A stretch of DNA of 64,000 nt from Clostridium sp. CAG:967. GTDB lineage: Bacteria; Cyanobacteriota; Vampirovibrionia; Gastranaerophilales; Gastranaerophilaceae. Positions 1 through 64,000 of this stretch are shown one piece after another. The notes beneath the pieces are model-generated. The model was given only the letters and a program-made list of their open reading frames with translations, did not search any database and had not been told where the DNA came from. Location: assembly GCA_000433095.1 (NCBI GenBank), contig HF991463.1, forward strand, positions 17,022-81,021, read 5' to 3'. Position 1 is the first letter of the stretch; every line of letters starts with the position of its first letter. The translations under genes and the position numbers were made by a program.

Positions 1-59
1 TCATTTAAAAAGAGGAATTGTTTTAATTTTACTAAAGTTTGTGGTGTACAGAGCATGCT

Positions 60-1415
60 TTAATTTTGCTGTTCAACTTCTTCGGGTGAAGGCTCTGCAA
101 TTGTTTTAATAATTTCAAGTTTAGTAATTCTTGCACCGTCGACTTCTTTAACAACAAATGTTATATTGTTTATACTTACAGTATCATTGACTTCTGCAAG
201 TCTGCCTAAAAGTTTGACTACAAGACCGCCTATTGTATCAATGTCTTCGTCATCAATTTCTTTTTCATCAATTTGGAAGAATTCCGCAAATTCGTCAACT
301 CTCATCATAGAGTTTGCCAAATATGTGTTAGGGGCAACTTCTTTTATATCGCATTCTTCTTCTTCATCAAATTCATCCTGTACTTCACCGAAGATTTCTT
401 CTAAGACATCTTCAAGTGTAATAAGACCTGATGTGCCGCCGAATTCATCAATAACAATAGCCATTTGTCCTTTGCGTTTTTTGAATTCCAAAACAAGGTT
501 GTCCATAGTTATTGTTTCAGGCACCATTAAAACTTCACGCTGAATTTTTGCGATAGGACAAACTTCATCTTTTATTGAAAGTGAATATAAATCTTTAACA
601 TGAACAAGACCTGTTATGTGGTCGATGTCATCTTCATAAACAGGATATCTTGTATATTGATTTTCTGCTGCAAGTTTATTTAATTCTTCCATAGGCATAT
701 CAATAGGAATACAAACCATGTCGGTTCTAGGTATCATAACCTGTTTTGCAGTCAAATCCGAAAATTTGAATACGTTATGAAGCATTTCTTTTTCTGTTTC
801 GTTTAATACGCCGCCGTTATAGCTTGCATTAACAAGCATATCAAGTTCTTCTGTTGAATGAACAAGAGAACCTTTATGAGTATGTGGGATATTGAATGCT
901 TTTAAAACCAAATTTCCAAAACCGTTAAGCATCCAGATAAAAGGGTTAAATATAAATGTAATTATTTGCATTGGTTTTGCAACAACAAGAGCTGTTTTTT
1001 CCGTAAATTCAAGCGCAATTGATTTAGGAATAAGTTCGCCTATAACTACATGGAAGAAAGTAATAAGAGCAAATGCTATTGACACAGACACTGTATGAGT
1101 AGCAATTGTCTGACTTATGCCGGGTAAGTATGCAAAAACCGGTTCGATTAAATGTGCAAGTGTGCCTTCTCCAACCCAACCTAAACCGATACTTGAAATA
1201 GTAACACCAAGCTGGACGGCTGCAATAAACTTATCTAAATCTTTTATTGCTTCAAGAGCAATTTTAGCATTATGGTTGCCTTCGTTAACAAGTTGTTCAA
1301 TCCTTGTTTTTCTAACCTTTACCATTGCAAATTCTGATGCCACAAAAAATCCGTTTGAAAATAACAAGAATGCTATTACAAACAAATTAAAAATCATGTT
1401 ACCCGTCTCATCCAT
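60..1415 (-). CDS. HlyC/CorC (CNNM) family membrane protein: DUF21 TM domain + CBS pair + CorC_HlyC C-terminal domain
   Basis: 451-aa ORF with N-terminal hydrophobic helices, a central CBS-pair-like region and an acidic C-terminal transporter-associated domain; the architecture is typical of this family. Confidence 0.8.
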   Translation of the reverse strand: MDETGNMIFNLFVIAFLLFSNGFFVASEFAMVKVRKTRIEQLVNEGNHNAKIALEAIKDLDKFIAAVQLGVTISSIGLGWVGEGTLAHLIEPVFAYLPGISQTIATHTVSVSIAFALITFFHVVIGELIPKSIALEFTEKTALVVAKPMQIITFIFNPFIWMLNGFGNLVLKAFNIPHTHKGSLVHSTEELDMLVNASYNGGVLNETEKEMLHNVFKFSDLTAKQVMIPRTDMVCIPIDMPMEELNKLAAENQYTRYPVYEDDIDHITGLVHVKDLYSLSIKDEVCPIAKIQREVLMVPETITMDNLVLEFKKRKGQMAIVIDEFGGTSGLITLEDVLEEIFGEVQDEFDEEEECDIKEVAPNTYLANSMMRVDEFAEFFQIDEKEIDDEDIDTIGGLVVKLLGRLAEVNDTVSINNITFVVKEVDGARITKLEIIKTIAEPSPEEVEQQN

Positions 1416-1479
1416 TATATTTAGTTTCCTCTAATACTTTTTAAAGCAATTATAATATTATTTATAAAAAAATGCAATC

Positions 1480-2292
1480 CTATTCCTTAGGCAGTTCTAT
1501 TTCCTTGAGTTCTGTATAAATCATAGGAGAAAATCCCTTTGTAGTTGTTACAGTAATAATTTTGTAAACGGGAGGAGTACTCAACAATGTAGGTGAAGAA
1601 ATATGATAAACTCCGTTTCTCATTTTTTCGCCGTTAATGTGATAATGTCCTGCGATTACTGATACTATATTATCGTGATTATCAATTATGTTTAAGTAAT
1701 TTTCTTTCTGGTAAACCTCATGAGTTTTTGATTCTTTCGGCTCAACTACGGGAAAATGCTGTAAAATTACAACAGGGCTTTTTTTGTGTTTAGTCAATTG
1801 TTTGTCAAGCCAGTTGAGAGTGTCCTGCTTGTAATATCCTCCGGTGCCGGGGATTACTTCTTTTGCGCCGTCTACTACTATAAATACAAAACCGTTTTTC
1901 TTGAATACATAATTAGGTTTTGTATATTTATAGAAAAAATTATTTTCTCTAATGATTTCCAAATATTGGGCTTTTGAAAGTCCGTTATTTTTATAAACGT
2001 CGTGATTACCAATAATAATATAATATGGAACATTGAGCCTGTTAATTATTTTAACAAAATCAGGAAGATAATATGTTTTAGGAGAATCAATATTATCACC
2101 GGAAAAGACTACAAAAGCAATATCTTTTTCTTTGTTAATACTTTCTACAGCTTCTTCCAAAACCTGTGTCCTGTATTCGTTACCTGCAATGAAGTGAGCA
2201 TCGGCAACCTGAGCAAATTTTATAACTTCAGACCATACAGCACTTTGCAGTAAGAACAATGATAATAAAGTTAAAATTATATTTTTTTTCAT
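1480..2292 (-). CDS. Secreted calcineurin-like metallophosphoesterase
   Basis: Signal peptide MKKNIILTLLSLFLLQSAVWS; DxH...GDN...GNHD metallophosphatase motifs (VADAHF, SGDNID, IIGNHD). Confidence 0.75.
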   Translation of the reverse strand: MKKNIILTLLSLFLLQSAVWSEVIKFAQVADAHFIAGNEYRTQVLEEAVESINKEKDIAFVVFSGDNIDSPKTYYLPDFVKIINRLNVPYYIIIGNHDVYKNNGLSKAQYLEIIRENNFFYKYTKPNYVFKKNGFVFIVVDGAKEVIPGTGGYYKQDTLNWLDKQLTKHKKSPVVILQHFPVVEPKESKTHEVYQKENYLNIIDNHDNIVSVIAGHYHINGEKMRNGVYHISSPTLLSTPPVYKIITVTTTKGFSPMIYTELKEIELPKE

Positions 2293-2352
2293 TTAATTTA
2301 AGCCCTCTGGACAAATTATAACATAAATTATAATATATAGAAAGGAGAAAAT

Positions 2353-2598
2353 ATGAGATTAGACAAATTTTTAAAGGTTTCACGGTTAATAAAAAGAAGA
2401 ACTGTTGCAAATGAGGTTTCTGATACGGGAAGGGTTTTTGTTAACGGCAATCCTGCAAAACCTGCTAAACAGGTTAAAGAAGGAGATGTAATACGAATTG
2501 AATACGCAAACAGAGCAGTAACAGCAAAGATTTTGAAAGTGCCTGCTAATAATGTAAGTGTTCAGGAAGCTCCAACCCTATACGAAATTATTGAGTAG
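2353..2598 (+). CDS. S4-domain RNA-binding protein (Hsp15/YabO-like)
   Basis: 81 aa; MRLDKFLKVSRLIKRRTVANEVSDTGRVFVNG is an S4 fold signature; RBS GGAGAAAATATG. Confidence 0.75.
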   Translation: MRLDKFLKVSRLIKRRTVANEVSDTGRVFVNGNPAKPAKQVKEGDVIRIEYANRAVTAKILKVPANNVSVQEAPTLYEIIE

Positions 2599-2730
2599 TT
2601 CTAAATTATTTGTTGACTTTAAAAAAAATATCATTAAGAAATATGACACCTACTGCAAACGGATGATTTATTTAATATTTATTGAATTAACCATGTAAAT
2701 ATCCGAATGTATTAGAAAAAAGAGGTAGTC

Positions 2731-3429
2731 ATGATAATTAACGGTGGAATAAGGTATTGCGAAAAAGGCTTAACAACATCCCTGAGGGCGATGCATGTTC
2801 AAAGTGAACTTATCGGAATGCATAACGAAAACGTTACAGGCTTTGATAAAATCGGATATCAAAGAGAAGAACCCGTTGTATCTTCATTTACAGAATGGAT
2901 TGGAGTTCACGGGCTTTCAAAAACCGTTGATGATAAAGTCGGTCGTATTGCTATGTCAGACAATCCTTTGGATATTGCGCTTGCAAATAAAGGATACTTT
3001 CAAACCCAGACCGCTGACGGTATAAGACTTACACGTGACGGAAGATTTAAAATTGATAAAGAAGGAAATCTGCTGACTTTGGAAGATGAACAGGTGCTTT
3101 CAAATGCAGGAACTCCTATTCAGCTGCCTGTTGTGCCTGAAAAACTTACAGATATTAAAATAAATTCCAAAGGGCTTGTAAGCGTATTTAACAAAAATAC
3201 CAATAAGCTGGAAAATGTTGCTTTTCTCGGTGTGGTTTCGGCTGACGGTGCTATTGTAATGGATCCGCAGGTTAAGCAGGGGTATAACGAATATTCAAAC
3301 GTATCGCTTCAAAATGAATTCATAGGTATGATGCCTATTATAAGAAATTTTGAAGCTAACAGACAAATTTTTATGATACAAAACCAAAATCTTCAAAAAG
3401 TAATTTCTCAACTGGGTTCAACATCATAA
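2731..3429 (+). CDS. flgF: Flagellar basal-body rod protein (FlgF-like)
   Basis: N-terminal rod motif (GMHNENVTGFDKIGYQ) and C-terminal Flg_bbr_C-like motif (NVSLQNEFIGMMPIIRNFEANRQIFMIQNQ); position immediately upstream of a second rod gene. Confidence 0.6.
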   Translation: MIINGGIRYCEKGLTTSLRAMHVQSELIGMHNENVTGFDKIGYQREEPVVSSFTEWIGVHGLSKTVDDKVGRIAMSDNPLDIALANKGYFQTQTADGIRLTRDGRFKIDKEGNLLTLEDEQVLSNAGTPIQLPVVPEKLTDIKINSKGLVSVFNKNTNKLENVAFLGVVSADGAIVMDPQVKQGYNEYSNVSLQNEFIGMMPIIRNFEANRQIFMIQNQNLQKVISQLGSTS

Positions 3430-3456
3430 TAAATTAATAATTAAAGGCAGGTAAAT

Positions 3457-4170
3457 ATGTACAGTATGCAGGGAATAGTCAGAAAAAGTATTTGTAACGC
3501 AACCAATCAGTTTGAAAAACTGGGTTACGTTGGAAACAATCTTGCAAATATGAACACAAGAGGTTATAAATCCGTAAGTTTTGAACAAATGCTCAAAGAA
3601 GACGGGTATATTACTGGTGCTGTCAGATCTGATTATAAACAGGGTTCAATACAGATTACAAGCAACCCTTATGATGTTGCAATCAGCGGTGTGGGATTTA
3701 TCCCTGTTGTTTCTCCGGAAGGGGAAGTTGCATATACACGTGACGGCTCATTCAAGCAGGGAAAAGACGGGTATCTTGTAACTGCTGATGACTGGATTGT
3801 TGGTGAAGGTATTAAAATTCCTACAAACTGCTATAAATTTGAGATTAAACCTAACGGCGAGGTATTTTCTTATGATGCTGCCGATGCAACTCCTAAAAAA
3901 TTAGGCACAATACCGCTTGTACGTTTTGCATCTCAGGAAAATCTTGAACAGGCAGGTATGAATAAACTTGTACCAACAGAGGATTCTGGCGAACCTGAAC
4001 TTGTGAAAGATCATGAATGTTTTTGCCAGAACAATCTTGAAAATTCTAATACAAATATATACAGCTCTACAACAGATATGCTCAGACTTAACGCATCTAT
4101 GCTTGCAAGTATGCGTATGATGAAGGTTGTAGATGATATGTACAACAAAGCAATTAATATAAGAGAATAG
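3457..4170 (+). CDS. flgG: Flagellar basal-body rod protein (FlgG-like)
   Basis: NNLANMNTRGYKSVSF N-terminal rod motif; central VAYTRDGSF; C-terminal ASMLASMRMMKVVDDMYNKAIN. Confidence 0.6.
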   Translation: MYSMQGIVRKSICNATNQFEKLGYVGNNLANMNTRGYKSVSFEQMLKEDGYITGAVRSDYKQGSIQITSNPYDVAISGVGFIPVVSPEGEVAYTRDGSFKQGKDGYLVTADDWIVGEGIKIPTNCYKFEIKPNGEVFSYDAADATPKKLGTIPLVRFASQENLEQAGMNKLVPTEDSGEPELVKDHECFCQNNLENSNTNIYSSTTDMLRLNASMLASMRMMKVVDDMYNKAINIRE

Positions 4171-4182
4171 GGAGCTTAGCAA

Positions 4183-4530
4183 ATGTTCACATCACTGGAT
4201 AATATGGGTAAAGTTACATTAATGATGGACCTGATAACGCAAAAACAAAGAGCATTAGGTTCTAACCTTGCAAATATTGATACTCCGGGGTATGTACGAC
4301 GTGATGTAAATTTTGGTGATTACCTTAATTCCATGAACAGTCCTTTGGAAACCAAACTTTCAGAAGTGCTGGGTCCTTCAGGGGTTATTGATGAAAAAAG
4401 AGGTGAAGAAATTGATCCTGCACACGAGTTAATGGAAATCCAGCAAAACTCACTTCTTTATACGATGGCAACAAGAAGAATGTCTAATATAATTACGGAA
4501 ATGAAAACAGTTATAAATGTTGGTAAGTGA
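4183..4530 (+). CDS. flgB: Flagellar basal-body rod protein FlgB
   Basis: 115 aa; SNLANIDTPGYVRRDVNF matches the FlgB N-terminal signature; C-terminal ELMEIQQNSLLYTMATRRMSNIITEMKTVIN. Confidence 0.7.
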   Translation: MFTSLDNMGKVTLMMDLITQKQRALGSNLANIDTPGYVRRDVNFGDYLNSMNSPLETKLSEVLGPSGVIDEKRGEEIDPAHELMEIQQNSLLYTMATRRMSNIITEMKTVINVGK

Positions 4531-4615
4531 TAAGAAAGGGTAAAAAAAACAGGAGCGTAAGCGACTGACCAATATATAGCAAATTTTGACAATAACCGTC
4601 AGAAAGGGTAAAAAA

Positions 4616-5059
4616 ATGAGTATAATGGAATCAATGAATATAGGTTCAAATGCCTTAAAAGCACATGGCTTAAGGCTGGATATCCACGCAAAAAACATTG
4701 CTAACGTTGATACTCCTAACTATGTCAGACGTATCCCCGTTTTAAATGCTACGGAAGATATTTCTTTTCACGGTCTTATGAACACTATGAAACAAGATGT
4801 TTTCGGGGTTGGAACTTTACCTTATCTTCAAGGCGGTGTTGTATTTAACGGCTGTGTGGAAGATCCTACTATGGGTGACAGAATTTACAGACCGGGACAC
4901 CCTGATGCCGATGAAAACGGTTATATAAGATCTTCAAATGTTAACGCTATGGTTGATATGGCGGATGCCATTCTTGCTCAAAGAGCTTATGAAGCTAACC
5001 TTGCTTTGATTAATATTACAAAATCAATGGCGCAAAAAGCAACTGAAATCGGAAGATAA
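4616..5059 (+). CDS. flgC: Flagellar basal-body rod protein FlgC (alternative upstream start at 4586)
   Basis: NIANVDTPNYVRR N-terminal motif and C-terminal MVDMADAILAQRAYEANLALINITKSMAQKA; the ATG at 4616 is preceded by AGAAAGGG; the gene lies directly after flgB. Confidence 0.75.
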   Translation: MSIMESMNIGSNALKAHGLRLDIHAKNIANVDTPNYVRRIPVLNATEDISFHGLMNTMKQDVFGVGTLPYLQGGVVFNGCVEDPTMGDRIYRPGHPDADENGYIRSSNVNAMVDMADAILAQRAYEANLALINITKSMAQKATEIGR

Positions 5060-5109
5060 TATTTCTGAAAAGTTTTGATTTTATGTTATTATAGCTTTGG
5101 AGGTTTGTA

Positions 5110-6102
5110 GTGCCAAAGATTTCTATAATAATACCAGTTTATAATGTCGAGAAGTATTTGCCTATGTGTCTTGACAGTGTTTGTTATCAGTCCTTCAAAG
5201 ATATTGAAATAATTTGTGTTAACGACGGTTCGAGTGATAATTCTCTTGCGGTTTTGCATGCATATAAAAGACGTGACAAACGAATTATTATTATTGATAA
5301 AGAAAATGAAGGCTCCGGCGTTGCAAGAAATACTGGACTAAAAATAGCTCGTGGTGAATATGTTTATTTTGTCGACAGCGATGATTGGCTTGAACAGGAT
5401 GTTTTGTTAAAAGCCTATAAAAAAGCACATGATGAAAATGCTGATATTGTAATTTTTGGCGGATATTCCTGTTATGTCAAAGATAATGGTAAGTTTGACA
5501 GAAAATCAGGCGGTTACAGTGCGGATAAGCTGCCTAAAAAGTATTTGGATAAAGTGTTTTCTGCTGATGATATAAAAAAAGACGTTTTTAAATTCCCTTC
5601 AACAGCATGGACAAAATTATATAAACGCAGCTTTTTAAACGAAAACAATATATTATTTCAGGAGATAAAAGTCGGTCAGGACCAGCTTCCTTTCTTCCAT
5701 TCTATGATTACTGCCAAAAGGATTGTTTTATTGCCCGAAAATTTATATTGTTACCGCAAAAACAGAACAGGGGCTGTTACTGCTGTTAAAAAGAAAAAGA
5801 ATTTTTCACCGATTTATGTATTTTATGCTATAGAGGAATTGCTTAAAAATACCGGAAAGTTAGAAGATTATAAAAACATATTTATAAACAGATATTTTTC
5901 AAAAGCAACTTCATGGCTTGGAAAATTCCAAGATGATTTGAAAAGAGAGTATTTTGAGGAATATTCAAAACTTCTTGAACATGTACAGCAAGAGTATCCT
6001 TTTGGCTGGTGGGTAAAATTTAACCCTAAAATGTCAGATGGATACTGGAAGTTAAAGTTTAAACAAAATGTTGCAAATAAATTAAATTTTATGATAAAAT
6101 AA
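5110..6102 (+). CDS. Family 2 glycosyltransferase (GT-A fold)
   Basis: MPKISIIIPVYNVEKYLPMCLDSV...VNDGSSDNS...FVDSDDW are GT2 motifs (DXD region); GTG start with RBS GGAGG. Confidence 0.85.
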   Translation: MPKISIIIPVYNVEKYLPMCLDSVCYQSFKDIEIICVNDGSSDNSLAVLHAYKRRDKRIIIIDKENEGSGVARNTGLKIARGEYVYFVDSDDWLEQDVLLKAYKKAHDENADIVIFGGYSCYVKDNGKFDRKSGGYSADKLPKKYLDKVFSADDIKKDVFKFPSTAWTKLYKRSFLNENNILFQEIKVGQDQLPFFHSMITAKRIVLLPENLYCYRKNRTGAVTAVKKKKNFSPIYVFYAIEELLKNTGKLEDYKNIFINRYFSKATSWLGKFQDDLKREYFEEYSKLLEHVQQEYPFGWWVKFNPKMSDGYWKLKFKQNVANKLNFMIK

Positions 6103-6240
6103 ATATGAAAATATATTTAAGTTGATTTGGCACTGTGCCGAGAAAAACGATTGATAATCGTTTTTTGAGAGGGTGCGACAACGGAGCACATCCGCCATAA
6201 CAGTATGGTAAATGTGTTGAAAATTAAATAAAGATTAAAT

Positions 6241-6321
6241 GTCGATGTGGCGGAATGGTAGACGTGCACGTTTGAGGGGCGTGTGGAGTAATCCGTGGGG
6301 GTTCAAGTCCCCCCATCGACA
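6241..6321 (+). tRNA. tRNA-Leu (anticodon GAG), type II with long variable arm
   Basis: Acceptor stem GTCGATG/CATCGAC, anticodon stem CACGT/GCGTG with loop TTGAGGG, variable arm, T-arm GGGGGTTCAAGTCCCCC; hand-folded. Confidence 0.75.
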
Positions 6322-6350
6322 TTTTTTTCATGTTTAGCTTACTATACAAT

Positions 6351-6869
6351 CTAAATCAAAAATTCTTTCGGATACTCAACTTCTGCATTAACAAATAATG
6401 TTTTACTTTGAAGATTTATAGCCATAAAATATTCCTTCGGTACATCAAAAGGACATATAATATTAAACTCAATTGAAGGTTTATATCCGAAACGTGAATA
6501 ATATTTCGGATTGCCCAATAAAATTGAATACTCAAAACCCATTGCCATTGCTATTTGATGCCCTGTTTTAATTAATAAACTGCCAATACCCTGGTTTTGG
6601 AACTCCGATGCAACTGCCAAAGGTGCCAATGCAAGTTGTGTCGTTTCAGCTACCTTAAGCTTAGTAAACAATATGTGACCAACAATTTCCTTATCTGATA
6701 CCGCAACTAAAGAAAGTTCAGGAATGAATGCTTCACTTTTTCTTAATCTTTCAACAAGATTATGTTCATCGCCATCAGAATGCTCAGCATTTTTGAAAGT
6801 TTTTTTTATCAAGTTATAAACATCTGATCTGTCTTTTTCTGTTTCTTGCCGAATTATTACATCTTTCAT
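6351..6869 (-). CDS. GNAT family N-acetyltransferase
   Basis: 172 aa; acetyl-CoA binding motif QNQGIGSLLIKTGHQIAMAMGF. Confidence 0.75.
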   Translation of the reverse strand: MKDVIIRQETEKDRSDVYNLIKKTFKNAEHSDGDEHNLVERLRKSEAFIPELSLVAVSDKEIVGHILFTKLKVAETTQLALAPLAVASEFQNQGIGSLLIKTGHQIAMAMGFEYSILLGNPKYYSRFGYKPSIEFNIICPFDVPKEYFMAINLQSKTLFVNAEVEYPKEFLI

Positions 6870-7003
6870 AAAATAATCCTTTCCACTTAATAATATTACT
6901 ATAAAGAAGAAATATTAAAGCTATAAGCATAAGTTGTCGTTACAGGTATTTTATGATACATTCTTTTTAGCAAAAGGTTACAGAGCAGCAACTGATATGT
7001 ATT

Positions 7004-7351
7004 ATGAATAAAAATGAATTAATAAAACGTTGTTTAAGATTTGAAGATGCTGTAGAAACTTATCCGTTTAAGGATAAGACTTATGATGAATATGCAGTCT
7101 TAAGGCATAAAAGTAACGGAAAATGGTTCGGACTGGTATTTTATCTTGAAGACAAATTATGCATAAATTTAAAATGCAATCCTGTTGAATCTGCAATTCT
7201 TAGAGATGAATATGAATTTATTACACCTGCGTGGCACATGAACAAAGCACACTGGATAAAAGTTGATGCTGACAAATGTCCTTTAGATTTGCTTGATGCT
7301 CTGATTGAAGCAAGTTTTAATTTGACAGCCCACAAAAGAAAGATAAAATAA
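7004..7351 (+). CDS. MmcQ/YjbR-family protein
   Basis: 115 aa; the KWFGLVFY...NLKCNP...WIKV pattern is typical of the YjbR/MmcQ family. Confidence 0.55.
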   Translation: MNKNELIKRCLRFEDAVETYPFKDKTYDEYAVLRHKSNGKWFGLVFYLEDKLCINLKCNPVESAILRDEYEFITPAWHMNKAHWIKVDADKCPLDLLDALIEASFNLTAHKRKIK

Positions 7352-7386
7352 TTTGAATTTACGTTTTTACATGTAATAATTATGGT

Positions 7387-10212
7387 ATGTTAGACAAAAT
7401 TATAATAAAGGGTGCAAAAGAACATAATTTAAAAGATGTATCTCTTGATTTACCCAAGAATGAATTAATAGTTTTTACAGGAGTATCAGGCTCAGGAAAA
7501 TCTTCTCTTGCATTTGACACTATTTTTGCGGAAGGACAAAGACGTTATATTGAAAGCCTTTCAACTTATGCAAGACAGTTTTTGGGTCAGATGGATAAAC
7601 CGAATGTCGAATACATTGACGGACTTTCTCCGGCTATTTCGATTGACCAGAAATCAACAAGCAACAATCCTCGTTCTACTGTCGGTACAGTAACTGAAAT
7701 TTATGATTATTTGAGGCTTTTGTATGCACGTGTCGGCACACCTTATTGTCCGGAATGCGGTGAGGAGATTAAGCCGCAAACTATTGATGAAATTGTTAAC
7801 AATATTATGAAACTTGGCGAGGGGACTAAAATCCAAATTTTAGCGCCTGTTGTCCGTGGTAAAAAAGGCGAATTTCAGTCAGTACTTGAAGAACTTCGTC
7901 AGGAAGGCTTTGTGCGTGCAAAAATTGACGGAGAAGTTTATAATCTTGATGAGGATGAGATTGAGCTTGCGAAAACCAAAAAACATGATATATCGGTTGT
8001 AGTTGACAGAATTGTCGTAAAAGAAACTGCACGTTCACGTATTGCAGACAGCACACAGATTGCGCTTAAAAAAGCTGACGGTATTGCTGTAGTTGATATA
8101 GTTGGTGACAGAGAAGTCATTTTCAGTGAGAAACTTGCCTGTCCTAAGTGTAATTTGAGTTTTGAAGAGCTTGCTCCGAGAATTTTTTCATTTAATGCAC
8201 CATACGGAGCTTGTGAACGATGTTCCGGTCTTGGAGCTGATTTTATTATTGATCCTGATCTGGTTGTTCCTGACAGAAAGAAATCATTGAAAGACGGAGC
8301 AATTTATCCATGGTCAAAAACTTCAACTTCATATTATGATGATGTGTTAAAATCCGTGTGTACTCATTACGGAATTGATATGGATAAGCCTTTTGAAAAT
8401 TTATCGGAAAAAGAACAAAAGATAATTTTATATGGCGGTGACGATATTCTTCCTTTTAGAGTAATGCGTTTCGGTACTCACAGATACGAAACAAAGTATC
8501 ACAAATTTGAAGGTGTTATCCCGTTTTTGGAAAAAAGGTACAATGATTCCAGCGGTGAATACTGGCGTGAAGAGATTGAAAAATATATGGTTACAACTCC
8601 CTGTCCGGCATGCGGCGGTGCAAGACTGAAACCTTTCCCTCTTGCAGTAAGAATTAAAGGGAAAAATATTTATGAATTCACATTGATGTCGATTGATGAA
8701 GCACTGGATTTTGTTGATGAGTTATATTTGGAACTCGGTGAATTTCAGATGCATATTGCAAAACAAATTCTTGATGAAATCAGAGCACGCTTGAAGTTCA
8801 TGAAAGATGTGGGATTAAACTATTTGAACCTTGCACGCATGGCAGGAACATTATCAGGCGGAGAAGCTCAGCGTATCAGGCTTGCAACTCAAATCGGAAG
8901 CGGATTATCAGGGGTTTTATATGTTCTTGACGAACCTTCAATAGGACTTCACCAGCGAGATAATGACAGGTTGATTAAAACGCTGATAAAACTTCGTAAT
9001 CTTGGTAATACATTGATTGTTGTCGAGCATGATGAAGATACTATAAGAAATGCCGACTACATTGTTGATATCGGTCCAAAGGCTGGTATTAACGGCGGAA
9101 AAGTTATAGCATCAGGAACCGTTGATGATATTGTTAAAGCTAAAAATTCAATCACAGGCAAATATCTTAGCGGAGAAAAATATATTCCTATCCCTGACAA
9201 AATCAGAGAGGGTAATGGTAAGTTTCTGCATGTTAAAAATGCACACCTGAATAACCTTAAGAATATTGATGTTGATATTCCGCTCGGGAAAATTGTATGT
9301 CTTACAGGAGTTTCAGGCTCCGGCAAGTCAAGCTTAATGCAGGATTTAATATATGAATATGCAATTCACAAATTGAGAGGGAATAAGCCAAAACCTCAAG
9401 GGGTGGATGAAATTACTGGTTTTGAAAATATTGATAAAATTATTGATATTGACCAATCTCCTATTGGCAGAACTCCTCGTTCTAACCCCGCAACGTATAC
9501 TGATTTGTTTACTCATATCAGAGAATTATATTCAAAAACAAATGAAGCAAAATTACGGGGATATAAACCCGGAAGGTTCAGTTTTAATGTTAAGGGCGGA
9601 AGATGCGAAGCCTGCAAAGGTGACGGTCTGCTTAAGATTGAAATGAACTTCTTATCTGATGTATATGTTAAGTGTGATGTTTGCAAAGGAAAACGCTATA
9701 ACCGTGAAACTCTTGAAGTTAAGTATAAAGGCAAAACAATTTCAGATGTTCTTGATATGAGTGTAAAAGAGGCTCTTGAGTTTTTTGACAGTATACCGTC
9801 TATTAAAAATAAACTTCAAACATTAAATGATGTCGGGCTGGATTATATTAAACTCGGTCAAAGTGCGACAACGCTTTCAGGAGGCGAAGCACAGCGTATC
9901 AAACTTGCATCCGAACTCAACAAGCGTGCAACAGGCAAGACATTATATCTTTTGGATGAACCTTCAGTCGGTCTTCACTGGTATGATTTGGACAAACTTA
10001 TTAAAATATTACAGCAGCTTGCCGATCAGGGAAATACAATTCTGGTAATTGAACACAATCTTGATTTTATAAAAATTGCCGACCACATAATAGATTTGGG
10101 ACCCGAAGGCGGAACCGGCGGAGGAACTGTTGTTGCACAGGGAACTCCAAAAGAAATTGCGAAAAATAAAAAATCTTATACAGGTCAGTATTTGAAACCT
10201 ATATTCTATTGA
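7387..10212 (+). CDS. uvrA: Excinuclease ABC subunit A
   Basis: 941 aa; two ABC ATPase modules ([10 protein letters not shown] twice, LSGGEAQRI twice) and zinc-finger cysteines (CPECG, CPACGG, CEACKG). Confidence 0.97.
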
Positions 10213-10260
10213 TGCAAGATTTGCATTATGATATAATTTTATAAAATCAGGAGAATAATA

Positions 10261-10875
10261 ATGAAAAAGTTTTTTGTATTTCTTGCAATGTTAATGTTTA
10301 GCTCGCCTGTTTTGGCAAAATCTATTCCTGTAGAAGCTTTAAATGATTTTTCTACGGAAAATCCTCCAAAAACAATGGATGTGAAAATCCTGTCTGAGAT
10401 TGTTCTTGATGAAACAATTACCCTTTCACAAGGGGATATTGTTCATGGTCAAATTACAGATATTTCTGATCCCAAAAGGTTAAAAAGGGATGCTTCTTTT
10501 ACATTTGTGCCTCTTTATTACACTAATGCCAATAAAGGTGTTATTCGTATAAATGGTTACTTCCCTGCAAAATATACTACAAAACTCAACAAGGGCGAAC
10601 TTGCAAAATCCGCTGCTCTGGGTGTTGGAAGTATATTTGTAAAAGGATTGTCGGTAGGATATTCTGCAGTTGAAGGTGCTGTCAAAAATGAGGACGATAA
10701 TCGTATAAAATCAGGTGCAAAAGCTGCTTATGAAAGCTCACCGTTTTCATATGTGGAAAAAGGCAGCGAAGTAGTAATTACTAAAGGACAAAACTTTTAC
10801 TTGAACTTTAAACAGAAAGAAGAAGCTGAAGAACCTAATTATGAGTATACTCCGATTGGCAAAACTGATATATAA
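10261..10875 (+). CDS. Secreted hypothetical protein (paralog A)
   Basis: Signal peptide MKKFFVFLAMLMFSSPVLA; similar to the next gene (PVE(A/I)L(N/Q)DFS...NGYFPAK / NGNYPAK). Confidence 0.55.
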   Translation: MKKFFVFLAMLMFSSPVLAKSIPVEALNDFSTENPPKTMDVKILSEIVLDETITLSQGDIVHGQITDISDPKRLKRDASFTFVPLYYTNANKGVIRINGYFPAKYTTKLNKGELAKSAALGVGSIFVKGLSVGYSAVEGAVKNEDDNRIKSGAKAAYESSPFSYVEKGSEVVITKGQNFYLNFKQKEEAEEPNYEYTPIGKTDI

Positions 10876-10938
10876 GCCTTATATAATTGACGATTGCCTA
10901 AAAATATGTTAGAATTTATCTTACGAAGGAGAATATAT

Positions 10939-11565
10939 ATGAAGAAGTTACTTTCAATTTTATCTGTAATATTTGCGTTTACTGTGTCGCCTGCTCTCGC
11001 TAAAACAGCACCTGTTGAGATTTTGCAGGACTTTTCGGTAAATAACCCGTCTGAAACATTATTAATAAAAGTTTTATCAAATGTTAAGCTCAACAAAGAC
11101 GTTATGTTATTTGAAGGCTTTTATGTACTGGGACAGATAAACAAAGTAGCAAACTCCTCTTTCGTTTTTATTCCCGTAAAATATCAAAACTTCCATAACG
11201 AAGTTTACGATATCAACGGTAATTACCCCGCAAAAATAGAAAAAGTTTTGGAAGGTAATCCTCAAAACGGGGTTGTGCCTAAAAACAGCAAAATGCTATT
11301 TGATTTTGTTATAGCAGATGAATATGCAGAAAAAGAAGCTGTTAACAGTCAGCCTGTTCAAACTCCTGAAGGCGGTGTTGCGCCGGTAGTTAACAAGACA
11401 AAATATGTTATCTATGATGATACTATTCCGCAAACTATGAAGAATTTCCCGGGGATTAAGCTGAATTCATTCGATAACGGAAGCAATTTCAATATCCCTA
11501 AAAAGTTAATTATTGAAGCTGATAAAAAAGATAGTAATATCAATTCTTTAAAATTCAATAATTAA
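10939..11565 (+). CDS. Secreted hypothetical protein (paralog B)
   Basis: Start moved to the ATG at 10939, which has RBS AGGAGA; the track ORF begins at a TTG at 10894. Signal peptide MKKLLSILSVIFAFTVSPALA; paralogous to 10261..10875. Confidence 0.55.
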   Translation: MKKLLSILSVIFAFTVSPALAKTAPVEILQDFSVNNPSETLLIKVLSNVKLNKDVMLFEGFYVLGQINKVANSSFVFIPVKYQNFHNEVYDINGNYPAKIEKVLEGNPQNGVVPKNSKMLFDFVIADEYAEKEAVNSQPVQTPEGGVAPVVNKTKYVIYDDTIPQTMKNFPGIKLNSFDNGSNFNIPKKLIIEADKKDSNINSLKFNN

Positions 11566-11898
11566 TAATAAGATTTGCACAATTATATACTGAATATAAG
11601 TTAAATTATATTCAGTATTTTTTGTGTTATAAATTGTCTGACTATACTTCTACTGCAACTTTTAATTTGCCGTTGCCTTCAAGGATTATTTCTGTATCTC
11701 TGCCGTTTTCTGAGATTACAAGGCGTGTTTTTCTTGTGTTATTTTCTATGAAATTTGAAATTTCTTTAACTTTCAAATCGTTCATGCGATTATCCTTTCA
11801 AAGTTTGTATTTTATATAATAACAGATTTTTAAGGAATTTCAACCCTAATGTTGTAATATGTTGCAATAATGTATAATTAAAATAAGTATTTATACAA

Positions 11899-11930
11899 AA
11901 AAGCCGCTTTATAAAATAAGCGGCTTTTTT
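11899..11930. terminator. Rho-independent terminator (bidirectional hairpin) downstream of tsf
   Basis: AAAAAGCCGCTTT-ATAAAAT-AAGCGGCTTTTTT. Confidence 0.7.
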
Positions 11931-11947
11931 AAATATTTTTTATTAGA

Positions 11948-12811
11948 TTAACCTTTGATTTGGTTCATAACTTCGTCAGCGAAGTTTTCCTGGCGTTTTT
12001 CAAGACCTTCACCAAGCATAAATCTTGTGAAAGCTTTAACGGTAATTTTACCATCAATCAATTGGCCAACTGTAATGTCAGGGTTTTTGATGAATGGTTG
12101 TTCTAAAAGAACTTTTCCTGCCATAAGTTTATTTACTCTGCCTTCAACAATTTTAGCTCTGATTTGTTCAGGTTTTTTCAATAAATCTTCTTTACCCATT
12201 TCAACTTCAGTTTCGTGATCAATTACAGATTGAGGGATTTCTTCTCTTGTAATGAATTCGGGAGCTGAAGATGCGATGTGTAAGCAAATATCGTTCATTA
12301 ATTCTTCATCTTTTTTGTCGGTTTGAATTAATACGCCGATTTTGCCGTTGTGAATGTAAGAAGCTGTTGTTCCTTCATAACGTACAAATCTTCTGAACGT
12401 AATTTTTTCACCGATAGAAGCGATTTTTTCTTTGATAAGTTCTGAAATAACTTTACCGCATTCAGGGCAAGTTGAAGCTAATAAAGCATCAACATCAGCC
12501 GGATTTGATTTAGCAACAAATTCAGCTAAGTTTGATGTTAATTCTTTGAATTCTTCGTTTTTAGCTACGAAGTCTGTTTCACAGTTAACTTCGACCATAG
12601 CACCGCAATCGTCTTGAACAGATGCAGCGATAAGACCTTCAGCAGCAATTCTGCCCATTTTTTTATCAGCTGAAGCCATGCCTTTTTGGCGAAGTACTTC
12701 CATAGCTTTTTCCATATCTCCGTCAGTTTCAACAAGAGCTTTTTTAGCATCCATCATACCAGCGCCTGTTTTATCACGAAGTTCTTTAACCATTTGAGCT
12801 GTAATGTTCAT
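11948..12811 (-). CDS. tsf: Elongation factor Ts
   Basis: 287 aa; MNITAQMVKELRDKTGAGMMDAKKALVETDGDMEKAMEVLRQKG is the canonical EF-Ts N-terminus; convergent downstream of rpsB. Confidence 0.95.
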   Translation of the reverse strand: MNITAQMVKELRDKTGAGMMDAKKALVETDGDMEKAMEVLRQKGMASADKKMGRIAAEGLIAASVQDDCGAMVEVNCETDFVAKNEEFKELTSNLAEFVAKSNPADVDALLASTCPECGKVISELIKEKIASIGEKITFRRFVRYEGTTASYIHNGKIGVLIQTDKKDEELMNDICLHIASSAPEFITREEIPQSVIDHETEVEMGKEDLLKKPEQIRAKIVEGRVNKLMAGKVLLEQPFIKNPDITVGQLIDGKITVKAFTRFMLGEGLEKRQENFADEVMNQIKG

Positions 12812-12895
12812 TATAATTCTCTCCTTTTTAATAGTGAAGAGTGAAGAGGGAGGAGTGAGAATTTTTCTCAGCCTCCTTCACTCAAACTTAATTAA

Positions 12896-13660
12896 TTATG
12901 CTTTAACTTCTTCTGCACTAACGCCTGCATCTTCAGGTTTAATTTCTTCGATTTTCTTAGCGTTAGCATTTGTTTCTCTAAGTTGTTTTCCTTCTAAAAC
13001 AGCATCAGCCAATTTAGATGAAATTAATTTAATAGAACGGATAGCATCATCATTACCCGGGATAATGAAGTCAATTCCGTCAGGATCTGCGTTTGTATCA
13101 GCTAAGCAGATAACAGGAATGTTTAATTTGTTAGCTTCTTTAATAGCAATATCTTCTTTCTTTTGGTCAACGATGAAGATTAAGTCAGGTAATCCTCTCA
13201 TATCTTTGATACCGCCTAAAGTTTTGCTTAATTTGCCTAATTCTCTGTTCAATTTAGCGATTTCTTTTTTAGGTAGTTTGTCAACGTGACCTGAGTTAAT
13301 GAAGTCTTCCATTTCTCTAAGTTTGTTAACACGTCCTCTGATTGTTTCGAAGTTAGTAAGCATACCGCCTAACCATCTTCTGTTGATGTAGTAAGCACCT
13401 GCTCTTGTTGCTTCTTCTGCAACAACTTCAGCTGCTTGTTTTTTTGTTCCTACAAACAAGATATTTTTATTTTTAGCTGCGTATTCTCTTACTGTAGCAT
13501 AAGCTGCATCCAGTAATTCAGTTGTTTTACGCAAGTCTAATACATAAATACCGTTTCTTGCACCGTAGATATACGGTTTCATTTTAGGGTTCCATCTTTG
13601 AGTTTGGTGTCCGAAGTGTACACCTGCTTCTAAAAGTTCAATCATAGATGCTGCTGGCAT
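12896..13660 (-). CDS. rpsB: 30S ribosomal protein S2
   Basis: 254 aa; [33 protein letters not shown] is the canonical S2 start; RBS GGAG. Confidence 0.95.
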
Positions 13661-14018
13661 CGGTTTTCTCCTTTTTTTTACTTGTTGTACTACGGGATAC
13701 GCTGTCTCATCTGCGAGTTTTGCTGAATTTAGGGGCTGTCCTTTCTGCCCGCTCCCAGACTAGGGCAAAGCCTATCAGACCAGTGTAACCACTTATATAA
13801 TAATACAAACATGCTATGATGCAAATTTAATATATAGTTTTATTACATTCTGTTTCGACTTTCGCTGCGCTCATACCTCTGCTCGTATTAAGTTCTGCTC
13901 GCATTAAACGGTACCGCTCACAACACAAAAAAAACGGACTTTCTAAAAAATAGATTGTCCGGTATTTCATTTTCTGAAACAAAAAGGATTTACATTAATT
14001 TACTGTATATAAAAAAAA

Positions 14019-14552
14019 CTAGTATTCAATGCCTTGTCTTGCCATTACACCCATATCAAAGTAGTGTTTGATAGGTTTCATTTCAGTTACAAGATGAGCC
14101 ATTGCTTTTAATTCAGGGTGTGCATAACGTCCTGTTAAAACAATTTCAAGGTTTTCAGGTTTGTGTAATAAAACATCTTTAACATCACTGACTTTAATCA
14201 TATTCATTGATGTACAAATATTAATTTCATCAAGAATGATTAATTGGTATTCACCTGAATTGATAGCTTTCTTTGCAAATTCCCAGCCTTTTTTAGCTTC
14301 TTTATAATCTTCCATACAAACGTTATGTGAGTAACAAACTCTGTCCATACCGTATTGTACAACATCAAGGTTAGGAAGGAATTTGGAGGATGAAACTATT
14401 TCACCGTAAGAAGTTGCACTGTCGCCTTTTGTAAATTGGATGATAAGAACTTTCCAGCCGTGTCCCAGTGCTCTGAGAGCCAAACCTAATGATGCTGTGG
14501 TTTTGCCTTTACCGTCTCCTGTGTAAATTTGTATATAACCATGTTCTAACAC
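14019..14552 (-). CDS. cobO: Cob(I)yrinic acid a,c-diamide / cob(I)alamin adenosyltransferase (CobO/BtuR/CobA family), copy 1
   Basis: 177 aa; P-loop GDGKGKTTASLGLALRALGHGWKVLIIQFTKG; C-terminal ...HYFDMGVMARQGIEY. Confidence 0.8.
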   Translation of the reverse strand: MLEHGYIQIYTGDGKGKTTASLGLALRALGHGWKVLIIQFTKGDSATSYGEIVSSSKFLPNLDVVQYGMDRVCYSHNVCMEDYKEAKKGWEFAKKAINSGEYQLIILDEINICTSMNMIKVSDVKDVLLHKPENLEIVLTGRYAHPELKAMAHLVTEMKPIKHYFDMGVMARQGIEY

Positions 14553-15117
14553 GACTCACTACCTCCAATAAACTATAATAGGTTCCTCTATCCTTATTTT
14601 AACGAACTATTCCCACTGTTTAATCGTTCAATAGATGGATAAATTTCTAGAGCTAAAGATGGATAAATGTATCTATCCCCGCTCCCAAGATTTTGTATAT
14701 TCATCATAAAATAAAACTAAAAAAAAAGAACGTTTTTGAAACACTTCATGCCAATCTTTTTACAATTAATTTTTTTGAAAATCCATAGATTGAGATTTGA
14801 TAATCATTTGGTGACAAAAATTATTTTTTGAAAAAATTTACAATAATTTTGTAAACTAAATGCAACAAAGTCTTGCAATATTTTAAATATGTCTTGGCAT
14901 GCTTGTTTGCAGCTTTTTATAATTATGAATATTGTTAATATTTACATTTGATTTTTTTATTAACAAAACGGGCATAATAAAAATAGAAATGTCGACCCGA
15001 ATGCTTGATTTTATTCATGTTTGGCATGTTAACTTTTGTAACGAAAGAGGATATTTGTGAAATCAACTGATTTTAAAAGTTTTTATATTATTAGAGATAT
15101 AAAAGAGAGATGAGCAC

Positions 15118-16296
15118 ATGAGTGTAAACAAACCTGGATTACCAAAACTGAATTTGAAATCCAATACGCAGGCTTCATTTAAGTCTGCACTCTCAAGTAA
15201 GCTTGCTACAACTCAAAGAAGTTCGGTAAGCTACGGTATCTTTGCGCAGCGCTCAGACAGAAGTAAGATTTATAATCCAAAAGCATACTTAAGTGATTCT
15301 ACAAGTGCGACAAGACATGCTTTACTTGATAACAGAGTAAAAGTATTTAATAATAATGTAGCTTCATCATGTAATCACACTTCATCAACAGATAATTCTA
15401 ATAAATATGCAGCTGCTTTAATGGCTATGAACATGTTATCTCAAACTATTTCACCGCTTATTAACTCTAAAGCTGATGCGAAAGGTGATGTCAAAACTAA
15501 TGCAAAATCTTCTGCCGAGGGAGCAATAGGAGAACTTGCAAATGCCAAGAATTCTGCTGAAATCCAAAAAGGTTTGGAAAAACTTGATACAGAGATGAAA
15601 GGTTGTGATACTGATATTACGGATGCGGGTAAAGAAATTGACAGTGCAACTAAAACCAAAACTGAGGCTGAAACTGCATTGAAGAATGCAGAAACAGGAA
15701 TAGAAACCGAAAAACAAAATATTCAAAAACAGTCAGGTACTATAACTAAACTTCAAAGTAGTATTCAAACTGATAAAATGACATTAAGCGCTTTGAAATC
15801 ACAGTTAAGCACTTCCGGAGAGCTTGCTAAAGTGTCTCTAGAACATCAAATAAGCGAACTTGAAACTAAAATTAATCAGGAAGAAAAACAGCTTAAAGAT
15901 GCTGAAGCATCTAAAAAAGCTTCTGAAGATAAAATTAAAAATGAACTTGAACCTGAAAAAGATAAGCAAACCAAAACAATTGAATCCTGCAAACAGGATA
16001 TAGAAAAAGCTGAGGCTAAGAAAAAAGAAGCGACAAGCAAAAAAGAAAAACTTGAAGCTTCAAAAGGCAAGTATGAAAAGAAATTAACAGATGCACAGAA
16101 TAAAGAAACAAAACAACTGGCTTCTTTACATACGGAACTGGCAAATTATGCTAAAGAATTCCAGAGTGAATCAAATACTGATAAGAAAAATAAAATTTCG
16201 GAAAAATATGTAGCAAAAGCAAAAGTATATAATGATCTGGTTAAAAATACATCAGTGTCAGGTTATACCGAAGTCGCACTTGATTTAGCTTCTTAG
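15118..16296 (+). CDS. Hypothetical Ser/Thr/Lys-rich coiled-coil protein
   Basis: 392 aa; long heptad-like K/E/T-rich stretch (residues ~150-330), no recognisable catalytic motif; RBS AAAGAGAGATGAGCACATG. Confidence 0.45.
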   Translation: MSVNKPGLPKLNLKSNTQASFKSALSSKLATTQRSSVSYGIFAQRSDRSKIYNPKAYLSDSTSATRHALLDNRVKVFNNNVASSCNHTSSTDNSNKYAAALMAMNMLSQTISPLINSKADAKGDVKTNAKSSAEGAIGELANAKNSAEIQKGLEKLDTEMKGCDTDITDAGKEIDSATKTKTEAETALKNAETGIETEKQNIQKQSGTITKLQSSIQTDKMTLSALKSQLSTSGELAKVSLEHQISELETKINQEEKQLKDAEASKKASEDKIKNELEPEKDKQTKTIESCKQDIEKAEAKKKEATSKKEKLEASKGKYEKKLTDAQNKETKQLASLHTELANYAKEFQSESNTDKKNKISEKYVAKAKVYNDLVKNTSVSGYTEVALDLAS

Positions 16297-16380
16297 TGAG
16301 ATAACATATTGTTACAAACAGCTTTACTTTTATAATTCATTAATTTATAATAATTTCATAGACAGTATTGTCACAAAAAA

Positions 16381-16410
16381 AAGAACGGGAACCCCCGTTC
16401 TTTTTTATCT
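16381..16410 (+). terminator. Rho-independent terminator after the coiled-coil gene
   Basis: AAGAACGGGAACCCCCGTTCTTTTTTAT. Confidence 0.75.
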
Positions 16411-16439
16411 GATAGGGGCAGAAAGGGCAGGTTTTATTT

Positions 16440-16922
16440 ATGAAACAGGAAATTAACAGACATGAAGTCTTAGAAAAAATTACACCGTTAATAGAAAATA
16501 CAGCCATGCGTTTTGGTTATATTCCCATAGAGATTGAGTTTGTTAAAGAAAATCATCGCTGGTTTTTGAGAATATATTTATACTCAAAAGAAAAAGACGT
16601 TACTCTTGATGACTGTGAAAATGTTACAAGAAGCCTTTCTGATTTTCTTGATGAGCTTATTCCTGTGAAATACTATATGGAAGTGTCTTCTCCTGGATTG
16701 GAAAGAAAATTCAAATCAGAGAAAGAATTTGTTTATTTTCAGGGAAGAAGAATAAGCTTAAAATTAAAACAGCCTTTGGAAGGTGAAGAAGAAAAGATTT
16801 TTAAAGGTGAAATTCTTGATTTTGACGAAGTAAACGGACTGAAATTTTTCCGCTTTGATGACGGTCAGGAATTACAAATACCTAAAAACAACATACAATC
16901 TGCAAAATTATATATAGATTAA
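16440..16922 (+). CDS. rimP: Ribosome maturation factor RimP
   Basis: 160 aa; immediately upstream of nusA; N-terminal LIENTAMRFGYIPIEIEFVKENHRWFLRIYL is RimP-like. Confidence 0.8.
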   Translation: MKQEINRHEVLEKITPLIENTAMRFGYIPIEIEFVKENHRWFLRIYLYSKEKDVTLDDCENVTRSLSDFLDELIPVKYYMEVSSPGLERKFKSEKEFVYFQGRRISLKLKQPLEGEEEKIFKGEILDFDEVNGLKFFRFDDGQELQIPKNNIQSAKLYID

Positions 16923-16941
16923 TAAATGAAAGGATAAGAAA

Positions 16942-18180
16942 ATGATTAAAATAGGAACAGCACTGTTTGAAGCTTGTGAAGAATTGGAAAGAGAAAGAGG
17001 CATATCTAAAGATGTATTAATTGCTTCTCTTTGTGATGCTATGGTTGCAGCTTACAAAAAACATATGCATATAAAAGAAGCTACAAATATTGAAGCAATT
17101 TTAGATGAACAATCAGGAGAAATCGGTGTTTTCAGAACTAAACTTGTTGTAGATGAGGTTGAAGATGAAGATACTCAAATTACGCTTTCTGATGCTCAGG
17201 AAATCGTTGAAGATGTTGAAGTCGGCGATGAAATTAAAATCGAAGTTACTCCTGATCAGTTCGGACGTATTGCTGCTCAATCTGCCAAACAGGTTATTAC
17301 ACAGAGAATAAGAGAAGCTGAAAGAAATCTTGTTCTTCAAGAGTTTATTGATAAAAAAGGCACTTTGACAACAGGTATTATTCAAAGAGTTGAAAACCGC
17401 AATGTTATTGTAAACATCGGTAAAACTGATGCTATAATGCCTCAAAAAGAACAAATTCCGGGTGAATACTATAAACCGGGAAACAGAATAAGAGTATTTG
17501 TTCTTAACGTTAAAGAAACTACAAGATTACCTCAAGTAATTGTTTCTCATGCTCATGCAGAAATCGTTAGAGAATTGTTTGAACTTGAAGTTCCTGAAAT
17601 TGAAGACGGAATTGTTGAAATTAAATCAATTTCACGTGAAGCAGGTTACAGAACAAAAATCGCTGTTTGGTCAAATGATCCGGAAGTTGATTCTGTAGGT
17701 GCTTGTATCGGACCTCGTGGCTCAAGAATTCAAACTATTGTTTCTGAATTGAAAAACGAAAAAATTGATATTGTCAGATATTCGGAAGATCCTGTTGAGT
17801 ATATCGTAAACGCATTATCACCTTCAAGAGTTGTGTCTGTTGATATTCTTGCAGATGACGAATACTCGCATGAAGCAATGGTTGTTGTTCCTGATGACCA
17901 GCTAAGCCTTGCTATCGGACGTGAAGGTCAAAACGTAAGACTGGCTCACAAATTGACAGGATGGAAAATAGACATTAAGAGTGTTTCTCAAATGGAAAAA
18001 GCCGAAGCTGCTAACTTCCGCAATTATGACGAAGCTGCGGAAGATGTTGAAGAAATTGAAATTCAAGATGAACTTCAGGAAGAAATCGAAGAAGAAATGA
18101 ACCAACAAGTTGTTGATGAAGAAGATTTCCAAGAAGAAACCGCATCAGACGAAGAAATTTCAGAAGACGAAGAAGCATAG
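16942..18180 (+). CDS. nusA: Transcription termination/antitermination factor NusA
   Basis: 412 aa; S1 and tandem KH regions (GACIGPRGSRIQTIVSELKNEKIDIV, LAIGREGQNVRLAHKLTGWKIDIK); acidic C-terminal tail. Confidence 0.95.
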   Translation: MIKIGTALFEACEELERERGISKDVLIASLCDAMVAAYKKHMHIKEATNIEAILDEQSGEIGVFRTKLVVDEVEDEDTQITLSDAQEIVEDVEVGDEIKIEVTPDQFGRIAAQSAKQVITQRIREAERNLVLQEFIDKKGTLTTGIIQRVENRNVIVNIGKTDAIMPQKEQIPGEYYKPGNRIRVFVLNVKETTRLPQVIVSHAHAEIVRELFELEVPEIEDGIVEIKSISREAGYRTKIAVWSNDPEVDSVGACIGPRGSRIQTIVSELKNEKIDIVRYSEDPVEYIVNALSPSRVVSVDILADDEYSHEAMVVVPDDQLSLAIGREGQNVRLAHKLTGWKIDIKSVSQMEKAEAANFRNYDEAAEDVEEIEIQDELQEEIEEEMNQQVVDEEDFQEETASDEEISEDEEA

Positions 18181-18202
18181 TCGCCGGAAATATAAATTCA
18201 TT

Positions 18203-18237
18203 AAAAAAGGGTAATTTTTCAATTACCCTTTTTTATT
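18203..18237. terminator. Bidirectional rho-independent terminator between nusA and the convergent radical-SAM operon
   Basis: AAAAAAGGGTAATTTTTCAATTACCCTTTTTTATT. Confidence 0.75.
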
Positions 18238-18239
18238 TT

Positions 18240-19148
18240 TTATATTGAACATTCACTTAAAAGGTTCATAAGTGTAAACTGTGCATCACCGACAGGCTCA
18301 AACATATATGAAATTAATAAAAATAAAACCATTTTTTTGTTAAAATCTCTTCCCTGTAATTTTAAATGTCTTATTTTCAGCTCATTAACCATGAAATCAA
18401 GCTCATCGGTTGATAACATAACATTGTGTTTTGTTTTTTCCTGAATACTCTGTTCAATTCTCGGACATTGAAAATCTACATCAAAGTCTTCCGAGTCTGT
18501 GTACTCAGCCTTTTCGATAGCGGTATAATGTTTTGCCGCAAACGGACAGTTAGGCAGACATGTCTGGTTCAGTAATATTTCTATTCTCGTAAGGTCATTT
18601 ATAAGATGTGCTTCATCTTTCAATTTGTATTTCACATATTCCGGTCTTGCTACAACTCTGTCAAATTTATCCAGCATTCTGTTATAAAAATCCGCTTCCC
18701 TGTCATCAGTACTTTCAAGCTCGAAATAAGGCTTAATAACCGAACAAGTGCAGTAAGCATCAGGATATAATTTCTTTATATAATTATGCAATAAATCTGA
18801 TGATACAATAAATTGGCACTTAAGCTTTACGGCAGTATCAAGAATTTCATTACAGAATTTGTCATTTAAATCTTCTTCCGTTATATGGTAGTTTGAAAAT
18901 GTAAAAGCAGGTGTAATCCCTTGTTCTGTGACCTTTGTCAGATAATTTACCGTTGATTCGATGTCGTAATTTTTTATTCTTGAAGGTCTGCCGCCGCTCC
19001 ATTTGCATCGAAACGTACCGAAATTAATGAAATTATATGTTTCATTCAAATCTTTATAGCATTTAATAATATTATTGGTCAAATCATCATTCTTGTTAAA
19101 CAGCAACGGTAAAGACCAAACAGCATCAGGATATCTCAGAATACTCAT
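18240..19148 (-). CDS. Hypothetical protein, translationally coupled partner of the B12-radical SAM enzyme
   Basis: 302 aa; its start overlaps the upstream gene's stop by 4 nt (19145-19148); Cys-containing (CTCS, CLPNCPF) but no recognised family. Confidence 0.45.
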   Translation of the reverse strand: MSILRYPDAVWSLPLLFNKNDDLTNNIIKCYKDLNETYNFINFGTFRCKWSGGRPSRIKNYDIESTVNYLTKVTEQGITPAFTFSNYHITEEDLNDKFCNEILDTAVKLKCQFIVSSDLLHNYIKKLYPDAYCTCSVIKPYFELESTDDREADFYNRMLDKFDRVVARPEYVKYKLKDEAHLINDLTRIEILLNQTCLPNCPFAAKHYTAIEKAEYTDSEDFDVDFQCPRIEQSIQEKTKHNVMLSTDELDFMVNELKIRHLKLQGRDFNKKMVLFLLISYMFEPVGDAQFTLMNLLSECSI

Positions 19149-20542
19149 TTTATCTCCTTTTCTAACTCTAACGCATCAAACGAAAGTTCTATAGAACGGT
19201 TGTCATTATAAAAATCTTCAAAGCATTTGCGTTCAGGACATCCGCCGCACAAATCAGGCTCATCAAACCATTTAGAACCGGGTTCAAGGATGATTTTCCC
19301 CATAGAGTAACCGTTAACGCTGTCAGGATACTTATCTGTTAAGTATTCTCCGTATTCAACGGATGCATTCCTTTGTTCGTCCGTTAAGTTTGGAATGTCT
19401 GCAAATGACAGATCGCACATTACTCTTAATTCGTTCATATATCCTAAAATATCTTCAAGCTCCTGATTTGAATAATAAAAAGTTTTGTGTTTTTTTCTTA
19501 AATTTTCATCTGCAAATTCAGGCGATATTAGAAGAACGGAATTGGCTGCACAGCTATCTTTAAATGTTTTTATAAAATCTTTTTGGGGAAGTCCGAAACA
19601 TTCAAAGGTTATATTTAATTTTTCATCAAAGTGTTCTGAAAGATAATTAAACAGCTCAATCTGTTTTTCCTGATTAAAAGGTGTTGGATCAAATGCAAAG
19701 TGGAAGTTTTTTACATTAAATTTTTGTTTGAGAATTTTCATGTCTTCAACGATGGTTTTTGCGGAACGTCTGGAAATACGGTTTCTTCCTGTGATTTTCT
19801 CAACGTTTTTAAACCCGCCTCCGCACCACGAGCAATTCCCGTAACATCCACGCCCTATGCATACACCATGAATAGTGGAGGAGCCTGTCAGTTCTCCGGC
19901 TTTGCACAGATTAAGCATATAACCGGTTTTAAAATAACTGTCAAAATGTTTTAAGTAATCAAATCCGACAAAATTAAATTTGTCCAAATCTTCATCAGAT
20001 GCAACATAATTTTTTTTGTTCATAATAATATCTTTGCCGTTACGCCAGCATAGATTAGGAATGCCGGATAAATCAGTCTTTCCTGCAAAAACATCTTTCG
20101 CAAGTTCTGCAATAGGAATTTCTCCCTCCCCTTTAATTATTGCATCTATATAAGTGTATTTTTCAAGTATTTCTTTTGCGAAAAATGATGCCGTAAAACC
20201 GCCCAGCGAAATGTATACATCAGGATTTTCTTTTTTTATAGATTTTGCAATTTCGATTACATCATAAGATTGCGGGTGCCAATGCAGTGATAAAGCAATA
20301 AATTTAATATTGTTATCTTTTACGTATTTTGCAGCAGAAAAACTCTTATCAAGGTATTTTTCAACACTTAAATGCAAAACCTCCGCATCAAAACCGTTTA
20401 TAACAAGCTGGTGGCATAGTGAATAAATCCCCATAGCAATAAAATTTATGCTTGAAGAAGCTCCGTCTTCCAAAATATTGAGTTTAGGGATATGTAATAA
20501 TAAACATTTGCCTTTTGTCATTAAAAAACTTCCTTTAGCCAA
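19145..20542 (-). CDS. B12-binding domain radical SAM protein (class B radical SAM)
   Basis: 465 aa; N-terminal Rossmann-like B12-binding region (IKFIALSLHWHPQSYDVIEIAKSIKKENPDVYISLGG) followed by CX3CX2C (GCYGNCSWC) plus FGLPQ/ISPE elements of the radical SAM core. Confidence 0.75.
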   Translation of the reverse strand: MAKGSFLMTKGKCLLLHIPKLNILEDGASSSINFIAMGIYSLCHQLVINGFDAEVLHLSVEKYLDKSFSAAKYVKDNNIKFIALSLHWHPQSYDVIEIAKSIKKENPDVYISLGGFTASFFAKEILEKYTYIDAIIKGEGEIPIAELAKDVFAGKTDLSGIPNLCWRNGKDIIMNKKNYVASDEDLDKFNFVGFDYLKHFDSYFKTGYMLNLCKAGELTGSSTIHGVCIGRGCYGNCSWCGGGFKNVEKITGRNRISRRSAKTIVEDMKILKQKFNVKNFHFAFDPTPFNQEKQIELFNYLSEHFDEKLNITFECFGLPQKDFIKTFKDSCAANSVLLISPEFADENLRKKHKTFYYSNQELEDILGYMNELRVMCDLSFADIPNLTDEQRNASVEYGEYLTDKYPDSVNGYSMGKIILEPGSKWFDEPDLCGGCPERKCFEDFYNDNRSIELSFDALELEKEIK

Positions 20543-20698
20543 TTATAGATTGAGTTTCTGATATTGTCAAATAAATCCGTCCAAAGTTGCCTATGACGTA
20601 TACTGTTGACAAAAAATATTGAGCAAATATTATAATATTATGGCTTAAAATACCAAATTAGTATTATAGTATAAGTAAAGAAAAAGGAGATTATTCTC

Positions 20699-21907
20699 AT
20701 GGCACGTGAAAAGTTTGAAAGAACCAAACCGCACGTTAACGTAGGTACAGTAGGACACGTTGACCACGGTAAAACAACATTAACAGCAGCTATTACAGGC
20801 GTTATGGCTGCAGCTGGCGGAGCTCAAGCTAAAAAATTCGATGAAATCGATGCAGCTCCGGAAGAAAGAGCAAGAGGTATAACCATCTCTACAGCTCACG
20901 TAGAATACGAAACAGAAGCAAGACACTATGCTCACGTTGACTGCCCGGGCCACGCAGACTATGTTAAAAACATGATTACAGGTGCAGCTCAAATGGACGG
21001 CGCTATTCTTGTAGTAGCAGCAACTGACGGTGCTATGCCTCAAACTCGTGAACACATCTTGCTTGCTCGTCAAGTTGGTGTTCCTAACCTTGTTGTATTC
21101 TTAAACAAATGTGATATGGTTGACGATCCTGAATTATTAGAACTTGTTGAAATGGAAGTTAGAGAAATCTTAAGTTCTTATGAATTCGACGGCGACAATA
21201 TTCCGTTCGTTCACGGTTCAGCTTTAAAAGCTTTAGAAGCAGTTCAAGCTAACCCTTCAATTAAACGTGGCGAAGATAAATGGGTTGATAAAATTTGGGA
21301 ATTGATGGATGCTATCGATTCTTACTTCCCAACTCCTGAACGTGACTTAGACAAACCGTTCTTGATGCCTGTAGAAGACGTATTCTCTATTACCGGTCGT
21401 GGTACTGTTGCAACAGGTAGAGTTGAACGTGGTATTGTTAAAGTTGGTGACGAAGTTGAATTGGTTGGCTTAGGCGAAACTAAGAAAACAACTGTAACAG
21501 GTGTTGAAATGTTTAGAAAACAACTTGATCAAGGTCAAGCTGGTGACAACATCGGTGCTTTATTACGTGGTGTTGATAAAACTGAAATCCAACGTGGTCA
21601 AGTACTTGCTAAACCTGGTTCAATTAAACCGCACACTAAATTTACAGCTAACGTTTATGTATTGACTAAAGAAGAAGGCGGACGTCATACTCCATTCTTC
21701 CCTGGTTACAGACCTCAGTTCTACATCAGAACTACTGACGTTACTGGTTCAATTAAATTCGAAGGTCAAATGGTAATGCCTGGTGATAACGTAGTTATGG
21801 AAGTTGAACTTATCGCTCCTGTAGCTATCGAAGAAGGTATGAGATTTGCGATTCGTGAAGGCGGCCACACAGTTGGTGCCGGTGTTGTTGACAAAATTAT
21901 TGAATAA
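20699..21907 (+). CDS. tuf: Elongation factor Tu
   Basis: 402 aa; [22 protein letters not shown] GTPase motifs; full-length EF-Tu. Confidence 0.98.
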
Positions 21908-21930
21908 TTTTAACAACATTATCATATTTA

Positions 21931-21963
21931 AAAAGAGCCCTGAGAAATCAAGGCTCTTTTTTT
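21931..21963 (+). terminator. Rho-independent terminator after tuf
   Basis: AAAAGAGCCCTGAGAAATCAAGGCTCTTTTTTT. Confidence 0.8.
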
Positions 21964-21971
21964 AATATCAT

Positions 21972-21998
21972 AAAAGCGGTAATGAATACCGCTTTTTT
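21972..21998. terminator. Second hairpin terminator (likely serves the minus-strand genes downstream)
   Basis: AAAAGCGGTAATGAATACCGCTTTTTT. Confidence 0.65.
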
Positions 21999-22044
21999 AA
22001 ACCCCTATAAATTTTGTACCTTTTCCCAAAATAATTGACCTTAA

Positions 22045-22207
22045 CCTATTTCGCCATTTGAAGTGATGCGAACTTGTTATTTTCTTTTGATTTTTGTAAA
22101 TATTTAACAAGTGATTTTGCAACAAGTTCAGAACGTTTTTTGTTTTCTTTGTCTAAAATCTCAAAATATTCGTCTAGTGATGACATAATGTATTCTGTAT
22201 TTTCCAT
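22045..22207 (-). CDS. Small hypothetical protein (53 aa), not in the ORF track
   Basis: Hand translation MENTEYIMSSLDEYFEILDKENKKRSELVAKSLVKYLQKSKENNKFASLQMAK; lies 31 nt downstream of the RHH gene on the same strand. Confidence 0.3.
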
Positions 22208-22238
22208 TTCTTTGACCTTTCCCCTAACTTTTGTTTTT

Positions 22239-22427
22239 TTATCCGAGTAATGCTTCTAAAATTTCAGCATTTTTGTTGGCTTTTTTAGTATTTCTGAGTT
22301 GATTTCTGTACATATAAGTTCTAAGAGCTTCTCTGATTAATTCAGATCTTGTGCGATTTTCGTTTCCTGCTACTTGATCAATTTCGTCTAAAAATCTTTC
22401 AGGCATTGATATTAACACTCTAGCCAT
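22239..22427 (-). CDS. Ribbon-helix-helix (CopG/antitoxin-like) DNA-binding protein
   Basis: 62 aa; MARVLISMPERFLDEIDQVAGNENRTRSELIREALRTYM is a typical RHH beta-strand plus two helices. Confidence 0.65.
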   Translation of the reverse strand: MARVLISMPERFLDEIDQVAGNENRTRSELIREALRTYMYRNQLRNTKKANKNAEILEALLG

Positions 22428-22556
22428 ATTTTTCTCCTTTTTAAGTATTCCCTTTGTAATTCCCCTTGTACTTATATAAAGGAAATTATTAATTAAAAAT
22501 TGCGTAATGTGTATATATTTTGTATTAACTTCTTAACAAAAGTTAATATACTTTGC

Positions 22557-23267
22557 CTAAAACCTTCTTACGTAGTAGTTTTTGTCTTGCTTGAGCTCCT
22601 CTCTAATTTTTAAAAGTTCATCATTTTGGAAATTTTTAGTGAGAATTTTTGCAGTCTTTTCTCTTATAGTATATTCATTTATATTTTTGGTTTTTGCAAG
22701 TAATCTTGCAAGTTTTATCTCAGAAATAAACTCTGAGAATTCGTATATAGTTTCAAGATACCAGTAGAGTTTAAATATTTCTTTGTTAACCTTATATTTG
22801 CCGTCTTGAATATCAAATTTACTTACTATGTCAGCTAAATTATCGGTTTTTTCTATTAATTTGCAGCAGAATTCTTCACAAAATTTATTGTCGTTTTTCA
22901 AATACTTAATGGCAGATATAGTATTTCTGCATATGTTACCGTTAATATCTATAACAGCATCAAGAAACTTATCAGCATGTTTAGTAAAAAAATCAGGGGT
23001 TTTAGCAGTAAATTCTTGAAGTCTGAATGACACTGCTTCTCTGATTTTTCCATCGCAGCCCGTAAGATTAGACATAAAAATATCTGCTTCAATGGTTGAA
23101 TTTATGGTGTCTAATTTTAAAGCTGAAATTTGCTTTTCAACTATAGAACCGTTTTCAAGCAGTTTTATCAAATCTTCATGTGAATAATCATTTTCATAAA
23201 TATTCAAAGCTGTATTAAAATCCTGTTTGTGTTTTTGGTTCAAAACTTCTAAACTATCAGTGTTCAA
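22557..23267 (-). CDS. Hypothetical protein
   Basis: 236-aa ORF with good coding texture; no motif recognised. Confidence 0.4.
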   Translation of the reverse strand: MNTDSLEVLNQKHKQDFNTALNIYENDYSHEDLIKLLENGSIVEKQISALKLDTINSTIEADIFMSNLTGCDGKIREAVSFRLQEFTAKTPDFFTKHADKFLDAVIDINGNICRNTISAIKYLKNDNKFCEEFCCKLIEKTDNLADIVSKFDIQDGKYKVNKEIFKLYWYLETIYEFSEFISEIKLARLLAKTKNINEYTIREKTAKILTKNFQNDELLKIREELKQDKNYYVRRF

Positions 23268-23392
23268 ATTTTACTCCTAAGCTCGTTATATCAATAATAT
23301 AACATAAACTACAATGATTTTTCGAGGGAAAATAGTTTTAATATATGATATAATTTATAGAATGTAGTCTATAATATATTCAGGAGATAAAT

Positions 23393-23572
23393 ATGAAAGA
23401 AATAATAGCATTTTTTAAAGATATTTTTATGATAAGTGACCAGAATTCAAAAATGAAAGTCGGATTATCCCAATTTAAAGAAGAAGAACCTGAGGAAAAG
23501 AAGCCTGTAAAAAAAGTTCAAAAAATCCAAAAAGAGGTAAAATTATCTGATTTAATGAGAAGAAGTGCTTAA
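23393..23572 (+). CDS. Small hypothetical K/E-rich protein (59 aa), not in the ORF track
   Basis: RBS CAGGAGATAAATATG; MKEIIAFFKDIFMISDQNSKMKVGLSQFKEEEPEEKKPVKKVQKIQKEVKLSDLMRRSA. Confidence 0.3.
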   Translation: MKEIIAFFKDIFMISDQNSKMKVGLSQFKEEEPEEKKPVKKVQKIQKEVKLSDLMRRSA

Positions 23573-23720
23573 GCATTCTTGAAATGCTCTTCCAAAAATG
23601 TTATAATTATAACATATTGAAAGAAGGCACCAGCGTAGCCGCCGGATCTGCCACAAGGGTTTTGCATAATTATTAAAAAATTCTAGAAAGGAGCGATTTA
23701 TGAAAAGATTTATTAATTTC

Positions 23721-23730
23721 GGGGGGGGGG
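23721..23730. repeat. Homopolymeric G10 tract, intergenic, upstream of the pilin-like gene
   Basis: ...TTAATTTC GGGGGGGGGG CAACCG... Confidence 0.9.
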
Positions 23731-23766
23731 CAACCGTTTAAGCTCCTATAAAGCGTTTTGCAAGGG

Positions 23767-23794
23767 TTGTAAAAATATAAAAATCTGTTATAAT
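23767..23794 (+). promoter_or_regulatory. Candidate sigma70-type promoter for the pilin-like gene
   Basis: TTGTAA-N16-TATAAT (23767-23772 and 23789-23794); prediction by eye only. Confidence 0.35.
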
Positions 23795-23830
23795 AGTGAT
23801 ATGTTGCATCACAATCATGGTGGGATTTTT

Positions 23831-24553
23831 ATGAAGAGAAAATTTGCTTTTACCCTTGCAGAGGACACTACGTGCGTAGCCATGTCGAAAGATTATCGTA
23901 AAGCTGCGTTTACCCTGGCAGAGGTTCTTGTCACACTCGGTATAATCGGCATTGTAGCAGCTATGACAATGCCTGTCTTAATAGCTAATCATCAGAAAAA
24001 AGAAACAGTTGCAAAGTTAAAGAAAGCCTATAGCATCCTTCAGCAGGCAACTATTTTTGCAAAACAAGAATATGGCGAGGTTAATGATTGGGATTATTCA
24101 GATCCTTATGAATTCGGGCAAAAATACTTTAAACCATATTTAAAAGTCATAGTAGACACTCAAAAAGAAATTTATTCCTGGACTGATTTAACAGGAAATT
24201 CACATTCCTATAGTACCTGGCCAACACTTATTCTGGCAGATGGAACATATATTTTTATTTATTTGGCTGATCCAGGTTATCCGGTAAATTTTCACATTGG
24301 TGTTGACATAAACGGAAAACAGAAACCTAATAAATTAGGTAGAGATTTGTTTCTTTTTACATATTATAAGAATGCTCTAAGGACATATTCTCAATATGAA
24401 ACAGGGATGCCTAATCGAAATAATGTTGTATATCCCGGAACAAGCGGGCAGTGTAATGTAGATGCGCAAGGGGGTGTAATGGGACCCGGTTCATATTGTT
24501 CTACTCTTATTGAAATGGACGGTTGGGAAATAAAAGATGATTACCCCTGGTAG
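23831..24553 (+). CDS. Prepilin-type N-terminal cleavage/methylation-domain protein (type IV pilin or pseudopilin-like); alternative starts at 23801 and 23882
   Basis: The FTLAEVLVTLGIIGIVAAM class III signal/hydrophobic segment occurs after a duplicated RK(F/A)AFTLAE leader element; GGTGG is 9 nt upstream of the ATG at 23831. Confidence 0.6.
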   Translation: MKRKFAFTLAEDTTCVAMSKDYRKAAFTLAEVLVTLGIIGIVAAMTMPVLIANHQKKETVAKLKKAYSILQQATIFAKQEYGEVNDWDYSDPYEFGQKYFKPYLKVIVDTQKEIYSWTDLTGNSHSYSTWPTLILADGTYIFIYLADPGYPVNFHIGVDINGKQKPNKLGRDLFLFTYYKNALRTYSQYETGMPNRNNVVYPGTSGQCNVDAQGGVMGPGSYCSTLIEMDGWEIKDDYPW

Positions 24554-24560
24554 TTAGTAA

Positions 24561-25139
24561 TCAATATTCTATCCCTTTTCTTGCGACAATTCCTGTGTCC
24601 CAGTAATGCTTTACGGGCTTTATTTCAGAAACAAGATGTGCCAGTTCTATTATTTTCGGATTGGCATTTCTGCCTGTCAGAACAATTTCCATTTCTTCAG
24701 GTTTATTTTTTAATGTTTCAGCCACTTCATCCACATCAATAAATCCTAAATCTATAGCTACATTTGCTTCATCAAGAATTATAAGATTGTATTCGTCATT
24801 TTGGATAGCTTTTTTAGCAAGCTCCCAGCCTTTTTTAATTTCTTTTTCGTCTTCGGGGGTTTTGTTATCAGAATATACAATTCTATCTAAGCCTGCTTGA
24901 ACAATGTTTAAATTTTTAGAAATTTCAGGCGAAAGATTTCTGAAAGAATTAAGTTCCCCATAGTCATCGCCGCCTTTCAAAAACATTACAATAAGGACTT
25001 TCCAGCATCTTCCGAGAGCTCTCATTGCAAGCCCTAATGAAGCAGTTGTTTTTCCCTTGCCGTTGCCTGTGTATACTTGAATATAACCATGTTTTGCCCA
25101 GTTAGGGTTTATAAGATTATTGCTGCACATATCTGACAT
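24561..25139 (-). CDS. cobO: Cob(I)alamin adenosyltransferase (CobO/BtuR family), copy 2
   Basis: 192 aa; YTGNGKGKTTASLGLAMRALGRCWKVLIVMFLKGG; about 55% identical by eye to the copy at 14019..14552. Confidence 0.8.
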   Translation of the reverse strand: MSDMCSNNLINPNWAKHGYIQVYTGNGKGKTTASLGLAMRALGRCWKVLIVMFLKGGDDYGELNSFRNLSPEISKNLNIVQAGLDRIVYSDNKTPEDEKEIKKGWELAKKAIQNDEYNLIILDEANVAIDLGFIDVDEVAETLKNKPEEMEIVLTGRNANPKIIELAHLVSEIKPVKHYWDTGIVARKGIEY

Positions 25140-25186
25140 TGTTTATGCCCCTCTTTTATACAATATGTTTATTATATACTAAAATT

Positions 25187-25699
25187 ATGGATAAGAAAAC
25201 CGACTTGAGGATTAGAGCGAAAGCTCTGCGAAAAGAGCTTGACATATCAGCAATAAGTTCAAATATTGTTAAAGAAATAAGGAAACAGCAATATTATATT
25301 AATGCAAAAAATGTTCTGTTGTTCTATCCGATGAAGTATGAAATTGATTTACGTGACTTGTTAAATGATGATAAAAATTTTTATCTGCCAAAAGTTAATC
25401 AGGACAAATTATATGTTTGTCCTTTCAAAAAAGGTGATAAGCTTGAGCAGTCTGATTTTAAGGTAGAAGAACCCTGCAGCAATCCCGTAAGCCCCAAAAT
25501 TTTGGATTTGGTTTTTGTTCCTGCTCTTGCCGCTGATTATGAGAATTATCGTTTAGGTTACGGCGGAGGATTTTACGACAGGTTTTTAGCCGAATATAAT
25601 AATTTTGTATCGGTAACCCCTATTGCTAAAGAGTTGTGTGTTGAGAAACTGCCCCGTGAAAGTTTTGATATAAAAACGGATTACATACTCAGTGTGTAG
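25187..25699 (+). CDS. 5-formyltetrahydrofolate cyclo-ligase
   Basis: Signature GYGGGFYDRFL near the C-terminus; the ATG at 25187 (MDKKTDLRIRAKALRKEL) is preferred over the track start at 25139. Confidence 0.8.
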   Translation: MDKKTDLRIRAKALRKELDISAISSNIVKEIRKQQYYINAKNVLLFYPMKYEIDLRDLLNDDKNFYLPKVNQDKLYVCPFKKGDKLEQSDFKVEEPCSNPVSPKILDLVFVPALAADYENYRLGYGGGFYDRFLAEYNNFVSVTPIAKELCVEKLPRESFDIKTDYILSV

Positions 25700-25807
25700 T
25701 AAAATGTTTGTAATATTGTAAAGTGGCTAAATTTTAAAAAGGAGTTCACGATAAGTGAACTCCTTACAGGTTAGTTAAGGATAGGATATTATAGGTAAAA
25801 CTTGTTT

Positions 25808-26329
25808 TTAAGCTGTGTATTCAGGTTTCCATTGCTTAATAGCGGCATCTTCACCCTGTTTGCAAGCTTCAAGTTCTTGATCAAGAAGTTTTAATTGGGT
25901 TTCAAGTTTTGCTTTTTCTGCCTGAATTTGTTTTTCTTGTTCGTTAAGCAGTTTGGTTTCTTGTTTACCCATTCTTTCACGTTCCTGGTCATAAAGACTC
26001 TTGAAGATCCATTGCTGATACATCGCTTGATAATTAGGATCTTGCATTTGCTGCATTTGCATAGCAATCTGCGGCTGCATCATAGCCATTTTTTGTTGCG
26101 CACCGAACAAAGCTCCGTTATGAGCATATTGCATATACATCATTTGACGACCGAACATTGAACTTGGAGTGTTCATCATATCGCTCATAGAAACTGAACC
26201 GTCTGCTATGTTCGCTGCATATTGCTGCAAATCGGATAACTTTCTGGTCAAGTTCATCAAACGATAATTCAAATCGTTCTTACGATGCATAATGTCTAAT
26301 TTTCGGTATGCGAAAATCAATAGAGACAT
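25808..26329 (-). CDS. Hypothetical Met/Gln-rich coiled-coil protein
   Basis: 173 aa; low-complexity M/Q stretch (MAMMQPQIAMQMQQMQDPNYQAMYQQW) then an E/K/Q coiled coil. Confidence 0.4.
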   Translation of the reverse strand: MSLLIFAYRKLDIMHRKNDLNYRLMNLTRKLSDLQQYAANIADGSVSMSDMMNTPSSMFGRQMMYMQYAHNGALFGAQQKMAMMQPQIAMQMQQMQDPNYQAMYQQWIFKSLYDQERERMGKQETKLLNEQEKQIQAEKAKLETQLKLLDQELEACKQGEDAAIKQWKPEYTA

Positions 26330-26453
26330 TTTGTTTACTCCTACCTAAATTTTGTAACTAACCTTTGTAACCTTTTAACCTTACAATTATATAAAAACAT
26401 GCAACTCCTAAGAATTGCATGCATTTTCGTCTTTTGTTAAGTTATGTTACAAA

Positions 26454-27068
26454 CTACTTTTCGCCTTTTCTCACAACTTTATCTATAAGTCCGTATTCTA
26501 AAGCTTCTTGAGCAGTTAAGAAGTGGTCACGTTCACAATCTTCTTTAACTTTTTCAATAGGCTGACCTGAATTATTTGCAATAATTTCAATCAACATATC
26601 TTTCATTCTAAGAATTTCTTTAGCTTCGATTTCAATATCGGTAGCCTGTCCCTGAGCTCCGCCTAATGGTTGGTGTATCATTACTCTTGCATTAGGTAAA
26701 GCCATTCTTTTGCCTTTTGCACCTGAGCATAACAGGAAAGCTCCCATTGATGCGGCATCGCCAAGACAGATTGTTGCTACATCAGATTTAATAAGCTGCA
26801 TTGTGTCATAGATTGCCATACCGGCAGTAATTACACCTCCGGGGCTGTTAATATATAACATAATATCTTTTTCTGAATTTTCGCTGTCCAATAAAAGAAG
26901 TTGTGCAACAATTGAGTTTGCTACTTCATCATCAATTTCAGAACCCAAGAATATAATTCTTTCTCTTAATAATCTTGAAAATATGTCAAATGAACGTTCT
27001 CCACGAGAAGATGCTTCAATAACGGTAGGGACGTATCCCATTATTTTCATATAAGTTTCCTGATTCAT
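26454..27068 (-). CDS. clpP: ATP-dependent Clp protease proteolytic subunit
   Basis: 204 aa; [26 protein letters not shown], catalytic [11 protein letters not shown] (Ser), MIHQP (His). Confidence 0.95.
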
Positions 27069-27247
27069 TTTTGCTCTCCTATATAATATATATATTATAG
27101 TATAAAAATAAAATAATTGGAATAAGTATCAGTTTATTGTCTTATTTTAAAGTGTTAACAAATGTAACAAAAAATATACTTCTTGAAATCAGACTTTTTG
27201 AAAATTGTTTATATATATACCAGAACAAAAACAAGAGGACGAGAGAG

Positions 27248-27637
27248 ATGGCAATTTCAAATATTCATGAAACATTGTTACTTTACACAAAACAAAAATC
27301 ATTGATTAATGAAAAATTGTCAACTGTAATGATGGACATGTTAAATTCATCTAAACAGGTTGCTGAAAATCAGGCTAAATATAATGACCAGATGAATGAA
27401 ATTTATTACGGTTATTATGAAGATGATCCTGAAAACTACGAATTGCTGACTGAACAATTACAGCAGGAGCACGAGCTTGAATTAGCAAACTTGAACTCTT
27501 GGGAACAAGAATTAGAGCTTGAAAAAAATAACTTAGAAACTAAATTGAACGAGATTAACACTTTTGAATCAAGCTGGACTAAGTTGTTACAAACAAATAT
27601 CAAGAATGACTTTTCATACGGAGGTGTCCAACAGTAA
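27248..27637 (+). CDS. Hypothetical coiled-coil protein (distant paralog of 25808..26329?)
   Basis: Start at the ATG at 27248, RBS GAGGACGAGAGAG; N-terminal (I/L)x(I/M)H...KxxL(I/N)..KLS(D/T) pattern shared with the divergent gene on the other side of clpP; E/L/N coiled coil. Confidence 0.4.
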   Translation: MAISNIHETLLLYTKQKSLINEKLSTVMMDMLNSSKQVAENQAKYNDQMNEIYYGYYEDDPENYELLTEQLQQEHELELANLNSWEQELELEKNNLETKLNEINTFESSWTKLLQTNIKNDFSYGGVQQ

Positions 27638-27665
27638 GTTAGCACAATTGAATAGCAAATTACTT

Positions 27666-27691
27666 AAAAAGCGGTTAAGACCGCTTTTTTT
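27666..27691 (+). terminator. Rho-independent terminator
   Basis: AAAAAGCGGTTAAGACCGCTTTTTTT. Confidence 0.75.
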
Positions 27692-27707
27692 GTTGTAATA
27701 TAAATAT

Positions 27708-28685
27708 ATGCTTGAAAGTGGTGAAAAACTAGGTGCTTTTATTGTACCAACAGGAATTGGGGCTTCTGTCGGAGGTTATGCGGGAGATGCAAGTCCTTAT
27801 GCTGCAAAATTTTCTGAAGTTTCTAAATTGATTGTAAATCCGAATGTGGTTAATGCAGGTTGTTTTTCTGGTATTAACAGCAATATGTATTATGTTGAAG
27901 GATATTCTCTGGACAGTTTTTTCAAGGGAGAAATAAACATTAAACCATCAATCCGTAACAAAATCGGAGTTGTATTTGATAAGGCAATTCCGGAAGATGT
28001 TTTAAATGTTCATATTAACACAATTAATGCGGTCAAATGTGTATACGGCATAGATGTTATCGGATATGAGATTACAGAAGATAATGTAGGGGTTGAATTT
28101 AAAGTTGAAGAAAATGGTATTTCAACAGGAAGTGTATTAAATGTTGAAACACTGCTTGATGCTTCAAAAAATCTGATACAAAGAGGAGCAGAAGCTGTTG
28201 CACTTGTGTGTTTGTTTGAAGATCCCGAGGATAATAATCCTGATTATGCAAACGGTATTGGAACAGATCCTGTGGGAGGAGTGGAAGCGATTTTATCTCA
28301 TTATATTTCTAAAGAATTACAAATACCTTGTGCGCATTCTCCGGCATTTGCTGATTATCAAATTTATCCGGAGCTTGTTGACGGACGTGCTGCATCTGAA
28401 TATATTACACCGACATTTTTACCCTGCATTCTTATCGGCTTAAGCTGTGCTCCGCAGCTTGTGAAGGATGACGGTATAAGTATAGATGAGCTTGATTATC
28501 TTGTAATGCCTTTTGATGCACTCGGTTCTACCCCTGTGTTTGAGGCTGTTAAAAGGAATATTAAAGTTTTCGCCGTAAAAGAAAACACTACAGCTTTAAA
28601 TATTACTGCTGATAAACTCGCTTCATCAATAATAGAAATGCCTGATTATGCTTCTTGTTTAGATTATATTGTTAACAAATGTTAA
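27708..28685 (+). CDS. Hypothetical protein, DUF3326-like (cyanobacteria/plastid-lineage family) by motif recall
   Basis: 325 aa; N-terminal FIVPTGIGASVGGYAGDASPYA motif; the family assignment is from memory only. Confidence 0.4.
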   Translation: MLESGEKLGAFIVPTGIGASVGGYAGDASPYAAKFSEVSKLIVNPNVVNAGCFSGINSNMYYVEGYSLDSFFKGEINIKPSIRNKIGVVFDKAIPEDVLNVHINTINAVKCVYGIDVIGYEITEDNVGVEFKVEENGISTGSVLNVETLLDASKNLIQRGAEAVALVCLFEDPEDNNPDYANGIGTDPVGGVEAILSHYISKELQIPCAHSPAFADYQIYPELVDGRAASEYITPTFLPCILIGLSCAPQLVKDDGISIDELDYLVMPFDALGSTPVFEAVKRNIKVFAVKENTTALNITADKLASSIIEMPDYASCLDYIVNKC

Positions 28686-28782
28686 TGTAATCCGTTCTTT
28701 TTCTAAAGTTTTTAATAGAATGTTCCGATATTTGAATTATCGACTATTAGGTGTACGTGTGTGATGTAGAAAGGCGGTAAAA

Positions 28783-30696
28783 ATGGTTGATAAAACAAAT
28801 GGTATCGGACCTTTGAACCAACAATTCAGTTCTAAAGGGGTAAGGTTAGCTGCTTTGAAAAAGGAGAATGAGTTATTATTTAACTATTTCAAAAAAGCAG
28901 GTTTTGATGAAAATTCTATGATTTACTCAACAGATATTGAGAAATTAAAAAAAGAATTTGATAAAAACAAGAATGGTCTATCCGTAAAAGAAGCAAGAGC
29001 TATGGGACTTGAGGGTTCCAGAAAAGAAATTAAGAATGCAATTAAAACTCTTGATACGATTGCATCAAGTGAATTGAAAGACGATGATATTTATCCTGTA
29101 AAAGTCAGTGACAGTGAAAAGCATTTTTATACAAAGGATAATAAAATCAAATATGCTCAGGTGATTACTGACGAGGGTGTTCTTACAGAACAGTATCACA
29201 AGAACGGAAATCTTGCAGAAAAATCCGAGCACAGATATGATGCAAAAGGTAATGCTTACAGAGCTGTGTTTGAAAAATATAATGAAGAAGGACAGGTTCT
29301 TACAGGTGAATACGTTGATGAAAACGGTGTAAAAGCCGAAAGAAAATATGATTATTTTAATGGCCGTAAAAATTCAATGACTGAAACACGTGGTCAAAAT
29401 GAAACATTTATAAAATATGAAAGTTTCAACGGAAAAGAACAACCTGTTCGTGTAGTTGATACATTTAAAGGCGATCCTGACTCTGCAAAAGTGACTGAAT
29501 ACGAGTACAACGGGGGGGGGGCAGCCTTAAAGCAAACAGTTACCTATGAAGGCAAAATGATTAAAAATGATGTAACTAAAGAAGAAACAGAGTTCAGCCC
29601 TGATGGAAAAGCTCTAAAAACTACACAATTCCTAAGCGACGGAACAAAAGTTATCAATGACTTAGAAAAAGGTATAAAAGAAACAGTAATTCCTCAAGAA
29701 ATTGCTGCTGAAAATCTTACAGATATTGAAGAAGAAAAACCTGTTGAAAAAACTCCTAAGAAAGCTGCGGGAAAACTTCACCTTCCTGCGGGTTGGACAA
29801 GCGTTCCTTCAAGTTTCAGACACAGTTCTAAAATAATGGAAGCTAAAGATGCGGCAGGTGCTGTTGAAGCATTGTTGAACGCCAGAGGAATTGATGCTGG
29901 CAAAGTTGATAAAGACAAGTTAATAAGTGATGTTGCAAAATTTAATCCGAGCGTATTTGATAAAGAAGGCAAGGTTAAAAACAATGCTAAATGGGATAAA
30001 TTAGACCTTCCTGGTGATATTGCAAAAACATATAAAGCAGGAGGTGCAAAAAAAGCTAAAACAGGCGGACAAACGAAAGCTGATGATACAGGGCATGTAT
30101 TCTATGACGACAAAGGCAATCCAAAAGTAAAAGTTACAAAACTTACTGCCGAAAACGTAAGAGATGTGCTTGCGGAATTCAATAAAGCTACAGGCAATAA
30201 TAAATCACTTCCTTCTGCTATAATTTTTGATAAGGATGTTTCTGATGAAGATAAAGTTAGAGCATTAAAAATGATAAAAGATGCAGTTGATGCAAGCAAT
30301 AAAAACAGAGATTGGGTAAAACCTGGTGATTACAGATATACTGTGCCAAACGGAACTGCAGAAGACAGGTTCAGAGGTGCATCAATGTATGAGTATGTAT
30401 TTGGCAAAGGCTCTTCAGGAATGCTGAATATACCTGACAAATATAAATTCGATCCGGATGCCCAAAAACGTTTGGATGAATTACAGGAAAAATTCGGAAA
30501 ACCTCCTGTATTCCCTGCCCCTGAATTGCCTCAGGCTGAAAAGGAAGAAATTCAAGTGCCTTTTATGACAGAAAGCATGAAAAAAGAAGCTGATGCTCAA
30601 AAAGCACAAGAGAAGGCTAAAGCAGAAGCAAAGGCAGAAGCTGAAAGAAAAGCTGCTGATTTTGAGAAAAGACTTAAAGGTGATTTTACCTTGTAG
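28783..30696 (+). CDS. Hypothetical repeat protein (MORN/YwqK-like Y-x-x-NG-x repeats, K/E/A-rich C-terminal tail)
   Basis: 637 aa; repeats such as YHKNGNLAEKSEHRYDAKGNAY, EYVDENGVKAERKYDYFNGRK; contains an in-frame G10 tract (29512-29521, encodes NGGGA). Confidence 0.45.
   Translation: MVDKTNGIGPLNQQFSSKGVRLAALKKENELLFNYFKKAGFDENSMIYSTDIEKLKKEFDKNKNGLSVKEARAMGLEGSRKEIKNAIKTLDTIASSELKDDDIYPVKVSDSEKHFYTKDNKIKYAQVITDEGVLTEQYHKNGNLAEKSEHRYDAKGNAYRAVFEKYNEEGQVLTGEYVDENGVKAERKYDYFNGRKNSMTETRGQNETFIKYESFNGKEQPVRVVDTFKGDPDSAKVTEYEYNGGGAALKQTVTYEGKMIKNDVTKEETEFSPDGKALKTTQFLSDGTKVINDLEKGIKETVIPQEIAAENLTDIEEEKPVEKTPKKAAGKLHLPAGWTSVPSSFRHSSKIMEAKDAAGAVEALLNARGIDAGKVDKDKLISDVAKFNPSVFDKEGKVKNNAKWDKLDLPGDIAKTYKAGGAKKAKTGGQTKADDTGHVFYDDKGNPKVKVTKLTAENVRDVLAEFNKATGNNKSLPSAIIFDKDVSDEDKVRALKMIKDAVDASNKNRDWVKPGDYRYTVPNGTAEDRFRGASMYEYVFGKGSSGMLNIPDKYKFDPDAQKRLDELQEKFGKPPVFPAPELPQAEKEEIQVPFMTESMKKEADAQKAQEKAKAEAKAEAERKAADFEKRLKGDFTL
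29512..29521. repeat. Homopolymeric G10 tract inside the coding sequence (in frame, ON)
   Basis: TACAAC GGGGGGGGGG CAGCC. Confidence 0.9.
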
Positions 30697-30702
30697 AATA
30701 TA

Positions 30703-30733
30703 AAAAAAGCCCTCATTATTGAGGGCTTTTTAA
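30703..30733. terminator. Bidirectional rho-independent terminator between the convergent repeat-protein gene and murI
   Basis: AAAAAAAGCCCTCATTATTGAGGGCTTTTTAA. Confidence 0.8.
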
Positions 30734-31489
30734 TTGCGGTAATTCTTTTAATTGGTAAAACAGTTCTGATGCTATTTTAAAATTTTCAGGATTAGAGCTT
30801 ACATAAAATTTTTCGTATTCAAACTCATTATTCAGCATATTCTGTTCTGCTAAATCATTTTTAATATTCTCAGCAAAATAAACAGCCGGATCAATAAACT
30901 TGTCCTGTGGCATAAATTTCCTCAAAATACTCATAAGATAAGGATAATGAGTACATGCCAGAACAATTTTGTCAGGAGAAAATTGTTCCATAACTTCCAA
31001 AATCTCTTGAACCTGCAATATGCTTTGAGGCTGATTAATTCTGTGTTCTTCAACAATTCTTACCCAATTTGGCGCTGCAAGTTCAAATACTTCCATGTCA
31101 CTATTATATTTAGCGATTTCTCTTGAGTATGCGTGAGAATTTATTGTTGCCGGAGTTGCTATTACGCCAAGTTTTTTGAGGTTATTTTGTCCTGCTATAG
31201 TTGAACAAACAGACTGAATTATAGGATAAACTTTAAAGTTGTAGTTGTCTTTTAATTTTTCGTATGTTATCGCTGATGTTGTGTTACACGCCATTATTAC
31301 AGCTTTTGCATTTTGTGTTTCAAAAAATTTAAATATTTTATCCGCATACTCAATTAGTTGTTCTTCTGTTTTCTCTCCGTAAGGCATATTTTTTGTATCG
31401 CCGAAATAAAGAGTATTTTCATTAGGTAATAATTTTTTAACCTTCTCAAATACTGTTAGTCCGCCGACACCCGAATCAAAGAATGCCAA
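30716..31489 (-). CDS. murI: Glutamate racemase
   Basis: 257 aa; MAFFDSGVGGLTV, MACNTTSA (catalytic Cys), ACTHYP (second catalytic Cys). Confidence 0.9.
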   Translation of the reverse strand: MAFFDSGVGGLTVFEKVKKLLPNENTLYFGDTKNMPYGEKTEEQLIEYADKIFKFFETQNAKAVIMACNTTSAITYEKLKDNYNFKVYPIIQSVCSTIAGQNNLKKLGVIATPATINSHAYSREIAKYNSDMEVFELAAPNWVRIVEEHRINQPQSILQVQEILEVMEQFSPDKIVLACTHYPYLMSILRKFMPQDKFIDPAVYFAENIKNDLAEQNMLNNEFEYEKFYVSSNPENFKIASELFYQLKELPQLKSPQ

Positions 31490-31508
31490 AGGTCTGTTAT
31501 CTGTTTTT

Positions 31509-33380
31509 TTATCTGTACTGTTTAAAATAGTTCTTTACTCCGTCTGCTATTGCTTTTGCAGTTGCCTGCTTCCGTTTTTCTCCAACCAGTTGGGCTCTTT
31601 CTGCACTGTTGGAAATAAATCCTATTTCGACTAAAATTGCAGGAGCTGTAGTATGATTTATAACATAAAATTTGGACTTGAACAATCCACGATTTGGAGA
31701 ATCAACCGCACTTGCAAGTGATGAGTGGACTGTTTGGGCAAGTGTCATACTTTCCTGATGGTAATAGTGTGTTTCAACTCCGGTAATTTCAGGTCTTACA
31801 CTTGAGTTTACGTGAATACTTACGAAGATATCAGGATTATATTTTTCACTCATTGCTACCCTGTCCTGTAAAGATACATAAGTATCATTAGGTCTTGTCA
31901 TTAATACCGCAAAACCGCTTTTCTTTAACAAATCTTCCACTCGTTTTGCAACATCAAGTGTTATATCTTTTTCGTAAGTTCCTCCGCCTACTGCTCCGGC
32001 ATCTGTTCCTCCATGTCCTGCATCAATTACAATCTTTTTAACACCTGAGGAAACAGGGGTTGTTGAAGGAGGGTTTAAAATAATTGCAGGTGTTGGTTTA
32101 GTTGCCGCTGCAGCTTTCTTTTTAGCTTCTTTTACGGTAACTTTAAGGCTTTTTCCGTCTGCGCCCAAATAAGTACTTGCTATTGCATCCTGCTCTAAAG
32201 GTATTGTAAGTTTTAAACCTGTTTTAGGCATCAAATCAACTGTTGAAGACGAGAACACAGAATTTGCTGCCGCTGATTTGAAATTTGCATCATTGTATTT
32301 GGAAACATTATATAAATATATAATGATTTTATCTTTATATCTGTCAACACCATGAACAATCGGAGTGTCAAATCTCCAAATTAATGATGAAGTCAGGCTG
32401 TCTGTTTTTTCTTTGCTGTAAGCAACTGCATTGCTTTCACTGTTATATAAAGTACTGTTATTAGTTTTTTTGTAGTTAGCCAGGATTAATGACTGGTTGT
32501 CGCTTGAATATATTGGGATGTAATCCTGAACAGCATCTGTTGTAATAACAATTCTTGCTTTGTTAACAGAGAATTGTCCTATTTTAACTGTTTCGGTTTC
32601 GTTAATCCGGTATTCTTTATTTCTTATATCCATATCTACAAGAGTGTTGGGAAGGTCGTAAACAATTCTTGTAGGGTTATATAATATCATTGGTCTTTCT
32701 ATAGTAACGGCGCCAAAACCGTTTAATAAAATCCCGTTTTGTCTTGGTGTAATTTTATTAAGATAGTATTTTGTATTAAGTTTCAGTTCTTTTTTAGCCA
32801 TAGCTTGTTCAATTTGCGTGTTAAATGCTTCTTGAATTTGAGCTGCTATATTGTCCTGGTTTTGAACCGGCACCGGAGTTGTAACGGTCAAATATTCATA
32901 AAAATCGCTTGATGAAGCGTGTTCATCTCTGTAAGTATTATGAAAATAAGGGTTGTCACAGGTAGTTCCGTTTTTAAACTTAATAAATATATTATTTTTT
33001 AACTTTAAGAACTTAATTGTATCCGGATCAAAGTCGTTATCATAATACATTACAACTCTGACCTTATTAGGGTTAATTGAAAACTGGTTTATTTTAATTT
33101 GTTTAATTGGACCTGTTTGGTAAATCCATTCTTGCTTGGGGAATGTAATAATGGAAGCGTCAAGATCAAAGTATGCTCTTGACGGATTTTCCATTTTTAC
33201 AAGCTTAACATCAGGCAGGACAGAACCTGTTTCAGTATCCTGCGCAGTTAATACAATCATTGAATTTGACGTATCAAAGTTGGCTGAAGTAAATTTGAAA
33301 ATTTCTTCAGCACAAGCTTTTTGGACAAATGTAAATAAAGTGATTACAAATAAAGTAAATATAATAAATAATTTTTTCAT
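31509..33380 (-). CDS. N-acetylmuramoyl-L-alanine amidase (Amidase_3, AmiC-like) with a long N-terminal extension
   Basis: 623 aa; signal peptide; C-terminal IVIDAGHGGTDAGAV...DIFVSIHVNSS...EIGFISN amidase_3 catalytic motifs. Confidence 0.85.
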   Translation of the reverse strand: MKKLFIIFTLFVITLFTFVQKACAEEIFKFTSANFDTSNSMIVLTAQDTETGSVLPDVKLVKMENPSRAYFDLDASIITFPKQEWIYQTGPIKQIKINQFSINPNKVRVVMYYDNDFDPDTIKFLKLKNNIFIKFKNGTTCDNPYFHNTYRDEHASSSDFYEYLTVTTPVPVQNQDNIAAQIQEAFNTQIEQAMAKKELKLNTKYYLNKITPRQNGILLNGFGAVTIERPMILYNPTRIVYDLPNTLVDMDIRNKEYRINETETVKIGQFSVNKARIVITTDAVQDYIPIYSSDNQSLILANYKKTNNSTLYNSESNAVAYSKEKTDSLTSSLIWRFDTPIVHGVDRYKDKIIIYLYNVSKYNDANFKSAAANSVFSSSTVDLMPKTGLKLTIPLEQDAIASTYLGADGKSLKVTVKEAKKKAAAATKPTPAIILNPPSTTPVSSGVKKIVIDAGHGGTDAGAVGGGTYEKDITLDVAKRVEDLLKKSGFAVLMTRPNDTYVSLQDRVAMSEKYNPDIFVSIHVNSSVRPEITGVETHYYHQESMTLAQTVHSSLASAVDSPNRGLFKSKFYVINHTTAPAILVEIGFISNSAERAQLVGEKRKQATAKAIADGVKNYFKQYR

Positions 33381-33441
33381 ATATCAATCTCGCTCATTAT
33401 TATTATATAACGGGCAAGAAAAGCTATCAAATTGTAACAAT

Positions 33442-33642
33442 TTATATATCTATAATATTGTTTTTAATAGCTATGTAAACAGCATTAGTTCTGTTTTTGG
33501 CATCCAATTTCCTAATAATGGAACTGATATGAGCCTTAACCGTATGTGTGCTTACAAAAATAATTTTACTGATTTGCCAATTAGCGTAACCCAATGTTAA
33601 TAATCTTAAAATATCAATCTCTCTATTAGTTAATCTTTCCAT
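33442..33642 (-). CDS. Stand-alone LuxR/GerE-type HTH protein
   Basis: 66 aa; LTNREIDILRLLTLGYANWQISKIIFVSTHTVKAHISSIIRKL. Confidence 0.6.
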   Translation of the reverse strand: MERLTNREIDILRLLTLGYANWQISKIIFVSTHTVKAHISSIIRKLDAKNRTNAVYIAIKNNIIDI

Positions 33643-33813
33643 TTTACCTCCTGTCAGTTAAAAGATAACACATAGATTTTTGAAAATATTAATGATAAAT
33701 CTTTTTTTTATTTTTTTTGAAAAAAACTTGAAAATATTTATTTTTTTATATAAAATATTAGTTGTTAATAATTCACGGCTTTTAAAAGTTGTGTTCACCT
33801 TAAGACCCTATAA

Positions 33814-33887
33814 GCGTGTGTAGCTCAGTTGGATAGAGTGTTTGGCTACGAACCAAAAGGTCGGGGGTTCGAATCCCTCCACGCGTA
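33814..33887 (+). tRNA. tRNA-Arg (anticodon ACG)
   Basis: GCGTGTG acceptor, D-arm GCTCAGTTGGATAGAGT, anticodon stem-loop TTTGG-CTACGAA-CCAAA, T-arm GGGGGTTCGAATCCCTC; hand-folded with two G-U pairs in the acceptor. Confidence 0.75.
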
Positions 33888-33889
33888 AT

Positions 33890-33919
33890 AAAAAAGACTT
33901 CTTTGCGGAAGTCTTTTTT
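33890..33919. terminator. Hairpin terminator right after tRNA-Arg (also terminates the convergent minus-strand gene)
   Basis: AAAAAAGACTTCTTTGCGGAAGTCTTTTTT. Confidence 0.8.
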
Positions 33920-34865
33920 ATTGTTGAAAACAATGATTTTTATTTGCAGCTTTTACTTTTATTTTAGGACCCCCGTATTTGTAATACAAAGCCATAATTT
34001 CTTTTGGCGGTTCTACTCCGCCCACAATTGCAGAACCGACTTCTGCTACAAACTCACAAGGTGAAGTTTTTGCGTAGTCACCTATAAATTCCCAGTTTGA
34101 AATAATTTTTTGAACTTTCGGGGATAAAAATTCTGTAGTTATGCCAGTATCTTTTATTCTCCAGGCTGCCAATTCTTCTAGTTTGCCCATTTTATAATAA
34201 TCTTTTTTACTTGAGCAGTTTAAAAAATGTAATCTATGAAAAATCTCATGAAAGACTGTTTGGTTAGGCATTTCATGCACATGAGCGTAGTTGATATTGA
34301 ACTTTTGTAATTGTTTTGATATTTCACAAAGATTTGCTTGACTGGATAATAATTGATCCATTATTTTTAAATAGGAAAGTATATTAGCAGCATCTTTTTG
34401 TGAGAGAATACTAATGTGGTTTGCTATATTGTGACGTATGCAGTTTTCAGAAATGGTTAATATACCATTTTTTGCATCTATACAAGCTGCAACTTGCTCA
34501 AAAGGTTTCGTTTTTGCAGCTGATGCTGAGCGTGGAATACTTTCTTTGCCGATTATTTTCTTTATGCCTATTGGTGAATCTACAGCTTTTTTAATTTGGT
34601 GGAAACTTTGCAGGATATAATTTGCCGTATCAAGTGAGATCATATTGAAATCCTTGATACCAAAAGTTTTTCTTGCGTATTGTTTAGCTTCTTCCATTGT
34701 TTTTAATGGAACAAATTCTTTTGCTTTTTGTGAGAATTGAACAACATCAGCTTCAAGCTTTGGTACAAATTTCAATTCACAAATATTAATTTTTACGGGG
34801 CTGGCAGCAAGTATACTTTTGCCACCTGTTTTTGTCCAAGCAATAATTTCTTTGCCAAATCGCAT
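33918..34865 (-). CDS. Hypothetical protein with HExxH zinc-metallopeptidase-like motif
   Basis: 315 aa; FHEIFHRLHF contains HEIFH; no signal peptide recognised. Confidence 0.45.
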   Translation of the reverse strand: MRFGKEIIAWTKTGGKSILAASPVKINICELKFVPKLEADVVQFSQKAKEFVPLKTMEEAKQYARKTFGIKDFNMISLDTANYILQSFHQIKKAVDSPIGIKKIIGKESIPRSASAAKTKPFEQVAACIDAKNGILTISENCIRHNIANHISILSQKDAANILSYLKIMDQLLSSQANLCEISKQLQKFNINYAHVHEMPNQTVFHEIFHRLHFLNCSSKKDYYKMGKLEELAAWRIKDTGITTEFLSPKVQKIISNWEFIGDYAKTSPCEFVAEVGSAIVGGVEPPKEIMALYYKYGGPKIKVKAANKNHCFQQ

Positions 34866-35253
34866 ATAAAATATTCCTAAATTTTCCCTATATTTATATA
34901 AAGTATTTCTCTTATAAAAAATTTGCTAATTGTTACAAAATATATATCCTTCATCCGTATTCGCAAATCTTGCCTGCCCTCCCGCAAGGTGCGAGGGAAA
35001 ATAACCAAACCGACAGTCTGTTAAACTATTGAAATTAGGGAATTTTGGACCTGTTTAGTATAATTGTTCTTATCATTACGAAATATTAGTTAAAATTAGT
35101 TTTAATAATAATTGTGTTCATGATAGTATTTATTTGATAAGAATATCTTAACATATTATCTGTTTGTTGTTATGGAAAATTTTTTGACAAGCTTGAAGAA
35201 TAAGCAGGAGAGAATGTTTAGAGTTTTTCTTATGGTAATCGGAGGATTTAGAA

Positions 35254-36759
35254 ATGACTAAGATTATTATTCAGGCAGGCGGTAAAGGTACAAGATTAGA
35301 GGGATTGACAAGAAATAAACCGAAATGTTTAGTTCCTGTAAATAATCTGCCTATATTGTTTTATGCTTTTAAAAAGTTTCCCAGTGCTGAATTTACAATA
35401 ATTGCCGATTACAAAACAGATGTTTTGGAAAAGTATCTTGAAAGTTTTGGCAGTGAATATAATTATAAGATTGTTAAAACTCATAAGAAAGGTACCGCTT
35501 CAGGTATTAAAGAAGCTGTCAGCCATTTTTCGGATGACGAACAATTCATGATTTTATGGTGTGATTTGATATTGTCTGAAAATTTTGAAATCCCTGAAAC
35601 TAAAGGTAATTTTGTCGGAATTTCAAAAGAATTTGAATGCCGCTGGTCTTTTGATAAAAATGAATTTATACATGAACCATCGGTCGAAAAAGGTGTTGCC
35701 GGTTTGTTTATATTTGAAAATAAGAAGTATTTGGAAAATATTCCTGAAGAAGGAGCTCTTGTGCCATGGTTGAAAACTCAAAATATAAACTTTAAAGAGC
35801 TTCCTCTATACGGGTCAAAGGAAATTGGAACTATGCTGTCATATTCTGAAAACAACGAATGTACAAAAAGATGGAGGCCGTTCAATTCTATGAAGTTTGA
35901 CGGTGATATTGTTATTAAAGAAGGTATTAACGAGCAGGGAAGAAAAATCGCTGTTGATGAAAGAGCCTGGTATAAGTTTGTAAAAGATAAAGGATATGAA
36001 TTTATTCCTGAGATTTATGAGTATGAACCTTTAAAAATGAAAAAGGTTCAGGGTAAAAATATTTATGAATACGATTGCCTGACAAGAAGTCAAAAAGAGG
36101 AAATCCTGCTAAATATTATCGAAGCTCTTGAAACTTTGCATAACCTTGTTCCTGCACAGCCTGCAAATATTGAAGATACAAAAATGAACTATATACATAA
36201 AACTTTTGAAAGATTGTCAAAAATTGAAAAATTAGTTCCTTTTGCAGATAAAGAATTCATAAGAATAAACGGGCATTATTACAAGAATGTATTCTTTGAC
36301 AAAGAAAATTTCACTAATATTTTAGAAAAGATGATGCCGAAAGAATTTAAATTAATTCACGGTGACTGTACTTTTTCTAATTTGATGTTTGATACATTCA
36401 ATATGAAAACAATTTTGATAGATCCGAGAGGATATTTTGGCAAAACAAAATTATACGGTGATGTAGACTATGATTGGGCTAAACTTTATTATTCACTGAA
36501 AGGTAATTATGACCAGTTTAATCGTAAGAAATTTACGCTGGATATTAAAGAAAAAGAGGTTGAATTAGCTATAAAACCTAACAATTGGGAAGATATGGAA
36601 GAATTTTTCTTTGACAATATTCCGAACATTGATAAAAATAAAATTAAAGCTTTGCATAGTGTTATTTGGTTGTCGCTGACAACTTATGCGTGGGAAGATT
36701 ATGATTCAATTTGTGGCGCATTTTACAACGGAATAATGCTTGCGGGAGAAATGTTATAA
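35254..36759 (+). CDS. Bifunctional sugar/alcohol-phosphate nucleotidyltransferase (N) and APH/choline-kinase-like kinase (C), LicC/LicA-like
   Basis: N-terminal IIQAGGKGTRLEGLTRNKPKCLVPV (NTP_transferase G-x-G-T-R-L); C-terminal LIHGDCTFSNLMFD (HGDxxxxN Brenner motif) and ILIDPRGYFG (DFG-equivalent). Confidence 0.7.
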   Translation: MTKIIIQAGGKGTRLEGLTRNKPKCLVPVNNLPILFYAFKKFPSAEFTIIADYKTDVLEKYLESFGSEYNYKIVKTHKKGTASGIKEAVSHFSDDEQFMILWCDLILSENFEIPETKGNFVGISKEFECRWSFDKNEFIHEPSVEKGVAGLFIFENKKYLENIPEEGALVPWLKTQNINFKELPLYGSKEIGTMLSYSENNECTKRWRPFNSMKFDGDIVIKEGINEQGRKIAVDERAWYKFVKDKGYEFIPEIYEYEPLKMKKVQGKNIYEYDCLTRSQKEEILLNIIEALETLHNLVPAQPANIEDTKMNYIHKTFERLSKIEKLVPFADKEFIRINGHYYKNVFFDKENFTNILEKMMPKEFKLIHGDCTFSNLMFDTFNMKTILIDPRGYFGKTKLYGDVDYDWAKLYYSLKGNYDQFNRKKFTLDIKEKEVELAIKPNNWEDMEEFFFDNIPNIDKNKIKALHSVIWLSLTTYAWEDYDSICGAFYNGIMLAGEML

Positions 36760-37126
36760 GATGATTGAACTATCGCCATTAGCTAAAACATGGATACTGG
36801 ATGTTGACGGTACTATTGTAAAACATAACGGTCATTTAAAAGGCGGTGATGTTTTGTTAGAAGGAGTAAAAGATTTTTACTCCAGAATATCCGATGAAGA
36901 TAAAGTCATTCTTTTAACAGCAAGAAAAGATGAATATCTTGAAGATTTAAAGATGTTTTTGCATAAAAATAATATCAGATATGATTATATTCTTACAGAT
37001 ATGCCTTTTGGCGAGAGAATTCTTGTAAATGACAGAAAACCGAGCGGTTTAAATACTGCTTATGCTATCAATAAAGATAGAGATGATAAGTTAAATATTG
37101 AATTCGCAATTAATGAGGATTTGTAG
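36740..37126 (+). CDS. Small HAD-superfamily phosphatase-like protein
   Basis: 128 aa; ILDVDGTIV (HAD motif I DxDGT), LLTARKD (motif II T), ILVNDRKP (motif IV-like D); possible later start MIELS at 36761. Confidence 0.6.
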   Translation: MREKCYKMIELSPLAKTWILDVDGTIVKHNGHLKGGDVLLEGVKDFYSRISDEDKVILLTARKDEYLEDLKMFLHKNNIRYDYILTDMPFGERILVNDRKPSGLNTAYAINKDRDDKLNIEFAINEDL

Positions 37127-37189
37127 TCGTATGTCAGTCGAGTTTTTTATAATTACAAATAGATATAGAGAATTTCAAGGAGTTTATCT

Positions 37190-38428
37190 GTGAAAATATT
37201 TGGAAAGCAAAAAACAGGTAACACAATTACTTTCAGATTTCTTGGTATTGTTTTGTATAAAAAGACTATGGAATATACAATTTATGATTCAACTCATATT
37301 GTAAAATCTTTCGAGTCCTATGCAGGCGGCTTATTACAAATACACAAAGAAAAAAGAAATTTTGGTTATTATATAGAAAAAAACATTTTGTTATCAGGTA
37401 TTTCTGTTTGCAAAAAGGTCGAACATGGGAATGTTAAGACAAAATATTTTTGCGGCAGAATAGTAAAACAAAAATCAAATATTGATGAGTTAAAAAAGAC
37501 TTGTTTAAATTATTTTGATAAAAAATACGATGATATTTACGTTTTAAATGCGAACAGCGGTGAAATTTATTTATTTTTATCACATGTTTTTGATGCATTT
37601 ATAAAAAAGAATGGCAGTAAAAATCCTTTATTGGTTGCTACGAAAAAATATCATTTAGAAATAGTAAAAATGATTTGTCCTGAAATCCCTGTTATTTATC
37701 TTGATAACCCCTGTATAAAACTTAAGGACGATTGCACTGTAATCGACAATTTTCGATTCTTTGTAATATTTTCTGATATTTATTTCAGAACAATTGAGTA
37801 CAATATAAAGAATAATCCTGTAGGAGAATATCATTACTTTTCTTCAATTATTAAACATGCGGGGGTTTCAGAAAAAGATTTGAAAATGCGTAAAGCAATA
37901 GTGCCGGCAGATAGCGAAAAATCAATGTTAGAAAAAGTTTCTGAGACGGGGCTTAATATAGATAATTTTGTTATAATTGCTCCTGAAGCTAAATCGTGTG
38001 AACTTGTTGATAATCAGTTTTGGATTGATTTGATTAATGGTTACCGCAATGCAAATTACGATATATATGTTAATTTGGCGGACAACATCGTTGATTTGAC
38101 CGGTGTAGAGTATAAAAGTTGTTTTCTGACATATTCCGAACTTTTTGCACTCGCACGGAAAGCTAAGAAAATAGTTTCTTTAAGAAGCGGTTTAACAGAA
38201 TTTTTATTACAGACTAATGTTCCTACAGATGTTTTATATACAAAATTCCGTATGCGTCCGATTTTTAAAGATATGCCGGTAGAACACGTAATGTCAGGAT
38301 TTGGTATTGAAAAAATTAAGGATGTAAATTTGAATAAAGTAAGAGAATTTAACGTAGAAAAATATGATAATTCTTCTTTACTGAAAGAAATTTTAAACAT
38401 TAAGGAAAATCATTTATGCCAAAAATAA
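37190..38428 (+). CDS. Hypothetical protein, possibly GT-B/TagF-like; N-terminus carries a weak copy of the shared module
   Basis: 412 aa; GTG start with RBS AAGGAG; N-terminal MKIFGKQKTGNTITFRFLGIVLYKK; C-terminal ...IVSLRSGLTEFLL resembles the ends of GT-B-fold transferases (weak). Confidence 0.45.
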   Translation: MKIFGKQKTGNTITFRFLGIVLYKKTMEYTIYDSTHIVKSFESYAGGLLQIHKEKRNFGYYIEKNILLSGISVCKKVEHGNVKTKYFCGRIVKQKSNIDELKKTCLNYFDKKYDDIYVLNANSGEIYLFLSHVFDAFIKKNGSKNPLLVATKKYHLEIVKMICPEIPVIYLDNPCIKLKDDCTVIDNFRFFVIFSDIYFRTIEYNIKNNPVGEYHYFSSIIKHAGVSEKDLKMRKAIVPADSEKSMLEKVSETGLNIDNFVIIAPEAKSCELVDNQFWIDLINGYRNANYDIYVNLADNIVDLTGVEYKSCFLTYSELFALARKAKKIVSLRSGLTEFLLQTNVPTDVLYTKFRMRPIFKDMPVEHVMSGFGIEKIKDVNLNKVREFNVEKYDNSSLLKEILNIKENHLCQK

Positions 38429-39510
38429 CAGTTATATTACCTGTATATAATTCGCAAAAATTTATAGAACAATGTCTTAACAGTATTGTTAATCAGAGCT
38501 TAAAAGACATTGAAATTATATGCATAAATGATTTTTCTCAAGATAATTCCTGGGATATTGTCAAAAATTTTGCTCAAAATGACAGCAGATTTGTTTTGAT
38601 TGAAAACAGTGAAAATAAAAAACAGGGATATTGCAGAAATTTGGGTGTTGTTAAAGCAAAATCACCTTATATTCATTTTATTGATTCTGATGATTGGATT
38701 AATGATTTAGATTTTTATAAAAATGTGTATGAAGAAATTGTAAACAGTGATATTGATATATATGTTTTCAATTACTATGAATATCATAATGATATAAACA
38801 TCTTAGTTGAAGATGAAAAATGTAAACGTTTTCCGTTTTTATACGATAAATTTAAAATGGATACATCTTTAAAAGTTAAAGCATCAGAAATTATTCTTTC
38901 CGGTATGGCATGGGATAAAGTTTATAAAAAAGATTTTCTGATTAATAATAATATAGTTTTTGCAGAAGGTGTGTATTGGGAAGATATTTTATTTAATTTT
39001 CTCTTAAAAATCAGTTCTCCAAAAATAAGAATAACTGACAAGAAATATATTGTTTACAGATTAAATGCAGAAAATTCTACTACAACAAACATTTTAGGAA
39101 TTTGTAAAGATAGTATAAGGATGGCATATATTTCTAAAGAAATGTTGGAAAAGAACGGTTTAATTAAGAAATATAAAAAAGAATTTATAGAAAATTATCT
39201 TTGTACAATATATTTTGATATTTTAAGAAGAGTAAAAGAGAAATCTTATTTAAAATTTTTGTTGATGAAAACTGATATTAAAAAGTTTTTTAATTCACTT
39301 AATCTAACCTCAAATGATTTGGAAATGTTCAGGAATTATAATGAAGGATTATGTGATTTATTACAAGAGCTTATGAAAAGTAATTTGTATATAGACTTGT
39401 TTAAGTACATTATCAGACTTATTTTTTCAGTACGAAATACAGATAATAAGAAATTTAAGATAGTTACAATTTTAGGAATTAAGCTAAAATTCAGGAGGGG
39501 AAATGCCTAA
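38416..39510 (+). CDS. Family 2 glycosyltransferase with C-terminal shared module
   Basis: MPKITVILPVYNSQKFIEQCLNSIVNQSLKDIEIICINDFSQDNS...FIDSDDW; C-terminal FSVRNTDNKKFKIVTILGIKLKFRRG. Confidence 0.85.
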   Translation: MPKITVILPVYNSQKFIEQCLNSIVNQSLKDIEIICINDFSQDNSWDIVKNFAQNDSRFVLIENSENKKQGYCRNLGVVKAKSPYIHFIDSDDWINDLDFYKNVYEEIVNSDIDIYVFNYYEYHNDINILVEDEKCKRFPFLYDKFKMDTSLKVKASEIILSGMAWDKVYKKDFLINNNIVFAEGVYWEDILFNFLLKISSPKIRITDKKYIVYRLNAENSTTTNILGICKDSIRMAYISKEMLEKNGLIKKYKKEFIENYLCTIYFDILRRVKEKSYLKFLLMKTDIKKFFNSLNLTSNDLEMFRNYNEGLCDLLQELMKSNLYIDLFKYIIRLIFSVRNTDNKKFKIVTILGIKLKFRRGNA

Positions 39511-40564
39511 AATTTCTATAATAATACCTGTTTATAATGTTGAAAAATATTTGTCAATTTGTTTGGATAGTATATTAGCTCAGAGCTTCACTGATTTTGA
39601 AGTGATATGTATAAATGACGGATCTGACGATAAATCTTTGGAAATTCTAAATGAATATAAGAATAAGGATAGTCGTATAAGAGTTATCAGTCAGGAAAAT
39701 GCAGGAGTTTCCGCTGCAAGAAACAGAGGTTTGAATGTTGCCAATGGGGAATATATTTCGTTTGTAGACCCTGATGATTGGATAGAACCTGACTGTTATG
39801 AAATTGCTTATAATAAAGCTGTAAACACAAATGCCGATATGTTGTTTTTTGGAGCAAAATATGTAACCGATGAGATAGTAGAAGAAAAAAACTTAAAAAG
39901 TCTGTATATATGTTTAGAAGAAAATGATAATTTAAATGAAATGATACATATAACACACACAATATGGAATAAACTATTTAAAAATTCATTTTTGAAAAAA
40001 CATAATATAAAGTTTGCAGAAAATCTGAAAATTGCTGAAGATGGTGTATTTAATTATTTTTGTATATTGTCAAATCCTAACATAGTTTTTCTTCCTGTAT
40101 CTTTATATAACCACAGAATTTCTAGAGATAACTCGTTAACTACTCAGATTACACCCATTCATGATATTGAAGCATGCAAATATTTAATAAATACTGAAAT
40201 ATTTGCAAATGCAGCATATAAGTATAAAGTAATGGCATTACAAAAATTTATTATGAACATGTTATGGTGGGCAAAACAGCCCAGAGCACGCTGGAATATA
40301 TTCAAAAACAGAAAAGCCATAAATGAATTTAAAAATTATGTAATTGCTAATGTAGGAATAGATATTCTTATAGAATGTTTTAATTATCAAGAATTGAAAG
40401 ATTTTTGTAACCCAAATTATTTAGCAAAATTATTTTCGGTTAAAAACACTTATTTTGATGGACAAAAAATAAAAATTGTTAATATATTAGGCATAAAAAT
40501 TAAAATTGAAATAGGTAAGAAAAATAACAGCTTAAATAAGAAAGAAAGCTTGGAGGAAGTATGA
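39503..40564 (+). CDS. Family 2 glycosyltransferase with C-terminal shared module
   Basis: MPKISIIIPVYNVEKYLSICLDSILAQSF...INDGSDDKS...FVDPDDW; C-terminal FSVKNTYFDGQKIKIVNILGIKIKIEIG. Confidence 0.85.
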   Translation: MPKISIIIPVYNVEKYLSICLDSILAQSFTDFEVICINDGSDDKSLEILNEYKNKDSRIRVISQENAGVSAARNRGLNVANGEYISFVDPDDWIEPDCYEIAYNKAVNTNADMLFFGAKYVTDEIVEEKNLKSLYICLEENDNLNEMIHITHTIWNKLFKNSFLKKHNIKFAENLKIAEDGVFNYFCILSNPNIVFLPVSLYNHRISRDNSLTTQITPIHDIEACKYLINTEIFANAAYKYKVMALQKFIMNMLWWAKQPRARWNIFKNRKAINEFKNYVIANVGIDILIECFNYQELKDFCNPNYLAKLFSVKNTYFDGQKIKIVNILGIKIKIEIGKKNNSLNKKESLEEV

Positions 40565-42921
40565 GTAAAATCTCTATAGTAGTACCTGTATATAATGTAG
40601 AAAATTATCTTTCAAGATGTTTAAACAGTTTGTTAAATCAAACCTTAAAAGATATTGATATAATATGTGTAAATGATGGTTCAACTGACAGCTCAGTAGA
40701 AATTCTTAAAGATTTTGCCAATAAAGACAGCAGAATTAAAATTATAAACAAAGAAAACGGCGGATTGTCATCTGCACGAAACTATGGCATGAAATATGTA
40801 ACAACCGATTATGTAGGTTTTGTAGATTCCGATGATTGGGTAGAGCCTGATACTTATGAACTTGCATTGGCAGCAATGGAAAAGAATAATGTTGATTTTG
40901 TTTCCTGGGGTGCAAAAATCGTTGTGGAAAATATCGATGAAGATAATATTGGTGTGGTTTTAGCAAAAGATTATCATAATATTAAAAATGTAGGTTATAA
41001 AGAAATTAATGATTCGATTCTATGCAGGACAACCGTTACTGTTTGGAATAAATTATTTAAGACTGAAATTATTAAAGATAATAATCTTACTTTTCCAAAC
41101 GGTTTAATTTATGAAGATAATGAATTTTTCTTAAAATATGCAATTTATTGTAAAAGTGCATATTATATCGACAAATATTTATATAATTATTTACAACGTT
41201 CTAATTCTATTATAGGAAATATGTGTACTAAAAAGTCTAATAAGGCTTTAGATTATATAAAAATTTATGAAAATATTTATAAATATTATGAGAGTTTCAA
41301 TTTATTAGATAAGCATAAAGATTTAATTTCAAATAAATTTAACAGTATAATGTGGAATGCTTATAGCCATTGTCAAGATAAAAAGCTTGTGAAAAAGAAA
41401 TTAAGAGAGCTTGCTAAAAGTTTGGATAATGATATTTTGCAAAATGAAAATATTCATTTAATCAAAAAAAATAAATTCCATAAAATAAATAATTTGAATG
41501 TGTCAAAAATAGATTTTGGCAATAGATTGTTGGGTTTTGAGGAAAAACGTGATAAAATCATTTTCAAACTTTTGGGAATAAAAATTTCATTAAAAAAACA
41601 AATGATTTTTTCTAAGAAAAAAGAAAACAATAAAAAGATATTCAGGATATTAGGAATAAAATTTACGTTCAAAGATAAAAAAGCTGTATTAGATAACAGA
41701 TTTAATGATTTGTACTATAAATTAAATCAACAAAAAATTGCATTTGATAAAGATATTGAAAATAATTTGGAGTTAACAAAATACTTCATGGAAGATAAAC
41801 TTTTGTCAGATGCTAAGAATAATCAATTTAAAGGCAGATATCCTGATTTTGACAATAAAATCAAAGAATATGTAAAAGATTTTGATAAATTCTATTTCTA
41901 TCCGAATGTCGGTAATATGGGCGACGGTATTATTGCCGAAGCAGAATATCAAATTTTAAATAACGGTAAATATAATTACAGCATTGTTGATAATTACTCC
42001 GGGCAATCTTTTGCACCGTGTGAAGATTATAATCTTGTATACGGCGGAGGCGGACTTTTCGTAAAATATTGGAATTATCAAAAAGTCTTAGATATTTTTA
42101 GAGATAAAAATCTCAAAAAATGTGTTGTACTGCCATCAAGTTTTTTTGAATGTGATGATGTTCTTGAATGCTTTGATGAAAGATTTACGGTATTTTGCCG
42201 TGAAGAATTCAGCTATAAATACTGTATCTCTAAAAATAACAGAGCAAAATTTATTCAGGCAGATGATATGGCATTTTCTTTAAACCTTGATTTGCAGGAA
42301 AAATACGATGTTCAAAAAATTAAAGAGAATATTCAATATTTAAGCAATAAGGATTTATCGGTTCTTGTTAATATAATTTATCCTAAAATAAAAAAGTTAT
42401 ACCAAAACGTGCAGTGTGCATTGAATGAAAAAACTGTAATAAATTCAAATAAAGTCAGAATAGGATATTTATTACGCACTGATGCAGAAAAGAAGTCAGA
42501 AAAAACAGCTTTTCCAAGTATGGATTTATCAATTTTTGCGAACAGCCCTTGCACTGATACCGGAGTTGTAGGTCTTATTTCAAGAGTATTTATTGAAACT
42601 TTAAATTCATTTGATATTATTATAACAGACAGATTACATATAGGTTTGGTTTCTTCCCTTTTGGGAAAAGAAGTTTATCTTTTAGATAATTCTTACAAAA
42701 AAGTTTCCGGAATTTATGAGTATTCAATGCAATCATACAAAAATACACATATAATATCATCAGTTAATGATATAAGTATAGATAACCTGAAAACAAAAAC
42801 TTCCAAAGCAGATCTGAATATTTTAAATAATACATTTAATATCGAAAAGTTTTTCAACTTATATCTCAGCAAACTTAAATATGAAAAAACAATTAAAAAT
42901 ACAATATGGAGTGTAAAATAA
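40561..42921 (+). CDS. Fusion: family 2 glycosyltransferase (N) + two tandem shared modules + polysaccharide pyruvyl transferase-like domain (C)
   Basis: N-terminal MSKISIVVPVYNVENYLSRCLNSLLNQT...VNDGSTDSS...FVDSDDW; linker IIFKLLGIKISLKKQ and KIFRILGIKFTFKDKK; C-terminal FYFYPNVGNMGDGIIAEAEYQ...VYGGGGLF (PS_pyruv_trans PNxGNxGD + GGG motifs). Confidence 0.7.
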   Translation: MSKISIVVPVYNVENYLSRCLNSLLNQTLKDIDIICVNDGSTDSSVEILKDFANKDSRIKIINKENGGLSSARNYGMKYVTTDYVGFVDSDDWVEPDTYELALAAMEKNNVDFVSWGAKIVVENIDEDNIGVVLAKDYHNIKNVGYKEINDSILCRTTVTVWNKLFKTEIIKDNNLTFPNGLIYEDNEFFLKYAIYCKSAYYIDKYLYNYLQRSNSIIGNMCTKKSNKALDYIKIYENIYKYYESFNLLDKHKDLISNKFNSIMWNAYSHCQDKKLVKKKLRELAKSLDNDILQNENIHLIKKNKFHKINNLNVSKIDFGNRLLGFEEKRDKIIFKLLGIKISLKKQMIFSKKKENNKKIFRILGIKFTFKDKKAVLDNRFNDLYYKLNQQKIAFDKDIENNLELTKYFMEDKLLSDAKNNQFKGRYPDFDNKIKEYVKDFDKFYFYPNVGNMGDGIIAEAEYQILNNGKYNYSIVDNYSGQSFAPCEDYNLVYGGGGLFVKYWNYQKVLDIFRDKNLKKCVVLPSSFFECDDVLECFDERFTVFCREEFSYKYCISKNNRAKFIQADDMAFSLNLDLQEKYDVQKIKENIQYLSNKDLSVLVNIIYPKIKKLYQNVQCALNEKTVINSNKVRIGYLLRTDAEKKSEKTAFPSMDLSIFANSPCTDTGVVGLISRVFIETLNSFDIIITDRLHIGLVSSLLGKEVYLLDNSYKKVSGIYEYSMQSYKNTHIISSVNDISIDNLKTKTSKADLNILNNTFNIEKFFNLYLSKLKYEKTIKNTIWSVK

Positions 42922-45059
42922 TGGAAAAAGATAAAATTAAACGATTTATAGATTGTTATGTGCCTGTAACTACTTGCAATTTAAGATGTCATTATTGCTA
43001 TATTACACAGCAGAGAAAGTTCGATGCTTGTTTGCCCGAGTTCAAATATTCTGCTGACCATATTGCAAAAGCTTTGTCTAAAGAAAGACTTGGAGGTGTT
43101 TGCTGTATAAACTTTTGTGGCGGAGGAGAAACTTTATTGCCTCCTGAAATGATTAGCATTATTAGAAAGTTATTGGAAGAAGGTCATTATATAATGGTCG
43201 TTACTAATGGTACTGTTTCCAAAAGATTTGACGAAATTGCCCAAATGCCTAAGGAACTCTTAGAAAGACTTTTCTTCAAATTTTCTTTCCATTATTTAGA
43301 ACTTAAAAGAATTAATATGATGGATAAATTCTTTGATAATATTAGAAAAGTAAGAGATGCAGGTGCTTCTTTCACTCTTGAAATTACTCCGAGTGATGAG
43401 TTAATTCCATATATTGATGAAGTCAAAGAGGTTGCTTTAAAAAATGTTAAAGCCCTTCCTCATATTACGGTTGCACGTGATAATACACAATACGAACTGC
43501 CGATTTTAACATCTCATTCAAAAGCAGAGTATAAAAATATCTGGGGACAATTTAAATCAGGATTGTTCAATTATAAATATTCAGTATTTAACAAAAAACG
43601 AAAAGAATTTTGTTATGCAGGTGATTGGACTTTCTATCTGAATATAGGTACAGGAGAAATGAAACAATGCTATAAAGGTGATATTCTCCAAAATATTTAT
43701 GAAAATGTAGATGAACCTATCCGCTTTAGAGTTGTAGGCAACAACTGCAGGGAATCTCATTGTTACAATGCCCACGCATTTTTAACTTTCGGTGCAATTC
43801 CGGAACTTAAATCTCCTACTTATACTGAAATGAGAGATAGGGAATGTACTGACGGAACCCACTGGTGCGGAGAAAAAGTCAGAGATTTCTTCTCGCAAAA
43901 ATTAGTTAACAGTAACAAGACATTAAGTTTGAAACAGAAAAGAAAAATTAACAAAATGTACAGAAAAAATAAATCTGTTAAATTATTGGAACAAGTATTT
44001 TCAGTTAAAAATGATTGTCCTAATAATAATGAAAAATCTCATAAAATTGTTACTGTTATGGGAGCACGAATAAAATTTAAAGTAAAGAATAAAAAATTCT
44101 TGCAAAATCAAATTTGTTCTTTAAAACAGGAGATTAATACATTAAAAGAAAACCAAAAAAACATAAGATTATATCTTGAGCTTGAAAGACTTGACAGACA
44201 AATAAAAGAAATGGCTCCTAAGGACCAGATGATATTTGTTTGTATCAACGGTATAGGCGATACTATGTTGTATGCTTCTTACTGGAAAGAACTTGAAGCC
44301 AAATACGGTACAAAAATATTCTGGGTGGTTGTTAAATCTCATGAAGTAATCATGAAAATGTACGGTATTACAAATTATATGGTTCTTGAAACTATGAGCG
44401 TTCAAAAACAAGGGACATTCTCAGAAGCAATCAATATGACAACCAAACCAGTCAAGGGTATTCCTTTCTACGCTCACTGGACATATAACAAAACTACACG
44501 TGTTAAAGAAGATTATTTCTTGGATTTTGTAAGAAATTCAATGGATTTAAAAGGCTTACCTTTAAACCACCCTGTTTGGTATCCTGAAATAAATGATGAT
44601 TTAAAAGCTAAAATTGCTTGTATAAAAGATTTAAACAAAACTGTATTAATTTCACCTGATGCAAGATGGTTACCGCTTAATGATGTAAATTTGTGGAATT
44701 CGTTAATAAAAGAACTCAAGGCAGAAGGTTTCGAAATTATAGTTAACGACTTTTTACATAAGTTAAAATTAAACGGAGCCGTCTGCTGTTCTGATTTTAC
44801 AACAGAAGAACTTGTAGCTTTATCACACAATTGTTATGCGACAGTTTCTCCAAGAAGCGGATTTACTGATATAATGCATGAACTCGGTGAAAAACTGTTT
44901 GTTATTTATTCAAATTGTGATTGGAAAAAATTGTTTACTTTAAACAGAATTTGTTCTACATCTGATGTAAATGAATATGTTAATACTCCTGATTTCAATG
45001 TAAAACAAGTCGTAAAAGATATTAAAAAAATATCTTGTAAAGAGGCAGCTAAAGTATGA
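42906..45059 (+). CDS. Fusion: radical SAM domain (N) + shared module + coiled coil + GT9 (heptosyltransferase)-like domain (C)
   Basis: CNLRCHYC (CX3CX2C) and GGGETLL (GGE SAM motif); mid FSVKNDCPNNNEKSHKIVTVMGARIKFKV; C-terminal MIFVCINGIGDTMLYASYW ... VLISPDARWLPLNDVNLWNSLIKELKAEGFEIIVN resembles the GT9 fold. Confidence 0.6.
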   Translation: MECKIMEKDKIKRFIDCYVPVTTCNLRCHYCYITQQRKFDACLPEFKYSADHIAKALSKERLGGVCCINFCGGGETLLPPEMISIIRKLLEEGHYIMVVTNGTVSKRFDEIAQMPKELLERLFFKFSFHYLELKRINMMDKFFDNIRKVRDAGASFTLEITPSDELIPYIDEVKEVALKNVKALPHITVARDNTQYELPILTSHSKAEYKNIWGQFKSGLFNYKYSVFNKKRKEFCYAGDWTFYLNIGTGEMKQCYKGDILQNIYENVDEPIRFRVVGNNCRESHCYNAHAFLTFGAIPELKSPTYTEMRDRECTDGTHWCGEKVRDFFSQKLVNSNKTLSLKQKRKINKMYRKNKSVKLLEQVFSVKNDCPNNNEKSHKIVTVMGARIKFKVKNKKFLQNQICSLKQEINTLKENQKNIRLYLELERLDRQIKEMAPKDQMIFVCINGIGDTMLYASYWKELEAKYGTKIFWVVVKSHEVIMKMYGITNYMVLETMSVQKQGTFSEAINMTTKPVKGIPFYAHWTYNKTTRVKEDYFLDFVRNSMDLKGLPLNHPVWYPEINDDLKAKIACIKDLNKTVLISPDARWLPLNDVNLWNSLIKELKAEGFEIIVNDFLHKLKLNGAVCCSDFTTEELVALSHNCYATVSPRSGFTDIMHELGEKLFVIYSNCDWKKLFTLNRICSTSDVNEYVNTPDFNVKQVVKDIKKISCKEAAKV

Positions 45060-45649
45060 TTTTAACTTATCATAAAGTTTCATTTATCAAAAATGATAAA
45101 ATTACCGTTAATGTTTGGAATTTTATCATGCAGATGTATGCAATAAGAAAAAAAATTGTTGTATATCTCGACGATTATGACTTGAATGATAATAATCAGG
45201 TTGTTTTAAGGTTTGACGACGGTTACAAAAGTGTATTAAAATATGCTGTACCTGTTCTTAAATTCTTTGGTTATCCTTTTGAAGTTTTTATTGTTGAAGA
45301 TTTCTTTAACAGAGGAGAAAAAGGTGATAAAAATTTTTTAAATAAAAAAGATTTGGAGAAGATAATAAAATCAGGAGGTCGACTTCAATATCATACAAAA
45401 TCCCATCCGGATTTAAGTATCATTGAAGATGAAGAAATCTTAAAAACAGAATTGATTTGTCCTGAATATATTAAGCAACTGGATAAAAACGGCTTTAAAT
45501 TCTTGGCATATCCTTTTTGGAAATATAATTCCAAATCAATTGAATATGTTCAAAAATTATATAATGGAGCTTGTTCGGGTAACGGCTTTGCTGAAAATAA
45601 TAAATATTCTATGGATGGAATAAGGGTAGAGGCAAATACTAAAATATAA
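45056..45649 (+). CDS. Polysaccharide deacetylase (CE4 / NodB-homology) family protein
   Basis: 197 aa; VLRFDDGYKS (NodB motif 1 DDG), HTKSHPDL (His-His metal motif). Confidence 0.65.
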   Translation: MILTYHKVSFIKNDKITVNVWNFIMQMYAIRKKIVVYLDDYDLNDNNQVVLRFDDGYKSVLKYAVPVLKFFGYPFEVFIVEDFFNRGEKGDKNFLNKKDLEKIIKSGGRLQYHTKSHPDLSIIEDEEILKTELICPEYIKQLDKNGFKFLAYPFWKYNSKSIEYVQKLYNGACSGNGFAENNKYSMDGIRVEANTKI

Positions 45650-45659
45650 AGGAGAAATT

Positions 45660-46865
45660 ATGTCTAAATTGTTGGAAAATATATTATCTGTGAAAAATCA
45701 TGGAGATCATAAAACTTTTACTTTAATGGGAGTAAAGTTTAGATTTAGAAATGAAAAAGTTATACAAAAAAGAATTCTTTCAGGTTTATATGAAACCAGA
45801 GATAATATTGCTAAACTAAGCAGCAAGGTTGTATGCGTTAATAATGAAGAAAGAAAGAAATGGGTAATCGAAAATATTGGCAACAAAGACTTTTATGAAC
45901 AAGAATTGCTTATATACAATACTTTTGAACAGATGAAAGCAAGAAAACTTTATCCTGTTTTCAGAGATAGAATTTCAAGAGGTAAAATGATTTTGTCTAT
46001 GAAAGTTTTTCAAGAGCGTTATCCTGAATATAACGGGTTCTTATTTACAGATGTCCAGGGATTAGAAAATGATTTTAAGGTTTATAACAAAGATGATATT
46101 AAGAGTATGAACCCGGATACTGATATGGCAATTCTTGCATATAATCAGGATTATGTTGCTCTGGATTTAATCGACGAGCTTAATAAATATAATATAAAAT
46201 ATTATGCGGCTATACAGTCCTTTCCTCATGCAAGATATTTTCATACGGATGAAAATGCCTTAAAAGTTTTAGATGAAGAATCAATGTCTGACAGCTGGCA
46301 TTTCTGTCCGGTAGATTTTGAAAATATATTTCAGGCTATTAAGGCAAGCAATACACTCGAAGGTGATTACGTTGAAATAGGTACTTTTAAAGGAGATTCA
46401 GCTTCTGCTGCCTTAAATTATATGAAGAAAACAGGTATAAATAAAAGAGCATATTTTATTGATACATACGAAGGTTTTAATTATGAACAAGCTTTTAAAT
46501 CCAATGATACTTTTTGGAAAAAGGGGCATACAAATACTTCTTATGACAATGTTAAAGAAAGACTGTCAAAATATGATAATGCAAATGTCGTTAAAGGTAA
46601 TATAATTTCTGATGAGTTGCCGGCTGAGATTGAGAAAATTTGTGTTGCAAATATTGATGTTGACCTGTATGAAGCAGTAAAAGCAGCATTATATAAGGTT
46701 AAAGATAAAGTAGTGAAAAATGGTATAATTATTGCTGAAGACTACGGGCACACTCCGACTTTAATCGGCGGACAAAAAGCGGTAGATGAATTTATTGAAG
46801 AAAATAAAAACGATTTCATTCCTCTTTATATGAACAGCGGACAAATGTTTTTAATTAAAAAATAA
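45660..46865 (+). CDS. TylF/MycF-family class I SAM-dependent O-methyltransferase with N-terminal shared module
   Basis: N-terminal ILSVKNHGDHKTFTLMGVKFRFRN; C-terminal GDYVEIGTFKGDSA (SAM GxG) and NIDVDLYEAVKAAL (TylF-family hID.DLYEsT motif). Confidence 0.7.
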   Translation: MSKLLENILSVKNHGDHKTFTLMGVKFRFRNEKVIQKRILSGLYETRDNIAKLSSKVVCVNNEERKKWVIENIGNKDFYEQELLIYNTFEQMKARKLYPVFRDRISRGKMILSMKVFQERYPEYNGFLFTDVQGLENDFKVYNKDDIKSMNPDTDMAILAYNQDYVALDLIDELNKYNIKYYAAIQSFPHARYFHTDENALKVLDEESMSDSWHFCPVDFENIFQAIKASNTLEGDYVEIGTFKGDSASAALNYMKKTGINKRAYFIDTYEGFNYEQAFKSNDTFWKKGHTNTSYDNVKERLSKYDNANVVKGNIISDELPAEIEKICVANIDVDLYEAVKAALYKVKDKVVKNGIIIAEDYGHTPTLIGGQKAVDEFIEENKNDFIPLYMNSGQMFLIKK

Positions 46866-46882
46866 TAGGAAATTTATAACAA

Positions 46883-49750
46883 ATGCAAAAAGAGCTTTTA
46901 AAGAATATATTTAATAAAATAAAAGAAAACTCCAATATTAATTTATCACTTATTCAACAAAATTCTTTGAAAATTAACCTTGAACGCCAGGTAGGTTATA
47001 TTTGTAAAGATAGGCATAGTGAATACAAAAAATATTGGCTGACTTTGGCATTTTCTGATGCTCAAAAATACCGTTTAAAAAAGACTGTAGATAATATAAC
47101 AGATAAATCATTAGTTTGGTCTAAATATTTTGAATTTATTATGCCTGTTTCATACGGTGAATGTGATAATGTCTATTATGTCTTATATCCTTTCCTAGAG
47201 AATACATCTAGAGGTCAATATGGTGATGTCAAGATTTATGAAGATATTTTATATGATATTTATGAAAAAGAATCTTATACTGTGAAACTTACTCCGGAAA
47301 AGATTAATGAAATTATGAATAGTATTGTAGAAGAAAGATGTCCTGATAATACTATAAGCCGGGAAAATTTCATTAATAGTGAAGCTTTTATTGAATATAG
47401 AGAACTTTTAAGCAGTTACGATGAGATAGAAATGGTTCGTTCTCATTGCGATTTTAAACCCCAAAACATAATAAATTGTCAAAATAAAAAATATTTAATA
47501 GGATTTGAATTCGGCGGAATTGATTTGCCGGTCGGATTTGATTTATTCTGCCTCAGACGTGGCACTGTTGAGAAAAATTATTCTGATGTTCCGTATAAAG
47601 AACTTCATGAGATATTTTGCAAATTCCATCATGTGGGAGATGGTGTATCATGGTTAAAATATTGCAATCCGATTGTAAAACTTGATAAGGGACGTCAATT
47701 TATTAAAATTCTTGAAAATGGAAAATTCACAACTATTGATATTAAGCAAAATTTTCCTATTTATAAACTCGATTTGTTAATTGATTTTCAAAATATAGAA
47801 ATTTCTTCAGCAGCTGTATTTAAGCTGGTTAAACTGATTTATAAAAAATATAATAATAACTATATAATAAGATTTCAAAATTGTCCTTTCTGGTTCGAAA
47901 GGCTTACACAGGATGAGGAAAACGTGCTTTCGTTTTCGGGTGTAATTAATAAAGACTATGAAGAACCTAAAAATTTTATTGATTATTTAAAATCTACACA
48001 GGCTTATGTAAATTATTCTAAAATTATGCCTTATGTTAAACCATACTGGTTTAGAGCACTGTTAGCAGTTCTCATTTGTATCCCTATAGGTTCTTTGGAT
48101 GCTGTAATTGCTTTATCTTTAAAACCTTATATGGATTTGGTTATGGTTGACAAATCAGTTCAATCGCCAATGTATATTCCTTTTGCAATTGTAGCTTTTA
48201 CATCTGTTCAGGGATTTTTAAATTATTTTGCGACTTATATGAACACCTGGGTTGGAACAAAAATTACAAACGACCTGAAGTTTGATTTGTATAAAAAAAT
48301 GCTTACCCTGGAAACAGCTTATTTTGATAAGAAGAAATCCGGAGATATTGTTTTTAGATTTAATAACGATGCAGATGCTGCCTGTGCAGGACTGTTAGAT
48401 AATTTAAAAACTTTTGTTTCAAGATTATTTTCTTCTCTTTCGCTTGTATGTGTATTATTTTATAATTCATGGCAGCTTGCATTGATTGCTGTATTTGTTC
48501 TTGGATGCGCATTTTTACCGTTGACCAAAATCCGTAAGAGAATTAAGGATGTTCTTGATAAATCTATTTCAATTACAGCCTCAATTATTACTTCGTATAA
48601 TGAAAGTTTTGCAGGAAACAAAACTATCGCTTCTTATAATCTTGATAAGATTCAGGAAACAAAATTTAAAAATATTTTAAATTCATTATTTTCTTTAAAA
48701 ATAAAACTTATTCAACGAACTTCATGGTTGTCACCTATGATGCACGTTATAGTATCTGTAGGTATCGGGATAGCTATAGCTTACGGAAGTCATTTAATTT
48801 TGACAAATCAAATTACAAGCGGTAATTTTGTTTCATTTATTACTGCTTTAATTATGTTGTATACTCCTATTAAAAATCTCGGCAATAACTTTAATGCTGT
48901 TCAATTTTCTTTCCTGGCTATTGAAAGAGTATTTAGTATACTTGAGTCAGAACCTAAGATTAAAGATAGTGAAAATGCCGTTGTATTAAATAATATTGGA
49001 ACAATAGAATTTAAAGACGTTAATTTTGAATATGTTAGAAATAAACCTGTGTTAAAAAATATAAATTTAAAAGTAACAGCAGGAGAAACTATTGCTCTGG
49101 TTGGGAACTCCGGAGGTGGAAAATCAACTATAGTAAGTCTTATTCCAAGATTTTATGATGTTGTATCAGGTGGAATATTAATTGACGGCATAGATATCAG
49201 AAATCTGACACTTAAATCTTTAAGACAAAATATTGCTATTGTTTTTCAGGACAATTTCTTGTTTTCCGGAACCATAAGAGATAATGTTATGCTGGGGAAT
49301 GAAAATGCGACTGAAAAGGATGTTGAGAAAGCCATTAAAATGGCATATCTCGATGATTTTATAGCAGGGTTGTCAAATGGTTTGGATACGCAAATAGGCG
49401 AACGTGGAATTCTTTTATCAGGCGGGCAAAAGCAAAGAGTTGCAATTGCACGTGCTTTTCTTAAGAATGCTCCAATTGTAATTTTAGATGAGGCAACTTC
49501 TGCTTTGGACAATAAAGCAGAGGCAATTGTTCAGAAGGCTATTGACAATTTAATGCAGGATAAAACAGTATTTGTAATCGCTCACAGACTTTCTACAATC
49601 CAGAATGCTGATAAAATTGTAGTTATTAATGAAGGTGAAATCGCTGAAACCGGAAACCATGAAGAACTTCTTAAGATTGATAACGGCGCATACAAAATGC
49701 TTTATGAAATGCAATTTAAAAAGCAGGCAGCAGAAGTATTAGCAAAGTAA
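46883..49750 (+). CDS. Fusion: APH/choline-kinase-like domain (N, ~370 aa) + MsbA/PglK-type ABC exporter (six-TM domain + NBD)
   Basis: HCDFKPQNII (HxDxxxxN) and LIGFEFGG in the N-domain; TM region; Walker A GNSGGGKST, signature LSGGQKQRVAIARAF, Walker B ILDEATSALD, H-loop AHRLST. Confidence 0.8.
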   Translation: MQKELLKNIFNKIKENSNINLSLIQQNSLKINLERQVGYICKDRHSEYKKYWLTLAFSDAQKYRLKKTVDNITDKSLVWSKYFEFIMPVSYGECDNVYYVLYPFLENTSRGQYGDVKIYEDILYDIYEKESYTVKLTPEKINEIMNSIVEERCPDNTISRENFINSEAFIEYRELLSSYDEIEMVRSHCDFKPQNIINCQNKKYLIGFEFGGIDLPVGFDLFCLRRGTVEKNYSDVPYKELHEIFCKFHHVGDGVSWLKYCNPIVKLDKGRQFIKILENGKFTTIDIKQNFPIYKLDLLIDFQNIEISSAAVFKLVKLIYKKYNNNYIIRFQNCPFWFERLTQDEENVLSFSGVINKDYEEPKNFIDYLKSTQAYVNYSKIMPYVKPYWFRALLAVLICIPIGSLDAVIALSLKPYMDLVMVDKSVQSPMYIPFAIVAFTSVQGFLNYFATYMNTWVGTKITNDLKFDLYKKMLTLETAYFDKKKSGDIVFRFNNDADAACAGLLDNLKTFVSRLFSSLSLVCVLFYNSWQLALIAVFVLGCAFLPLTKIRKRIKDVLDKSISITASIITSYNESFAGNKTIASYNLDKIQETKFKNILNSLFSLKIKLIQRTSWLSPMMHVIVSVGIGIAIAYGSHLILTNQITSGNFVSFITALIMLYTPIKNLGNNFNAVQFSFLAIERVFSILESEPKIKDSENAVVLNNIGTIEFKDVNFEYVRNKPVLKNINLKVTAGETIALVGNSGGGKSTIVSLIPRFYDVVSGGILIDGIDIRNLTLKSLRQNIAIVFQDNFLFSGTIRDNVMLGNENATEKDVEKAIKMAYLDDFIAGLSNGLDTQIGERGILLSGGQKQRVAIARAFLKNAPIVILDEATSALDNKAEAIVQKAIDNLMQDKTVFVIAHRLSTIQNADKIVVINEGEIAETGNHEELLKIDNGAYKMLYEMQFKKQAAEVLAK

Positions 49751-49771
49751 TGAAATAGGGGAGCTGACACA

Positions 49772-50957
49772 TTGGAAAATATTAAACAATCAATAAAAAT
49801 AAAAAATATTGAGTTTTTACGATTTATTTTTTCTATATTTATTGTATATTTTCATCTTGTTGCAGGTTATTTATATATAAAGTTAGGTGATTCCGTTGAG
49901 TTATATAATAAATTACATCACCACTGCAACGGGCAATTATGTGTAGAATACTTTTTTGTAATTGCAGGTTTCTTTTTAATTACAAAAACTAATTTTAATA
50001 CTGATATAATAGACTTTGCAAAGAAAAAAATTATTAGATTATGGCCTGTTCTGGCTTTTACGATATGTTTATACTGGCTTTTATCTTTATTTACTCCAAT
50101 AGAATTTTGCAAGTACTCTAATCTTCTTACTATTTTATTAATTGATAATATAGGAATAAATACGGCTTTTGGCAACATGATTTCAACATGGTTTGTATCT
50201 GCATTATTTTGGTGTACTCTTCTGTATTTTTATATATTAAAAAACGTGTCTTCAAAACATGTAAATTTTTTAATAGTATCGCTGGTAATTTTGGCATTAT
50301 CTGCAAAAATTCATTCAAACGGAATGTCTTCTAAAGATGTATTTGTTCTTAATAATATAGGTTTATTAAGAGGAATTTATTGTATTGGTTTGGGATATTT
50401 TATAGGTAAGATATTCCTGAAAACTCGGGGGGGGGGGGGTTTTTTTGCTTTTGATAATATTTGGAAAAATTGGGGGGCGGTTTTCAGCTTTAGACAATAT
50501 ATGGAAAAAATTAATATATACGGGTATAGAGGGTTATCTTTTGATAACGGTTGTTTACAATACTGTATGTTATAAGTCTAAATCGCCTGATATTTATTTG
50601 TTTTATCTCATTACTTTTTGTTTATTGTTCTGGCTTTTTGTTAATCAAAAAGGCTATTTGAGTAAGTTATTTAATCAAAATTTTTCTGTATTTTTAGGCA
50701 AATATTCTTATTCAATATTTATAATACATCCTGTTGTACTTAACCTTTTCAGAGAATATATATGGAAAATACATCCGAATTTTGTTATAAGTTACCCGAT
50801 AATTAATTTGTTTGTGCCGCTTGTTTGTTCTGTTTTGGCAGGAATTGTTGTTTATCATCTGGTAGAAAAACCTGCATATAATTACCTTAAATCAAAATGG
50901 TTTCCCGTTAAAACAAATGCTGATAATTTGAATAATATTATACTTTCTTCGCATTAA
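49772..50957 (+). CDS. Acyltransferase family 3 (OatA/OafA-like) membrane O-acyltransferase, split by a +1 frameshift at a G13/T7 tract (candidate phase-variable gene, currently OFF)
   Basis: N-terminal part 49772-50575 (NIEFLRFIFSIFIVYFHL, an acyltransferase_3 start); C-terminal part in the +1 frame 50445-50957 (YSIFIIHPVV..., ends AYNYLK); removing one G joins the frames. Confidence 0.7.
50427..50439. repeat. Homopolymeric G13 tract immediately followed by T7, inside the acyltransferase gene
   Basis: AAACTC GGGGGGGGGGGGG TTTTTTT GC. Confidence 0.9.
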
Positions 50958-51013
50958 AACCTACCCGTCATAGTAAATAATGTATTTGTTCACACTAACG
51001 AAAGGATGTTGCT

Positions 51014-51307
51014 ATGAAAAACGAAAAAGATAAGGAAACAATGAAAGAAAAAATGCATGATGCTGCCGATAAAGTAAAAGAGAAGGCGCATGCTATGAAA
51101 GAAGATATTAAAGAAGGTGCGGAAAAAGTAAAAGACAAAGCTCATGAACTAAAGGAAAACATTAAGGATAAGGCTCATGATGCTAAAGAAAAAATCGCAG
51201 AAAAAGCGGAAGATATAAAAGAAAAGCACCAGAAAGATAAAGAAGAAAAAGACGAGAAAAAAATCGCTAAAGATAAAGAAAAATTAATTAAAGACGAAGA
51301 AAAATAA
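51014..51307 (+). CDS. Lys/Glu-rich repetitive protein (LEA-like/CsbD-like stress protein?)
   Basis: 97 aa with ~11-residue repeats KxKAH(D/E)xKExI(K/A)(E/D); RBS AAAGGATG. Confidence 0.5.
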   Translation: MKNEKDKETMKEKMHDAADKVKEKAHAMKEDIKEGAEKVKDKAHELKENIKDKAHDAKEKIAEKAEDIKEKHQKDKEEKDEKKIAKDKEKLIKDEEK

Positions 51308-51313
51308 AACTTA

Positions 51314-51347
51314 AAAAAAAGAGGCTTTTAAAGCCTCTTTTTTATTC
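51314..51347. terminator. Bidirectional rho-independent terminator
   Basis: AAAAAAAAGAGGCTTTTAAAGCCTCTTTTTTATT. Confidence 0.8.
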
Positions 51348-51920
51348 TATTTCTTTATAACGTCTTAAAACAGTATCTTTTATATAAGAATCATCTGATT
51401 TTAAAGCATTTATTAAAACTTCATTATCAGGTTTTGCTCCTGCATTAACTAAAACTTCAACGATTTTAGGCTGTTTCTTTTTTATTGCATATACTAATGG
51501 TTTTGTGTAACCTGCTTCTTTATTAACATCAGCACCGTAAGCAATTAAAGTGCCAACAATTTTGACATCTTTATTTCTTATTGCCATAATTAGCGGAGTC
51601 AGTCCGCCTATTTCTTTGTTTGGATCTACATTGTTATCAAGAAGTAATTTGACAACTTCATCTTGCTTACTTGCAATAGCCATATAAATTGCAGGCGTTC
51701 CCATAAATGTAGAATCAGGGCTCATACCCGACTTCAAAAATAAGTTAACAAGCTGCACATTACCATTACTTATAGCCTGAAAAAAGTTCCAGGTGTTGTA
51801 TTTAATATTTTGTGCTTGAATTTGTGCAATATACAATTGGTGCATATCTGTTTCAGCATCAGCAAATGCTGCTGTTTGTAGGACCATAACCATGAACAAG
51901 CAAGCTAATAATTTTTTCAT
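51342..51920 (-). CDS. Secreted ankyrin-repeat protein
   Basis: Signal peptide MKKLLACLFMVMVLQTAAFA; at least three ankyrin repeats (GTPAIYMAIASKQDEVVKLLLDNNVDPN, GLTPLIMAIRNKDVKIVGTLIAYGADVN, TKPLVYAIKKKQPKIVEVLVNAGAKPD). Confidence 0.75.
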   Translation of the reverse strand: MKKLLACLFMVMVLQTAAFADAETDMHQLYIAQIQAQNIKYNTWNFFQAISNGNVQLVNLFLKSGMSPDSTFMGTPAIYMAIASKQDEVVKLLLDNNVDPNKEIGGLTPLIMAIRNKDVKIVGTLIAYGADVNKEAGYTKPLVYAIKKKQPKIVEVLVNAGAKPDNEVLINALKSDDSYIKDTVLRRYKEIE

Positions 51921-51947
51921 ATATTCTTCCTCCTAAAAGCTATCTTA

Positions 51948-53555
51948 TCATTTTTTTTCAATAATGGCAATGAGCTTTTGAGCTTTTTCAACAGCTTCTT
52001 TTTTTGAAAAAGTATAAGAATTCCTGTCAATAATTTTGCGCAGGCCTGAACGTAATACCCGTGCTGCCAGAATTCGGTTATTGAAAATTAAGATTACCCT
52101 GATTTTTTTGTCTTTCAAAGTCATTATTAAATCTTCAAGTGCAAATACTGCGGAAATATCCATACTTGTTATGCTGCTGCAATCTATAATTACGCATTCT
52201 TCGTGCATAACTTCATCTATTCTTGACATAATTTGTGATGCGGAGCCAAAGAATAAAACTCCGTCAATTTTTAGTATCATAATTTTGTTTTGTAAAATTT
52301 CATCAAAACAATCTTCGTTGCCAGAGCAATTCGGGAGTTTATCAATGTCAATTTGGAATTCTTTAGCTATATGCGATGCAAAAAGTATAGCAGACAATAC
52401 TATTCCGATACCTACGGCTGTAATCAAATCATAAAATACTGTTATAAAGAAAACAGCCAGCATAACGAATAAATCTGAACGGGGTGCGACCTTTAATACT
52501 TTCAAGAACTTATAATCTATTATGCTTATTCCGACTTTTACAAGGATACCTGCCAGAACAGCGAGAGGTATTTGTGATGCAACAGGTGCGAGAAAGAGTA
52601 TAACAAGCATTAAAAACACAGAATGTATTATCCCTGATAATCTTGTTTTACCGCCTGTTTTAATGTTTACAACGGTTCTCATTGTTGCTCCTGCACTTGC
52701 TACACCGCCGAACAGACCTGCCACAGCATTACCGATACCCTGTCCGATTAATTCTCTGTTTGGCTGATGCTTTGTTTTTGTTAAAGAATCTGCTACCAGA
52801 GAGGTTAACAGTGAATCTATAGAACCCAATACCGCAAGTGTTACAGCCATTGAAATTATGATTTTTAAATCTGCGAAATGAAAAGCAGGTAAAATAAATT
52901 TAGGAAAGCTGGCAGGAATTTCACCAATAGTTCCAACATTAAGCCCGAGCCCTGTAGAAATCATAGTTCCTGCAACAAGAGCTATTAAAGGAGGAGGAAC
53001 TTTAGAGGCAAGTTTTTTAGGGGTAAAAAACACTATTAAAAGTGAAATAATACCAAGTATTAAACTTGAATAATTAATAAAATCAAGGCTTTTTAAAACA
53101 TTTATAAATCCTCCGAACGGTGTTCCGTTATACTCCAGTCCCAAAAGAGGGTTAAGCTGCAAAAGTATTATAATTGCTCCAATACCGCTCATAAAGCCTG
53201 ATATAACAGGATAAGGAATAAAATTAACAAGTTTTCCGACCTTAAAACAGCCTAAAAGTATTTGAATAACCCCTGCAACAAATATGGTTGTAAATACAAT
53301 TGCTGTGTTATTCGGATTTAAAGCAACCATAGAAGCTAAAACAACAGCCATAGGACCTGTTGGACCTGTAATCTGGGTAGGTGTTCCTCCAAAAATTGCT
53401 GCGAGCAGACCGACTATAATTGCACCGTACATACCTGCTGTTGCGCCAAGTCCGCTTGCAACACCTAACGCTATTGCTAAAGGAAGGGCTATGACACCTG
53501 CGGTTATACCGCCCAATATGTCGCCTTTGGGGTTAGAAAGTATATTTGTTTTCAT
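51948..53555 (-). CDS. SulP-family anion transporter with C-terminal STAS domain
   Basis: 535 aa; many TM helices; conserved SulP motif region GITAGVIALPLAIALGVASG; C-terminal STAS (VIIDCSSITSMDISAVFALEDL). Confidence 0.9.
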   Translation of the reverse strand: MKTNILSNPKGDILGGITAGVIALPLAIALGVASGLGATAGMYGAIIVGLLAAIFGGTPTQITGPTGPMAVVLASMVALNPNNTAIVFTTIFVAGVIQILLGCFKVGKLVNFIPYPVISGFMSGIGAIIILLQLNPLLGLEYNGTPFGGFINVLKSLDFINYSSLILGIISLLIVFFTPKKLASKVPPPLIALVAGTMISTGLGLNVGTIGEIPASFPKFILPAFHFADLKIIISMAVTLAVLGSIDSLLTSLVADSLTKTKHQPNRELIGQGIGNAVAGLFGGVASAGATMRTVVNIKTGGKTRLSGIIHSVFLMLVILFLAPVASQIPLAVLAGILVKVGISIIDYKFLKVLKVAPRSDLFVMLAVFFITVFYDLITAVGIGIVLSAILFASHIAKEFQIDIDKLPNCSGNEDCFDEILQNKIMILKIDGVLFFGSASQIMSRIDEVMHEECVIIDCSSITSMDISAVFALEDLIMTLKDKKIRVILIFNNRILAARVLRSGLRKIIDRNSYTFSKKEAVEKAQKLIAIIEKK

Positions 53556-53623
53556 TAATTAAATCCCTATAATTATAATGCTTGTATATTATTTATAACA
53601 AAAGAATAAGGATTTAACAATAT

Positions 53624-54292
53624 TTAAACAAGCCCTTCTTTCAATGCTTTTACTGCTGCCTGTGTTCTGTCATCTACAACAAGTTTTTGGATAATATTAC
53701 ATACGTGTGCTTTTGCAGTGTGTTCGGAAATAGTTAATTTCTCGGCGATTTCATTGTTAGACATCCCGTCAACAACAAGCTTCAGCACTTCATATTCACG
53801 TTGTGTCAAATTTGCGTGCTGCTCTTTAAACATTGCACGTGACATTTGGCGTGGAGGAATAACACCGCAGTTTTTCTCTCTTAAAATGGGAACTACCTGC
53901 GGATCAAGCCACATTGCGCCTTCTTTGATTGTTTTAATAATCATTTTCAGGATTTCTGTATTTATGTCTTTCATTACATAAGCGCAGGCACCTGCGTGAA
54001 GTGCATCAAGTATTTCCTTTTCGCTCAGGTGTGAGGTAAGAATTATTACTTTTGCTTTGTCATTTATTTCTAGAATTCTTTTTGTTGCTTCAATCCCTGA
54101 GATATCAGGCAGACCGATATCCATTAAAACAACATCAGGATGATATTGGCGGAATTTTTCAACAGCTTCTTTTCCGCTCTGTGCCTCTGTTGCCACTTCA
54201 ATTTCGTTCTGATCTTCAAAAAGCGACTTCAGTCCTACACGCATAAGCTTTTGATCTTCTACTAATAACATTTTTATAGGTGTATCTGTCAT
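53624..54292 (-). CDS. NarL/FixJ-family two-component response regulator (REC + LuxR-type HTH)
   Basis: LLVEDQKLMRVGL...DVVLMDIGLPDISG (receiver Asp) and C-terminal LTQREYEVLKLVVDGMSNNEIAEKLTISEHTAKAHVCNIIQKL. Confidence 0.9.
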   Translation of the reverse strand: MTDTPIKMLLVEDQKLMRVGLKSLFEDQNEIEVATEAQSGKEAVEKFRQYHPDVVLMDIGLPDISGIEATKRILEINDKAKVIILTSHLSEKEILDALHAGACAYVMKDINTEILKMIIKTIKEGAMWLDPQVVPILREKNCGVIPPRQMSRAMFKEQHANLTQREYEVLKLVVDGMSNNEIAEKLTISEHTAKAHVCNIIQKLVVDDRTQAAVKALKEGLV

Positions 54293-54612
54293 ATTAACTC
54301 CTCAAAGTATATTTCCCGATATATAACTTATAAAGCTTTTTCTGTATCTTTTAATCCAGTAAGTGTGAAGTTTTGAGGGCTATATTATAAGGGTATGATT
54401 AAGAACTATTATTTGGATTTATATAGGAAGTGATATTTATTTTAATATCGCATTTCAAAAAATGAACATTATTTATATAAGCCTCGTATATATGTTTTAT
54501 GAAGAATTAACACATCAAATTAAAATTTAATAAAAACTTTATGTTTGGTCACTGGCAAAATAATTTATTTTGAGATATTATGTGAATGGTAAATATACAT
54601 AAGGTTTAAATT

Positions 54613-56232
54613 ATGAAATATTCAAAATATTCTACAGTAATTATAGGAAGCGGGATTGCAGGCTTATATGCGGCTTTAAAAATTGAACAGCAGGTTAACC
54701 TTGCTGATGGAATTCTTTTAATTACTAAATCTAAATTGGGAGAAAGTAACTCCAGATACGCACAAGGCGGTATGGTCGGAGTTATGAAAGAAAATAAATC
54801 AGATTCAACTGCTTCTCACATATCAGATACAATCAAAGCAGGAGCCGGGTTAAGTGAATTTAATACAGTTAAATATATATCCGAACATTCCGATACTGTT
54901 ATTAAAGATTTGCTTAAATTCGGTGTTGAGTTTGACAGGGATGAAAATAACGAATTATGTTTTACTAAAGAAGCAGCTCACAGTGTAAGAAGAATTCTTC
55001 ATTCAGGCGGTGATGCTACAGGTAAAATGATTGAACAGGCGCTTTGCAAAAAGGTCAGTGAAAATTCAAATATTGATGTTTACGAACAGACAGATGCTGT
55101 TGAACTTATTGTAAACTCTGATTGTGAATGTAAAGGTGTACTGGTATTTAACGATGATATCGGCGAGTATGAAACAATATATTCACCTGCCGTAATCCTT
55201 GCAACAGGCGGATTGGGGCAGTTGTACAAATATACTACAAATCCCGCAGGCGCTACAGGCGACGGACTTGCATTGGCTTATAACGCAGGAGCGGTAATGC
55301 AGGATATGGAATTTGTCCAGTTCCATCCTACAGCACTTGCTATTGACGGTGAAGAAAACAGATTTTTAATCAGTGAAGCTGTAAGAGGCGAAGGCGCTAA
55401 ACTTTGTGATGGTGACGGGGTTGAATTTATGCATAAATATGATGCAAAAAAAGAACTGGCACCACGTGACATTGTAACCAGAGCCAACTTTAATGAAATG
55501 ATGCAAAATAACGTTGATAATGTTTATTTGAATGCAACTTGTATTGATGAAAAAAAACTTGCCAAACGTTTTCCGAATATTTCAAGAAAATGTCTTGAAA
55601 ACGGCATTGATATTGCTCATGATTTTATACCTGTAGCACCCGCTGCACACTATTTTATGGGCGGTGTTAAAACAAATTTGAGAGGCGAAACCTCAATTAA
55701 GGGGCTGTATGCAATAGGCGAGGTCGCATCAACAGGACTTCACGGCGGCAACAGACTGGCTAGTAATTCGCTTTTAGAATGTGTTGTTTGCGCATTCTCG
55801 GCTGCGGAATTCTTAAAATCAATTGAACTAAAAACTCCAAAACAAATTGATGAAGATATTAAATTAATTCTTGATAAATATTCTGATGAGGATGTGGTTC
55901 TTGATGAACTTGATATTCCTTCTTTGAAAAAGAAACTTCAGGATATTATGTGGGACTATGTGGGAATTTTAAGAAGCGAAGAGTCTTTAATGACTGCTTT
56001 GGAAAAATTGGACGAGTTAAAACGTGAATTTCCGAGAACCGACAAATGTGCCAGCCGTGATGAGTATGAATTTAAAAACATGCTTACGGTTGCAAACTTA
56101 ATAGCTCATTCTGCTTTGCAAAGAAAAGAATCAAGAGGTGCACATTACAGATTGGATTATTTGGAAACTCATGAAGAATGTATTCACAGCTGTATAACTA
56201 AAAAAGAAGGAGAACTCAGCTTTGTTAAGTAA
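54613..56232 (+). CDS. nadB: L-aspartate oxidase
   Basis: 539 aa; FAD-binding VIIGSGIAGLYAAL, RYAQGG, HxGGL-type flavoprotein motifs typical of NadB/fumarate reductase flavoproteins; directly upstream of nadC. Confidence 0.9.
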   Translation: MKYSKYSTVIIGSGIAGLYAALKIEQQVNLADGILLITKSKLGESNSRYAQGGMVGVMKENKSDSTASHISDTIKAGAGLSEFNTVKYISEHSDTVIKDLLKFGVEFDRDENNELCFTKEAAHSVRRILHSGGDATGKMIEQALCKKVSENSNIDVYEQTDAVELIVNSDCECKGVLVFNDDIGEYETIYSPAVILATGGLGQLYKYTTNPAGATGDGLALAYNAGAVMQDMEFVQFHPTALAIDGEENRFLISEAVRGEGAKLCDGDGVEFMHKYDAKKELAPRDIVTRANFNEMMQNNVDNVYLNATCIDEKKLAKRFPNISRKCLENGIDIAHDFIPVAPAAHYFMGGVKTNLRGETSIKGLYAIGEVASTGLHGGNRLASNSLLECVVCAFSAAEFLKSIELKTPKQIDEDIKLILDKYSDEDVVLDELDIPSLKKKLQDIMWDYVGILRSEESLMTALEKLDELKREFPRTDKCASRDEYEFKNMLTVANLIAHSALQRKESRGAHYRLDYLETHEECIHSCITKKEGELSFVK

Positions 56233-57052
56233 GTTTTATATAGAAGACCATGTTAAAATGGCGTTGGAAGAAGATATCGGTTTTGGAGATATTACTACTG
56301 AGAATTTAGCATCTGACGATGACTTTTTGTCAGGGGAATTAAATACAAGAAGCGAAGGTGTTCTTTGCGGATGCGAAGTTTTTAAGACAGTATTCAAAAT
56401 ACTTTCGGATGATGTTAAAATAAAATTTTATTTTAAAGATGGCGATAGAATAAAAAAGGGCGATAAAATTGCTGATATTTCAGGTCCTGCAAAATATCTT
56501 TTAATGGGAGAAAGAGTTTCATTAAACTATATCCAGAGAATGTCAGGTATAGCAACTGAAACAAGGAAGTATCAGGATGCAATTGCTCCTTATAATGCAA
56601 AAATAGTCGATACAAGAAAAACAACTCCAAACTTCAGAGTTTTTGAGAAGTATTCTGTTAAAGTCGGCGGCGGCGCATTACACAGATTTAACCTTTCTGA
56701 TTGTGCGATGATAAAAGATAACCACATAAGGCTTGCAGGCTCAATAACCAATGCGGTTACTAAGTTAAGAGCAAATATTTCTCATGCCCATAAAATTGAA
56801 GTTGAATGCGATACGTTAGAGCAGGTTAAAGAGGCTGTTGAAGTTAAAGCTGATATTATTATGCTTGATAACATGTCTGTTGAAAATATGAAAAAAGCAG
56901 TAGAAATAATAAATCATTCTGCCGTTGTTGAGGCAAGCGGAAACGTAAACCTCGAAACTGTTAATGATATTGCATCTACAGGTGTAGATATAATTTCGTC
57001 AAGTGCTATTGTTGCAAAAGCTCCAACTTTGGATTTGGGACTTGATATATAG
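56222..57052 (+). CDS. nadC: Nicotinate-nucleotide pyrophosphorylase (carboxylating)
   Basis: 276 aa; QRMSGIAT, KVGGGALHRFNLSD, IMLDNM motifs of quinolinate phosphoribosyltransferase; overlaps the nadB stop. Confidence 0.9.
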   Translation: MLSKFYIEDHVKMALEEDIGFGDITTENLASDDDFLSGELNTRSEGVLCGCEVFKTVFKILSDDVKIKFYFKDGDRIKKGDKIADISGPAKYLLMGERVSLNYIQRMSGIATETRKYQDAIAPYNAKIVDTRKTTPNFRVFEKYSVKVGGGALHRFNLSDCAMIKDNHIRLAGSITNAVTKLRANISHAHKIEVECDTLEQVKEAVEVKADIIMLDNMSVENMKKAVEIINHSAVVEASGNVNLETVNDIASTGVDIISSSAIVAKAPTLDLGLDI

Positions 57053-57078
57053 ATAGTGTATATTAAACACCAATTGTT

Positions 57079-57110
57079 AAGAGCCTGAAATTTTCGTATT
57101 TTAGGCTCTT
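57079..57110 (+). terminator. Putative terminator after nadC
   Basis: AAGAGCCTGAAATTTTCGTATTTTAGGCTCTTATT. Confidence 0.55.
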
Positions 57111-57227
57111 ATTATATTAGAGTTATTATTAGAAAAATAATTGTAAATTTTCTTAAAATACATGGCAAAAAAAATTTTCCTTTGTTTTAAAATAAACGTA
57201 GAAGACATTTAATTATTTGGTGAAAAA

Positions 57228-58097
57228 ATGAAAGTAAATTCTATACAACGTGATATGTCCCTAAAGCAGGGAAGTTTAACGCTCCATTCGGAACCTCAGA
57301 ACTTCAGAGAGAAGAATAGTGCGGGCGTGTATAAAAATAATGACAATAGAGGATATAATGCAGCATATAGCGGCAGTTTTACGGGTAAGAGTGAAGCTGC
57401 CGCTACTGCTTTTAAGAAGGGGGGGATTCTTATCAAGAATTGGTTCAAGAAGGGCGGAATTCTTACCAAGAATTGGTTCAGCAGTTTTCTTTCTTATTCT
57501 TATAATCATAATATTTCAACAAGTGCATTGATTGCATTAGGATTGGCAGGTGTTTTAAGACCTGCAACAATCATGGCGCTCCCCGGCAAAAAAGATAAGG
57601 AAGATAAAATTTATGCCTCCGGTCACTCAATGGCATCAGGTATAATCGGTTTTGTAGCATCAACAATTATTACAAGTCCGTTTGATGAATCTATTAAAAA
57701 AGTTTTTGGTGATCCTGAAAAATATAAGAGCAAAAAATTAACCAAAATGCTTAGAATTGAAAAAGCTTTAGAACAAAGAGCATCGTTAAAGAATGCAGCA
57801 GGCGAAATAATCAATACTAAATCTAAGCAGTTATTAAAAAATATCGGAAAACACAAGGGTGCAATGGAAGTTCTTGTTAAGAACGTTCCTGATTGGATTA
57901 TTGCAGTACCGAGAGCAACATTAACAATTGCACTTATTCCTCCAATTCTTAAATACGTATTTGGTGTTGAAAAGAAAAAGAAACCCGAAACCCCAAACAC
58001 CGCTGATACAAAAACAGTTGACAGTAATATGGAAACACCTAAAATGGATTTTATAGAAAAACCTGCTTTTCAGCAATTCAAAGGAGGTGTTAAATAA
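57228..58097 (+). CDS. Hypothetical membrane protein with internal tandem 11-aa repeat
   Basis: 289 aa; KKGGILIKNWF KKGGILTKNWF repeat (33-nt tandem DNA repeat); hydrophobic segments ISTSALIALGLAGVL and IIGFVASTIITSPF. Confidence 0.45.
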   Translation: MKVNSIQRDMSLKQGSLTLHSEPQNFREKNSAGVYKNNDNRGYNAAYSGSFTGKSEAAATAFKKGGILIKNWFKKGGILTKNWFSSFLSYSYNHNISTSALIALGLAGVLRPATIMALPGKKDKEDKIYASGHSMASGIIGFVASTIITSPFDESIKKVFGDPEKYKSKKLTKMLRIEKALEQRASLKNAAGEIINTKSKQLLKNIGKHKGAMEVLVKNVPDWIIAVPRATLTIALIPPILKYVFGVEKKKKPETPNTADTKTVDSNMETPKMDFIEKPAFQQFKGGVK

Positions 58098-58963
58098 TGA
58101 ACGTAACATTAAACACAAACACCTTCAATAATAACAGATATTACAACCAGAACAATCATGCAGCCAAACAGCATTTTACAGCTAATCCGTCATCAAGGGT
58201 TGTCGATGCAGCGGAAGAAGTTCTGAAAAAAGCTGCAAGCGAAGAATCAAGCTTGTTCGAACCGTTTTTAAAATTTTATGACAACTGTACCGATAAAATT
58301 GCTGAAAAATTCACTTCAAAAGTTATTGACAGTAAACCTACCTTCTGGCTTGCAGACAAACTTAAAAACAGCGATAACCTGTTCCAACACTGTCTGACTA
58401 CAGGTTCTGTAATTACAAGCGGATTGTATATGCAAAAAACATTGACAAACGATAAGCTTGATAAAGACAGAAAACGTACACTGGCAGTAAATCAGGGCTT
58501 AACTTTTATTGTTTCTACAATTGGTGCTTATACGCTGGATAAATCATTGAAAAACTGGTGGGAAAACGTTACTGCCAGATATGCAGGCTATCAGTTAGGC
58601 GATGAAAAGTTTGCGGAAAACTTTAAGAACAGCAATATTAAAATTGCAGAAGAAAATAAAGCTATAAAAGCTGCTGCCAAGAAAAAAGGTGTTAAACCGG
58701 AATTAAAATCACTTTTGAAAGTTGAAAAAGAAGTTAAAAAACACGATTACTATAAATCTTTGGAAGCTATCGGCGGTGATATGAAAGAAGCTAAAGCGTT
58801 TATGGGTAAAATAAAAGGTATGGGAATGCTTAGATCAATGATAGTATTTGCCCTTGTTTACCGCTATATTGTTCCTGTAGCTGTGACAAAACCTGCAAAT
58901 ATTCTCTGTGAAAAATACCTTGCACATAAAAAAGCAAAAGCGGAAAATCAAGCTAAGGCTTAA
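58097..58963 (+). CDS. Hypothetical membrane protein (similar architecture to the upstream gene)
   Basis: 288 aa; start overlaps the upstream stop (ATGA); hydrophobic segments VITSGLYM, LTFIVSTIGAYTL, MIVFALVYRYIVPVAV. Confidence 0.45.
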   Translation: MNVTLNTNTFNNNRYYNQNNHAAKQHFTANPSSRVVDAAEEVLKKAASEESSLFEPFLKFYDNCTDKIAEKFTSKVIDSKPTFWLADKLKNSDNLFQHCLTTGSVITSGLYMQKTLTNDKLDKDRKRTLAVNQGLTFIVSTIGAYTLDKSLKNWWENVTARYAGYQLGDEKFAENFKNSNIKIAEENKAIKAAAKKKGVKPELKSLLKVEKEVKKHDYYKSLEAIGGDMKEAKAFMGKIKGMGMLRSMIVFALVYRYIVPVAVTKPANILCEKYLAHKKAKAENQAKA

Positions 58964-59085
58964 AATCTGATACCTTAAACTGAAAATTATATAATTGTTA
59001 CTAAGTATGTAGTAAATTTTTTTGAATTTGCTTGAAAAAAAAAGACATTTATAGTATATTTTGCAGTATAAATGGGGTATAAACA

Positions 59086-60039
59086 GTGGAAAAAGATTAC
59101 CTGGATTTAGATTTAATAGCTAAAGAATGTAATTTGTTTGATAATTCTGACATTAACTCTGTTATCCGCAAAATTCAAGCGCTTGACGAAGTATATGAAC
59201 AAGTTAATCTTGTTAAAATTTACAACTACTTTTTGTCTGTTTCTAAAGAACCGGAAATCTTAATGAATGTAATTCAGTGTGCTGACAGGATTAGAGATAA
59301 ATCTACTTTGAGTTATTTGCTTGATATTCTTTTAATGAAAAATTTAGATAACGATAAAGATGCTTTCATAAATGTTAGAGCTATTTGCGCAAAGGCGATT
59401 GCTAATTTGAAGGATACGTCTGCTGTTACACCGCTTTTATATTGTTTAAATAACAAGGATGAAAATTATAAGGTCAGACTGGCATGTGCTGATGCCTTAG
59501 GAAGAATTGGCGACAGATATGCCGTTGCTCCTTTGATTGAAGTTGTAAAAGATGAAGATGAGAAATCTGTTTATTTAAGAGAAACTGCTGCATCCGCTTT
59601 GGGGATGCTCGGTGATTTGCGTGCTGTTGATCCTCTTGTTAGTATTTTGGAAACACAAAAGGGGATATGGAATAAATTTACTTTTTTGAAAGAGCGTATT
59701 ATCGAGGCTTTAGGAAAATTAAGACTTGATGATGACGAGAGAGTGTTTAATGCACTGAAAAATTCGCTTGTTGATGAATCTCCGCAAATAAGGATTAATG
59801 CTATAGAAGCGATTATGGAAAGTGAAAATCCGCAGGCTGTAGAAACTATTAAGACCTGTCTGATTGAAGATAAGGATGAAGAAGTTAAGAAAAATGCTCT
59901 TATTGCGCTTTATAATCTTATCGGACGTGAAATATTGGACGAAGTGGCAAACGGTTCGGATTATCCTGATATGTTAAAAATGGAAGCGGTATCTATGATT
60001 TCAGAATATGAAGAAGATAATGAGGATGAAGATGAGTAA
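59086..60039 (+). CDS. HEAT-repeat (PBS-lyase-like) protein with acidic tail
   Basis: 317 aa; repeated ...ALG(R/M)(I/L)GD..AV.PL(I/V).(V/I)L units (VRLACADALGRIGDRYAVAPLIEVVKDEDE, ETAASALGMLGDLRAVDPLVSIL). Confidence 0.7.
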   Translation: MEKDYLDLDLIAKECNLFDNSDINSVIRKIQALDEVYEQVNLVKIYNYFLSVSKEPEILMNVIQCADRIRDKSTLSYLLDILLMKNLDNDKDAFINVRAICAKAIANLKDTSAVTPLLYCLNNKDENYKVRLACADALGRIGDRYAVAPLIEVVKDEDEKSVYLRETAASALGMLGDLRAVDPLVSILETQKGIWNKFTFLKERIIEALGKLRLDDDERVFNALKNSLVDESPQIRINAIEAIMESENPQAVETIKTCLIEDKDEEVKKNALIALYNLIGREILDEVANGSDYPDMLKMEAVSMISEYEEDNEDEDE

Positions 60040-60697
60040 AGGAATTATTCTGCTTTCAGGCGGTTTGGATTCGTTGGTTAGTCTGGGCCTGGGGATAAAA
60101 GAATACGGTATTTCGCTTGCTTTAACATTTGATTACGGGCAAAAGTCCGCAAAACAGGAAATTGAAACATCTAAGGCTGTTTGTAATTATTATAATATAG
60201 AGCATAAAGTAATGGTGCTTGATTGGCTTAAAGAGATAACGCATACTGCACTGGTAAGTGATAAGGACGTCCCTCAGGGGAATGAACTGGATAATCCGGA
60301 ACAGTCTGCCAAAAATGTTTGGGTTCCTAACAGAAACGGACTTTTTTTGAATATCGCAGGAAGTTTTGCTGACGGGGAAGACTATGATTATATAATCATA
60401 GGTGCAAATAAAGAGGAAGGGCAAACATTTCCTGATAATACGCAGGAATTTATTGACAGAATAAACGCAGGATTTGAATTTTCTACACAAAAGCATCCGA
60501 AAGTTGTTGCGCCCTTGATAAATTCCGATAAAAATGATATAGTAAAACTGGCGTTAGATAATAATATTCCGCTTCAATATGTTAGAAGCTGTTATCAAAA
60601 CGGTGAGAAACATTGCGGGAAATGTGAATCTTGTACAAGATTGAAAAACGCTTTAATAAATAACCATGACACATATTTTATAAGGGAACTTTTTTGA
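60032..60697 (+). CDS. queC: 7-cyano-7-deazaguanine synthase
   Basis: MSKGIILLSGGLDSLVSL PP-loop; C-terminal zinc cysteines CYQNGEKHCGKCESC; the ATG at 60032 is preferred (the track start 60008 extends into the HEAT gene). Confidence 0.9.
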   Translation: MSKGIILLSGGLDSLVSLGLGIKEYGISLALTFDYGQKSAKQEIETSKAVCNYYNIEHKVMVLDWLKEITHTALVSDKDVPQGNELDNPEQSAKNVWVPNRNGLFLNIAGSFADGEDYDYIIIGANKEEGQTFPDNTQEFIDRINAGFEFSTQKHPKVVAPLINSDKNDIVKLALDNNIPLQYVRSCYQNGEKHCGKCESCTRLKNALINNHDTYFIRELF

Positions 60698-61248
60698 AAA
60701 CAAAATTTTTAGAACAAGAGATTAAATACGAGGGTTGGCAGCTTGCGCCGCACTGGATTTATAAGAATTTTAAAATCCAAGGAGATGCAGCCGTTGCTTT
60801 TATCGGAGAATGCGAAGTTAAATTGACCGAAATGGTTGATATAGAAGATGTTATTAATAATGAACCTATTTACAGCAAGTCTATGCTCAGCTTTATTTCT
60901 GAACAGTTTAATGTAGGGCTTGTGGAAGGGGTTTTCAGACAAAGACTTCTTATCTGCACGATTAAAGAAGCACTTGAAAAACGAGGTTTCAATATTACCA
61001 GAAACGGTGATGATTTATTCTTTGAAGGAAAAAAATTAACAGTTTCTATAGCAACAAAATCAATGACCTCAATATTAATCCATACAGGTATTAATATTGA
61101 TTCTGAGGGGGCTCCTGTTAAAGCAAGCGGTTTGACAAGCGAAATGGGAATAACCGATATTGAAGACTTTGCAAAAGAAGTTATGACAAAATATGAGCAG
61201 GAAATTGATGATATAATATTGGCATCAACAAAAGTTAGAGGTGTATAA
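60694..61248 (+). CDS. Hypothetical protein translationally coupled to queC
   Basis: 184 aa; start overlaps the queC stop by 4 nt; no motif assigned. Confidence 0.4.
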   Translation: MKTKFLEQEIKYEGWQLAPHWIYKNFKIQGDAAVAFIGECEVKLTEMVDIEDVINNEPIYSKSMLSFISEQFNVGLVEGVFRQRLLICTIKEALEKRGFNITRNGDDLFFEGKKLTVSIATKSMTSILIHTGINIDSEGAPVKASGLTSEMGITDIEDFAKEVMTKYEQEIDDIILASTKVRGV

Positions 61249-61928
61249 TGGAAGAAGATTCAAAAAGACCTTCACATATAAGTTATAAAGAATATCAAAA
61301 AAAAGTTACTAAAAATCCTAATGAAGGGATTATAATTTTTGTATCGGCATTTTTTATTTTACTTTTGCTTTTCCTTGGTATAGCTAAACAGATTTCACCG
61401 GAAGTTGATGTTTCTATCGGTGATGATTCTGCTGTTACCAACGAGGCTTTAGATAAAGCTTCCGTTGATGAAAGATTAAAACTTTTAAAAGAAGAAGACA
61501 GCGGTTCTTTAAATTCTGAAGAAAATATGTTTGCTAATGAATTGGAAGAAAAAGTTATTCTTCCCGAACATAAAAAAGATGATAAAAAATCGGAAGAAAC
61601 TCCAAAAGAAGAAGCGCCTATAACTTTACCCGATAAAGAAGCAGCACCAAAACCTGCGGAAACAGCATCGCCTGCTCCAAAAACTGTTCAGCCTCCAACA
61701 TCTTCATCAACTGCAAAAGTCATTGTCGGTTACTATACTACTAAAGAACAGGCAGAAGTTGCAAAAGGTATTATTGCCGAATCAGGTTTAAACATTTCAC
61801 CGTTTGTGAGAAATATCGGCGGTGCTTATACAATACAAGTCGGTTCATACTCTACACGTGAAAAAGCACAGGTTATGGCTAACGAACTTTTAAGAAACAA
61901 TTACCCTGCAAGAATAATTATGGAATAA
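61248..61928 (+). CDS. SPOR-domain membrane protein (septal peptidoglycan-binding, DedD/FtsN-like)
   Basis: N-terminal TM IIIFVSAFFILLLLFLGIA; Pro/Ala-rich linker; C-terminal SPOR-like KVIVGYYTTKEQAEVAKGIIAESGLN...YTIQVGSYSTREKAQVMANELLRNNYPARII. Confidence 0.7.
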   Translation: MEEDSKRPSHISYKEYQKKVTKNPNEGIIIFVSAFFILLLLFLGIAKQISPEVDVSIGDDSAVTNEALDKASVDERLKLLKEEDSGSLNSEENMFANELEEKVILPEHKKDDKKSEETPKEEAPITLPDKEAAPKPAETASPAPKTVQPPTSSSTAKVIVGYYTTKEQAEVAKGIIAESGLNISPFVRNIGGAYTIQVGSYSTREKAQVMANELLRNNYPARIIME

Positions 61929-61944
61929 TCCTAAAGAAAGGAAA

Positions 61945-62586
61945 TTGTTTATGGCTGATGAAGTTGCAGATTATAGACAGGAAGTTATCCGGCAATACAG
62001 AGATGAAGTTAAAAAGTATTCTCAGGATATAAGAATGGGTGATGCAAGCACTCACAATTATGATATGCTCTTCAATGCGTACTGGCATCTTTATGAATTT
62101 TCTATAAAAGATGATGTAAAACCTGATTTTGACAAAGAAACTGTTGATAAAGTCTGCAACCAGCTTCTTGCAAAAATTAAAAAGGATATTACGGATGGCA
62201 AAGCTGACGGATTTACTTACTGCTATTTAGCAGATATTTATACTTATCGTGAAAATAAAGAAAAGGCTCTTGAATGTTTTGATAAAGCTGTTTCTATTGA
62301 TGAATCGTTTAACTGGCATCGTGGAGAGTATAAAAATTATGTATTAAATGACAGAGAAGGAGCTCTTGAAGATTATAACAAAGCTCTGGCTGTAGCGAAA
62401 GATCAGGATACAATTGACCTTATTAACGACAGTATCAAATCAATTGATTTGATTAGAAAAACAGATGAAATTCTAGCAGAAACAGATAAAACACTCAGAA
62501 ATATGAAAATAAAAAGCTTATTAATTTTTGGAGCTTTAATACTGTATATACTTTTTAAAATATATGTAATTTTCTTTACTAACTAA
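61945..62586 (+). CDS. Hypothetical TPR-like protein with C-terminal membrane anchor
   Basis: 213 aa; TPR-like helices (ALECFDKAVSIDESFNW..., ALEDYNKALAV); C-terminal hydrophobic SLLIFGALILYILFKIYVIFF. Confidence 0.4.
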   Translation: MFMADEVADYRQEVIRQYRDEVKKYSQDIRMGDASTHNYDMLFNAYWHLYEFSIKDDVKPDFDKETVDKVCNQLLAKIKKDITDGKADGFTYCYLADIYTYRENKEKALECFDKAVSIDESFNWHRGEYKNYVLNDREGALEDYNKALAVAKDQDTIDLINDSIKSIDLIRKTDEILAETDKTLRNMKIKSLLIFGALILYILFKIYVIFFTN

Positions 62587-62613
62587 AAAAGAGGTCTTAT
62601 GACCTCTTTTTTG
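62585..62613. terminator. Bidirectional rho-independent terminator
   Basis: AAAAAAGAGGTCTTATGACCTCTTTTTTG. Confidence 0.8.
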
Positions 62614-62614
62614 T

Positions 62615-63409
62615 TTAAATAAACCAGTTGCAGGCATCACCTTTACAAAGGACATTTTCAAGATTTGTCATAACATCTTCTTTTGTCATCTCGTAAGTTA
62701 CCGGAGTGATTGAGATTTTGTTATTCTTAACTGCTGCTATATCTGTATTTGAGTCTTCGGATTCTGTGATAAGTTCACCTGCCATCCAGTAGTATACTTT
62801 TCCTCTGGGATCAACTCTTTTTTCGTAATTGTCTGTAAACATTTTTTTTCCGAGTTCTGTAATCGCAACACCTGCAATATCATCTTCATCCAGAGCCGGA
62901 ACGTTAATATTCAGAATACTCTTTTTAGGGAAATTGAATTCTTTAAGCTTTGGCAAAAGCAGATTTACAAATTTTGCAGCATATTTAAAATGCTCGTATT
63001 CATAGTTCATGCTTGCAAGTGACATTGCAATACTTGGAACGCCCAGCATTGCGCCTTCCATTGCACAGCTAACTGTTCCTGAATATAAAATATCTGCGCC
63101 CAGATTAGGCCCATGGTTAATCCCTGAAATTACTACATCAGGCTGTTCTTCCGGTGTCAAAATTGCATTAATTCCTATTTTAACACAATCTCCTGGTGTC
63201 CCTGTTGTTACCCAAGCTCTTTTTACACCATGATAAGCTTCTACTTCTTCAACACGCAGCGGAGTATGCAGAGTTAATGAGTGTCCTGCTGCACTTCTTT
63301 CTCTGTCAGGTGCTATTACATAAACATCATGTTGTTGAGCCAATGTTTCTGTCAAACATCTGATACCGTTAGCTGCAATGCCGTCATCGTTTGAAACCAG
63401 TATTTTCAT
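62615..63409 (-). CDS. surE: 5'/3'-nucleotidase SurE
   Basis: 264 aa; MKILVSNDDGIAANGIRCL...APDRERSAAGHSLT is the SurE signature. Confidence 0.9.
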   Translation of the reverse strand: MKILVSNDDGIAANGIRCLTETLAQQHDVYVIAPDRERSAAGHSLTLHTPLRVEEVEAYHGVKRAWVTTGTPGDCVKIGINAILTPEEQPDVVISGINHGPNLGADILYSGTVSCAMEGAMLGVPSIAMSLASMNYEYEHFKYAAKFVNLLLPKLKEFNFPKKSILNINVPALDEDDIAGVAITELGKKMFTDNYEKRVDPRGKVYYWMAGELITESEDSNTDIAAVKNNKISITPVTYEMTKEDVMTNLENVLCKGDACNWFI

Positions 63410-63662
63410 ATTTCTCCTTTAATACCATCTAAAACTATTCTCTATTTATATTATAACATTCCCGTAAAAATACCACTGTGTGAATTTATAGTCATTAAGT
63501 TTTGTAACAAAATATACAAATGATATTTCAAATATAGCAATTATATATACAAAAAATTGTTTATATACATGAACACGAGGAAAAGCATAAAACGAGGAAT
63601 CAAAAAACGTTTTATTGCACACTACACTTCACACTATTACGAGGAATTATTCAAAGAATTCC

Positions 63663-63695
63663 AACGCCGTTTTTAACAGAAACGGCGTTTTTTTT
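63663..63695. terminator. Hairpin terminator
   Basis: AACGCCGTTTTTAACAGAAACGGCGTTTTTTTT. Confidence 0.65.
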
Positions 63696-63702
63696 GTGTT
63701 AA

Positions 63703-63918
63703 TTAATGATTGTTTAAGTCTCTATAATTTAATTCGTAATTTAGAATTTCAAAGATTTGCTGTACTTCGTTGAATTTAATGGTTCCACGATGCAGCTTGT
63801 TAGAAATGTTGTTGTAAGAATAGAATTTGCCTGTTTTTTCAGAAAGAGCTTCACATACTTTTTTTAATGTGGTTCCTCTGCGGGCAATAATCACTTTTAT
63901 TTCTTCTTTGATATTCAT
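63703..63918 (-). CDS. Small hypothetical protein
   Basis: 71 aa ORF, with the terminator at 63663-63695 on its 3' side; no motif recognised. Confidence 0.35.
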   Translation of the reverse strand: MNIKEEIKVIIARRGTTLKKVCEALSEKTGKFYSYNNISNKLHRGTIKFNEVQQIFEILNYELNYRDLNNH

Positions 63919-64000
63919 TTCTTAATTATATGTTATCTTTAGGGTTTGTTCTTGACATTAACAAATTAATATTGTAGTATAACTATATAGTTATATGTAT

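What the first reader, a model, noticed from the sequence alone, without database searches (positions are those of the whole stretch)
23721..50439. Three G tracts of 10 or more within 27 kb of an AT-rich genome, each in a surface-structure gene
G10 at 23721 (pilin-like gene 5' region), G10 at 29512 (repeat protein, in frame) and G13 at 50427 (O-acyltransferase, out of frame) are the only long homopolymeric G runs I found in 64 kb, apart from a G7 at 57419 inside a membrane-protein repeat and a G6 at 50474. All sit in genes for exposed or variable structures. This distribution matches the contingency-locus strategy known from Campylobacter jejuni, which also has an AT-rich genome with poly-G tracts concentrated in flagellar glycosylation, LOS and capsule genes. 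It is less expected for the lineage suggested by the housekeeping genes.
Basis: partly seen in the sequence, partly recalled or inferred. Interest (0 to 1): 0.55.

Follow-up and report, generated by a model that had tools for sequence, protein, structure and literature searches.

The report
Slippery poly-G switches in gut Melainabacteria
Three runs of ten or more G in this uncultured gut relative of cyanobacteria are real mutation-prone on/off switches, a trick known from Campylobacter and Neisseria, and nearly every member of its large pilin-like gene family carries one near the gene start.

Summary
The three G tracts are present as described; about 0.002 would be expected by chance. The window comes from 'Clostridium sp. 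CAG:967', which is really a Candidatus Gastranaerophilales (Melainabacteria) gut bacterium.

Independent assemblies of the same species carry different tract lengths that switch the reading frame:
- Acyltransferase (site 3): G10 gives a split gene on 44 contigs. G11 gives an intact 381-aa gene on at least 28. G9 and G12 are rare.
- 637-aa protein (site 2): G10 is intact on more than 100 contigs. G9 is on 11 and G11 on 9. DNA of six contigs each was checked.
- Pilin-like gene (site 1): G10 almost always. This ends a 13-codon upstream ORF. G11 would fuse that ORF to the pilin-like ORF, and was seen once, in a probable long-read contig.

The window's G13 plus G6 is an assembly-specific 40-nt duplication around a G10/G11 tract.

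Across other Gastranaerophilales, 21 of 24 G/C tracts of 9 or more lie 7-29 codons after an RBS+ATG upstream of DUF6613 pilin-like genes. Most are one step from ON.

This is homopolymer phase variation: a known mechanism in a new lineage and gene family. Not shown here are within-population switching, mismatch-repair status and a surface location for the 637-aa protein.

The parts
23579..23607 (+). Promoter-like site P1 (TTGAAA-17-TATAAT with TG) upstream of the leader mini-ORF
   Evidence: 11 of 12 consensus matches. This is a consensus match only.
23700..23741 (+). Leader mini-ORF. It has an RBS (aaaggag), ATG at 23700, seven codons and then the G10 tract. At G10 it reads MKRFINFGGGATV and stops at TAA 23739-23741.
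   Evidence: Sequence; in-silico length variants. G9 gives 16 aa, G10 gives 13 aa, and G8 or G11 give a 283/284-aa fusion to the pilin-like ORF.
23721..23730 (+). Site 1: G10 tract. It is the switch between the leader ORF and the pilin-like ORF frame, and is one step from ON (ON = G11).
   Evidence: G10 in every short-read assembly and every allele examined. G11 was seen only in L039. The predicted 284-aa fusion is on 1 contig, against 51 for the 250-aa call.
23767..23794 (+). Promoter-like site P2 (TTGTAA-16-TATAAT with TG), lying between the tract and the pilin-like start codons
   Evidence: 10 of 12 matches. The hexamers are conserved and the spacer varies across alleles and species. If active, it would bypass the switch.
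23801..24553 (+). Type IV pilin-like gene (N_methyl + DUF6613). Possible starts are 23801 and 23831 (MKRKFAFTLAE...). The frame stays open upstream back through the tract.
   Evidence: N_methyl scores 25.3 bits against a cutoff of 21.2, with a weak DUF6613 hit; the pilin frame is open for 64 codons upstream of the second AFTLAE motif, with the nearest stop 14 nt before the tract end.
23846..23924 (+). 60-nt direct duplication of the AFTLAE-coding segment (23846-23864 and 23906-23924), with a palindrome-containing spacer
   Evidence: Similar units, 1-4 copies, occur in the leaders of family members.
28783..30696 (+). 637-aa protein of unknown function. It has an N-terminal EF-hand-like motif, YD/RHS-like repeats and no signal peptide. 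It carries site 2.
   Evidence: no Pfam family; homologues come only from uncultured sources, and PF05593 (RHS repeat) is precomputed for two of them (P0088, P0179).
29512..29521 (+). Site 2: G10 tract, in frame (NGGGAA). G9 and G11 truncate the protein at 248 and 255 aa.
   Evidence: One search gives the predictions; the G9 product is on 11 contigs, the G11 product on 9, and the G10 product on 51 plus about 60 contigs with allelic 637-aa forms. One search is the DNA check: G11 in L043-48 and G9 in L049-54. The ortholog in a second species also has G10 (L021:15646) and a G9-type truncated form (P0020).
35254..49750 (+). Glycan biosynthesis and export cluster upstream of the acyltransferase. 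It includes a LicC/APH-like fusion, several GT2 enzymes, a pyruvyl transferase, a radical SAM enzyme, a deacetylase, a TylF-like methyltransferase and a fused ABC exporter.
49772..50957 (+). Acyltransferase_3 (O-acyltransferase-type) gene, split in the window into 49772-50575 and 50445-50957. It is an intact 381 aa when the tract is G11.
   Evidence: PF01757 hits on both halves. L011 and L012 have G11 and an intact gene; L010 and L013 have G10 and a split gene.
50427..50439 (+). Site 3: the tract reads G13 in the window and G9-G12 in all other assemblies. ON = G11 (or G8).
   Evidence: the G10 product is on 44 contigs. G11 products are on 9+4+7+4+3+1. G9 is on 2 and a G12-type product on 3.
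50432..50509 (+). Degenerate 40-nt x2 duplication next to site 3, probably a misassembly in this record
   Evidence: TRF: period 40, 2 copies, 81% matches; absent from six other assemblies; its 267-aa product is on 1 contig only.

Best explanation
The three tracts are simple-sequence contingency loci. During replication a run of 9-12 G (or C) gains or loses a base by slipped-strand mispairing, which shifts the reading frame and turns a gene on or off, heritably and reversibly.

- Site 3: G11 gives an intact O-acyltransferase at the end of a glycan-export operon, and G10 splits it.
- Site 2: G10 gives a full 637-aa protein, and G9 or G11 truncate it.
- Site 1: the tract sits seven codons into a short upstream ORF. 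At G10 that ORF stops. At G11 it runs on, in frame, into the type IV pilin-like gene.

Site 1 belongs to an order-wide arrangement. In Gastranaerophilales, most DUF6613 pilin-like paralogues carry a G or C tract in the leader, 7-29 codons after an RBS+ATG, and most sit one step from ON.

Shown: tract conservation, position, frame logic, and length differences between natural populations. Inferred: that the changes arise by slippage at high rate within a population, that they change the cell surface, and that selection maintains them. For site 1 in this species the effect may be partial, because a promoter-like site and an internal start lie downstream of the tract.
For: Non-random occurrence: 3 tracts against about 0.002 expected.

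The same tracts recur in many independent assemblies, with diverged flanks.

Length polymorphism coincides exactly with frame switching:
- Site 3: G10 split versus G11 intact.
- Exact-sequence look-ups of my predicted frameshift products found them in other assemblies. Site 2: G9 on 11 contigs and G11 on 9. Site 3: G10 on 44, G11 on at least 28, G9 on 2. Site 1: the G11 fusion on 1.
- DNA confirmation of site 2: G11 in 6 contigs and G9 in 6, while site 1 stays G10 on the same contigs.

Order-wide pattern:
- 21 of 24 G/C tracts of 9 or more, in 321 kb from this and related genomes, lie in an RBS+ATG leader upstream of a pilin-like gene.
- In 15 of 18 tract-linked pilin-like genes the pilin frame stays open back through the tract, over 32-106 codons in the long cases. 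The background stop frequency is 0.062 per codon.
- ON forms were observed in L024, L025, L032:9919, L040 and L041.
- Predicted ON fusions for L021 and L027 exist on 3 and 6 other contigs, while truncated calls dominate.
- 19 of 150 diverse family representatives carry GGG or PPP in the leader.

The site 2 tract is kept uninterrupted in two species, although glycine codons could vary.
Against: - No read-level data, so heterogeneity within one population and reversibility are not shown.
- Differences between assemblies could in part be fixed strain differences or homopolymer consensus errors.
- The only site 1 ON case (L039) is a Flye-style contig that also differs from the window at A7/A8 and T6/T7 runs.
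- None of six other site 1 alleles has an ON product on record.
- A promoter-like site and an RBS+ATG lie between the site 1 tract and the pilin-like gene.
- In L036 (two copies) the leader and tract are uncoupled from the pilin ORF, and in L035 a stop follows the tract. The frame-fusion model therefore does not cover every case.
- Site 2's protein is not demonstrably surface-exposed.
- Mismatch-repair status is unknown.
Confidence: 0.75

Rival explanations
1. Programmed recoding. The prevailing 'OFF' length (G10/C10 with ON = 11) is the functional genotype, and RNA polymerase slippage or ribosomal frameshifting on the run produces a fixed fraction of full-length product. Control would then be non-genetic.
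For: Site 1 is G10 in every short-read assembly and allele. 10 of the 12 OFF pilin-leader tracts need exactly +1. Long homopolymers are known slippage sites (own knowledge).
Against: DNA-level ON alleles exist for the same genes. Sites 2 and 3 vary at the DNA level in both directions. Tracts with ON = 10 also occur (L024, L028, L032:9919). No stimulatory RNA structure was looked for.
Confidence: 0.1
2. Transcriptional or DNA-structural element. The tract acts through spacing or binding upstream of the pilin promoter, as the poly-C tract does in Bordetella fim promoters, or as a G-rich structural element. The upstream mini-ORF would be incidental.
For: At site 1 the tract ends 37 nt upstream of the -35 hexamer of a conserved promoter-like site. 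In L036 the tract and mini-ORF sit about 160 nt upstream of an independently promoted and translated pilin-like gene with no frame continuity. 17 of 24 tracts share C-G(n)-C flanks.
Against: In 15 of 18 cases the pilin frame is open through the tract. In several genes no start codon lies between the tract and the FTLAE motif (L028, L031, L032:3192, L034:9024). Sites 2 and 3 are deep inside ORFs. An RBS+ATG at a fixed short distance upstream is nearly universal.
Confidence: 0.1
3. Sequencing or assembly artefact. Poly-G is a known artefact of two-colour Illumina chemistry and an error hotspot.
For: The window's G13 + duplication is unique to one record. L016 has N10+C44 junk at site 2. L009-type scaffolds have N gaps at site 3, and several contigs start or end at or near the tracts (L014, L044, L046).
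Against: Identical tract positions, flanked by normal coding sequence, appear in dozens of assemblies from different studies and assemblers. They also appear in different species with diverged flanks. The tracts encode GGG or PPP in frame in the ON forms.
Confidence: 0.03
4. Neutral mutational hotspots or gene decay. The tracts arose by chance and simply inactivate dispensable genes, with no selection for switching.
For: OFF states dominate for the pilin-like genes. The site 2 tract is recent and absent from close relatives: P0012 has S-NG and others have NTDG.
Against: Tract position is regular, 7-29 codons after the start. Tracts stay uninterrupted across species, and the frame stays open downstream of OFF tracts. 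Both ON and OFF occur for the same gene. Long tracts are strongly concentrated in one gene family.
Confidence: 0.05

Closest known systems
Neisseria pilC1/pilC2 phase variation (homopolymeric G tract within the reading frame; Jonsson et al. 1991, as cited in PMC5953494)
   Same: A run of 9-20 G near the 5' end of a type IV pilus-related gene. +/-1 slippage switches translation on and off (PMC5953494). By my own knowledge, the pilC tract lies in the signal-peptide coding region, as the Gastranaerophilales tracts lie in the prepilin leader.
   Different: PilC is a tip or adhesin protein, not a pilin-like subunit. There are one or two genes per genome, rather than a large paralogous family in which each gene has its own tract. 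The lineage is an uncultured gut commensal rather than a proteobacterial pathogen. G or C may be on the coding strand. Some copies have a downstream promoter and start that may bypass the switch.
Campylobacter jejuni poly-G contingency loci (capsule, LOS, flagellar glycosylation)
   Same: An AT-rich genome with G/C tracts of about 8-13 concentrated in glycan-modification and surface genes. ON/OFF by frameshift, with a modal tract length one step from the alternative state.
   Different: Not a close relative. Absence of mismatch repair, which underlies the high rates in C. jejuni (own knowledge), could not be tested here. The dominant target class here is pilin-like genes.
Haemophilus influenzae oafA and other phase-variable O-acetyltransferases of the Acyl_transf_3 family
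   Same: An integral-membrane acyltransferase_3 that decorates a surface glycan is switched by a repeat inside its ORF. This corresponds to site 3.
   Different: By my own knowledge, oafA uses a tetranucleotide repeat. Here the repeat is a G10/G11 homopolymer in mid-gene. The substrate glycan is unknown.
Bordetella pertussis fim2/fim3 poly-C promoter tracts
   Same: A homopolymeric C/G tract upstream of a fimbrial subunit gene. It is a possible analogue for site 1 and for the uncoupled L036 copies.
   Different: By my own knowledge, the Bordetella tract lies within the promoter, between the activator site and the -10 element. Here it lies inside a translated mini-ORF 37 nt or more upstream of the -35 hexamer, and usually in frame with the gene.

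Membership tests
Simple-sequence (homopolymeric) contingency locus / phase-variable gene | Uninterrupted homopolymer of about 8 nt or more, within an ORF or its 5' control region | tested here: met
   G10, G10 and G13 (really G10/G11). Searches give positions relative to the ORFs.
Simple-sequence (homopolymeric) contingency locus / phase-variable gene | A +/-1 change in tract length switches between a full-length and a truncated or uncoupled product | tested here: met
   In-silico variants. Observed intact versus split genes.
Simple-sequence (homopolymeric) contingency locus / phase-variable gene | Tract-length polymorphism among natural populations of one species | tested here: met
   Site 2: G9, G10 and G11. 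Site 3: G9 to G12. Site 1: G10, with a single G11 of doubtful quality.
Simple-sequence (homopolymeric) contingency locus / phase-variable gene | High-frequency, reversible switching within a clonal population | not testable with these tools
   No reads and no cultures. Assembly breaks and N gaps at the tracts are compatible with within-sample heterogeneity but do not prove it.
Simple-sequence (homopolymeric) contingency locus / phase-variable gene | Concentration of tracts in surface or variable-structure genes, rather than random scatter | tested here: inconclusive
   21 of 24 tracts in 321 kb lie in pilin-like leaders. However, the sample was centred on pilin-like genes, no whole genome was scanned, and site 2's protein is of unknown location.
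Simple-sequence (homopolymeric) contingency locus / phase-variable gene | Conservation of the uninterrupted tract across related species | tested here: met
   Site 1-type and site 2 tracts are present in a second species (L021, 78% identical pilin-like protein). Leader tracts occur across the order.
Type IV pilin-like protein (prepilin-type N-terminal cleavage/methylation domain) | N-terminal (G/A)FTLxE motif followed by a hydrophobic helix of about 20 residues; Pfam N_methyl above its cutoff | tested here: met
   25.3 bits against a cutoff of 21.2. The sequence is KAAFTLAEVLVTLGIIGIVAAMTMPVLI.
Type IV pilin-like protein (prepilin-type N-terminal cleavage/methylation domain) | Processing by a prepilin peptidase and assembly by pilus or T2SS machinery | not testable with these tools
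   No machinery genes lie in the window. pilA/B/C/D/T genes are reported for a Gastranaerophilus genome (PMC5877343).
Acyltransferase 3 family (O-acyltransferase type) | Pfam PF01757 above its gathering score over a polytopic membrane protein of about 330-400 aa | tested here: met
   the N-terminal half scores 74.7 bits (cutoff 31) and the C-terminal half 27.2 bits. The intact 381-aa form is seen in L011 and L012.
Campylobacter/Helicobacter-type hypermutability background | Absence of MutS1/MutL mismatch repair | not tested
Literature searches gave nothing usable.

The most novel reading that the evidence does not exclude
Gastranaerophilales may run a family-wide combinatorial surface-variation system. 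The DUF6613 pilin-like family is very large (14,617 clusters at 50% identity with E <= 0.001), and most of the sampled paralogues are each gated by their own C-G(n)-C homopolymer in the prepilin leader. Most are held one slip from ON, so each cell would display a shifting subset of pilins. This would be the first described phase-variation system in the cyanobacterial sister lineage, and one of the largest single-family phasomes. It would bear on immune or phage evasion by an uncultured human gut commensal.
Probability: 0.4. Interest if true: 0.72.

Novelty: new member of a known kind. Interest (0 to 1): 0.6.

Why it matters
Homopolymer phase variation is a textbook strategy of host-adapted pathogens such as Campylobacter, Helicobacter, Neisseria and Haemophilus. 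Finding it as a systematic, conserved feature of an uncultured, non-photosynthetic sister group of Cyanobacteria that lives in the human gut has three consequences.

1. It suggests that these commensals face similar fluctuating selection on pili and surface glycans, from antibody, phage or niche switching.
2. It explains why many of their pilin-like and glycan genes look like pseudogenes or are mis-started in MAG annotations. It also explains why assemblies break at these points.
3. It gives a concrete, testable marker for population dynamics in metagenomes, namely tract length at defined loci.

It also warns that gene-content and pseudogene calls for this lineage depend on single-base homopolymer lengths.

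Tried and rejected
- I considered a shared functional motif (uptake or recombination site), because site 1 alleles and site 2 both read G10-CAGCCTT. I dropped this. Other species' tracts have different 3' sequences, and only the C-G(n)-C flanks recur.
- I considered a DGR/IMH-like or inverton/shufflon element, because the pilin-like cassettes vary in number (one or two copies in L003, L007, L008) and a palindrome recurs. No reverse transcriptase or recombinase turned up among the genes annotated around site 1, and I did not pursue it.
- My first hand translation called the L031 and L032:3192 C10 alleles ON. The script showed they are OFF, with ON = C11.
No JGI metagenome loci were obtained.
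- Exact-sequence look-ups for ON products of six further site 1 alleles and eight other species' genes found nothing. Because the look-up requires identity over the whole protein, these negatives are weak.
- Literature searches for Melainabacteria or Gastranaerophilales together with phase variation, homopolymeric, pilin, mismatch repair or mutS returned nothing relevant. The library lacks most subscription journals.
- MutS/MutL presence could not be assessed.

Full report
**Observation**

A direct scan of the window finds G10 at 23721-23730, G10 at 29512-29521 and G13 at 50427-50439. The only other G/C runs of 6 or more are C6 at 6309, G6 at 50472 and G7 at 57419. Window GC is 32.9%. About 0.002 G runs of 10 or more are expected in 64 kb under either an iid or a first-order Markov model. 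The run-length distribution is discontinuous: 50, 6, 1 and 1 runs for G4 to G7, then nothing until G10.

**Source organism**

Exact-protein look-ups show the same genes on more than 100 contigs from human-gut-type metagenome assemblies. The window's own proteins are deposited as 'Clostridium sp. CAG:967' (CCY62337, CCY62344, CCY62359, CCY62360). Related loci in the species-representative genome collection are almost all titled Candidatus Gastranaerophilales. That order belongs to the non-photosynthetic Melainabacteria/Vampirovibrionia, the sister group of Cyanobacteria. The window also holds EF-Tu, NusA, UvrA, EF-Ts, flagellar rod genes and a large glycan cluster.

**Site 3: acyltransferase**

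The gene at 49772-50957 belongs to the Acyl_transf_3 family. It is split in the window, and it ends a glycan biosynthesis and export cluster that runs from 35254 to 49750.

Other assemblies of the same species show these states:

| Assembly | State at the tract | Gene |
|---|---|---|
| L010, L013 | G10 | split (226 + 138 aa) |
| L011, L012 | G11 | intact, 381 aa |
| L009-type scaffolds | run of N | not readable |
| L014 | contig ends in the tract | not readable |

The window instead reads G13 + 32 nt + G6. This is a degenerate 40-nt x2 copy of the downstream sequence.

Exact look-up of the predicted products gives these contig counts:
- G10 product: 44 contigs.
- G11 products: 9+4+7+4+3+1 contigs.
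- G9 product: 2 contigs.
- A G12-type product: 3 contigs.
- The window's 267-aa form: 1 contig, its own record.

The tract is therefore real and polymorphic, with ON = G11. The '13' and the neighbouring G6 are best read as a local misassembly.

**Site 2: 637-aa protein**

G10 lies in frame, coding NGGGAA. Unbiased retrieval through the neighbouring DUF3326 gene gave G10 in 5 of 5 readable assemblies. One further scaffold had N10+C44 junk at that exact position.

I predicted the G9 and G11 products (248 and 255 aa). Both exist exactly, on 11 and 9 contigs, against 51 contigs for this 637-aa allele plus about 60 for allelic 637-aa forms. Their DNA confirms the lengths: G11 in L043-L048 and G9 in L049-L054, with site 1 unchanged at G10 wherever the same contig covers it.

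The ortholog in a second species also has G10 (L021:15646) and a G9-type truncated form (P0020).

The protein has no Pfam hit and no signal peptide. Its homologues are all unnamed and from uncultured sources. It has an EF-hand-like N-terminal motif and YD/RHS-like repeats. The GGG sits in a YxYNxxG loop that reads S-NG or NTDG in relatives, so the tract is a recent acquisition. 'Surface structure' is not established for this gene.

**Site 1: pilin-like gene**

The G10 is not inside the annotated pilin-like ORF. The layout is as follows.
- A strong promoter-like site lies at 23579-23607.
- It is followed by an RBS, an ATG at 23700, seven codons and then the tract.
- At G10 the ORF ends after 13 codons, at TAA 23739.
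- At G11 (or G8) it continues for 284 (or 283) codons straight into the N_methyl + DUF6613 pilin-like ORF.

The pilin frame is open from the FTLAE motif back through the tract.

Every short-read assembly and every allele examined has G10 at site 1, including both copies in the strains that carry two tandem pilin-like genes. The predicted G11 fusion exists on one contig only, against 51 for the G10-type call. That contig (L039) has a Flye-style name and differs from the window at A7/A8 and T6/T7 runs as well, so a long-read homopolymer error cannot be excluded. ON products for six other alleles were not found.

A second promoter-like site (23767-23794) has conserved hexamers and a variable spacer across alleles. 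It and an RBS+ATG (23831, MKRKFAFTLAE) lie between the tract and the pilin-like gene. The gene may therefore still be expressed at G10. In this species the switch is the least certain of the three.

**The wider pattern**

Searching the genome collection with the pilin-like protein returned 18 loci from diverse Gastranaerophilales, at 33-78% identity. Together with the window and two further loci this makes 321 kb, which holds 24 G/C tracts of 9 or more. Length 10 is modal: 4, 14, 3, 2 and 1 tracts for lengths 9 to 13.

Of the 24 tracts, 21 lie 7-29 codons after an ATG (with a recognisable RBS wherever the upstream sequence is on the contig), on the coding strand, upstream of a pilin-like gene. 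The base on that strand is G or C.

For 15 of 18 tract-linked pilin-like genes the pilin frame is open back through the tract. In the long cases this spans 32-106 codons, against a background stop frequency of 0.062 per codon. Exactly one tract length within +/-1 fuses the upstream start to the gene.
- ON as assembled: L024 (G10), L025 (G11), L032:9919 (C10), L040 (G12), L041/L042 (C11).
- One step from ON: the window, L021, L023, L026, L027, L028, L030, L031, L032:3192, L034 (two tracts) and L036:7514.

In several genes (L028, L031, L032:3192, L034:9024) no alternative start lies between the tract and the FTLAE motif. There the tract controls translation directly.

Predicted ON fusions for L021 and L027 exist exactly on 3 and 6 other contigs, while truncated calls dominate on tens of contigs. 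For L032:9919 the ON form is on 2 contigs and a 201-aa truncated call on 46.

The family is very large: 14,617 clusters at 50% identity with E <= 0.001. Of its 150 top representatives, 19 show GGG or PPP in the leader. DNA checked for two of these showed homopolymer coding.

There are exceptions. In L036 (two copies) the mini-ORF and tract are followed by about 160 nt of non-coding DNA and an independently promoted gene. In L035 a TAA follows the tract.

**Mechanism**

The best-supported explanation is classical slipped-strand phase variation. Length changes of +/-1 in a G/C run shift the frame.

Shown:
- Conservation and position of the tracts.
- The frame logic.
- The existence of both states as the majority allele in different natural populations, for sites 2 and 3 and for several pilin-like genes.

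Inferred:
- A high rate of switching and its reversibility within a population.
- Phenotypic consequences.
- Selective maintenance.

Rivals:
- Programmed transcriptional or translational slippage on a fixed G10. This cannot be excluded for site 1 and may co-occur.
- A promoter-spacing or DNA-structural role. This is relevant to site 1 and L036.
- Artefact. This is refuted except for the G13 detail.
- Neutral decay. This is unlikely given the positional regularity and the preserved downstream frames.

**Comparison with known systems**

The closest analogue for the pilin-like genes is Neisseria pilC, which has a homopolymeric G tract of 9-20 in the reading frame (PMC5953494). By my own knowledge, that tract lies in the signal-peptide region. 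For the acyltransferase the closest analogues are phase-variable O-acetyltransferases such as H. influenzae oafA (own knowledge). For the overall genome strategy it is C. jejuni.

These are functional analogies, not homology. The defining sequence-level features of a contingency locus are met. Within-population switching and mismatch-repair status were not testable.

I found no paper linking Melainabacteria or Gastranaerophilales with homopolymer phase variation. One paper reports type IV pilus genes in a Gastranaerophilus genome (PMC5877343).

**Verdict**

The mechanism is known. The lineage and the family-wide placement in prepilin leaders appear to be new. I rate it a new member of a known kind, with interest 0.6.

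Noticed in passing
window 23721, 29512, 50427; L021-L041 tracts: On the G strand, 17 of 24 long tracts are flanked by C on both sides (C-G(n)-C). About 3% would be expected from composition, by my own estimate from base frequencies. Some of the tracts are homologous to each other. No explanation.
   Followed up: partly
window 23846-23924: A 60-nt direct duplication of the AFTLAE-coding segment, with a spacer containing the palindrome ACGTGCGTAGC. Other family members carry 1-4 such 'AFTLAEGATHVA..RK' units in long N-terminal leaders (P0210, P0250, P0272, P0279). The same palindrome precedes the tract in L008, L020 and L021. It may be a recombination scar or a regulatory element.
   Followed up: partly
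L003, L007, L008, L051 versus window 23700-24553: Strains of the same species carry either one or two tandem pilin-like genes here (231 + 230 aa versus 230 or 250 aa). Each copy is preceded by its own G10, and two different leader types occur (MKRFINF... and MEKLIEKAV.../MEKFSKKAC...). This is cassette-like copy-number variation.
   Followed up: partly
window 50432-50509: A degenerate 40-nt x2 duplication next to the acyltransferase tract. It is unique to this record and is probably a misassembly caused by poor reads after the poly-G.
   Followed up: yes
L016:5806-5859; L009:~7548; L014 end; L044-L053 starts: Assemblies often break, gap (runs of N) or collect poly-C junk at or close to these tracts. 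This is compatible with within-sample heterogeneity or with poly-G read problems, and it is a caution for MAG gene calls.
   Followed up: partly
L049:10434-12664, L054:7224-9454: A Mu-like transposase (rve + Mu-transpos_C) plus an AAA_22 gene lies downstream of the GerE-family gene in some strains but not in the window.
   Followed up: no
window 35254-36759: An NTP_transferase + APH (kinase) fusion, reminiscent of LicC/LicA, sits at the head of the glycan cluster. It may indicate phosphocholine-type or similar decoration.
   Followed up: no
It is too short to class with the three long tracts.
   Followed up: partly
window 2731-4170: Flagellar rod genes (FlgF/FlgG-like) are present, consistent with reports of flagella in gut Melainabacteria.
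   Followed up: no

Follow-up and report, generated by a model that had tools for sequence, protein, structure and literature searches.

A conserved, unannotated peptide module on unrelated enzymes of glycan-assembly operons, and its candidate role as a targeting tag

We found that a peptide module of ~32 residues recurs on unrelated enzymes of one glycan operon in a 64,000-nucleotide stretch of DNA from Clostridium sp. CAG:967 (the window; GCA_000433095.1 HF991463.1:17022-81021), and on glycan-assembly enzymes of many other genomes. Its existence, conservation, distribution and promiscuity among domains are shown below, and it is a new, unannotated family. We tentatively propose that the module is a portable tag that brings soluble glycan enzymes to the membrane or to an assembly site. 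Among the functions that we considered this is the one we favor, with a little less than even confidence.

Copies of the module in one glycan operon

The operon features described below are on the + strand. Two precursor-supply genes without the module (35254..37126; Pfam and NCBIfam assignments) encode a nucleotidyltransferase fused to an APH-like kinase (g35254) and, in g36740, a small HAD-like protein. The same gene pair heads related operons (74% nucleotide identity). A run of glycan-modifying enzymes follows (37190..46865; translations and Pfam): g37190, two GT2 enzymes, a GT2-pyruvyltransferase, a radical SAM fusion, a polysaccharide deacetylase (g45056) that has no module, and a TylF-like methyltransferase. 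After these is g46883 (46883..49750), an MsbA/PglK-like ABC half-transporter that has no module but does have, at its N-terminus, an extra domain of ~370 residues. It scored 535 bits against TIGR02203, below the cut-off of 602 bits for the MsbA equivalog, and we call it MsbA-like only. We found no Pfam or PDB match to its extra domain. A membrane acyltransferase in the window is also without the module.

An initial annotation of the window had claimed seven copies in six enzymes, and all seven peptide stretches were found where it had placed them. We searched a six-frame translation of the whole window with an external profile, made from 171 instances from other genomes and containing no window sequence. 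Four copies were strong (29-37 bits). These are at the C-terminus of the GT2 enzyme g38416 (residues 332-362 of 364; 39409..39501; IIRLIFSVRNTDNKKFKIVTILGIKLKFRRG; 36.7 bits with the external profile and 27.1 in a leave-one-out test), near the C-terminus of the GT2 enzyme g39503 (residues 305-336 of 353; 40415..40510; NYLAKLFSVKNTYFDGQKIKIVNILGIKIKIE; 28.8 and 19.4 bits), between the radical SAM domain and an uncharacterised C-terminal domain of g42906 (residues 359-394; 43980..44087; KLLEQVFSVKNDCPNNNEKSHKIVTVMGARIKFKVK; 35.3 and 19.1 bits), and at the N-terminus of the TylF-like O-methyltransferase g45660 (residues 3-33; 45666..45758; KLLENILSVKNHGDHKTFTLMGVKFRFRNEK; 34.7 and 30.7 bits), in which the Pfam TylF match is at residues 224-383. 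A fifth copy, g40561b, was moderate (residues 347-374; 41599..41682; QMIFSKKKENNKKIFRILGIKFTFKDKK; 15.8 and 22.2 bits) and is in the linker that joins the GT2 domain to the pyruvyltransferase domain. Homologues of this fusion (~40% identity) have the module, or a degenerate version of it, at the same junction. Leave-one-out profiles within the window ranked the copies as the external profile did. Five copies in five enzymes are therefore supported, and their placement at protein termini or domain junctions was correctly described. The "GT9-like" label given to the C-terminal domain of g42906 found no support: Pfam at E<=10 returned a spurious ResIII match alone, and a PDB sequence search returned nothing significant.

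The other two claimed copies have contextual support and are not statistically supported. The stretch g40561a (residues 320-346; 41518..41598) is module-like in its second half only (IIFKLLGIKISLK) and scored 8.5 bits, in the range of shuffled sequences. It directly adjoins g40561b, is an insertion present in the closest homologues only, and has an AF2 pLDDT below 50 with no predicted strands. The N-terminus of g37190 (37184..37264; KIFGKQKTGNTITFRFLGIVLYKK; 0.5 bits with the external profile) is a possible but unproven degenerate copy. Codons for L-S-V are found just upstream of and across its GTG start, behind a ribosome binding site (AAGGAG) at 37178-37183, and its domain has a homologue (E=2e-8) in the C-terminal domain of g42906, ahead of which a canonical module is found. 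The DNA upstream of the g37190 start resembles the g45660 copy (family D5).

The operon is AT-rich (~26-30% GC), Lys, Ile, Asn and Phe are plentiful in it, and two of the seven claimed copies are within noise, all of which would fit a chance likeness between low-complexity stretches rich in K and I. However, when the six proteins were shuffled 3,000 times at matched composition the maximum was 9.2 bits, and the best unrelated match to the external profile in the window scored 12.4 bits (58887-58967). We attribute that match to chance because it is out of frame within a non-glycan gene. The scores of the five copies (16-37 bits), compared with the shuffle maximum, exclude low complexity as their explanation. 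The database matches described below also argue against chance, as does the near-invariance of F, S, N, H, K and G. For the five supported copies chance resemblance is refuted, and as an account of the module it is exceedingly improbable.

The module is a portable unit of protein, not a DNA repeat. The 42-nt cores of the copies are 33-71% identical in DNA sequence, and where two copies have the same residue the codons differ in about half of the positions. We found no long DNA repeat linking the window copies. These results bear out the initial view that the underlying DNA has diverged and was not recently duplicated. Residue-level conservation together with synonymous divergence indicates that selection acts on the peptide itself.

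Conservation, predicted structure and distribution

The module consensus is KKFLQKIFSVKNEGKHKVITILGIKIKFKRKK, with a net charge of +11. A short amphipathic lead-in (xFLQxIF) precedes three predicted strands: strand 1 (FSVKN), strand 2 (HKVITIL) and the basic strand 3 (IKIKFK). A loop joins the first two, a tight turn at an invariant Gly joins the last two, and a Lys/Arg tail follows. The loop usually has 3 residues and sometimes 5 or 7 (full range 3-14). Across 354 instances, F8, S9, K17 and G23 were conserved in 97-98%, N12 in 91%, K25 and K27 in 89%, and H16 in 82%. Strand 3 is perfectly β-amphipathic, with a hydrophobic moment of 3.7-3.9 at 170-180° (β-type) compared to 0.8 at 100° (α). The lead-in is the sole part of the module with α-type periodicity (1.64 vs 0.32).

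AF2, run on g40561 with a 78-sequence alignment, predicted two confident domains with the module in a low-confidence linker between them. Within the linker the module was modeled as a three-strand β-meander (strands 350-355, 358-363 and 366-371; pLDDT 55-58), in agreement with the strands around the invariant Gly that had been proposed from the sequence. Covariation gave weak evidence in the same direction: of the ten position pairs that covary most strongly, five are compatible with a hairpin centered on G23. Strands of low confidence would be expected if the module depends on something outside it, a partner or a surface. We suggest that the module may be a small autonomous mini-domain with the fold of this low-confidence prediction. 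Directly 3' of the g40561 module, AF2 also predicted a long helix (residues 373-420, 48 residues; 41677..41820; pLDDT ~55 rising to 69), and by reading of the sequence the g42906 module is followed by a coiled-coil-like stretch free of Pro and Gly (residues 395-437, 43 residues; 44088..44216). In 55 proteins the sequence continues for 80 residues or more past the module. In 29% of these the module was followed by a run of 30 or more residues free of Pro and Gly, compared to 10% at random positions.

No named family matched the module, and the initial annotation had likewise matched it to no named domain. None covered it in the window proteins (Pfam-A 2025, NCBIfam r20). Ninety long module proteins from the database had no Pfam family common to all, the commonest families being catalytic domains, and the precomputed Pfam lists of g40561 homologues held the GT2 and PS_pyruv_trans families and nothing else. 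A profile of 12 copies gave no match at E<=10 among 177,635 distinct PDB sequences, and no match to the module was found in the literature.

In a database of 1.84 billion representative proteins, the module profile matched at least 421 clusters at E<=1e-3. The module is concentrated in gut genomes of the Gastranaerophilales (Melainabacteria), and hundreds of relatives of the window's bacterium carry it. The initial annotation had asked whether hits elsewhere would again be on clustered glycan enzymes. They were: in other genomes the module was restricted to co-clustered enzymes of glycan assembly, whose folds are many and unrelated. Host enzymes among the 90 long module proteins, all of them glycan-acting, include GT2 (34), GT8 (14), GT1/4 (5), FkbM (5), DUF4422 (4), RgpF (4), hexapeptide acyltransferases (4), radical SAM enzymes (3), pyruvyltransferases (3) and several SAM-methyltransferase families. 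The position of 191 copies was N-terminal in 59, C-terminal in 58 and internal in 74, and tandem arrays contained up to four copies.

In 82 loci from other genomes we counted 171 copies in 597 kb, and 158 of 465 genes carried the module. At least two copies were present in 51 of the 82 loci, and one locus had seven in 8 kb, on consecutive genes of the same strand. The module was not seen on the sampled nucleotide-sugar enzymes (UDP-glucose dehydrogenase, epimerase, DegT, IspD-SDR) or on MsbA/PglK-like ABC half-transporters. A TM-like segment was present in 0/90 and 4/158 module proteins, all four borderline. Some GT2 enzymes of module loci had no recognisable module or degenerate versions only. 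Exporters at 68-75% nucleotide identity adjoin module genes in ~19 related loci, and a module-less ABC exporter family (22 members) was found in 20 of the 82 loci. Stand-alone mini-ORFs (37-57 residues) in related operons encode the module alone; in 10 contigs such an ORF, with its own ribosome binding site, is 33 nt upstream of the exporter gene. One stand-alone protein, P0078, equals the N-terminus of the 340-residue P0147, and truncated remnants stop right after the module. Identity between modules was 47.3% within a locus and 47.4% between genomes (permutation 543/1000). Because sharing a locus does not make copies more similar to each other, the target of the module appears to be generic and not cluster-specific.

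Candidate functions of the module

Peripheral enzymes of lipid-linked glycan assembly require membrane association or recruitment. With a targeting tag, otherwise soluble glycosyltransferases, methyl-, pyruvyl- and acyltransferases and radical SAM enzymes could be kept on the inner membrane, on its cytoplasmic side, where a lipid-linked acceptor would be elongated and then flipped by the MsbA/PglK-type ABC exporter. The Lys-rich face of the module would bind the anionic lipid surface, possibly including carrier-lipid phosphates, with Ile and Phe side chains inserted, and tandem copies would add avidity. The module would lie between domains in fusion proteins because it had been terminal in one partner before fusion, and in a subset of hosts it may form the base of a coiled-coil-like spacer.

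Several observations do not sit easily with a membrane tag. The near-invariant polar residues S9, N12, H16 and K17 exceed the needs of a generic membrane patch, and suggest that the module binds a specific ligand or that its fold is strictly constrained. The membrane-targeting sequences known from bacteria form amphipathic helices rather than β-hairpins. The AF2 confidence for the module is low (pLDDT 55-58). An anchor without cargo, as the mini-ORFs would encode, makes no obvious sense unless these are remnants, and some GT2 enzymes of the same loci have no recognisable module.

The main rival is docking to a common protein receptor, which we regard as possible but rather unlikely. The module would plug the enzymes into the MsbA/PglK-like exporter or a scaffold, or modules would pair with one another by β-sheet augmentation; both would give a multi-enzyme assembly line like those built by dockerin and cohesin or by the β-hairpin docking domains of PKS/NRPS. 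In ABC-transporter-dependent pathways, it is established that multiprotein complexes assemble OPS (PMC11231755). The promiscuous spread over unrelated enzymes and the clustering fit docking equally well, the strong conservation of specific polar residues speaks for it, and low AF2 confidence is compatible with folding on a partner. The conserved exporter is a recurrent partner gene in module loci, and the stand-alone ORF just upstream of it is also in keeping with docking. However, the initial suggestion that the N-terminal domain of the exporter is the common scaffold is unlikely, as exporters of most related clusters have no counterpart of this domain, and no exporter in the sample was fused to a module. 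The charge of +11 disfavors pairing between modules unless the partner is anionic, arrays of 2-4 copies suit surface avidity more than one-to-one docking, and with no co-adaptation within clusters the receptor would have to be universal. In our judgment the evidence, though also compatible with docking, leans toward a target that is generic and multivalent, as the membrane would be, because of the charge, the β-amphipathic last strand, the tandems, the lack of co-adaptation and the near-absence of the module from TM proteins.

Two further explanations are less probable. The Ser/Asn/His/Lys cluster might bind the (pyro)phosphate of an undecaprenyl- or lipid A-linked acceptor, giving all enzymes of the pathway one handle on the substrate. 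Consistent with this, the conserved polar and basic residues are grouped in one part of the motif, near the loop between strands 1 and 2, the target appears generic, and the module is on enzymes of lipid-linked glycans only and not on the sampled nucleotide-sugar enzymes. We consider such recognition improbable: the idea is pure inference, the loop can have anything from 3 to 14 residues, and tandems and variable placement relative to the catalytic domain clash with precise positioning of a substrate. Still less probable is a structural role with no targeting, in which the module caps or nucleates coiled-coil-like helices, or is a neutral "junction scar" that marks the boundaries where glycan genes are shuffled and fused. 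The enrichment of Pro/Gly-free stretches downstream (n=55), the predicted g40561 helix, the location of modules exactly at gene and domain boundaries, and remnants such as P0078 that stop just past the module would all fit. In contrast, most copies are at extreme termini with nothing after them, conservation of residues with synonymous divergence means selection on the peptide, and 33-71% DNA identity over 42 nt is too low for homologous recombination.

Comparison with known systems

Like the dockerins of the cellulosome, which co-localise their host enzymes, the module is short, non-catalytic and placed at termini or between domains of unrelated enzymes that act on the same substrate. Dockerins are ~70-residue, duplicated, Ca2+-binding F-hand domains on secreted hosts with a cohesin receptor, whereas the module is ~32 residues, strongly basic, predicted to be β, and on cytoplasmic hosts. 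We rejected identity with dockerins based on the length, the absence of a Pfam Dockerin match and the absence of an Asp/Asn-rich Ca2+ loop.

MinD and FtsA are peripheral bacterial proteins with amphipathic membrane-targeting sequences. These sequences and the C-terminal appendage of TagA are basic and hydrophobic peptides at protein termini that are portable and bring a soluble protein to the cytoplasmic membrane, as we propose for the module. In the case of the TagA appendage, interaction with the bilayer was proposed to permit recognition of the lipid-linked substrate (PMC6493773). These elements are α-helical with little residue conservation across families, whereas the module has β periodicity in its core, predicted strands and invariant polar residues and is often internal or in tandem. 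An α-helical targeting sequence of the MinD, FtsA or WbdD type was rejected based on the hydrophobic moment of strand 3, the AF2 strands and the internal position of 74/191 copies.

Choline-binding repeats (CW_binding_1) and MORN repeats are short β-hairpin modules that bind multivalent ligands. They resemble the module as units of ~20-30 residues, single or in tandem, on diverse catalytic domains, and they localise their hosts by binding a repetitive surface. They differ in that there is no sequence match and neither family is in the Pfam lists of module proteins. Choline-binding repeats are also extracellular and aromatic-rich, whereas the module is cytoplasmic and Lys-rich.

In the WbdD/WbdA system (E. 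coli O9a, Klebsiella O3/O5), a short non-catalytic element keeps soluble glycan enzymes at the cytoplasmic face of the membrane, and the enzymes form a complex ahead of export by an ABC transporter, an arrangement like the one that we propose here. The two systems have no sequence relationship. The WbdD anchor is an α-helix on one dedicated protein that recruits others, whereas the β-type module is on most enzymes of a locus and spans more than a dozen enzyme families, and the exporter here is an MsbA/PglK-type half-transporter, not Wzm/Wzt. The coiled-coil "molecular ruler" terminators of the WbdD, WbbB and Klebsiella O4/O7 types have an extended coiled coil between catalytic modules and a terminating activity at the distal end. 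As in WbdD, a subset of modules is followed by coiled-coil-like helices, and the 48-residue AF2 helix of g40561 and the 43-residue Pro/Gly-free stretch of g42906 may be compared with these rulers.

Module copies in the glycan operon

The window contains one glycan-biosynthesis operon, on the + strand from 35254 to about 50957, in a low-GC stretch (25-30% GC). Genes are named by their start positions, and their content was assigned with Pfam and NCBIfam. All are on the + strand: g35254 (a nucleotidyltransferase fused to an APH-like kinase), g36740 (a small HAD-like protein), g37190 (412 aa, matching no family), g38416 and g39503 (two GT2 glycosyltransferases), g40561 (a GT2-pyruvyltransferase fusion), g42906 (a radical SAM enzyme fused to an uncharacterized C-terminal domain), g45056 (a polysaccharide deacetylase), g45660 (a TylF-like O-methyltransferase), g46883 (an MsbA-like ABC half-transporter extended by an additional N-terminal domain) and an Acyl_transf_3 gene (49772-50957). 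Of the homologues of g40561 that have a name, the closest (79% identity) bears the annotation 'Clostridium sp. CAG:729'. Among the loci retrieved, those most closely related at the DNA level come mainly from Candidatus Gastranaerophilales MAGs (68-75% nucleotide identity), so that a gut Melainabacterium is the most probable source of the window.

We found that five copies of the module, a basic peptide of ~32 residues, are supported in this operon, on five enzymes. The initial annotation had described seven copies in six enzymes. All seven peptide stretches are present where it placed them, and the count was too high. To avoid circularity, we built the test profile without window sequences, from 171 instances in other genomes, and searched a six-frame translation of the whole window. 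Four copies were strong, scoring 28.8-36.7 bits: those at the C-terminus of g38416, the domain junction of g42906, the N-terminus of g45660 and the C-terminus of g39503. The second of two copies claimed in the interdomain linker of g40561 (copy 'b') scored 15.8 bits. Elsewhere in the 64 kb the top score was 12.4 bits, out of frame within a non-glycan gene, and 3,000 composition-matched shuffles of the six proteins reached at most 9.2 bits. These comparisons exclude chance low complexity for the five copies, and a leave-one-out analysis inside the window gave the same picture. The first copy claimed in g40561 (copy 'a') matched over its second half only (8.5 bits) and that at the N-terminus of g37190 scored 0.5 bits; neither has sequence support. 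The out-of-frame match in the non-glycan gene, peptide QNLQIFSVKNTLHIKK (58887-58967), resembles the first half of the module at 12-13 bits and was rejected as a chance match.

For the g37190 copy the support is contextual. The catalytic domain of g37190 and the C-terminal domain of g42906 share homology (29% identity over 104 aa, E=2e-8); the latter comes directly after a canonical module, and L-S-V codons lie immediately upstream of the GTG start of g37190. The two belong to one enzyme family (g37190, 37190-38428; g42906 C-terminal domain, 44100-45056) that has no Pfam or PDB sequence match, and the 'GT9-like' label previously given to the g42906 domain found no support in those searches. 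Residues 1-95 of g37190 (37190-37480) hold three hairpin-like elements of the form h-h-x-G-h-x-h-x-K-K (FRFLGIVLYKK, ILLSGISVCKK and KYFCGRIVKQK), and its homologues have similar repeats ('ILGIPVY'). We tried to bridge this N-terminus to the module family through those homologues and rejected the link: their N-terminal 'hLGh' repeats fell below significance against the module profile. One possibility is that the region is a small β-repeat domain with a distant relationship to the module's second half, a resemblance without statistical support.

The copies are diverged at the DNA level, as the initial annotation had stated. The 42-nt cores are 33-71% identical, no long repeat joins them, and the codons differ at about half of the sites that have the same residue in two copies. 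The supported copies are partitioned within the operon: all five are on enzymes that have a transferase or tailoring domain, and none is on a precursor enzyme, the deacetylase, the exporter or the integral-membrane acyltransferase.

Several other features of the operon were recorded. The nucleotidyltransferase-kinase gene and the small HAD-like gene (35254-37126) also head related operons (for example, 819-2691 in loci L083-L085); the pair is 74% identical in nucleotide sequence across operons, and the enzymes downstream differ. Weak NCBIfam matches, MurU and HddC among them, are suggestive of a salvage-type pathway that leads from sugar-1-phosphate to NDP-sugar. The Acyl_transf_3 (O-acyltransferase) gene is divided by a G13 homopolymer (50427-50439), followed by T7, into two overlapping ORFs that cover positions 2-206 and 192-323 of the Pfam profile. 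Given a genomic GC content of ~30%, the tract has the appearance of a phase-variation switch that acts by strand slippage on a glycan-decorating enzyme; alternatively, the split would be an assembly error in the homopolymer. Two G10 tracts (23721-23730 and 29512-29521), the latter within a 637-aa ORF (28783-30696) that has no Pfam family, may be additional contingency loci. The N-terminal domain of g46883 (46883-48000, ~370 aa) has no Pfam or PDB sequence match and contains an HCDFKPQN stretch that may resemble a kinase catalytic loop. The domain is apparently shared by at least one Gastranaerophilales locus, L076, whose exporter gene aligns over its full length in nucleotide sequence; most related exporters, at ~600 aa, lack it. 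By eye, the DNA coding for the Lys/Arg tail of the g38416 module (…KFRRGNA*; 39480-39510) contains AGGAGAGG, presumably the ribosome binding site for the overlapping g39503 start at 39503, so that module tail and translation-initiation signal would share sequence.

A portable family on soluble enzymes

The module is a new, unannotated family enriched in one lineage. A 12-sequence profile (full HMMER, 1.84 billion representative proteins) recovered 421 clusters at E<=1e-3. The consensus of 354 unique instances is KKFLQKIFSVKNEGKHKVITILGIKIKFKRKK, with conservation of F8 (97%), S9 (98%), N12 (91%), H16 (82%), K17 (98%), G23 (98%), K25 (89%) and K27 (89%). N12 and H16 are separated by a loop that usually has 3 residues and sometimes 5 or 7. 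The 32 residues have a net charge of +11, and the final strand (IKIKFK) is perfectly β-amphipathic. The module is covered by no Pfam or NCBIfam model, no PDB chain was matched by its profile, and none of the 10 clusters looked up had a carrier-protein name. In the literature searched, no paper contained the motif strings, and nothing relevant was found on glycan biosynthesis in Gastranaerophilales. A two-module consensus gave no plasmid match with tblastn and one phage match (E=0.5) that we took as chance. Because at least 421 clusters carry the module unannotated, it merits a domain-database entry. The family exceeds what the profile detects, judging from degenerate versions at the same position in GT2-pyruvyltransferase fusions ~40% identical to g40561 and in many 'motif-less' GT2 neighbors.

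A strict degenerate DNA pattern (TCN serine codons, 3-aa loop, His-Lys) matched 82 stretches in 185,579 species-representative genomes; the taxonomic sample is biased because the pattern is strict. About 50 of the 80 stretches listed were labeled Gastranaerophilales, Melainabacteria or 'Cyanobacteria bacterium' MAGs from gut or rumen. Single matches were labeled Endomicrobium, Elusimicrobiaceae, Lentisphaerae, Thermoguttaceae, Fusobacterium, Holosporaceae and others, and some of these labels may be binning errors.

The 82 loci (each <=8 kb) contained 171 copies. At least two copies were present in 51 of the loci, and the richest had seven, in consecutive same-strand genes. Overall, 158 of 465 genes carried the module. 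Recurrent neighbors without it were an MsbA/PglK-like ABC half-transporter (22 members in 20 loci) and nucleotide-sugar enzymes (UDP-glucose dehydrogenase, epimerase/dehydratase, DegT aminotransferase and IspD-SDR). GT2s were also recurrent neighbors, often with degenerate versions at their C-termini. Identity between copies was 47.3% within a locus and 47.4% across genomes (permutation, 543/1000). This equality argues against gene conversion, recent duplication and adaptation to a cluster-specific partner; gene conversion or recent duplication within loci was rejected on these identities and on the lack of DNA repeats linking copies.

We found that the module is portable and restricted to soluble enzymes bearing glycan-modifying domains. 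It was N-terminal in 59 cases, C-terminal in 58 and internal in 74, with up to four in tandem. Among 90 long carriers the domains were GT2 (34), GT8 (14), GT1/4 (5), FkbM (5), DUF4422 (4), RgpF (4), hexapeptide acyltransferase (4), radical SAM (3), pyruvyltransferase (3), GT-D (2) and TylF (2), along with various SAM methyltransferases. None of the 90 had a TM-like segment, hosts generally almost never have transmembrane segments, and the module was seen on none of the precursor enzymes and exporters sampled. Internal copies are readily explained as once-terminal tags that became enclosed when genes fused. An example is the g37190-type domain, which is free-standing in g37190 and placed behind radical SAM and a canonical module in g42906.

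Stand-alone mini-ORFs of 37-57 aa, consisting of the module only, surfaced in a word-indexed profile search of a 5.8-billion-protein collection, whose candidate step favors short proteins and which yielded short fragments only (8001-8114 in L083-L085, 3706-3879 in L088, 6001-6120 in L090 and 6001-6135 in L086). In 10 contigs a 37-aa module ORF with its own ribosome binding site lies 33 nt upstream of the exporter gene. A further mini-ORF, P0078, corresponds to the N-terminal part of P0147, a 340-aa enzyme type, cut short at an operon end. Mini-ORFs may be remnants or free-standing modules.

Predicted structure

The module is predicted to be a small β unit that does not fold confidently alone. 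In an AlphaFold2 model of g40561 (78-sequence alignment, mean pLDDT 86), the GT2 domain (residues 1 to about 310) and pyruvyltransferase domain (about 420-786) were confident, and residues 317-351, which include the doubtful copy 'a', had pLDDT below 50. Copy 'b' was modeled as three short strands with pLDDT 55-58 (350-355, FSKKKE; 358-363, KKIFRI; 366-371, IKFTFK), followed by a 48-residue helix (373-420). A model of P0007, a protein with four tandem modules, made without an alignment, had a mean pLDDT of 34.6 and was left unused. Covariation among 348 instances was noisy; 5 of the 10 top pairs were consistent with a hairpin centered on G23, and the signal could come partly from subfamily structure. 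Stretches of at least 30 aa free of Pro and Gly followed the module in 29% of 55 proteins with at least 80 residues downstream, compared to 10% at random positions. In g42906 the stretch is 43 aa.

Possible functions and known systems

Any explanation must fit the portability of the module, its soluble glycan-modifying hosts, its extreme basicity and amphipathic β core, the tandem and internal copies, and the low confidence of the β unit. It must also fit a sequence that is generic and not cluster-specific, loci shared with a flippase-type ABC exporter, precursor enzymes and exporters sampled without the module, and hosts that are almost never transmembrane. We tentatively favor, at slightly less than an even chance, the notion that the module is a membrane or assembly-site targeting tag. 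The module would retain each enzyme on the cytoplasmic side of the membrane, the site at which the lipid-linked acceptor is built before it is flipped. The main rival, which we consider rather unlikely, is that the module docks onto a shared protein receptor or onto other modules. Its invariant polar residues and the module ORF next to the exporter gene favor docking; the charge of the module and its tandem arrays argue against it, and no receptor was identified. The exporter N-terminal domain, put forward earlier as a partner, is missing from most related exporters and so cannot serve as a general receptor.

A broader form of docking is unlikely: a universal tag, similar to cohesin-dockerin but cytoplasmic, with which all soluble enzymes encoded in a Melainabacterial glycan locus would dock onto a common membrane receptor, possibly the conserved MsbA/PglK-like exporter or a scaffold yet to be discovered. 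If true, loci could swap enzymes freely with the assembly line still working, and mini-ORFs would be regulators of, or competitors for, docking sites. That the module recognizes the carrier-lipid phosphate is quite improbable; a structural base for coiled-coils, or a scar of gene-shuffling junctions, is a slightly more remote reading. We rejected a RiPP-type recognition peptide for a radical SAM enzyme, since radical SAM domains were in 3 of the 90 carriers and most loci lack one. A secretion signal was set aside on the many internal copies and on the host enzyme families, which use cytoplasmic donors.

It is an open question how soluble glycosyltransferases and tailoring enzymes locate one another and the lipid-linked acceptor, and known solutions are idiosyncratic: a helix in one case, a coiled-coil protein in another. 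The module looks like a standardized, transferable solution, used by more than a dozen enzyme families throughout one lineage of gut bacteria. The pattern, robust and striking as it is, is one that specialists in bacterial glycan assembly would find surprising; the function of the module we infer entirely, in organisms that are uncultured. Should the module prove to be a membrane or assembly tag, it might be tried in glycoengineering as a compact, portable means of targeting enzymes. It would also be a sequence marker for those enzymes in a locus whose action is on the lipid-linked glycan, and an entry point to the unknown surface glycans of Melainabacteria in human and animal gut. The module would be something categorically new in glycan assembly if it turned out to have a dedicated receptor.

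Several known systems follow a similar logic. Dockerins do, but the module fails the defining dockerin features that were tested. Membrane-targeting sequences do as well, but the module fails the tested features of the α-helical type. β-hairpin repeats (choline-binding, MORN) are also similar, but Pfam reports neither on module-bearing proteins. WbdD, with its membrane-associated helix and recruitment region (PMC11231755, PMC3482155), would be functionally analogous if the module is a tag. We regard the module as a putative portable localization or assembly tag, a known kind of element, carried by a new family.

Follow-up and report, generated by a model that had tools for sequence, protein, structure and literature searches.

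The acyltransferase locus described here lies within a 64,000-nucleotide stretch of DNA, which was analysed as a whole and is called the window in the following. Comparison with public assemblies makes a poly-G contingency switch of a surface-glycan acyltransferase a credible reading of the locus, and the frame break that it carries in the record of Clostridium sp. CAG:967 is very probably the product of a misassembly. We put the probability that both parts of this reading hold jointly at roughly 0.78. An earlier note on this DNA had proposed a phase-variable O-acylation switch caught in the OFF state: the switch itself is supported by poly-G ON and OFF alleles in public assemblies, but the OFF state of this particular genome is not. 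The gene is assembled in the window as follows:

49772..50957, + strand: AT3-only (Acyl_transf_3, Pfam PF01757) O-acyltransferase gene as assembled; the native same-strain allele has 1146 nt and encodes 381 aa.
49772..50575, + strand: N-terminal ORF of 267 aa with a TTG start, identical to CCY62359.1 of Clostridium sp. CAG:967.
50541..50957, + strand: C-terminal gene call of 138 aa, CCY62360.1.
50445..50957, + strand: alternative C-terminal ORF of 170 aa in the +1 frame.

By exact-protein look-up, the 267-aa and 138-aa products, as well as a 637-aa product from elsewhere in the window, each have an identical NCBI entry under Clostridium sp. CAG:967. Upon translation, the residues of the 267-aa ORF past position ~222 turn out to be out-of-frame read-through, and the conserved YSYSIFIIH and YHLVEKP regions lie within the C-terminal ORF, downstream of the tract. 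The assignment to the acyltransferase-3 family, made earlier from the letters, is borne out by the repaired protein, which matches Pfam PF01757 with 96.2 bits at a gathering score of 31. The match is nearly end to end—residues 11–360 of the protein and positions 2–323 of the 326 of the profile—and relatives are likewise annotated as PF01757. No SGNH/GDSL match was found in the Pfam scan, and the 381-aa protein ends ~20 residues past the AT3 match; lacking an SGNH domain, it is AT3-only and of the Oac/WbaK type. Among species-representative genomes, the scan returned neither the own species nor the two sister lineages described below, only relatives at ≤47% identity. The nearest homologues among these species representatives are Candidatus Gastranaerophilales MAGs.

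AT3 proteins feature an R/K-X10-H motif in TMH1 with an invariant catalytic His (H25 of OafA), an FFXISG motif in TMH2 with invariant F and G, and an RXXR motif in loop 2–3/TMH3, the conservation of which is high, not absolute (PMC7448272). The first of these is present as R17-FIFSIFIVYF-H28, with R17 and H28 invariant in an alignment of 11 sequences. In the same alignment, F61 and G66 are invariant within the second motif, which reads FFVIAG (residues 61–66) with Ser replaced by Ala, and so is the second Arg of the third, which reads K86-I-I-R89 with Lys in place of the first Arg. All three motifs are located upstream of the G tract. A crude Kyte–Doolittle scan yields 8–10 hydrophobic stretches, the expectation for the AT3 family being ~10 transmembrane helices, and places the GGG loop between the stretches 198–217 and 258–280. 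The poly-G run itself is contained in codons 219–223, which would lie in a hydrophilic loop after the sixth hydrophobic segment.

Around the break, the window reads AAAACTC-G13 (50427–50439)-T7 (50440–50446)-GCTTTTGATAATATTTGGAAAAATT-G6 (50472–50477)-CGGTTTTCAGCTTTAGACAATATATGG. What the earlier note stated about these letters is correct: the G13 and T7 runs, the ORFs 49772–50575 and 50445–50957, and two imperfect 27-nt direct repeats are all there. Its statement that G12, G15 or T6 restores a single reading frame also agrees with our ORF test, in which each of the three opens one ORF of 394–395 aa; G11 and G14 do not. However, G12 does not restore the native protein, since the resulting 394 aa contain a spurious insert of 13 residues (VFLLLIIFGKIGG), whereas the native protein has 381 aa. 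The G run far exceeds chance: at the window's G+C content of 33%, the expected number of runs with at least ten G is 0.0018, versus three seen (at 23721, 29512 and 50427). GGG is the rarest Gly codon and accounts for 9% of Gly codons.

Other assemblies were found by exact-protein look-ups with the products of the neighbouring ABC exporter gene and of variant acyltransferase genes, which gave many gut-metagenome contigs; individual loci are referred to by L numbers. Five loci from independent samples (L003, from SAMEA7045160, and L013–L016) are identical to the window throughout the ~3,290 positions aligned on both sides of the tract. In all five, the sequence is CTC-G11-CGTTTTTCAGC and the Acyl_transf_3 gene is intact with a product of 381 aa, as it is in L002. 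The window carries 40 bases more than these same-strain assemblies. Over 14.9 kb, BLAST aligns the window with L003 in two blocks free of gaps, with 38 nt of L003 shared by both, and the mismatches between the two number seven in total (50438, 50445, 50446, 50452, 50455, 50461 and 50480), with zero elsewhere. By this alignment, the region of the break is composed of the following parts:

50427..50471, + strand: first copy, error-laden, 45 nt, comprising the tract and its true 3′ flank (ungapped alignment to L003).
50427..50439, + strand: apparent G13, equal to the true G11, then a C read as G (50438), then the next G (50439).
50472..50515, + strand: second copy, the genuine downstream sequence, consisting of G6 (the tail of the true tract) and then CGGTTTTCAGCTTTAGACAATATATGG, with a T-to-G change at 50480.

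When G13-T7-GCTTTTGATAATATTTGGAAAAATT of the window is laid ungapped on G11-CGTTTTTCAGCTTTAGACAATATATGGAAAAAATT, the first copy differs by C>G, C>T, A>T, A>T, C>T and A>T and by one lost A—substitutions from A or C to G or T at 50438, 50445, 50446, 50452, 50455 and 50461. The T7 run of the window corresponds to T5 followed by CA read as TT, the true sequence being G11-CG-T5-CA. Past the first copy, the window restarts at G6-CGG-TTTTCAGC; the junction of both copies reads GGAAAAATT-GGGGGG-CGGTTTTCAGC, with the breakpoint between TGGAAAAATT and GGGGGGCGG. Together, the two copies are the 27-nt direct repeats.

The break in the window is something other than a one-base slip. Its origin can be pictured as a contig whose end extended across the G tract and was of low quality beyond it, whereby the true G11-CG-T5-CA would have been read as G13-T7, and that was then joined head-to-tail to the next contig, itself starting inside the tract (G6-CGG). 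The frame of CAG:967 would in this way be broken by a 40-nt pseudo-duplication, with slippage not involved. The one-way changes from A or C to G or T within 43 nt bear the signature of a poor-quality contig end, and the error-laden first copy is probably such an end. Four-colour Illumina chemistry detects A/C and G/T in separate laser channels; the conclusion is independent of this. Other assemblers fail at the same tract: L001 and L006 have an N-gap there, the contig of L004 ends, and at another G10 the locus L008 shows N10 followed by C44. Two other origins of the first copy were considered and dropped: an import from lineage 2 by chimera formation or gene conversion (by eye, the copy has ~3 mismatches in 25 nt to lineages 1 and 2 alike), and a real ancient duplication (the flanks are identical to those of assemblies without the duplication).

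An assembly artefact of the public record is hence the very probable source of the 40 surplus bases, of the frame break and of the "27-nt direct repeats", and the true state of the CAG:967 strain is most likely G11, ON. The picture of a genome caught OFF at G13 is not supported, as this G13 consists of G11, a miscalled C and the G that follows, and the same-strain assemblies have G11 in frame. The repeat, formerly read as a local duplication that may buffer either frame, would be an error-laden copy in tandem with the real sequence, with its product on one contig. CCY62359.1 and CCY62360.1 thus represent the halves of a gene whose split is most likely an assembly artefact, and no biological meaning should be given to the 27-nt repeat. 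In AT-rich metagenome bins, poly-G tracts disrupt assemblies, and the resulting pseudo-duplications, N-gaps and poly-C runs can resemble biology.

The evidence for a switch comes from the other assemblies. A G run is present at the same codon in three lineages (100, 74 and 58% protein identity) with lengths of G9, G10 and G11, and each of the three has both in-frame and out-of-frame alleles. The comparison of tract length in related genomes, suggested earlier as a check, thus finds the frame toggled. Conservation of the tract is judged from exact-protein look-ups only, because the species-representative scan returned neither the species nor its sister lineages; the homologues at 44–47% identity have ordinary residues at the tract position of the alignment. 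In lineage 1, the window's species, the AAAACTC haplotype is ON with G11 in six loci and OFF with G9 in L005, and the AAAACCTC haplotype is ON with G10 (L080, proteins P0127 and P0130) and OFF with either G9 (L017–L022) or G11 (L023–L025). Lineage 2 (74% identity) is ON with G10 at the DNA level. Truncated products are on record for its OFF alleles, their lengths of G9 and G11 being derived back from the protein sequences, and one divergent strain carries an interrupted in-frame tract, G9-T. Lineage 3 (58% identity) is ON with G11 (L069–L074, 12 contigs) and OFF with G10, either in L061–L068 (at least 24 contigs) or as a TTTC-G10 variant in L057–L060.

The tract state differs between loci that have 0–1 other differences over 2.3–3.3 kb, namely L017/L023, L019–L022/L024–L025, L067/L069, L068/L072–L074 and L057/L073. 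These five near-identical pairs are ON/OFF or OFF/OFF. L017 and L023, labelled S129 and S130 under a common BioSample prefix (SAMN06233224), do not differ in their flanks but have G9 and G11, respectively. Copies of the same haplotype from different samples agree in length—G9 in L019, L021 and L022, and G11 in L024 and L025—which argues against random error, and several length variants are listed under both Logan and ENA sources. The OFF share of contigs is approximately one-third in lineage 1, approximately one-quarter in lineage 2 and the majority in lineage 3; these ratios are rough, because the alleles were sampled by way of variant proteins, and a given run may have been assembled by both Logan and ENA. 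Since the tract length partly tracks the haplotype, any switching may be slow and not rapid.

Purifying selection acts on the gene both before and after the tract. Between lineages, dN/dS amounts to 0.15–0.24 upstream and 0.28–0.35 downstream of the tract, at dS of 0.6–1.4. The OFF alleles examined show no lesion other than that at the tract, and their downstream ORF (138–170 aa) is free of further stops.

Three other explanations have to be weighed. The record of CAG:967 could be correct as it stands, with a real G13 (OFF) and a real local duplication, and the loss of one G would then turn a 394-aa enzyme ON. The record does read so, the G12 ORF still scores as Acyl_transf_3, and both repeat copies encode an xDNIWK peptide. 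However, recent duplicates should be identical, and a duplication is therefore unlikely at seven changes per 43 nt versus none in the other 14.8 kb of the comparison with L003; moreover, the substitutions of the first copy all go one way, from A or C to G or T. In addition, the 267-aa product is recorded from a single contig, that of Clostridium sp. CAG:967, and the 13-residue insert is absent from the relatives in all three lineages. An insert-specific 29-mer had zero matches in the JGI metagenomes, which is weak evidence, because this collection evidently holds little of the organism (a scan there with the 20-nt left flank returned L026 alone, an unrelated match by chance). Taken at face value, the record would thus be highly improbable.

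The remaining two explanations concern the switch. The tract could merely be a difficult homopolymer in a gene that is always ON, with the differences between G9, G10 and G11 being sequencing or assembly noise. Long G runs are difficult for Illumina chemistry and for assemblers, and some of the differences in length among assemblies could have technical causes. Assemblies visibly fail at such tracts by N-gaps, contig ends and C44, the window being itself such a failure, and the G10 at 23721 has the same length in all copies. We nevertheless regard this explanation as unlikely: the length follows the haplotype reproducibly over independent samples and two assembly pipelines, two-base differences occur (G9 versus G11), and the out-of-frame G10 is the commoner form in lineage 3, with at least 24 contigs versus 12. 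The run has also been kept at the same codon over a dS of ~1 although GGG is the rarest Gly codon. Alternatively, the acyltransferase could be decaying irreversibly into a pseudogene in many strains, the tract being the commonest site of inactivation. The frequency of OFF alleles, with approximately one-third of the contigs of lineage 1 and the majority in lineage 3, fits such a decay, but it is quite improbable in view of OFF alleles that are broken at the tract alone and keep the downstream ORF open, of a downstream dN/dS far from 1, and of a tract retained in all three lineages. Furthermore, ON alleles are interspersed with OFF alleles among haplotypes separated by 0–1 differences.

The preferred reading remains a contingency switch. 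The locus features a coding homopolymer with frame-toggling variants on near-identical backgrounds, and both tract and ORF are retained under purifying selection. Gain or loss of a G by slippage would shift the frame and truncate the protein after ~222 residues, which would remove the C-terminal 40% with its conserved motifs. The haplotype AAAACTC-Gn-CGT is in frame at G11 and the sister haplotype AAAACCTC-Gn at G10. Strand slippage is the likely mutational process and is presumed to be reversible, and the ~222-residue product is probably inactive because it lacks the last hydrophobic segments and the conserved C-terminal motifs. The modification would accordingly be switched off heritably and, in all likelihood, reversibly, as in a classic contingency locus.

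The likely substrate is suggested by the genes upstream:

35254..49750, + strand: glycan-synthesis gene cluster in a same-strand run (Pfam scan), with the gene order kept in other assemblies.

By Pfam, the cluster encodes an NTP-transferase/APH-like (nucleotidyltransferase/kinase-like) fusion, three GT2 enzymes, a GT2–pyruvyltransferase fusion, a radical SAM protein, a NodB-type deacetylase, a TylF-type methyltransferase and an ABC exporter of 955 aa. The acyltransferase is the last gene of the same-strand run that includes this cluster. Family membership and gene neighbourhood suggest that it O-acylates, probably O-acetylates, the glycan that is made and exported by the upstream cluster, presumably by the acyl-CoA-dependent reaction on extracytoplasmic glycans that characterizes AT3 enzymes.

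The window contains two further long G tracts:

29512..29521, + strand: second G10 tract, in frame within the 637-aa ORF 28783–30696; varies in public assemblies.
23721..23730, + strand: third G10 tract, in a mini-ORF of 13 codons, ~70 nt upstream of the pilin-like gene 23801–24553.

The protein cluster of the 637-aa ORF includes truncated forms of 248, 255, 258 and 259 aa that end just past the 29512 tract, as well as a divergent 730-aa form without the tract. In the six loci fetched, the tract is G10. It was rejected as a stable control for noise, since the truncated forms end at the tract, which is thus itself variable. The 23721 tract is G10 in all nine copies seen, tandem gene copies included, and a long G run in this genome is therefore not variable by default. 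In distant Gastranaerophilales homologues, G10–G11 is found at the very 3′ terminus of the acyltransferase gene (L033, L038 and L040), and G10–G12 inside the adjacent deacetylase gene (L036 and L037).

The closest precedent is PglI, the pilin-glycan O-acetyltransferase of Neisseria meningitidis and Neisseria gonorrhoeae, which is switched ON and OFF via a coding polyG repeat (PMC10425976) and features an AT3 acyltransferase domain in an AT3-SGNH architecture (PMC9558356). PglI resembles the present system in its AT3 domain and coding poly-G switch and modifies a surface glycan. It differs in being an AT3-SGNH fusion, whereas the enzyme here is AT3-only with 381 aa, belongs to another phylum and has no close sequence relationship; the target of PglI is an O-linked protein glycan, whereas here the gene adjoins an ABC-exporter glycan cluster. 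OafA of Haemophilus influenzae, the O-acetylase of LOS heptose III, is an AT3 protein that is phase variable via a tetranucleotide repeat, and its ON/OFF state is under selection in hosts (PMC9558356, PMC6479036). In contrast to this experimentally proven tetranucleotide switch of a pathogen, the homopolymer described here is known from comparative metagenomics alone. Fused enzymes of the OafA, OafB, OatA and PglI type carry a C-terminal SGNH domain, unlike the window protein.

Oac of Shigella phage Sf6 and WbaK of Salmonella group E are likewise stand-alone AT3 proteins of ~330–400 aa (PMC7448272, PMC9558356). They share the R/K-X10-H and FFXISG-type motifs with the window protein, which has FFVIAG for FFXISG, carry an RXXR-type motif where the window protein has KIIR, and act on an exported glycan repeat unit. 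To our knowledge, these two AT3-only acetylases are not switched by repeats. The capsule O-acetyltransferase gene wciZ of Streptococcus pneumoniae is toggled by the length of a TA dinucleotide repeat (15B/15C switch), and differs from the present case in this type of repeat and in belonging to a Gram-positive pathogen. Glycan-modification genes with poly-G tracts are typical of Campylobacter (PMC8437040), and in Campylobacter jejuni several coding tracts of G9–G13 in such genes of the capsule and LOS clusters are reported to give rise to ON/OFF variation (PMC8437040, PMC13317227). C. jejuni shares with the present organism an AT-rich genome with several coding poly-G tracts in surface-glycan modification genes; it differs in that MeOPN and sugar transferases are concerned, in its phylum, and in the experimental demonstration of switching.

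Gastranaerophilales are non-photosynthetic Cyanobacteriota (Melainabacteria) and widespread, uncultured members of the human gut, and no report of repeat-mediated phase variation in this order was found in the searchable literature. The tract provides good comparative evidence that surface-glycan acylation may be subject to repeat-driven switching in this group. As the mechanism is well known from Neisseria, Haemophilus and Campylobacter, this would extend a known strategy to a new phylum and is nothing new in kind. The odds appear evenly balanced that Gastranaerophilales run a poly-G phasome like that of Campylobacter or Neisseria, with several G10–G12 tracts that switch independently inside human hosts. 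Candidate genes of such a phasome are the AT3 gene, the 3′ ends of its homologues, the adjacent NodB deacetylases, the 637-aa protein and the tracts upstream of pilin-like genes. If true, the phasome would endow an uncultured commensal with combinatorial variation of its surface, readable directly from metagenomes.

Besides the poly-G run of the acyltransferase gene (AT3, Acyl_transf_3), the window carries a second in-frame G10 tract and, upstream of a pilin-like gene, a third G10 tract:

29512-29521: second in-frame G10 tract, inside the 637-aa ORF 28783-30696
23721-23730: G10 (region 23700-23831), inside a 13-codon mini-ORF (MKRFINFGGGATV, then stop)
23801-24553: pilin-like gene (DUF6613/N_methyl), with the G10 mini-ORF about 70 nt upstream

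The 637-aa ORF has no Pfam match on record. In public assemblies its product also occurs in truncated forms of 248, 255, 258, and 259 aa, which end just past the G10 tract with the C-termini ...EYEYNGGGQP and ...NGGGGSLKANSYL, each followed by a stop. A divergent form of 730 aa lacks the tract and reads SNGAALKQ. The G10 tract at 29512-29521 is probably a second contingency locus of the same genome, i.e., one switched by changes in repeat length.

The mini-ORF and the pilin-like gene would form an in-frame fusion at G11. Some strains feature two tandem pilin-like genes, each preceded by G10 and a conserved leader of approximately 70 nt; further copies of the tract lie at 1628 and 2573 in L007 and at 1635 and 2577 in L012 (L-numbers being loci from other public assemblies). 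The length of this tract is G10 in all nine copies seen. A G7 run is also present at 57419-57425, within the ORF 57228-58097.

Immediately 3' of several unrelated G tracts, the flanks resemble one another, for example G10-CAGCCTTTTAAGC, G10-CAGCCTTAAAGC, G10-CAGCTTTCAGC, and G10-CAGTTTTTAGC. The flanks compared were:

23731-23750, 29522-29540, and 50478-50495: window
2191 onward: L075
4116 onward: L033

This likeness may be due to chance, or to a shared origin or constraint.

Public scaffolds are interrupted at the acyltransferase and 29512 tracts, and these breaks create false split genes. At the 29512 tract, L008 reads N10 and then C44 (8306-8359); at the acyltransferase tract, L001 (about 9548-9558) and L006 carry an 11-N gap with the loss of approximately 50 nt. 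The contig end of L004 falls within the G run.

Directly 5' of the acyltransferase run (50420-50426), one-base indels shift the in-frame G length; the short runs flanking this tract are therefore polymorphic too. In lineage 1, the window's own species, an extra C (L017-L025 and L080; AAAACCTC) makes the in-frame length G10, not G11, and lineage 3 (58% protein identity) varies between T3 and T4, with ATGTTTC in L057-L060 and ATGTTTTC in L061-L074.

Upstream of the acyltransferase gene, the same-strand glycan-synthesis cluster includes:

35254-36759: nucleotidyltransferase fused to an APH/choline-kinase-like domain, 501 aa
46883-49750: ABC exporter, 955 aa

The exporter bears a kinase-like HCDFKPQN motif in an N-terminal extension of approximately 380 residues that has no Pfam match. 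This motif, together with the nucleotidyltransferase fusion, suggests that the glycan bears a phospho-substituent or is modified in a way that terminates the chain.

Homologues of the AT3 gene in further species of the Gastranaerophilales have a G10-G11 run at the very 3' end, with products ending ...RGGG..., or, as an alternative site, G10-G12 occurs in the adjacent NodB-type deacetylase gene. These runs lie at:

4106-4115: L033
4143-4153: L038
4113-4123: L040
4297-4308: L036
4315-4324: L037

Poly-G thus recurs in glycan-modification genes across the order.
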